DNA of 34,430 nt from an uncultured Planctomycetales bacterium (GCA_964487475.1 CAZAPM010000002.1:124001-158430); one strand, 5' to 3'. Positions 1 to 34,430 are shown, counted from the stretch's first letter. Numbers and translations are program-made. Notes: generated by a model from the letters alone, not told the origin.

Positions 1-1017
1 GTTCCGTTTCACTCCCGGGACGCAGCCTGCCGCAGAGGATATCGCAGGAGCGGGGACCGGGGTAAGTTATCAGGTGATCTTCGCGACTCCCGAGCTCGAA
101 GCCGCCTTCCGGAAATGGGAGGGGAGCACCGCATACAAGATATTGGNNNNNNNNNNNNNNNNNNNNNNNNNNNNNNNNNNNNNNNNNNNNNNNNNNNNNN
201 NNNNNNNNNNNNNNNNNNNNNNNNNNNNNNNNNNNNNNNNNNNNNNGAGCAGGTGGATAGGCTGACCGCGCAGGTGCGGCGCTACGCCGGCAATCCCGTG
301 GTCGCGGTGTTCCTGGCCCGGTGGACCTTTTCCCGCGAGGAGTCGCTCGATATCATGAATGATATGGTCCAGGTGTACACCCTGGCGCAGCTGTGGCAAC
401 TCAAAGATGTCCAAACGCAGTTTCGGGAAGCTGCGCCATTTGCCGTGCAGCAGCTTACCCGTATGCTGGAGGTGCTCAACCGGTCAATAGAAATGGCCGG
501 ACGCGGTCAGGGTATCCCTCTTAAATACGAGGCGTATGCCGGAAACCCCGGCTTGACCCGGTTCGCCGACATTGACCAGATCCTGGGGGATATGCCAGGC
601 TCGCAACCCGGCACTCCGCAGGATGGTCCTGGCCCGCAGGGGGGTGTCCCCTCTGGGGGCGTCCCCTTTAGGGGCGTCCCTGAGGTAGGGGGCGTTGATT
701 TTACCGCGATGCCGATGGTGGTCCAGGCGCTGGAGCGGGTACGCGCCCTGCCCGCCGTTTCTCCCGATCCCGCGCTTTCTTCCGAGGATGTGTCTCTGGA
801 ACAGGAACAGCTCTCCGGACTTATCCGCGCGGGCATCCAGGTCTCCGCGCAGCGCGCCGCAGAGCACGTGCAGCAGGTCATGGGGATGCCGTCCATGCGC
901 CCGGCTGCGCTGCAGCTTTTGCGCAGCATCCTGCGGCAGGACGAGCGGCTGTCCCGCCCCAGCGACCAGCGGCTCAAGGACCTTTTCGTGATCTTCGAAT
1001 CATCCGCCCTTCCGTAA
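1..1017 (+). CDS. C-terminal part of a large hypothetical protein (5' end outside the window, interrupted by an assembly gap)
   Basis: Frame 2 is open from 2 to 146 (FRFTPGTQ...AYKIL). The frame from 247 is open to TAA at 1015-1017. The C-terminal region GGVDFTAMPMVVQ...LKDLFVIFES follows a Gly/Pro-rich linker. Continuity across the gap is assumed. Confidence 0.65.
   Translation, partial: VPFHSRDAACRRGYRRSGDRGKLSGDLRDSRARSRLPEMGGEHRIQDIXXXXXXXXXXXXXXXXXXXXXXXXXXXXXXXXXXEQVDRLTAQVRRYAGNPVVAVFLARWTFSREESLDIMNDMVQVYTLAQLWQLKDVQTQFREAAPFAVQQLTRMLEVLNRSIEMAGRGQGIPLKYEAYAGNPGLTRFADIDQILGDMPGSQPGTPQDGPGPQGGVPSGGVPFRGVPEVGGVDFTAMPMVVQALERVRALPAVSPDPALSSEDVSLEQEQLSGLIRAGIQVSAQRAAEHVQQVMGMPSMRPAALQLLRSILRQDERLSRPSDQRLKDLFVIFESSALP
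147..246. other. Scaffold gap (100 N)
   Basis: Run of exactly 100 N, a typical placeholder for a gap of unknown size. Confidence 0.95.
640..681 (+). repeat. Palindromic 15-bp-unit repeat, copy 1 (in frame in ORF1, encodes GGVPSGGVPFRGVP)
   Basis: ggggtgtcccctctgggggcgtcccctttaggggcgtccct matches the copies at 21393, 21535, 24552 and 25173. Confidence 0.9.
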
Positions 1018-1024
1018 TTGCCCG

Positions 1025-1053
1025 TTGGCAAATCACCCTGCCGGTAGTATACT
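1025..1053 (+). promoter_or_regulatory. Sigma70-type promoter for the 1080+ operon
   Basis: TTGGCA (1025-1030), 17-bp spacer, TATACT (1048-1053); RBS AGGAGG at 1067-1072. Confidence 0.75.
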
Positions 1054-1079
1054 AGTATGAATCAATAGGAGGTACACAC

Positions 1080-1508
1080 ATGGAAAACATACCCGGAGCA
1101 ACTCCGTCTTCTGAGGCAGCGCCTCAGGCAGCGTCCCCGGCAGCGCCGCAGCCGGCAGCACCCGTTCCCGCCGTCCCGGTCTCGCCTACGGTGACGATCG
1201 AGGATTTCAAGAAGTTCGCGTTCCGCGTGGGAGAGATCAAGGAAGTGAAGGACCATCCCAATGCGGACAAACTCTATGTCCTGACCATCGACCTCGGAGG
1301 CAGGACCAAGCAGCTGGTCGCCGGGATCAAGCCTTCGTACCAGAAGGAAGAGCTGGTCGGAAAGCAGGTGGTGGTGGTGGATAACCTGCAGCCGGCGATG
1401 CTGCGGGGCGTGGAAAGCCAGGGGATGGTGCTGGCAGCCTCCGATGACGCCGGCATTGCCGTCGTCAGCCCCCTGCGCGCGGTCAAACTGGGAAGTACCG
1501 TTAAGTGA
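1080..1508 (+). CDS. Stand-alone tRNA-binding OB-fold protein (MetRS C-terminal/Trbp111/CsaA family) with a Pro/Ala-rich N-terminus
   Basis: TIEDFKK..FRVGEI..VKDHPNADKLYVLTIDLG...QLVAGI...NLQPAMLRGVESQGMVLAA is the tRNA_bind signature; strong RBS. Confidence 0.9.
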   Translation: MENIPGATPSSEAAPQAASPAAPQPAAPVPAVPVSPTVTIEDFKKFAFRVGEIKEVKDHPNADKLYVLTIDLGGRTKQLVAGIKPSYQKEELVGKQVVVVDNLQPAMLRGVESQGMVLAASDDAGIAVVSPLRAVKLGSTVK

Positions 1509-2005
1509 TCCCGCAGCGTATTCCCGGCCGCACCTGCATGTCCTGCAAGGGATGCTGCCGTTTCCTGGAAAAGGAAACGATGTGGGCGGTGCGGTTGTGC
1601 AAGGACGAACCGCTGGCAGCCATGGCCGCCGGCGAGATGGTGATCCCTCCGTCGGTGATCACCAAGGATTTCTGCCTGAGGCTCGAGCCTTCCCGTAAGG
1701 GCGCCGGATATGTCTGCGCGTGCCTGGAGGAGGTCTCGGGAGCCTGCCAGGTGTACCGCAACCGGCCGCTGGAGTGCCAGCTTTATCCGTTCCTGCTCTG
1801 CGCCGAGGGAAAGAAGAGATTCCTGGGGTACGATCCGCACTGTCCGTATATGCACGAGCACGAGGGGACCGGGATACTCAAGGAGTATGCCGCCGCGATC
1901 GTCGAGGCGCTGAAGACCCCGCAGATGCGCCTCCGGCTCAAGGAGAATCCGCACCTGTTCCAGGAGTATAAGGGTGTGGTGGAAGTCGCGGTCATCGACG
2001 TATGA
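1505..2005 (+). CDS. YkgJ/FliB-like cysteine-cluster (Zn or Fe-S) protein
   Basis: CMSCKGCC ... CACL...CQVYRNRPLECQLYPF...CP pattern; GTGA overlap with the upstream stop. Confidence 0.85.
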   Translation: MIPQRIPGRTCMSCKGCCRFLEKETMWAVRLCKDEPLAAMAAGEMVIPPSVITKDFCLRLEPSRKGAGYVCACLEEVSGACQVYRNRPLECQLYPFLLCAEGKKRFLGYDPHCPYMHEHEGTGILKEYAAAIVEALKTPQMRLRLKENPHLFQEYKGVVEVAVIDV

Positions 2006-2898
2006 TCCTCGAGGAATTGCAGCCGGCGCATAAGAGCCTGTTCGAGCGCCTGCGCGGGGAAACGCCCCCGTGCTTAAGCGCGTATGTGTTCGCCAACCTC
2101 TACGCCTGGAAACCGTTGTACAGGCTGCGTGTCGCGGCGCAGGAGGGCGTATTCGCGGTGTTCATGCAGGATGACGCCGGGATGTTCATGCCGCTTCCTC
2201 CGCTGGGAGAAGGGGTGACCCGGGAGACCGTCAGCCGGTGCTTCGAGCTGATGACCGCGCAGAGCAGGCATGCCGCCGTGGTGCGTATCGAGAATATCGC
2301 ACCGGAGCAGGCCGCCCAATATGAATCCTGGGGCTGGCTCCTGCGGGAAAAGCCCGGGGATTACGTTTGTTCGAGAGATGCCCTGGCGCAGCTGGCGGGT
2401 ACGGCGTATAAGCATAAACGGGCGGACGTCAACCGGTTCCTGCGGGAACATGATCCTCTGGTGCGGGAGCTTTCCCCGGAGGATGCGGCAGCGTGCCTGG
2501 AGCTTTACGGGCGGTGGATGCGGGAGCGCGCGGCAGCGCATCCGGATGCGCTGTACCGGGGGATGCTCGAGGATAACCGCAAGGCGCTGGAAACGGTGTT
2601 CGGCGAATATGCCGGGCTGGGAGTGCGCGGGATCGCGGTGGAGCTCGCCGGAAAACTGCAGGCGTTCACCTTAGGCGGAGAGATCTCCCGCGAGGCGTTC
2701 TGCGTGATCTTCGAAGTGGCGAACCTTAAGGTCAGGGGTTTGAGCCAGTTTATTTTCCGGGAGTTCGCCTCCCGGCTTGAAGAATACCGTTATCTTAACC
2801 TCATGGATGATTCCGGGCTGGAGAACTTATCCCGGGTAAAGCGGTCATACAATCCGGAGTTCATCTCCCGGGCATTCATTGCCACCATACGCGCATAA
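2002..2898 (+). CDS. DUF2156 / aminoacyl-phosphatidylglycerol synthase C-terminal-like GNAT protein (soluble)
   Basis: DYV....LAQLAGTAYKHKRADVNRF, FEVAN....GLSQFI, YLNLMDDSGLENLSRVKRSYNP; ATGA coupling. Confidence 0.85.
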   Translation: MILEELQPAHKSLFERLRGETPPCLSAYVFANLYAWKPLYRLRVAAQEGVFAVFMQDDAGMFMPLPPLGEGVTRETVSRCFELMTAQSRHAAVVRIENIAPEQAAQYESWGWLLREKPGDYVCSRDALAQLAGTAYKHKRADVNRFLREHDPLVRELSPEDAAACLELYGRWMRERAAAHPDALYRGMLEDNRKALETVFGEYAGLGVRGIAVELAGKLQAFTLGGEISREAFCVIFEVANLKVRGLSQFIFREFASRLEEYRYLNLMDDSGLENLSRVKRSYNPEFISRAFIATIRA

Positions 2899-2901
2899 GG
2901 G

Positions 2902-3480
2902 ATGGGAATAGACGAAACGGAATTCGTGATCTTCGATACGGAGACCACCGGGCTTTCTCCGGCGGCAGGAGACAGGGTGGTGGAAGTGGCGGCATTGCGT
3001 TCGCTCGGCGGCCGGGTTTCGGCGTCCTTCGAGAGCCTGATCCAGACCGGGGTGCCTGTCTCCGAAGGTGCGTTCCGGGTGAATCAGATCTCTCCGCAGA
3101 TGCTGGAGGATGCGCCCGTAGCGCATGAGGTCTGGCCGCGGTTCCTGGAGTTTTCCCGCAGCGCAGTCTGGTGCACGTATAACGCGCCGTTTGACATGGG
3201 GTTCCTTTGCCACGAGCTTTCCCTGCTCGGCAGGACGCTGCCCGAGGGGGTGGCGGTGATCGATGTGCTGCGCATGGCCCGGGCTTTGATGCCCGGCCTT
3301 TCCCGTTACGCGTTATGGTGCGTGGCCGAGGCCAACGGCATGCAGCTGGCCCAGCGTCACCGGGCTATGGCCGACGTGGAGATGACGCATGAGGTGTTCC
3401 GCAGCCTTTTGGAGATCGCCCGCGCCAAAGGGGTCACGGATATCGAGGAGCTGGTGAAATGTTTCGGGTATATCGCATGA
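2902..3480 (+). CDS. DEDDh 3'-5' exonuclease (DnaQ/PolC-exo family)
   Basis: Exo I FDTETTG, Exo II YNAPFD, Exo III HRAMAD. Confidence 0.92.
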   Translation: MGIDETEFVIFDTETTGLSPAAGDRVVEVAALRSLGGRVSASFESLIQTGVPVSEGAFRVNQISPQMLEDAPVAHEVWPRFLEFSRSAVWCTYNAPFDMGFLCHELSLLGRTLPEGVAVIDVLRMARALMPGLSRYALWCVAEANGMQLAQRHRAMADVEMTHEVFRSLLEIARAKGVTDIEELVKCFGYIA

Positions 3481-5849
3481 CCCGGGGTGCGTTTTCAGGG
3501 TGGATGCTCGTGGCCGGGCTGGTCCTGGCCGGAGGATGCCATCCCCGGGATGATGTTGCCCGCGCCCGGGAAGATCTGCGTCAGGGGCAGGAGTATTTGC
3601 GGCGCTCCCAGGCCCTTTTCGAAGCCGGAGTGGCCCGCGATGCCGGTTCGCAGGAGAGCCTCCTCGGGCTGGGGGATGTGTTATACGCGCAAGGGAAGTT
3701 TTCCGAGGCGGCAGCGCAGTATGCCCGGGTGGAGACGGAGGCGTCTTTCAAGAAACAGGGGATGGCCCGCTACCACGCCGGGGATTTTTCCGCGGCCACC
3801 GAGGCGTTCGGCCGCATCGCCCGGAGGGACGATCAGGCCAACTATTATTTCGGTTTGAGTTGCGAGAAGCTCAATCTGTTTGAAAAGGCGCTGGCCGCCT
3901 ACGCGCAGATCGACGGGGGTGAGTTCGGGCCTCAGGCCCGGGCGCGCCAGCACGCCATCGAGCGGCAGCGCAGCGCCGTGCGCATAGAAACGCTCGACCC
4001 TTTTGCCGCTAAGCTCATCGCCTCCGCCCCTGCGGACGCGAAGTACCCGCAGGCGGGAGCGCTGATACTCTGGTGCGACGAATCGATGGAGCTGACCCGG
4101 GATAACCGGTTGATCACCACCACGCACTACCTGGTCAAGGTCCTCAACGACCGGGGCAAGCAGGATTTTTCCGAGGCCCAGCTGGAATACGACTCGACGG
4201 ACGAGAAGGTGACGCTGGAGTTTGCCCGCACCATCAAGCCCGATGGCACGGTCGCGGAAGTGGGGGAGCGTCACATCCGCGATGTCTCCAAGTACCTCAA
4301 TTTTCCTCTCTACAGCAATGCCCGGGTAAGGATCATCTCCTTCCCTGAGGTGGCGCAGGGGTCGGTGCTGGAGTATAAAGCGGTCACGGAGCGCCGTCAG
4401 CTGGTCAACGGCAAGGATGTCTCCCTCGCGTATCCTCTCCGCAGCCGGGAGCCGGTGCTGGACGCCCGTTTTTCCCTGACCGTGCCCCGGGGCCGCGAAC
4501 TCAAGTTCTCATACCTTAACCGGGAATTAGCCGATGCGGGGATGATGATGGAGCCTCTGGTCGAGGAGACGGCGCAGACCAAGGTGTACCGCTGGAAATA
4601 CCTGGATATCCCCCAGATCGTGCCGGAACCGCATATGCCTCCCCTCGCGGAGGTCAACCCTACGGTCATCTTTTCCTCCTTCCGGGATTGGCAGGAGCTG
4701 TATGCCTGGTGGTGGCCGCTGGCAAAAGACAAGGTCCGCGCGGATGCGGATATCTCCGCGAAGGTTTCCGCGCTTACCGCGGGTAAACCTACGCCGGAGG
4801 AAAAGGCCCGGGCCCTGTATGAGTTCTGCGCGCAGCATATCCGCTACGTGGCGGTGGAGTACGGAGACGCAGGCTACGAACCGCATGAGGCGTCTTTGGT
4901 GTTCCGGAACAAATACGGAGATTGCAAGGATCAGGCCGTGCTTTTAGCCGCCATGCTGCAGGAGGCGGGGTTGGAAGCCGCCCTGGTGCTTATCCCGACC
5001 AGGGAGATGCCCCAGATGCGGGAGGCGTTCCCCTCGATGCTGTTCAATCATTGTATCGCCGCGGTCAGGCTGGAGGGCAACTGGGTTTACCTCGATCCGA
5101 CCGCGGAGACGTGCGCATTCGGCGATCTTCCCGAGGGGGATCAGGACCGCACCGTCCTGGTGTGCACGGGCAAGGGATATTCCATCGGCCGCACTCCCTT
5201 ATACGAGGCGCCGCATAATCTTCTCGAGCACCTGACCGATATCTCCATTTTGCCGGAGGGGGGTATTGAAGCCTCCCGCAAGGTCTTTACGCGGGGCGGG
5301 GTGGCGCAGGGGCAGCGCTACTGGCTGCGGTATTCCCAGCCGGAGAAGATCACCCATACCCTTGAGGAAAAAGTGCAGGGGATGACGGTGGGCGGCGCGC
5401 TGGAGGGCTACGAAGTGCTCGGGGCCGAAACGCTCGTCGAGCCGGTGGAGCTCCGTTACCGTTTCAAGGGGCCGGAGTATCTCCTGCGCGCGGGGAAACT
5501 GCGCATCGTCCCGGAACTCGTGGATATGGACCTGAACCTGGTGGCTGCCGAGACGCGCCGCTTCCCCCTGGACTTGGGGACTCCGCTTGTGCAGCGCTCC
5601 CAGGTGACCTTATCCTTACCTTCGGGAATGCGCGTGGAGTATCTGCCGGAAGGGGTCAGGGAGGACACGCCGTGGTATTCCTGCGCGGTTTCCTGCCGCG
5701 CCGAAGGGGCGAAGATCGTCTGCGAACAGGAGCTGCGCTATAAGGTCAGGCAGATCTCCGTGACGGATTATCCCAAGTTCAAGCAGTCTTATGAAGAGAC
5801 CGCGCGCCGGATCAAGCCGCGCATCGTATTGGAGAAGACAGATGGATAA
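3477..5849 (+). CDS. Lipoprotein with TPR repeats, DUF3857 domain and transglutaminase-like core
   Basis: Start moved to ATG 3477 (ATGA overlap). Lipobox LAGGC, TPR-like helices, catalytic-triad motifs YGDCKD / FNHCI / YLDPT. Confidence 0.88.
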   Translation: MTRGAFSGWMLVAGLVLAGGCHPRDDVARAREDLRQGQEYLRRSQALFEAGVARDAGSQESLLGLGDVLYAQGKFSEAAAQYARVETEASFKKQGMARYHAGDFSAATEAFGRIARRDDQANYYFGLSCEKLNLFEKALAAYAQIDGGEFGPQARARQHAIERQRSAVRIETLDPFAAKLIASAPADAKYPQAGALILWCDESMELTRDNRLITTTHYLVKVLNDRGKQDFSEAQLEYDSTDEKVTLEFARTIKPDGTVAEVGERHIRDVSKYLNFPLYSNARVRIISFPEVAQGSVLEYKAVTERRQLVNGKDVSLAYPLRSREPVLDARFSLTVPRGRELKFSYLNRELADAGMMMEPLVEETAQTKVYRWKYLDIPQIVPEPHMPPLAEVNPTVIFSSFRDWQELYAWWWPLAKDKVRADADISAKVSALTAGKPTPEEKARALYEFCAQHIRYVAVEYGDAGYEPHEASLVFRNKYGDCKDQAVLLAAMLQEAGLEAALVLIPTREMPQMREAFPSMLFNHCIAAVRLEGNWVYLDPTAETCAFGDLPEGDQDRTVLVCTGKGYSIGRTPLYEAPHNLLEHLTDISILPEGGIEASRKVFTRGGVAQGQRYWLRYSQPEKITHTLEEKVQGMTVGGALEGYEVLGAETLVEPVELRYRFKGPEYLLRAGKLRIVPELVDMDLNLVAAETRRFPLDLGTPLVQRSQVTLSLPSGMRVEYLPEGVREDTPWYSCAVSCRAEGAKIVCEQELRYKVRQISVTDYPKFKQSYEETARRIKPRIVLEKTDG

Positions 5850-7692
5850 TGCCAGCGCCATGGGAGCGGAGCAGCGCAAATACATTCGTCTTAATTCGGT
5901 CTTCCCTATCCAGTGGAGGCTGATGGATGATGCCGGGCACTATGTGAACCCTTCCCCGCACGTGGGGTTCACCAGCAACGTGAGCAAGGGCGGTTTGTGC
6001 CTGTGCGTGCGCAACATCTCGGTGGAAGCGGCGCAGCTGCTGTATGCAGGCAAGGGGATGTTCTCCCTGGATATCGAAATGCCCTTCTCTCCGCAGCCTA
6101 TCGCGGCGCTGGCCCGGGTGGCATGGATGCGGCATCTTCCGCAGGAGCCGGATAAATATTACGTCGGCCTGGAGTATGCACAGATCGACCCGCGGCACGA
6201 GAGGATGATCCTGCGTTTCGCGCGGATGAAGGTGTGGTGGCCTAAGATCACGGTCGCGGCGTTCCTGCTGCTGGTGCTGGCGTTCGGGGTGAATTATCTT
6301 CATACCGAGACGCTGATGCGCCAGAACCGGGAATTGGTCGGGCAGCTGGCGCGCACCATGGCGCAATCCAACGCCGCGCGGCAGCAGCTGGATGAGGCGG
6401 CGTCGAAGCGCGAATCCCTGCAAAAGGAACTGGCGGCATTGCAGGGGGACGATATCGCACAGCAGAAGCAGGAGCTCGAGGCATTGATCCTGCAGGCCCA
6501 GGAAAAAGAAGCCGTGGCCGCCGGAGAGCTGACCCGTATCAACGAACAGAAAGCCCAGGTGGAAAAAGCCGCCTTCGAGAAGATGTACCGCTGGCTGGCC
6601 GTGCATCAGAACCCCCGCACCGGACTGGTGATGAGCTTTGAGGGGGATGCGGCGGTGTCCGACTGGGGGTTCATCTACGATCAATCTCTGGCAGCCCAGG
6701 CGTACCTTTTGCTGGGCGAAAAAGAGCGCGCGGCGAAAGTGCTGGAGTTCTTCCTTTCCCGGGCAGAGCGCAGCCAGGGGCTTTTCTACAATGCCTATTA
6801 TGTGAAGGACGGTACTCCCGCCGAGTACACCGTGCACTGCGGACCGAACCTCTGGCTGGGGATCGCCGCGCTGCAGTATTACCAGAGCAGCCGGGATACG
6901 CGTTACCTTGCGCTGGCGCAGCAGGTCGCCGAGGGGATCCGGCGGATACAGGCGCAGGATGCGGAGGGCGGGCTGGCGGGCGGGCCGGGCGTCGAGTGGT
7001 ATTCCACCGAGCATAATCTCGACGGATATGCCTTTTTCGATATGCTTTTCAAGGTAAGCGGCCAGCCGGAGTACGCGCAAAGCCGGGACCTGATCCTGGC
7101 CTGGCTGGTGGCGCATGCGTATGACAAGGCCGAGGTCCCCATCCGGCGGGGCAAGGGGGATTCCACCATCGCGACGGATACCTATGCCTGGTCCATCGCC
7201 GCCATCGGCCCGCGCAAGCTCAAAGAGCTGGGCATGGACCCGGACGAGATCATGATCTTCGCCCGGCAGCAGTGCGGGATCGAGGTGGAGTATCGCCGGC
7301 CCGACGGAGAAACGGTCAGGGTCAGAGGGTTCGATTTCGCGCCGGGCATGAACATCGCCCGCGGAGGCGTCGTCTCCAGCGAATGGACCGCGCAGATGGT
7401 GCTTTCCTTCAAGCTGATGGAGGAGTATCACCGGGAAGAGGGCCGGTATGCGGCCGCGGATGAATACCGCCGCCTGCAGACCGAGCATCTGCTTTCCCTG
7501 GTGAAGATGATCATCTCCAGCCCTTCCCCCAGCGGGCAGGGCGCCGGCTGCCTGCCGTATGCGACGCAGGAGGCCGTGGATACCGGGCACGGGTGGAGCA
7601 CCCCCAGGGGCAGCTCCACCGGGTCCATCGCCGGTACCGCCTACACGCTTTTCGCGTATCACGGGTACAATCCTCTTGCCTGGAAGGAATGA
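5842..7692 (+). CDS. PilZ domain + TM helix + coiled coil + six-hairpin glycosidase-like domain
   Basis: Start moved to ATG 5842. EQRKYIR (RxxxR) and NVSKGG ([D/N]xSxxG) PilZ motifs; TM ITVAAFLLLVLAFGVNY; Q/E-rich coiled coil; C-terminal (alpha/alpha)6-like region with IYDQSL, STEHNLD, SSEWTAQM. Confidence 0.75.
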   Translation: MDNASAMGAEQRKYIRLNSVFPIQWRLMDDAGHYVNPSPHVGFTSNVSKGGLCLCVRNISVEAAQLLYAGKGMFSLDIEMPFSPQPIAALARVAWMRHLPQEPDKYYVGLEYAQIDPRHERMILRFARMKVWWPKITVAAFLLLVLAFGVNYLHTETLMRQNRELVGQLARTMAQSNAARQQLDEAASKRESLQKELAALQGDDIAQQKQELEALILQAQEKEAVAAGELTRINEQKAQVEKAAFEKMYRWLAVHQNPRTGLVMSFEGDAAVSDWGFIYDQSLAAQAYLLLGEKERAAKVLEFFLSRAERSQGLFYNAYYVKDGTPAEYTVHCGPNLWLGIAALQYYQSSRDTRYLALAQQVAEGIRRIQAQDAEGGLAGGPGVEWYSTEHNLDGYAFFDMLFKVSGQPEYAQSRDLILAWLVAHAYDKAEVPIRRGKGDSTIATDTYAWSIAAIGPRKLKELGMDPDEIMIFARQQCGIEVEYRRPDGETVRVRGFDFAPGMNIARGGVVSSEWTAQMVLSFKLMEEYHREEGRYAAADEYRRLQTEHLLSLVKMIISSPSPSGQGAGCLPYATQEAVDTGHGWSTPRGSSTGSIAGTAYTLFAYHGYNPLAWKE

Positions 7693-7720
7693 GCGGAGGT
7701 ACAATCAAAGGGAGGGAGTG

Positions 7721-8407
7721 ATGCAGAGGCTGTTGCTGGCGTTATTGCTCATCGGTGTCGGATGCTCCGCGGCGAATGCCGCGCCCTGTTACGGTACGGC
7801 CATGCCGGAGAAACACCGGGCGGTGGTCGGGGTGCAGTCGTATACGGTCATCAACCGGTACCTGGAGCAGGAGTATGGTTCTTTGCGCAGCCAGCAGGAG
7901 TTCGTGCTTCTTTCTTTGGGCGTTACCGAGTGGCTTTCCCTGGATTTGAAAGGCGGATTCGGCAACGTGAAGCAGCGTCCTTTAACCGGCGCGGAGATCG
8001 ATTATCCCGCGTATCTGGGGGGAGGATACGGATTCAGGGTGCGGGTGCTGGAGCATGGCCGGTTTAAATCGGTGGCGGGATTCCAGCACATCAGCGTGCA
8101 CCCCTATTCGGTCCAGCTCAATGATACCGGGAATAAAGCAGTGCTGGATGACTGGCAGTGGTCGTGGCTGGCGTCCTGCGCGTTTTCCCGTGCCACGCCG
8201 TACGCCGGCATCCGCGGCTCGCGCATGGATTATATCCACTGGTGGGACGGCCGCCGGGAGAGGAAGCGCGTGCAGTCTGATACTTCCCATCCCCTCGGCG
8301 TGATCGCGGGGGTGGACGTGCCCTTAGGGGAGCGCGTCTGGATAAACCTGGAAGGCTCTTTTGTCGACGGCGAAGCGGTGGCCGTGAGCCTGAATTACCG
8401 ACTCTGA
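7721..8407 (+). CDS. Secreted protein, probable outer-membrane beta-barrel
   Basis: Start moved to ATG 7721 after GGAGGGAG. Signal peptide MQRLLLALLLIGVGCSAANA; alternating beta-strand pattern ending VSLNYRL. Confidence 0.65.
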   Translation: MQRLLLALLLIGVGCSAANAAPCYGTAMPEKHRAVVGVQSYTVINRYLEQEYGSLRSQQEFVLLSLGVTEWLSLDLKGGFGNVKQRPLTGAEIDYPAYLGGGYGFRVRVLEHGRFKSVAGFQHISVHPYSVQLNDTGNKAVLDDWQWSWLASCAFSRATPYAGIRGSRMDYIHWWDGRRERKRVQSDTSHPLGVIAGVDVPLGERVWINLEGSFVDGEAVAVSLNYRL

Positions 8408-8409
8408 CC

Positions 8410-9531
8410 ATGGACCATGACGATCGTGTAATAGCGCTGCTGCGGCAGCTGGTGGAGATAGATTCGCAGAACCCGCCCGGGAACGAGCGGGCGATCGCGG
8501 AGTTCGTGCGCGCATTTTTAGGCCGGCTGAAGGTCCCCTGCCGCTTCATCGAGTACCGCAAGGACCGTACTAACGTGCTGGCGTCCCTTAAGGGGACGGG
8601 ACGCAAAAGCCTGCTCATCACCCCGCATCTGGATACGGTGCCGGCGGGCAAGAGCTGGAAGATGCCGCCTCTGGCCGGGACCGTCCGGGCCGGCCGCCTC
8701 TACGGGCTCGGCACGACGGATTGTAAATGCAACCTGGCGGTGAGCCTGGAAGTGATCCGGCGTCTGGTGGAGGATAAGGTGCGGCTTCCCTATACGTTGA
8801 CCTTCGCGGCGACCGCGGATGAAGAGACCGGGTCGGACCAGGGGATCGTGCCGCTGCTGCGGCGAAAAGTGCTTTCTCCGGATGCGGCGGTGGTGCTGGA
8901 TGCGGACGATTTCAGCATCGTGGTCGCGCAGAAGGGCCTGCTGCACGTTAAGGTCAAGGTGCGGGGGAAAAAGGCGCACGGCGCCTATCCCGAACGGGGG
9001 ATCAATGCCATTTCCGCCGCGACGCGCATCCTCTCCGACTTGCAGCGGATCCGCCCGGCGGCGTCGAAGTGCAAGTATCTCAAGCCCGCGACCATGAACC
9101 CCGGCACCATCCACGGCGGGGATAAGGTCAACGTGGTCGCCGACTGGTGCGAGATGGAGCTGGATTTCCGTTACCTGCCCGGAGAGCGGGCAAAGGATAT
9201 CCTTAAGACTCTGCGGGGGATATGCCGCCGCCATGCGCGCAAGTTCTCACTGGAAGTGGACGGCGTACAGATGCCCTACCTGATATCGGAGGGGCATCCG
9301 CTGGTCGCGGGGCTTACCCGCGCCATGAAGGCGCACGGTGTGGCGCCCGTCTTAAGCGGTTCGGAGGGCGCGACCGTCATCACCTTCTTCCAGGACCGCA
9401 AGATCCCGGCGGTGGCGACGGGCTTCGGCTCCGAGGGGTGCGCGCATATCGCCGATGAGTATGTCCGTCTGCGCAATTTGCGCAAAGGTGTCGCCGTACT
9501 GGAAACTTTTCTCAGAGAATACCGGTTTTAA
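8410..9531 (+). CDS. M20 family metallo-hydrolase (ArgE/DapE-like)
   Basis: HLDTVP, GRLYGLGTTDCK, ADEETGS, AHGAYPERGINAI, AHIADEYV. Confidence 0.9.
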   Translation: MDHDDRVIALLRQLVEIDSQNPPGNERAIAEFVRAFLGRLKVPCRFIEYRKDRTNVLASLKGTGRKSLLITPHLDTVPAGKSWKMPPLAGTVRAGRLYGLGTTDCKCNLAVSLEVIRRLVEDKVRLPYTLTFAATADEETGSDQGIVPLLRRKVLSPDAAVVLDADDFSIVVAQKGLLHVKVKVRGKKAHGAYPERGINAISAATRILSDLQRIRPAASKCKYLKPATMNPGTIHGGDKVNVVADWCEMELDFRYLPGERAKDILKTLRGICRRHARKFSLEVDGVQMPYLISEGHPLVAGLTRAMKAHGVAPVLSGSEGATVITFFQDRKIPAVATGFGSEGCAHIADEYVRLRNLRKGVAVLETFLREYRF

Positions 9532-9546
9532 GATAGAGGAGCGGAA

Positions 9547-10512
9547 ATGGAAAGAATCAAATTCACGAAAAGACCGCGGCTTAAAAAGCCGTTCATGATC
9601 TGCGCCTGGCCGGGGATGGGGGATGTGGCGTTCAAGGCGGCGCTGCACCTTATCGACACCCTCAAGGCCGAAGAGTTCGCGAGCATCCGTCCCGAGGAGT
9701 TCTTTTACCTGACGGGAAGCGTGGTGCAGGAGGGGGTCATCAGCCTGCCGGAGCTGCCCTATAACACGTTCTATTACTGGAAGGACAAGGGCGGCGCGCA
9801 TGACCTGATCATCTTTGTGAGCAACGCCCAGCCCGATCTGATCCGCGCCGAGGAGTACAGCCGGCTGCTCAATCTGGTGGCCAGGAAATACCATGTGGAA
9901 CGGATGATCGGGTTCGCGGCCATGCCGCAGCCCATCGACCATACCCAGATGCCCGGGGTGTGGTTCACCGCGACCTCGCAGTCCCTCAAGGAGGAGTTAC
10001 GCGGGTTCAACCTGAACGTGCTCAACGAGGGGCAGGTCAGCGGGATGAACGGGCTGTTCCTGGCGGTCGCCAAATCCGAAGGCATCGAAGGGTTCTGCCT
10101 GCTGGGGGAGATCCCGTTGTACACCATTCAGATCGAGAACCCCAAAGCCTCCTACGCCGTGCTGGAAGCGTTCTGCCGCATCACCGGATTGACCGTCGAG
10201 CTCGCACCGCTCCTGGAGCACGCGCAGTCGATGGAGGGCGAGATCAACAAGCTTCTGGAGTACCTCAAGGTCAGCCCTCCCGCGGGCCCCATAGGCGATG
10301 ACGAGATCGAGCGGATCAAGAAGACTTTGGGCCAGCTGACCAAGCTGCCGGTATCGGTCAAGGAGAGGATCGATAAGCTCTTCGACGACGCCCGGCACGA
10401 CCTCTCCAAGGCCAATGAGCTTAAGCGCGAGCTGGACAAGTGGAACGTATATAAGGAATACGAGGACCAGTTTTTGGACCTCTTCAAGAAGCATAAGGAC
10501 GGGAACAACTAG
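9547..10512 (+). CDS. PAC2 (proteasome assembly chaperone) family protein
   Basis: PFMICAWPGMGDVA, SNAQP, GQVSGMNGLFL, GFCLLGEIP, NPKAS; helical C-terminal extension. Confidence 0.8.
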   Translation: MERIKFTKRPRLKKPFMICAWPGMGDVAFKAALHLIDTLKAEEFASIRPEEFFYLTGSVVQEGVISLPELPYNTFYYWKDKGGAHDLIIFVSNAQPDLIRAEEYSRLLNLVARKYHVERMIGFAAMPQPIDHTQMPGVWFTATSQSLKEELRGFNLNVLNEGQVSGMNGLFLAVAKSEGIEGFCLLGEIPLYTIQIENPKASYAVLEAFCRITGLTVELAPLLEHAQSMEGEINKLLEYLKVSPPAGPIGDDEIERIKKTLGQLTKLPVSVKERIDKLFDDARHDLSKANELKRELDKWNVYKEYEDQFLDLFKKHKDGNN

Positions 10513-10515
10513 GTC

Positions 10516-11127
10516 ATGATACGCGCCGTGGTCTTCGATCTGGGCAGGGTGCTGGTGGATTTCGATCATCTGATCGCCGCGAGGCGGATCGCGCAATATT
10601 CCCATCGGTCTCCCGAAGAGATCTGCGGGCTTTTTTTCGCGTCCCCGGTCACCGCGAAATTCGAGGCCGGGCTGGTCACTCCCGAAGAGTTCTTTGCCGA
10701 GGTCAAACGCATGCTGGGGATCTCCATCCCCTTCGAGGAGTTCGTCCCCATCTGGAACGAGATATTTTTCATCTCCGAACGCAACCGGCAGGTGCAGTCC
10801 CTGGCTGCCGCGCTCTCGCGCAAATACCGGACGCTGATGCTCTCCAACGTCAATGTGCTGCACTGGGAGTATATCCGGGAACACTATCCGGTATTCGCGC
10901 CCTTCCATAAGCTGATCCTCTCCTACGAGGTCAACGCCGTCAAGCCCGACCCCGAGATCTACCGTATCGCGGTGAAGGAGGCGGGGTGCGCTCCGGAGGA
11001 GATCTTCTATACCGACGACCGCCCGGACTTAATCGCCCAGGCGTCTTCTCTCGGAGTGCGCTCTTTCGTGTTCACGGAGTATCCCTTGCTGGAGCGCGAT
11101 CTGCGCGCTGCCGGCGTGTCCTGGTAA
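10516..11127 (+). CDS. HAD-superfamily phosphatase (YihX-like)
   Basis: Motif I FDLGRVLVD, LSN, KPDPEIY, DD motif IV. Confidence 0.9.
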   Translation: MIRAVVFDLGRVLVDFDHLIAARRIAQYSHRSPEEICGLFFASPVTAKFEAGLVTPEEFFAEVKRMLGISIPFEEFVPIWNEIFFISERNRQVQSLAAALSRKYRTLMLSNVNVLHWEYIREHYPVFAPFHKLILSYEVNAVKPDPEIYRIAVKEAGCAPEEIFYTDDRPDLIAQASSLGVRSFVFTEYPLLERDLRAAGVSW

Positions 11128-11131
11128 GGAG

Positions 11132-12292
11132 ATGGGTCCCGCAGTGCGCATCCCCGTATTGCATGTGATCACCAAGCTGGAGCTCGGAGGCGCGCAGCTG
11201 CACGCGCTGGAAGTGCTGCGCCAAATGGACCGGCAGCGGTACGCGCCGCTCCTGTACACCTCCTCGCGCGGGCTCTTGCTATCCGAGGCACTGCGCATCC
11301 CGGGGGTGACCGTGATCGCTTCTCCGTATCTGGACCGTCCGCTGCACCCTCTCAAGGATATCCTGGCCTGCATCGACCTGGTGCGTTGCATCCGGCGCCA
11401 CGGGGTAAGGATCGTGCACACCCATAGTTCGAAAGCCGGGGTGCTGGGCCGTCTTGCCGCCCGTATCGCCGGGGTTACGCGCGTGGTGCATACCGTGCAC
11501 GGATGGAGTTTCAACGATTATCAGCCGGCACCGGTGCGCGGCAGCGTGATTTGGCTCGAACGCCTGCTCGCGCGCGTTACCGCGCGGCTGGTGACGGTGT
11601 GCGAGTACGACCGGCAGAAGGGCCTGGCGTTAGGTATTGGCACGCCTGCGCAGTATGCGCTGGTGCGCTACGGGATATTTCCGCCGGAAAGGACGATCAG
11701 CCGGGATGAGGCGAAACAGTCGTTGGGGATCCCTCCCGGGGAACCGGTGGTGGGGATGGTCTCCTGCCTTAAACCGCAAAAGGCTCCCTGGATATTCCTG
11801 GCTGCGGCGCGCGAGGTGCTGAAGACGTATCCTGCGGTGACTTTCGTAGTGGCGGGAGACGGCACGCTGCGCTCCCGCCTGGAGCAGGAAAGCGCGCAGG
11901 GGGCGCTTGCCGGACGGGTGAAATGGCTGGGATGGCGCCGGGATATCGGCCGGGTGCGCGCGGCATTCGACATCTTCGTGCTTTCTTCGCGGTGGGAGGG
12001 TTTGCCGATCGCGCTTTTGGAGTCGATGGCAGAGGGGGTCCCGGCGGTGGTGACCGATACCGGAGGAGTGCGGGAAGTGATCGCGTCCCCGGAGGCAGGG
12101 TATGTCGTGGCCAGGGACGATGTAGCGGCGCTGGCTGCAGGCATATGCCGGCTGCTCGCAGATTTCCGGCTGCGGCAGGGAATGGGGGAAAAGGCTGCGG
12201 CGGCGGTCAACCGGGAGTATTCATTCGAAGCGATGATGGATTCGCTGCACGGGGTTTACGAGGCGTGCGGCAGGGAGCGTATGGATGCGTAG
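11132..12292 (+). CDS. Glycosyltransferase family 4
   Basis: LELGGAQ, VHTHSSKAG, HTVHG, SRWEGLPIALLESMAEG (EX7E). Confidence 0.92.
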   Translation: MGPAVRIPVLHVITKLELGGAQLHALEVLRQMDRQRYAPLLYTSSRGLLLSEALRIPGVTVIASPYLDRPLHPLKDILACIDLVRCIRRHGVRIVHTHSSKAGVLGRLAARIAGVTRVVHTVHGWSFNDYQPAPVRGSVIWLERLLARVTARLVTVCEYDRQKGLALGIGTPAQYALVRYGIFPPERTISRDEAKQSLGIPPGEPVVGMVSCLKPQKAPWIFLAAAREVLKTYPAVTFVVAGDGTLRSRLEQESAQGALAGRVKWLGWRRDIGRVRAAFDIFVLSSRWEGLPIALLESMAEGVPAVVTDTGGVREVIASPEAGYVVARDDVAALAAGICRLLADFRLRQGMGEKAAAAVNREYSFEAMMDSLHGVYEACGRERMDA

Positions 12293-13253
12293 GGTGTTTC
12301 TGGCGATGCTGGTATCCGGGGTGGCGGCGCGGCTGGTGCTGCGCGTGTTGTATCTGCGCCAGCGGAGCGCTTCCTCCGGAAAAGTGCCTCAGATCGCCGG
12401 GCTGTCTGCGGCAGCCGGATTTTTCGCCGGTGCCGCGGTTTTCTTCGGCGCGGATGTGGCCGCCCCTCCGTTGCGCGGGATCCTCGCCGGATCCCTCATC
12501 ATCGCGGTGGGCAGCGCGATCGATGACCGCCGGGAATTGAGCGTGGCGGGGAAACTGCTCTGGCAGTGCGCCGCGATCGCCGCGGCCGTTGCCGGCGGGG
12601 TTTCTTTGCACATCGGAGCGCTGCCGGTATGGGCGAATCTCTTTGGAACGATCCTTTGGCTCCTGGCATTGACCAACGCGTTCAACCATTTGGACGTAGC
12701 CGACGGAGTGCTCGGCAGCATCACCCTGATCGCGGCGGCCGGGCTTTTACTGGTCGCCTGGACCGGTCAGCAGTACACGGCGGTCGTGCTCGCGTTGCTG
12801 GCGATCGCCGCGGTCGCGGTGTTGCTCAAGGATAATCTCCCCCCGGCAAAAGCGTATTTCGGTAATACCGGCAGCCATTTCCTGGGATTCCTCCTGGCGT
12901 CCGTTGCGGTGGTCATCAGTTACGCTCCTTCGGAAAGGCCGGTCGCGCTGCTCTCCCCGCTGCTAATCCTCGGGTTCCCCCTTTTCGATACGCTCTATCT
13001 GGTGTGGATCCGCGCGGTGCAGGGCAGAGCTCCGCATCGCAAGAGCGATGATCATCTGGTGCTGCGGTTCCTGCGGGGCGGATATCCGATAAGAAGGGCT
13101 TTGGCGTGGATGGCGTCCCTGGCCGCGCTTTTCGTGGCGGCGGGGGTTTTCGTGGCGGTGGTCCCTCCGCCGGCAGCGTATGCGGCAGTGGCGGTTGCGG
13201 TCTGCTCCTCGGTGATCGTGGCCTGGAGGATGAGCCGGGTGCGGATACGATGA
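12285..13253 (+). CDS. WecA/TagO/MraY-family polyprenyl-phosphate sugar-1-phosphate transferase (divergent motifs)
   Basis: Multi-TM protein; IDD, NAFNHLDVADG, NLPPAKAYFGNTGS, FPLFDT. Confidence 0.8.
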   Translation: MRRVFLAMLVSGVAARLVLRVLYLRQRSASSGKVPQIAGLSAAAGFFAGAAVFFGADVAAPPLRGILAGSLIIAVGSAIDDRRELSVAGKLLWQCAAIAAAVAGGVSLHIGALPVWANLFGTILWLLALTNAFNHLDVADGVLGSITLIAAAGLLLVAWTGQQYTAVVLALLAIAAVAVLLKDNLPPAKAYFGNTGSHFLGFLLASVAVVISYAPSERPVALLSPLLILGFPLFDTLYLVWIRAVQGRAPHRKSDDHLVLRFLRGGYPIRRALAWMASLAALFVAAGVFVAVVPPPAAYAAVAVAVCSSVIVAWRMSRVRIR

Positions 13254-14083
13254 ACATCTCCGTTGCCGTGGTGGCCTGGAATGCGGCTTCGCAGCTGCGG
13301 GATTGCCTGGCGTTTCTGGCGGCGTCCCTTCAGCCGGGGATGGAGGTCATCGTGGTGGATAACGGCTCCGCGGATGGAACGCCGGAGGTCGTGCAGGCGT
13401 CGCCGTGCGCGTTGACCGGTATCCGCAATCCCTCCAACATGGGCGCGGCGTATGCCCGCAATCAGGCGATCGCTTCGGCGAAGGGCAGATGGATATGCAC
13501 CCTTGATGCGGACGTGCGGGTGCCGGAGGATTTTTTCCTGAAGGCGGGAGAATTCATCCGGACGTGCTCTCACCATGTCGGGTCTTTCCAGCCGTTGATC
13601 CTGGATGCCGGCGGCAGCAGGATATTTTCCGCGGGTATCCGTTTGGATCATTTGCGCAGATTCCATGACCTGCGGCAGGGCGAATCGTATCGCGTATCTT
13701 CGGAAGAGCCTTCGGAGGTCTTCGGCGCCTGCAGTGCGGCGGCGTTCTACCGCCGGGACGCGCTGGAGGCGATCCGTGAGGCGCACGGATACTTCGACGA
13801 GAGGTTCTTTTTTCTGGTGGAGGACGTGGACTTAGCCTGGAGGTTGCGGGATGCGCAGTATGTCTCGTATTGCGCCGGGAACATCATTTGTTTCCACGCG
13901 GGGGACAGTTCCCGCACGCCGCGCGCCCGCCGGCAGTATTTGTGCTGGCGCAACCGCAGGTTGATGCGCTCCAAGCACCGCGAAGGGCTGCTGCAGGCGG
14001 CATGCATCGCGGGGGTCTATGATCTTCCCCGGGATGCCGTAGTGCGGTGCCTGAACCCTTATGTGCGGCGGGCAGAAGCGTAA
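13250..14083 (+). CDS. Glycosyltransferase family 2
   Basis: Start moved to ATG 13250 (ATGA overlap). VVDNGSADGT, ARNQA, LDAD, FDERFFFLVEDVDL. Confidence 0.9.
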   Translation: MNISVAVVAWNAASQLRDCLAFLAASLQPGMEVIVVDNGSADGTPEVVQASPCALTGIRNPSNMGAAYARNQAIASAKGRWICTLDADVRVPEDFFLKAGEFIRTCSHHVGSFQPLILDAGGSRIFSAGIRLDHLRRFHDLRQGESYRVSSEEPSEVFGACSAAAFYRRDALEAIREAHGYFDERFFFLVEDVDLAWRLRDAQYVSYCAGNIICFHAGDSSRTPRARRQYLCWRNRRLMRSKHREGLLQAACIAGVYDLPRDAVVRCLNPYVRRAEA

Positions 14084-15207
14084 AGCATCCCCGCGATCAG
14101 GCACCAGAGGAAGGATATCTCCGGCAGGAAGAATCCGAAGTCTGTGAGGTTGGTCAGGAAGAATACCGCGTGGCTGCACAAGAGTCCCGCGAGCAGGGGG
14201 AAGGGTTTCTGTTCCTCGCGTGCGGCATAGGCGCGCAGCCCCGCCCATCCGGAAAGCCCCATGGTCCACAGGTACGCTATCGGACCGAATATCCCCATTT
14301 GCGCCCACAGCTGCAAGGGAGCGTTGTGGCTGTAGCGACTGGCGTCGAGATTGAACCCGGTGAAACCGATGCCCGAAAAGGGGTGCGTAAAGATGATCCT
14401 GGCGGTTTCCCGCAGATAATGTAACCGCATGGCCAGGGAGTATCCGGGGGTGAAGTGGTCCGGAGTGCTGCCGTATCGGGAGGCGATCAATACCGCGGCC
14501 AGCGCCGAGGCCACCGAAAAGGCCCATAGCAAGAGAGGCTTGATCTTGCGGTGCCGGTGGTGCCAGAGAAGCGCGGCGGCGCACACGATCAGGATCGCGG
14601 CAAAACTGCCCAGTGAGCGGGTAAGGAGCGTTCCCGCGGCGAGGAGCACGGCGAGCCGTCGGCTCTGCCAGTCGGCCAGCGCCAGGGGAATGCATAACGC
14701 CAGGTATCCTCCCAGGATGTTGGGGGTGATGAATGTGGCAAAGGGCCTTCTTTGCGCGATATATTCGAGTATGAAAGGGTGGGTGATATTCTCCTGTGCG
14801 ACGTATTCCGAGAGCCGGGGGAAACCCCAGAGGAATTGATAGAGGGCGTAGGCGCTTATGAGCGAGGCGCTGAACACGAGGGTCAGTACCGCCAGTTTTC
14901 TGTGCGGGCCGGACATGGCGGCGCCCGCGAGGAAGAGCAGTATCCCGGTAAGGTAACATCCGACGAAGGAGAGGGTGTGCGCCCAGCTTTCGGTCGGAGA
15001 AAGAAACGCCGCGGAGAGTATCGCGCCAAGCCACAGCGCCACGGTCAGCCCCAGGTACCGGTCGCGTACTATCGCCGCGCGCCAGCGGACGACGCAGCAG
15101 AGCGCACTTAAGGCCAGCGCAGCCGCGACCCAGGGGAAGATATCGGGCCAGGCCTTGGAAGAGATGAACGGGCAAAGGAAGATGGCGCTTAACAGTATCC
15201 AGTGCAT
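14059..15207 (-). CDS. O-antigen ligase / Wzy_C family membrane protein
   Basis: About 10-12 TM segments; ATFITPNILGGYL, LLTRSLG, R..Y, HPFSGIG..GF, SHNAPLQLWAQMGIFG. Confidence 0.85.
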   Translation of the reverse strand: MHWILLSAIFLCPFISSKAWPDIFPWVAAALALSALCCVVRWRAAIVRDRYLGLTVALWLGAILSAAFLSPTESWAHTLSFVGCYLTGILLFLAGAAMSGPHRKLAVLTLVFSASLISAYALYQFLWGFPRLSEYVAQENITHPFILEYIAQRRPFATFITPNILGGYLALCIPLALADWQSRRLAVLLAAGTLLTRSLGSFAAILIVCAAALLWHHRHRKIKPLLLWAFSVASALAAVLIASRYGSTPDHFTPGYSLAMRLHYLRETARIIFTHPFSGIGFTGFNLDASRYSHNAPLQLWAQMGIFGPIAYLWTMGLSGWAGLRAYAAREEQKPFPLLAGLLCSHAVFFLTNLTDFGFFLPEISFLWCLIAGMLYASARRT

Positions 15208-15218
15208 TATGGTATAAT
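15189..15218 (+). promoter_or_regulatory. Putative rex promoter (extended -10)
   Basis: TTAACA (15189-15194), 18-bp spacer, TG-G-TATAAT (15210-15218), 8 nt before the rex ATG. Confidence 0.55.
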
Positions 15219-15226
15219 TCTAGCCG

Positions 15227-15886
15227 ATGATCACCGTTAAGTCAAATCCGCGATTGCGTCACCCACCGGAAATATCCATCCTCCGGCTTTCCGTGTACCT
15301 GCGTTTCCTCGAGGATTACTGCCGGGAGCACGGGCCGCGCTCGACCATCCGTTCCGAGGCGCTGGCCTCCGCGCTGGACCTCAAGCCGCATCAGATCCGC
15401 AAGGACTTTTCCTATTTCGGGACCTTCGGCAACCGCGGGGTAGGGTACCGGGCGCAGGAGCTGCGCGATACCATCAGCACGATCCTGGGATTGCACCGGA
15501 GGTGGAACCTCGGGCTTTGCGGGATGGGCAACCTCGGCGCAGCGCTTCTGGCGTACCGGGGTTTCCATCGGATGAATATGCGCATGGTGGCCATATTCGA
15601 TACCGATCCCAGGAAGATCGGCCGGAGTTTCGAAGGGGTGAAGGTGCACTCCCCGGACAAGCTCAAAGCCGTGGCCGGGAAGGTGCACATCGATATCGGC
15701 ATTATCGCCGTGCCCTCCGCCCATGCGCAGGAAATGGCGGATAAGCTGGTTGCGGCCGGTATCCGGGCCATCCTTAATTTCGCACCGGTGAAATTGACAT
15801 TTCCCGCGGGCATTTCAGGGGTTAAGGTGAGAAATGTCGATTTATCCACAGAATTAGTCACTTTAACGCACTTTTTATCGAAATAA
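15227..15886 (+). CDS. rex: Redox-sensing transcriptional repressor Rex
   Basis: RLSVYLR, QIRKDFSYFGTFGNRGVGY, GMGNLGAALL, AILNFAP. Confidence 0.95.
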   Translation: MITVKSNPRLRHPPEISILRLSVYLRFLEDYCREHGPRSTIRSEALASALDLKPHQIRKDFSYFGTFGNRGVGYRAQELRDTISTILGLHRRWNLGLCGMGNLGAALLAYRGFHRMNMRMVAIFDTDPRKIGRSFEGVKVHSPDKLKAVAGKVHIDIGIIAVPSAHAQEMADKLVAAGIRAILNFAPVKLTFPAGISGVKVRNVDLSTELVTLTHFLSK

Positions 15887-15898
15887 CGCACAAAGTCC

Positions 15899-15929
15899 TT
15901 GACAAATCAAGCGTTATGTGATAAATAAT
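15899..15929 (+). promoter_or_regulatory. Putative promoter of the ATP-grasp/aminomutase operon
   Basis: Perfect TTGACA at 15899-15904 followed by an AT-rich -10-like region (tgtgataaataat); the exact -10 is ambiguous. Confidence 0.5.
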
Positions 15930-16013
15930 CATATTCGTAAGGCAAATTTGGCGTTTTATATAAGGTAAACAAGGAGAACCTCAGTAAAGTTGAAAAACCT
16001 AAGGAAACGGAAC

Positions 16014-16045
16014 AGGCTCAAGAACTTCGGAGCCTTTTTTTATTT
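16014..16045 (+). terminator. Intrinsic terminator-like hairpin in the leader, 3 nt before the downstream ATG
   Basis: AGGCTC-aagaacttcg-GAGCCT followed by TTTTTTATTT. Confidence 0.6.
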
Positions 16046-16048
16046 ACT

Positions 16049-17038
16049 ATGAAAACAGTCGGTTTGACCTACGATCTCAAGACGGACTACAAGCTTAAGG
16101 ACGGGGACCCGCCGGATGCCTATGCGGAGTTCGATCACCCTTCCACGATCGATGTTATCGCCAAGGCTATAGAATCCCAGGGGTTCAAGACCAAGCGTAT
16201 CGGCAACGTTTCCGACCTTCTGGAGAAGATCGATACCCTCAAGGTCGACATCGTGTTCAACATCTCGGAGGGGCTTTCCGGACGAAACCGCGAATCGCAG
16301 GTACCGATGCTGCTCGAGCTGAAAGATATCCCCTTTGTCGGCGCTGACCCCCTGACCTTAGGCATGACTTTGGATAAGGTGATCGCCAAGAAGATATTCC
16401 TGGCGGATAAGATACCCACCCCGAAGTTCTTCGAGATCCGCAGCCTGGACTCCTTCACCGATACGGACCACATGCATTTTCCCATGATCGTCAAGCCGCG
16501 TTTCGAGGGCTCCTCCAAGGGGCTGAGCGAGAGTTCCCGCGTGGAGAGCCTCGAACAGCTTAAGAAGCAGGCCGGATACATCATCGAGACCTATAAGCAG
16601 CCGGCGCTCGTCGAAGAGTTCATCTCCGGTCAGGAGTTCACCGTCGCCGTGGTGGGCAACGACCCCGGCGAGGCGCTGCCTCCGGTGCAGATCAGCATCG
16701 ACGGAGACCTCAACCTGCAGGATAAGTTCTACACTTTTTCCCGGATCACTTCCAACCGCCTGGAGTATGTCTGTCCTGCGCCGATCGAAAAGAAGCTCGC
16801 GGCAAAGCTGCAGGACCTGGCGCTGCGCGTGTATACGACCGTGGATTGCCTGGATTTCGGCCGGGTCGATTTCCGGGTGGACGCCAAAGGCAACCCGTAT
16901 GTGCTCGAGATCAATCCTCTGCCCTCGCTTTCGACGGAGGATGTGTTCCCGCTGGTGGCGAAAGCCGTAGGGCTGACCTACGAGGAGATCATCGGCAAGA
17001 TCCTGCGCGCCGCCCTCAAGCGGCACGGCCAGGCGTAA
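16049..17038 (+). CDS. D-Ala-D-Ala-ligase-like ATP-grasp enzyme 1
   Basis: DIVFNISEG..GRNRESQVP, LDK, VKPRFEGSSKG, LVEEFISGQEFTV, RVDFR, LEINPLP; lacks the canonical Ddl GGxSxE N-terminus. Confidence 0.88.
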   Translation: MKTVGLTYDLKTDYKLKDGDPPDAYAEFDHPSTIDVIAKAIESQGFKTKRIGNVSDLLEKIDTLKVDIVFNISEGLSGRNRESQVPMLLELKDIPFVGADPLTLGMTLDKVIAKKIFLADKIPTPKFFEIRSLDSFTDTDHMHFPMIVKPRFEGSSKGLSESSRVESLEQLKKQAGYIIETYKQPALVEEFISGQEFTVAVVGNDPGEALPPVQISIDGDLNLQDKFYTFSRITSNRLEYVCPAPIEKKLAAKLQDLALRVYTTVDCLDFGRVDFRVDAKGNPYVLEINPLPSLSTEDVFPLVAKAVGLTYEEIIGKILRAALKRHGQA

Positions 17039-17047
17039 GAGGCGCTT

Positions 17048-18058
17048 ATGGAAGTAGCGGTGACGTACAACCTAAAAGAGAAGGACGAGACAAAACCTCC
17101 GGATTATTTCTCGGAGTTCGACTCCGAAGAGACGATCAACGCGATCGTCGGCGCCCTGCGCGGCAAAGGCTACAAAGTCTCCCCCGTTAACGTCAACAAC
17201 TCCGACCTCTTCTCCTATTTCCGCAAGAACCGCGTGGACATGGTCTTCAATATCGCGGAAGGAAAGCACGGCAAGTTCCGCGAATCAGAAATACCCGCCA
17301 TACTCGATTATCTCGATATCCCTTACACCGGCTCCAGTACGTTCTCTCTGGCGCTGGCCCTCAATAAGGCCTTCACCAAGAAGATACTTATCGCCGAAGG
17401 GATCCCTACGCCGCGGTATCAGGTGTTCTCCAGCGGGGAGGAGGCACTGGACGAGGGGCTGAAGTTCCCCCTGATCGCCAAGCCCAACTGCGAAGGTTCC
17501 GCCAAGGGGATCACCAAGAACTGCGTGGTCAGGGACGAGGCGGGACTGCGCGCGATCGTGAAGGAGCTCCTCGAGAAATACTGCCAGGAGGTCCTGGTGG
17601 AGGAGTTCATCGAAGGCAAGGAGCTTACCGTCGGGATCCTCGAGAACGGCAAGGCCTCGGTCCTGCCGATCCTGGAGATAGATTTTTCCACCGCCGCCAA
17701 GAGCGGCGAGTTCTTTTACAGCTGGCATATGAAGGAGTACCAGGGGGACCACTCCCGTGGCACGGTGCCTACCTTCCATTGTCCGGCAAGGCTCGACCCG
17801 AAGACCGAAGCGCTGGTGAAGGAAACGGCGTTGCAGACCCACCGCGCGGTCGGCTGTTATGATATATCACGGACGGATATCCGCCTGAATGCCGAGGGGA
17901 TCCCTTATGTGCTGGAGATCAATCCGCTGCCCGGGCTTGATCCCAAGGAGTCGAATTTCCCCCAGATGGCGTATGCCGCCGGAATGAAATACGAGGATAT
18001 TATCGAATCCATTCTTTTGAGCGCCCTACAAAGGAGAAAACTACACATTGGAGAATAA
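17048..18058 (+). CDS. D-Ala-D-Ala-ligase-like ATP-grasp enzyme 2 (paralogue)
   Basis: DMVFNIAEG..FRESEIP, KPNCEGSAKG, LVEEFIEGKELTV, RTDIR, LEINPLPG. Confidence 0.88.
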   Translation: MEVAVTYNLKEKDETKPPDYFSEFDSEETINAIVGALRGKGYKVSPVNVNNSDLFSYFRKNRVDMVFNIAEGKHGKFRESEIPAILDYLDIPYTGSSTFSLALALNKAFTKKILIAEGIPTPRYQVFSSGEEALDEGLKFPLIAKPNCEGSAKGITKNCVVRDEAGLRAIVKELLEKYCQEVLVEEFIEGKELTVGILENGKASVLPILEIDFSTAAKSGEFFYSWHMKEYQGDHSRGTVPTFHCPARLDPKTEALVKETALQTHRAVGCYDISRTDIRLNAEGIPYVLEINPLPGLDPKESNFPQMAYAAGMKYEDIIESILLSALQRRKLHIGE

Positions 18059-19250
18059 CAACGTAGCCGTCGAGAACCAGAAGGCAGTAGTGCAGGAAGC
18101 GCCTGTAGTGCAGCCTCGTTCGTCACGGAAACCCCGCGATTACCAGCAGATACCGTTGTATAAGGACGTCAATCCTCTGGACTGGGAGGACTGGCATTGG
18201 CAGCTGAAGCACCGTATCCGCACCAAGGATGAGCTGGCGCAGGTGATCAAGCTTTCTCCCCAGGAAGAAGCGGGTTTGAAGAAGGCCAACGGGATGCTTT
18301 CCCTGGCCATTACGCCGTATTGGGCGACGTTGTTCGACCCGGAAGACCCGACCTGCCCGATCCGCCGTCAGGCCGTGCCGGTCTCCGAAGAGTTCGTGAT
18401 CTCCCCTCATGAGATGACCGATCCTCTGGCGGAGGATCGCGACTCCCCGGCCCCGAATCTGGTGCACCGTTATCCGGACCGGGTGCTGTTGCTGGCGACC
18501 GACCATTGCGCCATGTACTGCCGCCACTGCACCAGGCGCCGCCTGGTGGGCGACCACGAGAAGGAGATCTCCAACCCCAACGCGACGGGCCGCTTCGATG
18601 CCGCGATCGAGTACATCCGCGCCAACCGGAAGATCCGCGACGTGCTTATCTCCGGCGGGGACCCTTTGACCCTCGAGGACGAGACGCTCGACGACCTGCT
18701 GGGCAAGCTGCGTTCCATCTCCCACGTGGAAGTGGTGCGCATCGGAAGCCGCGTGCCGGTGACCCTGCCGCAGCGTATCACCGAAAAACTGGTGACCATG
18801 CTGCATAAGTACCATCCGCTTTTGATGAGCATACATTTCAATCATCCCAAGGAGCTTACCAAGCGCTGCCGCAACGCCTGCGACATGCTCTCCGACGCGG
18901 GTATCCCCCTGGGCAGCCAGACCGTGCTCCTGAAGGGCATCAACGACCGCCCGTACGTGATGAAGAAGCTCATGCACGACCTGCTCCAGGCGAGGGTGAG
19001 GCCGTACTATATCTACCAGTGCGACCCGGTCAAGGGCACGCAGCATTTCCGTACGCCCGTGTCCGTGGGCATCAACATCATGGAGAAGCTGCGGGGGCAC
19101 ACCTCGGGGTATGCCGTGCCGACATATGTTATTGACGGACCTGGCGGGGGTGGTAAAATACCTGTAGGCCCCACCTACATGCTTTCGCAGTCCAAGGGCA
19201 AATATGTGCTGCGCAATTACAAGGGCAAAATATATACGTATCTTGAATAA
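18048..19250 (+). CDS. kamA: KamA-family radical-SAM/PLP 2,3-aminomutase (lysine 2,3-aminomutase-like)
   Basis: TTG start; WEDWHWQL, LVHRYPDRVL, CAMYCRHCTRRR, SGGDPL, HFNHPKE, YQCD, DGPGGGGKIP. Confidence 0.9.
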   Translation: MENNNVAVENQKAVVQEAPVVQPRSSRKPRDYQQIPLYKDVNPLDWEDWHWQLKHRIRTKDELAQVIKLSPQEEAGLKKANGMLSLAITPYWATLFDPEDPTCPIRRQAVPVSEEFVISPHEMTDPLAEDRDSPAPNLVHRYPDRVLLLATDHCAMYCRHCTRRRLVGDHEKEISNPNATGRFDAAIEYIRANRKIRDVLISGGDPLTLEDETLDDLLGKLRSISHVEVVRIGSRVPVTLPQRITEKLVTMLHKYHPLLMSIHFNHPKELTKRCRNACDMLSDAGIPLGSQTVLLKGINDRPYVMKKLMHDLLQARVRPYYIYQCDPVKGTQHFRTPVSVGINIMEKLRGHTSGYAVPTYVIDGPGGGGKIPVGPTYMLSQSKGKYVLRNYKGKIYTYLE

Positions 19251-19279
19251 GAGACTCCCGGCTTTGTTCTTTTGCACAC

Positions 19280-19313
19280 AATAAGGATGCCACGGTAACG
19301 GGGCATCCTTATT
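19280..19313 (+). terminator. Strong hairpin after the aminomutase (probable terminator)
   Basis: AATAAGGATGCC-aCG-GTAA-CGg-GGCATCCTTATT: 12-bp perfect stem with GNRA loop; weak U tail. Confidence 0.6.
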
Positions 19314-19436
19314 CATTTATCCGTTTCCTTCGTTAACAATGGTCTGAGACCCGATGTGTCGCACCTCGGCTTATTGGATTGCCGAGTGCGTCCCCTTCTG
19401 GGACGGTGTTTCGCCTTTTGTGAAAGGAGCCGCGAG

Positions 19437-21395
19437 ATGGATGTGCATAACAAACGGAGTTTTATTCTCTTGGGCCACGCCCAGTGCGGCAAGACCACCC
19501 TGGCGGAGAGCATGCTTTTCGCCTGCAAAGCGGTGACGCGCAAGGGAACCACTGCGGAAGGCACTACGGTCAGCGATTACAGCTTCGACGAGATCGAGCA
19601 TAAAAGCTCGATCAACGCCAGTGTGATGTTCGCCGATTTCCATAACACGCGGCTGCAGTTCATCGATGCGCCCGGGTACGCGGACTTTTACGGGGAAGTG
19701 ATCTCGGGGGTGCGGGCCGTGGATTCCGGGCTGATCGTGGTGGACGGATCATCCGGGGTGCAGGTCGGCACCGAGCGCGCCTGGCAGATGCTGGAAGAGC
19801 AGGGGATGCCCTGCATGTTCTTTATCAATAAGTGCGACAAGGAAGGCGCGGATTGCAAGCAGGTCTTGACCGAGCTTAAGGCCACCTTCTCCAAGAACTG
19901 CGTCATGATCGAGTCCCTCGAGGACCCGGACCTGATGGAGGCGATCGCGGAAAGCGACGACAACCTCCTGCAGAAGTACCTGGAAGTGCTTTCCCTTTCC
20001 CAGGATGAGATCAAGAACGGCCTGACCAGGGCGGTGGTGGCGCGCAAGCTCTTTCCGGTAGTGGCCGGCTCGGCCCTGACGGATAAGGGGATCGTCGCGC
20101 TGCTGGAGGATATCGTCGAGTACCTGCCTGACCCTTCAGCGAGGCGCTGTATCAAGGCCACGCATCCGGCAAAACCCGGGGAGACCCTCGAGGTGCCTTG
20201 CTGCCAGGAGAATTTTTTCGCGGCGTTCGTCTTCAAGAACATCGTCGATCCCTACGTGGGGCAGTTGACGCTGCTGCGGGTTTTTTCGGGCAACCTGCCT
20301 TCGAACACCGGCTTTTACAACGTGACCAAGGGAGTGCGGGAGCGTATCGGCCAGGTGTACCTGCTGCAGGGCAAGGAGCAGCGGGCGGTGGATGCGGCAG
20401 GCTGCGGGGATATCGTGGCCATTGCCAAGCTTAAAGAGACGGTGACCGGGGATTCCCTGGCGGATGAGAAGCACCCCGTGTTGTTCGCGCCGATGGTGTT
20501 CCCCGAGCCGGCGATATCCGCGTCGGTCAAGCCTAAGTCCCGAGAGGACGAGGAGAAGATCGCGACCGCGTTGCATAAGCTGGTGGCGGAGGATATGACC
20601 TGCCGGGTGATCCACGATCCGCAGACCAAGGAGCTGGTGATCTCGGGGCTGGGGGACCAGCATTTAGGCGTGCTGGTAGGGCGGCTGCGGAAAAGATTCC
20701 ATGTGGAGATCGAACTGGGAACCCCGAAGGTCTCCTATAAGGAGACGGTGACCCGTTCGGCGAAGGTGCAGGGCAAGTTCAAGCGCCAGTCCGGCGGCCG
20801 CGGGCAGTACGGCGACTGCTGGATCGAGATCGAGCCTCTGGAGCGCGGCGGCGGGTTCGAGTTCGTGGATAAGATCGTAGGCGGGGCCATCCCCAGGAAT
20901 TTCATTCCTTCGGTGGAGAAGGGGGTGCGCCAGGCGATGCTCGAGGGCGCGATCGCGGGGTATCCGATCGTGGACATTAGGGTGCGGCTGGTGGACGGAA
21001 GTTACCATGACGTGGATTCCTCCGACATGGCGTTCCAGATCGCCGGGTCGATGGCGCTGCGCAAGGCGGTGGCGGCGGCGTCCCCCATTCTGCTGGAGCC
21101 GGTGATGGATGTGGACGTGAACATCCCCGAGGAGTGCTTAGGGGGGATCACCGGGGATATGAACTCCCGGCGGGGAAGGATGATCGGGATGGAGCAGAAG
21201 GGCAAGACCCAGCAGCTTAAGTGCACGGCGCCCTTATCCGAGATGTTCACTTACGCCAATGACCTGCGGTCGATGACCGGAGGGCGCGGGCAGTACCTGA
21301 TGCGGTTCTCGCATTACGAGCCGGTGCCGCACAAGATCGCGGCGGGGATCATCCAGCACTACGAAGCCAACAAGAAACAAGAAGTCGAAGTCTAG
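19437..21395 (+). CDS. fusA: Elongation factor G paralogue (EF-G2/FusA-like)
   Basis: Start moved to ATG 19437 (AAGGAG at 19424-19429). GHAQCGKTT, DAPG, NKCD, KRQSGGRGQYG, GSYHDVDSSDMAF, LRSMTGGRG. Not located in the str operon. Confidence 0.9.
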   Translation: MDVHNKRSFILLGHAQCGKTTLAESMLFACKAVTRKGTTAEGTTVSDYSFDEIEHKSSINASVMFADFHNTRLQFIDAPGYADFYGEVISGVRAVDSGLIVVDGSSGVQVGTERAWQMLEEQGMPCMFFINKCDKEGADCKQVLTELKATFSKNCVMIESLEDPDLMEAIAESDDNLLQKYLEVLSLSQDEIKNGLTRAVVARKLFPVVAGSALTDKGIVALLEDIVEYLPDPSARRCIKATHPAKPGETLEVPCCQENFFAAFVFKNIVDPYVGQLTLLRVFSGNLPSNTGFYNVTKGVRERIGQVYLLQGKEQRAVDAAGCGDIVAIAKLKETVTGDSLADEKHPVLFAPMVFPEPAISASVKPKSREDEEKIATALHKLVAEDMTCRVIHDPQTKELVISGLGDQHLGVLVGRLRKRFHVEIELGTPKVSYKETVTRSAKVQGKFKRQSGGRGQYGDCWIEIEPLERGGGFEFVDKIVGGAIPRNFIPSVEKGVRQAMLEGAIAGYPIVDIRVRLVDGSYHDVDSSDMAFQIAGSMALRKAVAAASPILLEPVMDVDVNIPEECLGGITGDMNSRRGRMIGMEQKGKTQQLKCTAPLSEMFTYANDLRSMTGGRGQYLMRFSHYEPVPHKIAAGIIQHYEANKKQEVEV

Positions 21396-21436
21396 GGACG
21401 CTCTTAAAGGGGACGCCCCTGAAGGGGACACCCCTT
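21393..21436 (-). repeat. Palindromic 15-bp-unit repeat, copy 2 (supplies the TAG stop of the EF-G paralogue)
   Basis: Reverse complement reads aaggggtgtccccttcaggggcgtcccctttaagagcgtcccta. Confidence 0.92.
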
Positions 21437-21534
21437 GTTATATTTTATGCGATAAAGGTTGGCTTATTCTGATCGTAGATCTGGTTATAGAGTAGTATCG
21501 TATCCAGCAACTCGTTTCAACTATCAAAACAGTG

Positions 21535-21594
21535 GTAGGGGTGTCCCCTTCAGGGGCGTCCCCAGCAGGAGCGTCCCCATTAGGGGCGTCCCTA
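21535..21594 (+). repeat. Palindromic 15-bp-unit repeat, copy 3 (four units)
   Basis: gtaggggtgtccccttcaggggcgtccccagcaggagcgtccccattaggggcgtcccta. Confidence 0.92.
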
Positions 21595-21607
21595 AGAAAG
21601 GAAACTC

Positions 21608-22309
21608 GTGAAGATCTGTGCGTATGGAATTGCCGAAATCACCCCGGGGAAGAAGAACATCAAGGATCCCCGTTTGGATCAGGTCGATAAATTCGTAAAG
21701 GCCAAGAAGAAGACCTATGTGCAGGTGGACGTAGTGGCTGAGGCGGATGCCTTGTTGTCGGATGCGGTGCTTGCCGCCAAGTCCAGCCTGGCGGACCTGG
21801 TGTTGCATGATCTCGATTTCGTGGAGACGCGCCTTTCGCGCAACCCCGGCCCGGAAGAGAAGGAGATGCTGGATCAGTTCAAGGCCGTGCTCGAAAAGGA
21901 GCAGTGTATCAATACCCTGACCTTGACCGAGGCCCAGAAGGCCGGTATGGCCAGTTACAATACTTTGACCAACAGGCCCGTCATTTTGATCGAAGCCGCG
22001 GAGCTCGAGAACCCCGACGAGCTTTTCGCCCGCGCCCTGCGCGAAGCCGGATACATCAGCTTTTTCACTGCCGGCGAAAAAGAGACCCGCGCCTGGCTGA
22101 TCAAGAAAGGCACTCCTGCGGTCGAGGCGGCAGGCGCGATCCATTCGGATATCCAGAAGGGTTTCATCCGCGCCGAGATCATCAGCCTGGAGGATTATCT
22201 GGCATGCGGCGGGGAGACCGGCGCGAAGCAGGCCAATAAGATGCGCCTCGAGGGAAAAGAGTACGTGATGCAGGATTGCGATCTCGTCAACTTCCGCTTC
22301 AATAAATAA
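21608..22309 (+). CDS. Short YchF-like protein (C-terminal TGS/DUF933 domain, G-domain largely deleted)
   Basis: GTG start after AAGGA. DPRLD, DLDFVETRL, TLTNRP, ISFFTAGEKETRAW, AAGAIHSDIQKGFIRAE, EGKEYVMQDCDLVNFRFN. No P-loop. Confidence 0.85.
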   Translation: MKICAYGIAEITPGKKNIKDPRLDQVDKFVKAKKKTYVQVDVVAEADALLSDAVLAAKSSLADLVLHDLDFVETRLSRNPGPEEKEMLDQFKAVLEKEQCINTLTLTEAQKAGMASYNTLTNRPVILIEAAELENPDELFARALREAGYISFFTAGEKETRAWLIKKGTPAVEAAGAIHSDIQKGFIRAEIISLEDYLACGGETGAKQANKMRLEGKEYVMQDCDLVNFRFNK

Positions 22310-22320
22310 GAGCATCCCCT

Positions 22321-23889
22321 ATGATAAAAATCAAGCGTGCATTGATCAGCGTATCGGACAAGACGGGCATCGCGGAGTTCGCCAAAGAGCTCGCCGCCAT
22401 GGGCGTCGAGATCCTTTCCACCGGCGGCACAGCCAAGCTCTTGCGCGAACAATCCATCCCCGTCAAAGAGGTCTCCGCGTATACCGGATTCCCTGAGATG
22501 CTCGACGGTCGGGTCAAGACCTTGCATCCTATGATCCACGGCGGGCTGCTTGCCCTGCGCGACAACCCCGATCACATGCAGCAGATCCAGAAACACGGGA
22601 TCGGCTTGATCGATATGGTAGTGGTCAACCTCTATCCGTTCGAGCGGACCATCCAGAAGCCCGGAGTCTCTATCGAGGAGGCGATCGAGAACATCGACAT
22701 CGGAGGCCCTTCGATGCTGCGCTCCGCGGCCAAGAACCACGCCTCAGTGGCGGTCATCTGCAATCCGGCGCATTACTCCAAGGTGATCAAGGAGATGAAG
22801 GCCAGCAGCGGCAGCGTGTCCGTGCGGACCATGCAGGAGTTGGGGATCGAGGTCTACCGCGTCACCTCCCAGTACGACCAGGCTATCCATACCTACCTTA
22901 ACAGCCGCGTGCTCGAGGGGGAGACCCCCGCCGCCGCGCGCCTGCCTAAGGAGATCACCCTGCATTTCACCAAGCTTCAGGACCTGCGCTACGGGGAAAA
23001 TCCTCATCAGGCTGCCGCCTGGTATCGCGATTCATCCTCCGTCAGCGGCCTGGCCGAGATGAAGCAGCTCTGGGGCAAAGAGCTCTCGTTCAATAATATC
23101 CTCGACGTCAACTCCGCGGTGGCGCTGGTGCGGGAATTCTCCCTTCCGGCGGTGGCGTTCATCAAGCACAACAACCCGTGCGGCTGCGCCGAGAACAAAT
23201 CCCTGCTGAAAGCTTTTCAGGATGCCTGGCAGTGCGACACTCTTTCCGCGTTTGGCGGGATCGTCGCCATCAACCGGAAGGTCGATGCCGCGCTGGCCAA
23301 GCGCATCGCCAAGTGCGGGTTCCTCGAGTGCATCGTCTGCCCCGAGTTCTCCTTCGACGCGCTGGAGGTCCTGAAGGAAAAGAAGAACGTGCGCCTGCTC
23401 GAGCTTCCTTCCCTGGCGGTCGCGCAAAAACCCGGATTCGACTACAAGAAGGTCGCCGGAGGGCTGCTGCTGCAGGACGAGGATTCCCAGACGTACCTCG
23501 AGTCCAGCCTTAAAGTAGTGACCAGGAAGAAACCCACCAAGGCGCAGATGGCATCGCTTCTTTTCGCCTGGAAGGTGGCCAAGCACGTCAAGTCTAACGC
23601 TATCGTGCTGGCGCAGGGCACGAAGACCGTCGGGATTGGCGCCGGGCAGATGTCGCGGGTGGATTCGGTGTTCATCTCCACGAAGAAGGCGGGTAGATCA
23701 GGAACGGGCGCCGTGCTGGCTTCCGACGCGTTCTTCCCGAAAGAGGACGCCGTATCCCTGGCCGCGAAGTATAAGGTCAAGGCGATCATCCAGCCGGGCG
23801 GCTCCATCGCCGACGAGCTGATCATCAAAACCGCGGATAAACATAAGATCCCCATGGTTTTGACCGGAATGCGCCATTTCCGGCACTAA
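22321..23889 (+). CDS. purH: Bifunctional AICAR transformylase/IMP cyclohydrolase
   Basis: RALISVSDKTG, STGGTA, GRVKTLHP, LRYGENPHQ, KHNNPCG, ASDAFFP, MRHFRH. Confidence 0.98.
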   Translation: MIKIKRALISVSDKTGIAEFAKELAAMGVEILSTGGTAKLLREQSIPVKEVSAYTGFPEMLDGRVKTLHPMIHGGLLALRDNPDHMQQIQKHGIGLIDMVVVNLYPFERTIQKPGVSIEEAIENIDIGGPSMLRSAAKNHASVAVICNPAHYSKVIKEMKASSGSVSVRTMQELGIEVYRVTSQYDQAIHTYLNSRVLEGETPAAARLPKEITLHFTKLQDLRYGENPHQAAAWYRDSSSVSGLAEMKQLWGKELSFNNILDVNSAVALVREFSLPAVAFIKHNNPCGCAENKSLLKAFQDAWQCDTLSAFGGIVAINRKVDAALAKRIAKCGFLECIVCPEFSFDALEVLKEKKNVRLLELPSLAVAQKPGFDYKKVAGGLLLQDEDSQTYLESSLKVVTRKKPTKAQMASLLFAWKVAKHVKSNAIVLAQGTKTVGIGAGQMSRVDSVFISTKKAGRSGTGAVLASDAFFPKEDAVSLAAKYKVKAIIQPGGSIADELIIKTADKHKIPMVLTGMRHFRH

Positions 23890-23902
23890 TATCCGCACGG
23901 GA

Positions 23903-25351
23903 ATGCGATATTCCGACGCGCTCTCCTATCTGAATTCATTCATCAATTACGAGAAGCTCAACCGCTGGCCGTATCGCCGTTCGTTAAAGCTCGACCGTTT
24001 CAGGGCTTTTCTGAATTCACTCGGGGACCCGCACAAGCAGCTGCCGATCGTGCACGTGGCCGGCTCCAAAGGAAAAGGCTCGACGTGCGCGTACATCGCG
24101 TACATGCTGCGTGCCGCCGGATACCGGGCGGGGCTTTATACGTCCCCGCATCTTTCGGATGTCCGGGAGCGGATCAGGATCCTGGAGCCCGGATCGCCGG
24201 GGCGGGACGATGATTTCGAAGGGATGATCAGCCGCCGCGCGTTGGCGGCGGAGGTGGCAAGGCTTAAGCCGGCGGTCGATAGATTCAACCGTACTTCGAG
24301 GTTCGGCGCGCTTTCCTTTTTTGAGGTGTATACGGCGGTGGCGTTCTCGTATTTTGCGCGGCAGAAGGTGGAGTGTTGCGTGCTGGAGACCGGGTTAGGG
24401 GGCAGGCTCGATGCGACCAATGTCTGTGATTCTCTGGTGGCGGTGATCACTCCTATCAGCCTGGAGCATACGGATAAGCTGGGTAAGACGATCCCCGCGA
24501 TCGCGAAGGAGAAGGCGGGGATCATCAAGACCTTCGGCCAATCCGTCGTCCTGTCCCCTCAAGGAGCGTCCCCATTAGGGACGCCCCTAAAGGGGACACC
24601 CCTTGCGCAAAAAGAGATCGAGAAAAGGTGTAAAGCATACTCTTGCCGCCTCACCGTGGTGCAGCCGTCTGCCGCCCGCGGCCTCCCGCGCCTGCAGCTT
24701 CCCGGAGCTCACCAGCGTCACAACGCCGCAACCGCGGTCGCAGCGGTCAAGCAGCTTGCAGAATACGGTTTTCGAGTCCCGGCCGCTGCCATGCGCCGCG
24801 GCCTTGCCGGCTGCCGCTGGCCGGGCCGCTGCGAGATCGTGCACCGGCGGCCGACCGTCATCCTTGACGGCTGCCAGAATCGCGCTTCTGCGGCGGCGCT
24901 GGCTGCTGCCGTGCGCGCCCTGCTGCACGCACCGCAACGCCTCATCCTCATTCTAGGCGCTTCGCAGGATAAGGATATCCGCGGCATGTGCGAGGAGCTG
25001 CTTCCTCTCGCGCACGCCGCTATTGCCACGGCCGCAGATAATCCCCGCGCCGCAGCGCCGGCAGCGATCGCCGCTCACCTCCGCATGGCACCCGGCCTAA
25101 AAGGAAGTGGCAGGTGCTTTGCTTCCTGCAGGGCACCCGGCCCAAAAGGAAGTGGCCGGTGCTCTTCTTCCTGTAGGGGTGTCCCCTTCAGGGGCGTCCC
25201 CTTTAGGGGCGTCCCTATAAGCTGCGCGGGGTCGGTGCGCGAAGCCCTGCGACAGGCCATGCGCCTCGCCTCACCCCGCGACGCGATCCTCGTCGCCGGC
25301 TCACTTTTCCTCGTCGCCGAAGCGCGGAGGTACCTCAAACATGCGTATTAA
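23903..25351 (+). CDS. folC: Folylpolyglutamate/dihydrofolate synthase with in-frame repeat insertions
   Basis: HVAGSKGKGST, YTSPHL..VRERI, LETGLGGRLDATN, IAKEKAGII, WPGRCE, AGSLFLV. Confidence 0.93.
   Translation: MRYSDALSYLNSFINYEKLNRWPYRRSLKLDRFRAFLNSLGDPHKQLPIVHVAGSKGKGSTCAYIAYMLRAAGYRAGLYTSPHLSDVRERIRILEPGSPGRDDDFEGMISRRALAAEVARLKPAVDRFNRTSRFGALSFFEVYTAVAFSYFARQKVECCVLETGLGGRLDATNVCDSLVAVITPISLEHTDKLGKTIPAIAKEKAGIIKTFGQSVVLSPQGASPLGTPLKGTPLAQKEIEKRCKAYSCRLTVVQPSAARGLPRLQLPGAHQRHNAATAVAAVKQLAEYGFRVPAAAMRRGLAGCRWPGRCEIVHRRPTVILDGCQNRASAAALAAAVRALLHAPQRLILILGASQDKDIRGMCEELLPLAHAAIATAADNPRAAAPAAIAAHLRMAPGLKGSGRCFASCRAPGPKGSGRCSSSCRGVPFRGVPFRGVPISCAGSVREALRQAMRLASPRDAILVAGSLFLVAEARRYLKHAY
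24552..24604. repeat. Palindromic 15-bp-unit repeat, copy 4 (two opposed partial arrays, in frame in folC: SPQGASPLGTPLKGTPL)
   Basis: tgtcccctcaaggagcgtccccat|tagggacgcccctaaaggggacacccctt; shares aggagcgtccccattaggg exactly with copy 3. Confidence 0.88.
25087..25176 (+). repeat. 45-bp tandem duplication (2 copies), in frame in folC
   Basis: ggcacccggcctaaaaggaagtggcaggtgctttgcttcctgcag / ggcacccggcccaaaaggaagtggccggtgctcttcttcctgtag; peptides APGLKGSGRCFASCR / APGPKGSGRCSSSCR. Confidence 0.9.
25173..25217 (+). repeat. Palindromic 15-bp-unit repeat, copy 5 (consensus-like, in frame in folC: RGVPFRGVPFRGVP)
   Basis: gtaggggtgtccccttcaggggcgtcccctttaggggcgtcccta. Confidence 0.93.
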
Positions 25352-26522
25352 AAAACCGCTCCTGATGATCCTGTACCTTCTCTTTATCTTCCTTCTCCTG
25401 GAAACCGTCTCCTTCATTACCCTGCGTTTCGGCCAGCACAAAGGCGTCGTGTACAAAGAATACCCCGTCACCCCCGAAGAATACCAGACATACCTGCAGC
25501 GCCGCCATCCGCTGGTCGGCTGGCCCGATCCCGTCTACGAGCGGGACCATCTGCTCGACTCAACCGGCGCGCACATAAGCCCTAGCTTTCCCGACCCCCG
25601 CGCCACGCCGCCGCTTATTACCGTCTACGGGGATTCCTACGCCTTCGGCTACGTCGTCGACCATTCCAAGGGCTGGGGGGATGTGCTCTCCCGCAAGCTC
25701 AACCGCCGCGTCTCGGTGTTCGCCAAAGGAGGTTACGGCACGGACCAGGCGCTCCTGCGCTTCATGGCTAACGTTGAGGATAACTCCGACCCCGTCTCCG
25801 GCGGCGCATTCGACAAAGCGCCGATCTCGATCCTGGGCGTGTGCACGGAAAACATCCTGCGCAACGTCAATCAATACCGGCAGTACCTTTACCAGGGCCC
25901 GGATCCGCTTAATTTCAAACCGCGCTTTATCCTTACGCCCAACGGAGAACTCGCGCTCGTGCCGATCGCCAGCCTCACCTACGAAGAGTATTTGCACATG
26001 CGATCCGTCCCCGAGAAATACCTCTGCTGTGAATGTTTTCTTCCCCGCGGCAAATTCGGTCTGGCGCGGATGAGTTTCCCGTACACCTTCGCGCTGCTTA
26101 AGACCATGGCCACGCAATACCATATCCTTGCCGAGCTCAAAGGAAAAGTCTGGTACGAGGATTTTTATGACCGGAACCATCCCTGCCAGTCCCTGCAGGT
26201 CACCGTCGGCATAATCGACGAGTTCATCCGTCTTGCAAGGGAGAAAGGCAAGGCGCCTCTGGTGATCATTCTCCCGACGATGAATGATTTCCAGCACTAC
26301 CGCAGCCGCGGGGTCTGGGTGTACGCGCCGCTGATAGCCGCGCTCAAGGAAAAGGGCATCCCCTACATGGACTTCGGCCCGTACCTCTACAAGAAAATGA
26401 ACGGCGCGCCCATCAAGTCGTTTTTCCAGGTCAATCATTACACCGTCGAATCCGACGCCTTCTTAGCCGAGGCCGTATACGAATACCTGAAAGAGCATTA
26501 TGCGCACCTCCTCTCCCAGTGA
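25341..26522 (+). CDS. Membrane-anchored SGNH/GDSL-like hydrolase or acyltransferase
   Basis: N-terminal TM; ITVYGDSYAFG (block I), GGYGTDQALL (block II), C-terminal NHY. Confidence 0.7.
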   Translation: MRIKKPLLMILYLLFIFLLLETVSFITLRFGQHKGVVYKEYPVTPEEYQTYLQRRHPLVGWPDPVYERDHLLDSTGAHISPSFPDPRATPPLITVYGDSYAFGYVVDHSKGWGDVLSRKLNRRVSVFAKGGYGTDQALLRFMANVEDNSDPVSGGAFDKAPISILGVCTENILRNVNQYRQYLYQGPDPLNFKPRFILTPNGELALVPIASLTYEEYLHMRSVPEKYLCCECFLPRGKFGLARMSFPYTFALLKTMATQYHILAELKGKVWYEDFYDRNHPCQSLQVTVGIIDEFIRLAREKGKAPLVIILPTMNDFQHYRSRGVWVYAPLIAALKEKGIPYMDFGPYLYKKMNGAPIKSFFQVNHYTVESDAFLAEAVYEYLKEHYAHLLSQ

Positions 26523-27888
26523 CACTATAGCCGCCATTGCCACCGCCTCAGGTGAAGCGGGGATCGGGATCGTCCGCGTCAGCGGCGCCCGGGCCCTCGC
26601 TATCGCCGCCAGCGTGTTCCAGGCAAAAAGCGGGATCGCACCCGAGCGCATCAAGACGTTCACCGTACACTTCGGCCATATCAAGGATGCGCAAGGCGCC
26701 CTTCTGGACGAGGCGCTGCTGACCGTGATGCGCGCGCCTAAGACCTACACCCGCGAGGATGTGATCGAGCTCAGCTGTCACGGGGGGATCATCCCTTTGC
26801 GCCGCGCCCTCGAACGCTGCCTCGAAGCCGGATGCCGCCTGGCCGAGCCGGGGGAATTCACCAGACGCGCGTTCCTTAACGGCCGCCTCGACTTGGCCCA
26901 GGCCGAAGCGGTGCTTGACGTCATCCGCGCCAAAAGCGACGCCGCGATGCGGCAGGGGAGCAGCCGCCTTCAGGGCAGCCTCTCCCGCCAGGTGCGCGCC
27001 GTGCGCGAAGGCCTTATCAGCGTCCTTGCGGACTTAGAGGCGCAGATCGATTTCCCGGAGGAGGCGGATGTGCCTAAAGCCGTTGCCGCGGCGCTTCGCG
27101 ATCGCCTGGAAGCTTCCCGCCAAGCTCTCGCCGAGCTCCTCGCAGGCGCCAAATGCGGCCGTGCCCTTAAGGAGGGCATCCATTGCGTCATCTGCGGCAA
27201 GCCCAACGTCGGAAAATCGTCCCTGCTTAACGCCCTGCTTCGCCGCGAGCGCTCTATCGTCACCGCGGTGGCCGGCACCACCCGGGATACCGTCGAGGAG
27301 ATCGTGGACATCAAAGGGATCCCGGTGCGGCTGGTGGATACCGCCGGAATCCTCAAGCCCCGTGATCTCATCGAGAAAAAGGCGGTCTCCCGCTCCCGGC
27401 AGCACATCCGCCAGGCGGAAGTCATCCTCCTGGTCATCGACGCCTCCAAAAAGCTCACCCCCGCAGACCTTGCCCTCATGCGCCAGCTTTCCCGCAGGCA
27501 GGTCATCTGTGTCGCCAATAAATGCGATCTTCCCCAAAAGACCGACAAGGAGCTTCTCGCAAAACGTTTTCCGCGTGTGGTTTTCATCTCGGCTAAAAAA
27601 GGCCGCCACCTTTCCGCGCTGGAGGATTCCATCGCCGCGCTGGTCTTCGGAGGGGAGGTCGCGCCAGCCTCCCAGGGCCTGGTCGCCTCCACCCGGCACA
27701 TCCACCTGCTGCACAAGGCTCAAAAATTGGTTGCAGGAGCGCTGGATTCGTTAGATAATAGTCTTTCCCCGGAGTTCCCGGCGCAGGATATCAAGGAAGC
27801 GCTGGATTCGCTCGATGAACTGCTGGGAGCCCGGTTCAGCGAGGACCTGCTGGACAAGATCTTCAGCCAATTCTGCATAGGTAAATGA
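26500..27888 (+). CDS. mnmE: tRNA U34 modification GTPase MnmE
   Basis: [63 protein letters not shown]. Confidence 0.98.
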
Positions 27889-27889
27889 T

Positions 27890-28447
27890 ATGGACAAGAA
27901 AAAGATAGAAAAAGCCGTCCGCGACATACTCGTCGCCATCGGCGAAGACCCCAAGCGCAAGGACCTGATCGAAACTCCCCGCCGCGTGGCGGAGATGTAC
28001 GAGGAGATCTTCTGCGGCATCAACAAGGACCCGCAGAAGGAGCTCGAGCTCATCCTCGAGCAGAAGCACAACGAGATCATCCTGCTTAAGAACATCCCCC
28101 TGTATTCGGTGTGCGAGCATCACCTCATACCCTTCGTGGGCCGCGCGTTCGTGGCGTACATCCCCTACCAGGGCCGCGTCACCGGTTTAAGCAAACTGGC
28201 GCGCGTGGTGGACCTTCTGGCCCGCCGTCCGCAGGTGCAGGAGCGCTTGACCACCCAGGTCGCGGATATCATCATGACCAAGCTCAAGCCCCGCGGATGC
28301 ATGGTCGTCATCGAAGCGGAGCATATGTGCATGTCCATGCGCGGCATCAGGAAACCCGGCACCATGACCGTTACCTCGGCGGTGCGGGGGATCTTCCAGG
28401 AAGACGAAAAAACCCGCGCCGAAGCGCTGGCGCTGATGAAGATGTAA
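27890..28447 (+). CDS. folE: GTP cyclohydrolase I
   Basis: [37 protein letters not shown]. Confidence 0.98.
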
Positions 28448-28457
28448 GGGAGGCCTC

Positions 28458-29522
28458 ATGAGATCGTTCGTTACGGTACTGGTCCTTTCGGTGATGCTTT
28501 TGTCAGGATGCGCGACCTATAAATTCGATAAGGGAAAAGGCGCGAACTCCGACGGATTCGTGGTCTCCCGCGATCAGTACACGCTGCTGGAGTACACCGC
28601 AGGCCCGGACAATAAAGCCGCACCTACCTTGACCCTCGCCAAGGAGCGTTTCGGCCGCCGCCGCTTCCAGGTGGAGCATTATTACAAGCAGATGGGGTAT
28701 ATCCGCAACCGCTTCCTGCAGATATTCTGGGATAATCCCGCGATGCTCGGCCGCTCCATCGTCGGATTCTTCCAGATGCCTTTCAAGTGGCGCGAGGATG
28801 TGCGTTATCAGCGGGACGCGCAGTACCGCGAGCAGGTCAGGGCCCGCGAAGCGATCGAAGAGAAGAAGGAGAACGACCGTTTAACCGAGCTTAAGATCCT
28901 CCTCGCACAGTATGTGCGCCAGGACTTAAAGCAATATGAGAATCTGACCATGGCTGAGGTTCCGGCAGCACCCGCTGCGCCCGCGCCTGTAGCGTCCGCG
29001 CCTGCAGCGCCCGAAGCGTCTGTGCCCGCTGCGCCCGTGGAAACCGGCACCACCGTGATCGAATCCGCGGCGAGCGAGCCGGCGATCGCGCTTACCCCCG
29101 CTCCCGCAACGCCCGCAGTCGAGCCCCCGGCCACAAAGTCGGACAAGGTCTCCGAGGCGCTGGCGAAGCTGGAGAACGAGGTTCCCTCCAAAAAGCCCCT
29201 CCCTTCGGCGCAGACCAGGCAGCCGGCGCTCCCTAAGCCGGTCAAAGGCGATATCCAGGCGGTCATCACCGCAAATCCTATCAAGGGATATTCCCCCCTT
29301 AAGGTCTTCTTTTCCGCAGGCCGCTCCCGTTCGCCTTTCGGCAGGATCATCGCCTATGAATGGGATTTTGGCGACGGAGATAAATCCTCCAGGCGCTCCG
29401 CTACCAACACCTTCTGGAGCACCTCGTATGAGCCTAAGTTCTACACCGTAGGCTTGACCGTGACGGACGACAAGGGTAACTCTTCGACCACCACCCAGTT
29501 GATCGAAGTCATCAACCCGTAA
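28458..29522 (+). CDS. Lipoprotein with Pro/Ala-rich linker and C-terminal PKD domain
   Basis: Lipobox LLSGC; PAAPAAPAP linker; GYSPLKVFFSA, YEWDFGDG, VGLTVTDDKG. Confidence 0.82.
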   Translation: MRSFVTVLVLSVMLLSGCATYKFDKGKGANSDGFVVSRDQYTLLEYTAGPDNKAAPTLTLAKERFGRRRFQVEHYYKQMGYIRNRFLQIFWDNPAMLGRSIVGFFQMPFKWREDVRYQRDAQYREQVRAREAIEEKKENDRLTELKILLAQYVRQDLKQYENLTMAEVPAAPAAPAPVASAPAAPEASVPAAPVETGTTVIESAASEPAIALTPAPATPAVEPPATKSDKVSEALAKLENEVPSKKPLPSAQTRQPALPKPVKGDIQAVITANPIKGYSPLKVFFSAGRSRSPFGRIIAYEWDFGDGDKSSRRSATNTFWSTSYEPKFYTVGLTVTDDKGNSSTTTQLIEVINP

Positions 29523-29549
29523 CATCCGGTTAAAATACAGGGCTTCCGT

Positions 29550-30524
29550 ATGAAAAAGGACCTCATCCTTGGCTTGATCAACAATTACCCCTTTGAATGG
29601 GTGCGCCCTTTTATCTCATCTCTGCGCGCCACCGGATACAAGGGAGAGGTCCGCTTCTTCGTCACCCGGGCCTCTTCTGATACGCTGGATCTTCTGCGCA
29701 GGGAGGGGGTGGAAGTCATCCCGTTTTTCCACAGCGCAGCGGCATTCCGGGCCTGTATGGGGCCTACTCACAGGAAATCCTTCTTCCGTAGGCATTGGGA
29801 CAGGCTTTGCTACCGTGTGCTCCGAGATCCTTTGCAGATGGCACGCCTGCTGCTGCCGGTTTCCTCCCGCCATCCCCTCAAGGCCAAGGCCGCGGCGCTT
29901 TACATGCCCTCCGTCGGTGTCCGCAACGCTTTGTACTACGCGTTCCTCAAAGAGCAGGGGTATCGTTACCGCAGGGTGATGCTTACCGACCTTAAGGATG
30001 TGATCTTCCAGGCCGACCCGTTCGCCTTTGACTGGAAGGATGAGGTCACATGCTTCTGGGAGGACTCATATTTCGACCCCGACCCGCGTAATCCCTGCCG
30101 CAACTCCCAGTGGATGCGCTACGGATACGGCCCCAAAACCGCGCTTTCCTTCAAGGGAGCGCGCGTCACCTGCTCCGGGATCAATTACGGCTCTCCGGAG
30201 AAGCTGATGGAGTACGCCTACCAAATGTACCGCGCCATGGAGTCCAAAGCGTTCGAAGTAGACCAGGCGGTGCACAATTACCTGATCCACAAGGGGATCT
30301 TCGTCCCCGGCCGGATCATGGAGAACTTCCAGGGCCCGGTGCTGACCATGGGAACCATCCCGCAGGAGCGGCTGTCAACCGATCCCCAGGGGTATTTGCA
30401 CAACGAAGACGGCTCCCTGATCAACGTCCTGCATCACTACGACCGCTTCCCTGCGGAGTTTCGCGCCAACCTGGCTGCCTGGAGGGCTTTTGTGAAAAGC
30501 TCGCCCGTTTCTCCGGCCGGATAA
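29550..30524 (+). CDS. Hypothetical protein, probable GT-A-fold glycosyltransferase
   Basis: VMLTDLKDVIFQADPF (DxxD), CSGINYG, DQAVHNY, VLHHYDR. Confidence 0.6.
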   Translation: MKKDLILGLINNYPFEWVRPFISSLRATGYKGEVRFFVTRASSDTLDLLRREGVEVIPFFHSAAAFRACMGPTHRKSFFRRHWDRLCYRVLRDPLQMARLLLPVSSRHPLKAKAAALYMPSVGVRNALYYAFLKEQGYRYRRVMLTDLKDVIFQADPFAFDWKDEVTCFWEDSYFDPDPRNPCRNSQWMRYGYGPKTALSFKGARVTCSGINYGSPEKLMEYAYQMYRAMESKAFEVDQAVHNYLIHKGIFVPGRIMENFQGPVLTMGTIPQERLSTDPQGYLHNEDGSLINVLHHYDRFPAEFRANLAAWRAFVKSSPVSPAG

Positions 30525-30537
30525 CCCCCCGTTTCCC

Positions 30538-30566
30538 TTGCCAAAAGCCGCTTTTTGATGTATACT
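30538..30566 (+). promoter_or_regulatory. Sigma70-type promoter for the 30624+ cluster
   Basis: TTGCCA (30538-30543), 17-bp spacer, TATACT (30561-30566). Confidence 0.7.
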
Positions 30567-30623
30567 ATACAACAATTGTGCTGGAACAGGCGCGAAACCC
30601 TTTCTTTGCCAAGAGGTTAGATT

Positions 30624-30893
30624 ATGGAATTACTTTTTAAGACCAAACTGCGCACCAAGCTCATCACTCACGCGTTCACCAACCCCCGCTCCAGCTACTA
30701 TGTGCGGGAGTTTTCCGGATTGCTTAAGGAGGATGCCGGCAACCTTTCCCGGGAGCTGCGCCGCCTGGAGCAGGAGGGGCTTTTTCGCTCACAGAGCACG
30801 GGCAGGGAGAAATTCTACGTGCTGAACAAATCCTACCCCTTTTACCGCGAATTCAAAAGTATCGTCACTAAATCCGTGAGGAGGTCGCAATGA
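30624..30893 (+). CDS. Small winged-HTH (ArsR-like) protein
   Basis: LFKTKLR.KL...F.NP...YYVRE......DAGNLSRELRRLEQEGL.....GREKFY; RBS GAGG. Confidence 0.8.
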   Translation: MELLFKTKLRTKLITHAFTNPRSSYYVREFSGLLKEDAGNLSRELRRLEQEGLFRSQSTGREKFYVLNKSYPFYREFKSIVTKSVRRSQ

Positions 30894-31405
30894 GAGCGTT
30901 CATCATGGCGGTGTTGCTGGTGCTTATCTTTGCCTGTGCGGTGGTGTGCGCCCAGGAGCGGGTGACGAACGTAGTGAAGGACGTCTCCCAGTTCGCGGTG
31001 TTCCCGGCCGGTTACGAGCTTGAGGTGTATGGGATCAAAGGGGAGCGGGTCGCAGTCTCCCTCGAGGATTGCCGCAGGGCGGATGCGCTGGTGACCGGTT
31101 TTATGCGCGGTATTCTCGATAACGCGGAGGGGCTGACCCTGGACCGTTACCGCCGCAATGATATCAAGGAGATCCTGCCGCGGCTTTCCGAGTACCGGAG
31201 GCAGTGTTTCGGGCTGGTCAATGCGCAGGGCAATGTGATCGTCTGGATCAACTACTTCCGCGCCCCGCGCCGGGATATCGAGTCGTATCCCGACTGGCAC
31301 ACGAAACTGGTGTACGTGCATGACGGCGGAGCCGCGTATTTCAACGTGAAGGTGAACCTTACCACCGGCGAGGTCTTCGACTTCCTGGCCAACGGCGAAG
31401 CTTAG
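30890..31405 (+). CDS. Secreted hypothetical protein
   Basis: Signal peptide; ATGA overlap; YRRQCFG..N, V.DGG..YF.VK.NL C-terminal pattern. Confidence 0.7.
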   Translation: MRAFIMAVLLVLIFACAVVCAQERVTNVVKDVSQFAVFPAGYELEVYGIKGERVAVSLEDCRRADALVTGFMRGILDNAEGLTLDRYRRNDIKEILPRLSEYRRQCFGLVNAQGNVIVWINYFRAPRRDIESYPDWHTKLVYVHDGGAAYFNVKVNLTTGEVFDFLANGEA

Positions 31406-31427
31406 AATCCCTAAAAAAGGAGGCTCT

Positions 31428-31733
31428 ATGAAGTTCATCCAGATCGCAGCTTTCGTATTACTTTTAGGGGTCACTCCGGCCTTCTCCGCAGAGAAGCTCA
31501 TGGACTTCCCCCTGAACAAGGATTCCTCCTATGACGTATACTTCACCTCCGCTAAGAACACGGTCTCGACCGTGCGCAACGTCAGGGTGATCGACGTGAT
31601 CAGCTTCCAGGGGATCACCTACCTGTTGATCGAGCGCCCCGGCATGCGTACCGAGAAGGGGATGATCCTTTTCGGCGCGGTTACCGCCATTTTGCCTGCG
31701 CAGACACTGGTGGATTCCAAGACGGTATCTTAA
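31428..31733 (+). CDS. Small secreted hypothetical protein
   Basis: Strong RBS AAGGAGG; signal peptide ending PAFSA. Confidence 0.7.
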   Translation: MKFIQIAAFVLLLGVTPAFSAEKLMDFPLNKDSSYDVYFTSAKNTVSTVRNVRVIDVISFQGITYLLIERPGMRTEKGMILFGAVTAILPAQTLVDSKTVS

Positions 31734-31753
31734 CTCATGTTAGGGAGAGCGAT

Positions 31754-32044
31754 GTGATGCATCCTGTGAATGCGATAACGGCGGCGCTGTGCGCGGTGAT
31801 GTTCGCGGTTCCTGTGTTCGCGCAGGGGGTGCCAGCTGAAGGGAAGGTGCAGGAGGTTTTGACCGCGTACGCCAAAGTCCAAGGGTGGCAAGCGCAGTAT
31901 GAATATATCCGGCATTTTTCTGCGGTGGAAATGAGGCCTTATCCTGAGCCGCCGAAGCCTTTCGAAAAACTGGAGCTCTGGACCGGCCCCTTGAGTACCT
32001 TGAGATGCTCGCGGGGGATTTCCGGCCGGTCCGTAAATAATTAG
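31754..32044 (+). pseudogene. Truncated paralogue of the downstream LolA-like gene
   Basis: FAVPVFAQGVPAEGKVQEVLTAYAKVQGWQAQYE aligns with FAFPVFAQSLPAKDKAQEVLAAYDKVNSWEARYE; similarity is lost after WTG. Confidence 0.6.
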
Positions 32045-32052
32045 GAGGCAGA

Positions 32053-32853
32053 ATGCAAGTCTTGTTGGCTTTCCTGTTCGTGTATCTTTTTGCTTTTCCG
32101 GTATTTGCGCAGAGTCTGCCTGCCAAGGATAAGGCCCAAGAGGTGCTGGCCGCATACGATAAGGTCAATTCCTGGGAAGCGCGGTATGAGTCCCTCCAGT
32201 CTGTTGCCGCAGTGGAAAAGACACCGGAGCCGGGGATCGGCAAGTCATTCCCTTATAAGTTGATATGGAGCGGAACGGTGAAGTTCCAGAAGCCGGATAA
32301 GGTCAGGATCAATATCGCTTCTTCCGGTACGATGCACGAGAGTATCCATGCCGGGCGGGGATTCTTGATCAGCGACGGTACGGTGATCTGGTATAGGCCC
32401 TTCAAGTCGTATAAGACAAATGATGTTGAAGAGCTTCCGGTAGCCGGGGTGCCTGCCCAGACCGGAGAGGAGTATCGCCGCTTTCCTTACGCGCATGGCG
32501 CTACCCCTTTGGCCCGTAGGATGATGCAGTTGCGCATTCCGGGGTTTGTGAGGCAGCCGTTCGGAGGTGAGATGCCCAAAGAAATGGCATATTTGGGAGA
32601 GCGGGAATTTGAAGGAACCCCGGTGTATGTCTTTGAGCTTGCTCGTGCCGATGATAACCCGCAAGCCGTGCTGTATATCGGAATCGAGGATGGCATTCTC
32701 CGCTATGCAGAGATGTATGATCTTCTTGACCAGAAAGTAGAGAGAACGATCGCTTTGCATGAAGTCAAGGTGAACCCCCAGATCGCGGATAAAGAGTTTC
32801 GTTATGACCCGACCGCAATTAATCTTGAAGAAGTGTCATCTGTAAGCTTGTAA
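32053..32853 (+). CDS. LolA-fold (lipoprotein carrier-like) periplasmic protein
   Basis: RBS AGGAGG; signal peptide; SGTVKFQKPDKVRI, ISDGTVIWY, VKVNPQIADKEFRY. Confidence 0.7.
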   Translation: MQVLLAFLFVYLFAFPVFAQSLPAKDKAQEVLAAYDKVNSWEARYESLQSVAAVEKTPEPGIGKSFPYKLIWSGTVKFQKPDKVRINIASSGTMHESIHAGRGFLISDGTVIWYRPFKSYKTNDVEELPVAGVPAQTGEEYRRFPYAHGATPLARRMMQLRIPGFVRQPFGGEMPKEMAYLGEREFEGTPVYVFELARADDNPQAVLYIGIEDGILRYAEMYDLLDQKVERTIALHEVKVNPQIADKEFRYDPTAINLEEVSSVSL

Positions 32854-32875
32854 GATTAACAAGGGATAGGCCTGT

Positions 32876-33775
32876 ATGTCCGGCATACGCTACGAGCTCG
32901 ATCCGTATAACCGCCTGGTAGAGACCCGTATCGGCCGCCGCGGCGCGGTGATCGGGATGCGCCGGGTGCTCGAGGGGTCTTTTCGCCTCTCGCCGGGTAC
33001 AGGCGAGCTCGTCTACCGCCTTAAAGAGCCTTTGCCCCAGGGCAAGGGCTCTTCGTTGCGTGAGATCAGGCTCAATGCCAGGATAATCGACGCAAAAGCC
33101 GATTCGCTGGTGTTTTCGGTGGCGGCGAAGGATGAGGGCGGCAGCGCGTCTTTGTCTATCCTTACGCTCGACGGCGTCTGGCAGGCGGATTTCCGCAACC
33201 GGCTGACCTTTGCCGTGCGCCGGGCAGGGACAGGCGCCGACAGGCTCGTGTTCGAGGGCGCATGGGAGCTCGATAAGCGCCTGCGCGTGGTGTACCGCTC
33301 CGGCAAGGGCGCGGGTTTTTCCCTTGAAGGGGCGTGGGAGTTAGGCAGCAGCACCAGGATCTCGTATGTGCTCGGGACAGGCACGGATTCCCGGCTGGAT
33401 TTCCGCGCGGCAGCATCCCGTTTTGCCGGCCGGACGATCCGCTATGAAGTGGGGATCGGGATAGCTTCGCGCAAGCGCCCGGTGCGCCGGCAGATCGAGT
33501 TTACCGGCAAGTGGCAGGTGACCCCGGGTATTGGGCTTGAGTTCGTGGTGGCGGGGCCGGGAAGTGTGCGCAGGTCATTTACCTTCGGGTGCAGAGTGCG
33601 GCTGACTGCGCGGGATACGCTGGCCTGTGCGCTTCGCAGCAGCGACGGCCGCGCGCTGGGAGCGGAGATCGAGCTTGAGCGGCGCGTCTTCAAAGGTGAC
33701 GGCCGCGTTTTTTTAAGGCTTTTGGAGGAGAGGGGGGTCGCATCGGTGACGATCGGCGCAGGGTGGGCATGGTGA
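32876..33775 (+). CDS. Hypothetical beta-strand repeat protein
   Basis: Recurring L.(L/F)(E/D)G.W......L.(F/Y) units; ends in the aromatic GAGWAW. Confidence 0.6.
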   Translation: MSGIRYELDPYNRLVETRIGRRGAVIGMRRVLEGSFRLSPGTGELVYRLKEPLPQGKGSSLREIRLNARIIDAKADSLVFSVAAKDEGGSASLSILTLDGVWQADFRNRLTFAVRRAGTGADRLVFEGAWELDKRLRVVYRSGKGAGFSLEGAWELGSSTRISYVLGTGTDSRLDFRAAASRFAGRTIRYEVGIGIASRKRPVRRQIEFTGKWQVTPGIGLEFVVAGPGSVRRSFTFGCRVRLTARDTLACALRSSDGRALGAEIELERRVFKGDGRVFLRLLEERGVASVTIGAGWAW

Positions 33776-34430
33776 AGCGCTATTACGGCTGGAAACCCGA
33801 CCTTCCGGATACCCGGGACTACCTTTATGCGTCTATAAGGCCTGTGGTGCGCGTTCCGGCTGAAGTGGACCTGAGTCCCGGTTGCTCCGCGATCGAGGAC
33901 CAGGGGGCCCTGGGAAGCTGTACGGCGCAGGCTCTGGCAGGCAACCTCGAATTCCTGGACAATAATATTGACGGCGCGTACACGGATGTGAGCCGGCTGT
34001 TCATTTACTTTAACGAGCGCAGGATCATGGGCACGGAGGAGTACGATTCCGGGGCTTCCCTGCGTGACGGGATCAAGACCCTCAAGAAGGACGGCGCCTG
34101 CAAAGAGGTGATGTGGCCGTATGAGGTGAAGAAGTTCGCGCAGCCGCCTCCTTCGAAATGTTATGAGGAGGCGAAGAAGCATAGGATCGTCTCCTATCAC
34201 CGTATCCGCACCCTGCAGGAGATGCTGGCGTGCCTGACCGAGGGGTATCCGTTCGTCTTCGGCTTTACGGTGTACGAGAGTTTCGAGACGGAGAAGGTGG
34301 CGCGCACCGGTGTGGTGGCGATGCCTAAGAAGGGCGAGCGGGCTTTGGGCGGTCATGCGGTGATGGCAGCGGGGTTTGACAAGGAGAAGGGGCGTTTCCT
34401 GGTGCGCAACTCCTGGGGTGTGGGGTGGGG
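33769..34430 (+). CDS. Papain-family (C1A) cysteine protease, xylellain-like, 3' end outside the window
   Basis: Not in the ORF track. Hand translation from ATG 33769: MVKRYYGWKPDLPDTRD...DQGALGSCTAQA...SRLFIYFNER...GGHAV...VRNSWG (catalytic Q/C/H/N). GTG 33772 is an alternative start. Confidence 0.92.
   Translation, partial: MVKRYYGWKPDLPDTRDYLYASIRPVVRVPAEVDLSPGCSAIEDQGALGSCTAQALAGNLEFLDNNIDGAYTDVSRLFIYFNERRIMGTEEYDSGASLRDGIKTLKKDGACKEVMWPYEVKKFAQPPPSKCYEEAKKHRIVSYHRIRTLQEMLACLTEGYPFVFGFTVYESFETEKVARTGVVAMPKKGERALGGHAVMAAGFDKEKGRFLVRNSWGVGW

Follow-up and report, generated by a model that had tools for sequence, protein, structure and literature searches.

Here we describe a family of short palindromic repeat arrays that is real and is a variant derived from TIRtrons. 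The arrays are found in a stretch of 34,430 nucleotides (the window) and in the rest of its genome. They are probably dispersed copies of the TIRs of a subclass 2.1 Y1/HUH gene, whose enzyme likely moves them as single-stranded DNA hairpins, probably during DNA uptake. The host genome (1.87 Mb in 36 contigs, 95% complete) was assembled from a metagenome, contains N gaps and is likely from a member of the Omnitrophota, judged from the names of homologues.

Five arrays built on a 15-bp unit had been claimed for the window in a sequence-only reading, and all of them are present. The pattern GGGGYGTCCC has 13 exact matches, against a mean of 0.40 and a largest value of 2 in 100 shuffles. The positions stand; the status of five separate arrays does not, since several are parts of a doublet, of a dimer and of a structure that includes a second module. 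The array at 640..682 (plus strand) has three units, ends in CCCTG and is in frame (GGVPSGGVPFRGVP) in ORF1, where it sits in a variable linker right before a conserved GG[IV]D C-terminal segment. ORF1 is a member of a family of long proteins, and its relatives align only over the C-terminal ~110 aa. The repeat peptide is absent from nine of nine ORF1 relatives, in a linker too variable for defining an empty site.

The next two arrays are the arms of one ends-out inverted doublet (21393-21594), which folds whole as a single long hairpin (z = -8.7). The outer TAG of the three-unit left arm (21393..21435, minus strand) is the stop codon of an EF-G-family gene at 19356-21395. The spacer (21436..21536) is AT-rich (64% AT, compared with 48% in intergenic DNA) and has no likeness to other spacers. 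The four-unit right arm (21537..21594, plus strand) is intergenic and lies 13 bp 5' of an ORF with a YchF C-terminal domain.

The gene folC (23903..25351, plus strand), which encodes folylpolyglutamate/dihydrofolate synthase, is a host gene with two in-frame inserts. The first is a tail-to-tail dimer (24550..24603; hairpin z = -5.9) composed of a decayed plus-strand arm, a 5-nt spacer and a two-unit minus-strand array at 24578-24603. The second consists of two copies of a 45-bp hairpin, module B (25088..25174, plus strand), which also occurs within the transposase ends described below, and a three-unit array (25175..25217, plus strand; RGVPFRGVPFRGVP) that matches the right end of the transposase gene on contig C8 in 43 of 43 bases. 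As had been read from the window, three arrays are in frame in coding sequence (once in ORF1 and twice in FolC) and no transposase is present among the 13 window ORFs that were scanned. Rfam gave no matches in the window.

Across the whole genome, 93 exact repeat matches resolve into 43 arrays of at least two units (17 with two units, 22 with three and four with four) and about 29 multi-match loci. These numbers come from a census built on patterns, which may miss decayed copies. The expectation of hundreds of copies was wrong; array density is 0.023 per kb in the genome and 0.145 per kb in the window, which is about six times richer. The proposed polarity, with TGT in the first unit and CGT in later ones, holds genome-wide (42 of 43 first units have TGT and 73 of 73 later units have CGT), with the last unit of each array predetermined by the search pattern. 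The exact repeat patterns had no matches in collections of genome and metagenome contigs, from which the host's own genome is possibly absent.

The elements take three forms: single arrays, ends-out doublets and tail-to-tail dimers. There are 12 ends-out pairs, nine of which have AT-rich spacers of 66-139 bp. The spacers of five of these nine are 93-94 bp long, though clear homology links just two of them. None resembles the leader of the C8 transposase gene, and a promoter-like match is found in only 4/11 doublets (uncorrected p < 0.05), the window doublet not among them. IHF sites were considered as a feature of the spacers and rejected (3/8 compared with 1.4 expected, p = 0.15). The five tail-to-tail dimers are 57 bp long with a 5-nt spacer, and all lie in called genes in the same kind of frame, one of them (on C3) close to an uncertain gene start.

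A search of the genome with the profile PF01797 (Y1_Tnp) identified two Y1 genes, on contigs C8 and C16. The C8 gene (C8:96041-96631, 196 aa) lies between inverted arrays of the repeat (C8:95939-95979 and 96713-96753). The sequence-only reading had tied a lineage-specific REP/RPE-like mobile repeat to a Y1 transposase and had proposed a search for a RAYT/IS200-like or IS630 transposase flanked by the motif. That association is upheld by the C8 gene; the assignment of the enzyme to the RAYTs of GTAG-tagged REPs is not. The ends of the C8 gene form a 74-bp inverted match (90.5%). On the inner side of each array comes module B, whole or in part. Because the left end has only half of module B, the C8 gene itself may be immobile.

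The C8 protein has the motifs NHFH, FQ, YIERNP and WSS, with the HUH motif and the catalytic tyrosine intact. Read by motif rather than by profile, the protein matches the subclass 2.1 row in Table 1 of Quentin 2018 (PMC6006769). The TIRYT/TIRtron class of Di Nocera 2013 (PMC3733652) is TnpA-Y1 subclass 2.1 according to Quentin 2018, and group 1 of the RAYTs in Bertels 2017 (PMC5581495) corresponds to the TIRYT class. On the gene strand, the inner unit of the C8 ends (GGGGACAC) fits the GGGGWSAS motif of Di Nocera (PMC3733652). A structural model of the protein (pLDDT 82) has E. coli TnpA-REP (4ER8) as its best structural match (E 1.9e-8); a single-sequence fold with a pLDDT of 45 was set aside. 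A C-terminal HTH is described in all 20 subclass 2.1 TIRYTs covered by Quentin 2018 and is variable in subgroup 2.1.2 (PMC6006769). There is none in the C8 protein, in which Pfam at E <= 1 gives Y1_Tnp alone, and the protein is consequently filed as a variant within the TIRYT class. The NCBIfam RAYT model NF047646 scores it at 63.9 bits, under the cut-off of 80. By its sequence features the C8 protein fits a subclass 2.1 TIRYT and not a classical GTAG-REP RAYT.

The Y1 gene on C16 was missed by gene calling, which also put ORF1 on the wrong strand. It encodes a protein of 159 aa that is 38% identical to the C8 protein and keeps the HUH motif and the catalytic tyrosine. Its motifs also match subclass 2.1 and its NF047646 RAYT score is 86, above the cut-off of 80. 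The inverted ends of this gene are 35 bp long, differ from those of the C8 gene and have a dispersed family of their own. An upstream neighbour is common to the C16 clade in four genomes and none is common to the C8 clade, a pattern that fits vertical inheritance of the C16 clade and movement of the C8 clade.

The feet of the arrays bear on two other interpretations. One takes the arrays for GTAG-tagged REPs of the canonical kind, served by a group 2 or 3 RAYT. The doublets are REPIN-like, with unrelated spacers of preferred length as in Pseudomonas, and the fold of the C8 protein is nearest to TnpA-REP. In addition, the outer TAG supplies stop codons: 7/22 TA ends outside genes form the TAG stop of a gene, against a background of 8.7% (p = 0.002). 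However, the GTAG tag that had been noted at the start of two arrays occurs at 0/43 outer ends, where TTAG is found at 23, and is seen only at the inner end of two arrays. Moreover, the protein carries the subclass 2.1 motifs, and Quentin 2018 found no REPs for that subclass (PMC6006769). Membership in the GTAG-REP class is largely refuted by these observations and we consider it unlikely, although the working mode may still be the same.

The other interpretation is a classical MITE, moved by a TA-duplicating DDE transposase of the IS630/Tc1 or IS5 type. A TA follows 29/43 outer ends, five of the 12 doublets are bounded by TA...TA, and the doublets are of MITE size. Because TA is its own reverse complement, however, an inverted foot gives a picture identical to a duplication. 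Two of the doublets are bounded by CA...TA, and a 3- or 4-bp duplication is found in none of the 12. In related elements the feet are different and inverted (ACG at 11/13 ends in genome G029 and CTG(G) at 11/12 dispersed ends in G058), and both ends around G029's own Y1 gene are included among them. Single arrays and tail-to-tail dimers are common, and a search for IS630 or IS4/IS5-type transposase domains gave no PF13358 (DDE_3) or PF01609 (DDE_Tnp_1) match in the 95% complete genome. A MITE origin is very unlikely on this evidence, and the TA at the array ends is probably no target duplication, a possibility raised in the sequence-only reading.

Relatives of the C8 gene place the 15-bp unit in context. 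Y1 homologues are present in 43 of 60 relatives. The C8 protein belongs to a six-member clade (support 100/99 in a tree without one truncated row), and the ends in this clade have two GGGAC-type boxes 15 bp apart. A 23-bp tandem period was seen by eye in other clades, among the matches listed. In one member of the C8 clade (L030) the upstream end copy is direct, not inverted. Two-unit copies number 2-16 in each of the five genomes examined and include doublets, and two related in-frame copies in these genomes lie in 1000-aa frames. A looser pattern matches 9/300 genomes across the phylum, and expansion to three or four units was seen only in the host genome. The 15-bp period had been proposed as the property that lets the element invade and expand in ORFs. 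Four of the six frames of the repeat 43-mer are open, as are at least four in 4344/5000 shuffles, and the open frames are what base composition leads one to expect. Since the 15-bp spacing is also common to the nearest clade, it is an inherited end architecture, and the idea that it enables ORF invasion is not supported. Gain or loss of a 15-bp unit does leave the frame unchanged.

Another idea is that the repeat is a host element, either a terminator or a site bound by a protein, which slippage and gene conversion have spread, and that the Y1 gene just happens to lie between two copies. Many array copies are at gene 3' ends and the repeats fold as hairpins. In addition, no movement was observed, in that joints skipping an element were absent among the matches listed in the assembled contigs of six runs. 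Against this, the type of end tracks the clade of the transposase in different genera, and the exact repeat is found in 0/60 relatives. Copies inside unrelated enzymes make little sense for a terminator. We give a host element a very small likelihood.

Repeat peptides are encoded in nine called genes and in ORF1. The hosts include FolC (twice), an AddB-like nuclease, dCTP deaminase, an Fe-S protein, PriA, HydE and a long EF-G. The remaining two hosts, an aminotransferase-like gene on C12 and a gene on C3, have N-terminal copies that may precede the true start and be extragenic. In DnaX, module B occurs four times. A fusion of a coiled-coil gene to EF-G by an element on C13 was considered and rejected, as most relatives share the frame of 1000-1100 aa.

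The peptides were compared with orthologues, as the sequence-only reading had proposed, and the orthologues lack them. None of the 119 FolC homologues has either insert. FolC site 1 has 26 residues where 119/119 homologues have 15 (net +11 aa), and in a separate comparison the insert is also missing in 19/19 relatives. Site 2 has 87 aa compared with 46 in 89/119 homologues; the two copies of module B and the array account for a net 41 aa. With 130 bp visible and a net gain of 123 bp, this site is nearly a pure insertion. One FolC homologue carries a different long insert, unrelated to these.

The dimers span about 19 visible codons and the net gain is smaller in four genes. It is +5 in dCTP deaminase (12/12 homologues), where a conserved DK.G is gone, +7 to +10 in the Fe-S protein (12 homologues) and about +14 relative to the mode in the AddB-like nuclease (12 homologues). 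In all four the element seen is longer than the net increase, so host codons were lost, and the alignments show a loss of 5-14 of them at four in-frame sites. With the nearest FolC no more than 49% identical (no more than 45% in a metagenome scan), replacement at insertion is indistinguishable from later deletion.

Assembly artefacts are an exceedingly improbable source of these structures. In favour of an artefact, the assembly is of metagenomic origin and has N gaps, and contigs often end within arrays. However, a contig from run X1 (possibly the source sample) covers 24483-25204 with no difference. Contigs from X4, which belongs to another study, and from X6 enter the arrays. One of these contigs comes from a variant that shows 16 differences over 307 bases, and run X4 holds a variant about 5% divergent. 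The copies also differ from one another, and related repeats are found in other genomes. The FolC dimer and array ends are present in contigs of other runs and are for this reason not assembly products; the array at 640 lay outside this check.

A bipartite motif, GT[TG]AGA-N15-CGTC[TA], is found 5' of 23/29 Y1 genes of relatives, always with a spacer of 15 bp. In the host genome it occurs in 7/1671 upstream regions, compared with 0.1 in shuffles, and has nine exact matches genome-wide. These nine sites are at both Y1 genes, recA-recX, spoVG-(kinase)-dprA, comEA-comEC, yifB/comM and three uncharacterised genes. In a second genus (G018), 8/8 motif matches precede orthologues of the same set, two being Y1 genes. 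The search gave one unrelated match in G029 and none in G043. From its position and spacing we infer that the motif is a promoter. Because this predicted promoter is common to the Y1 gene and to uptake and recombination genes, the repeats likely spread during DNA uptake. A more tentative suggestion is that Omnitrophota TIRYT genes are part of the host competence regulon, such that uptake may lead to nicking and joining of single-stranded DNA at the repeats, RecA-assisted overwriting of short host segments and new loops in housekeeping proteins. If true, this would place a class of domesticated HUH transposases in a regulatory setting and would explain how host sequence is replaced.

A possible course of events can be outlined. 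The C8 enzyme is predicted to be on when DNA is taken up, acting on folded ends while single-stranded DNA is abundant. By analogy with E. coli TnpA-REP, which in vitro cuts single-stranded REP DNA at sites flanking the hairpin and joins it again (PMC8266576), the enzyme may bind a folded end, nick single-stranded DNA near the outer foot and rejoin it to other DNA. The joining of two outer ends would give the 57-bp tail-to-tail dimers and the capture of flanking DNA would give the variable spacers of the doublets. If illegitimate or RecA-assisted recombination integrates the DNA, it would do so at the expense of some host sequence and without a target duplication. The copies that survive selection would be those between genes and those that lie in frame in loops and linkers. 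The unit number probably changes through slippage, in 15-bp steps with the frame kept.

This genome bears on what RAYT-like enzymes do for the host and on the way in which REP-type repeats spread. It offers a compact test system, with two enzymes that each have their own short repeat. The junction-like dimers predict where ends join and the conserved motif predicts when the genes are expressed.

Several of these features have precedents. Earlier papers already describe palindromic inserts in frame, doublets like those of REPINs and overlap with stop codons, and in-frame repeats in proteins were known before and are ordinary on their own. No report of the repeats in Omnitrophota was found in the literature searched, and the terms 'palindrom' and 'competence' were not found in a 2026 Omnitrophota genome preprint. 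Tandem units, host-codon replacement and a competence-type motif were not found in the literature searched, on which the Di Nocera and Quentin supplements and Fig. 9 of Di Nocera may bear. Likewise, the portions of the literature that use the term TIRYT report no cleavage or joining of a repeat by such an enzyme.

The elements share the HUH/Y1 fold with IS200/IS605, and in neither is target duplication expected. They differ in having two divergent single-copy genes (38% identical), Y..NP instead of Y..Q and inverted ends; TnpB has no match in the host genome. With intragenic REPs and Rickettsia palindromic elements they share in-frame palindromic inserts of ~20-40 aa in unrelated proteins (PMC3733652). 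Some genes are likewise hit twice, and several replication or repair genes are among the hosts (here PriA, the AddB-like nuclease and DnaX). The account of the CGTC and RPE repeats in PMC3733652 links no transposase to them, whereas the arrays described here have an intact cognate gene in their genome.

The likeness to REP/REPIN/BIME-RAYT systems includes inverted doublets, preferred spacer lengths and two dimer orientations (PMC3337134, PMC8266576). Both have end-supplied stop codons, one enzyme per repeat family and the same fold; GTAG REPs supply stop codons according to Di Nocera (PMC3733652). Expression of E. coli yafM is raised under induced competence, as cited from Sinha 2009 by Bertels 2017 (PMC5581495). 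In contrast to REP/RAYT systems, the arrays have no GTAG foot, are present in tens and not hundreds of copies and go with another protein subclass. The closest known system is that of the TIRtrons, which share a Y1 gene between TIRs, the GGGGWSAS motif and the subclass 2.1 motifs (PMC3733652, PMC6006769), as well as moderately abundant dispersed copies that occur as singles, dimers and groups (PMC3733652). As TIRtrons are described in these papers, the present elements differ in that the ends are made of 2-4 tandem 15-bp units and a 45-bp module, the protein has no C-terminal HTH, about ten copies are in frame with loss of host codons, and the upstream motif is common to competence genes.

The doublets, pairs of 15-bp-unit arrays with their ends facing outward, carry a weak motif at a fixed distance inside these ends (for example at 21436-21460 of the window and at the loci L147, L158 and L159). 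In the genome that holds the window (G000) it reads AWTTRA and lies near +9 to +15. In relatives it takes the form TAACT-N15-AGTTA. The inner-flank motif may be a protein-binding site; a test of the doublet spacers for IHF sites was negative.

The competence-type motif (GT[TG]AGA-N15-CGTC[TA]), a predicted promoter, also precedes three uncharacterised genes of G000 with secreted-looking products (C10:29244, C10:81097 and C4:132906). Because the motif is also found on the orthologues of the two C10 genes in G018, a genome of a second genus, these two are candidate new competence genes.

In the 233-aa ORF at 21608-22309 the domain search matched residues 150-232 to the C-terminal domain of YchF and nothing else; no match to a GTPase domain was returned. 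ORF1 (1-1017) is open at the window start and includes a 100-N gap (147-246); its C-terminal segment of approximately 110 aa is common to very long proteins in relatives. The linker of dnaX (C21:3111-3346 of G000, L254) contains four copies of the 45-bp hairpin module B, all in frame. In most of 60 family genomes a second EF-G (C13:40232-43348 of G000, L252; also L256-L270) shares a single frame of 1000-1100 aa with an N-terminal hydrophobic segment, a coiled coil and a Pro/Glu linker. In G347 this linker contains two copies of that genome's own, different repeat.

C16 of G000 (L001:1352-2011) holds a second TIRtron, whose inverted ends are perfect over 35 bp; in four genomes it has the same gene as its upstream neighbour. 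The repeat family of this TIRtron comprises 42 ends when one mismatch is allowed, and a GTAG foot is present at 8 of the 34 exact ends. A related two-unit repeat occurs in 18 copies in G083, a genome from a different order. Two of these form an inverted pair approximately 800 bp apart (C2:171448-172284), the arrangement expected of a TIRtron.
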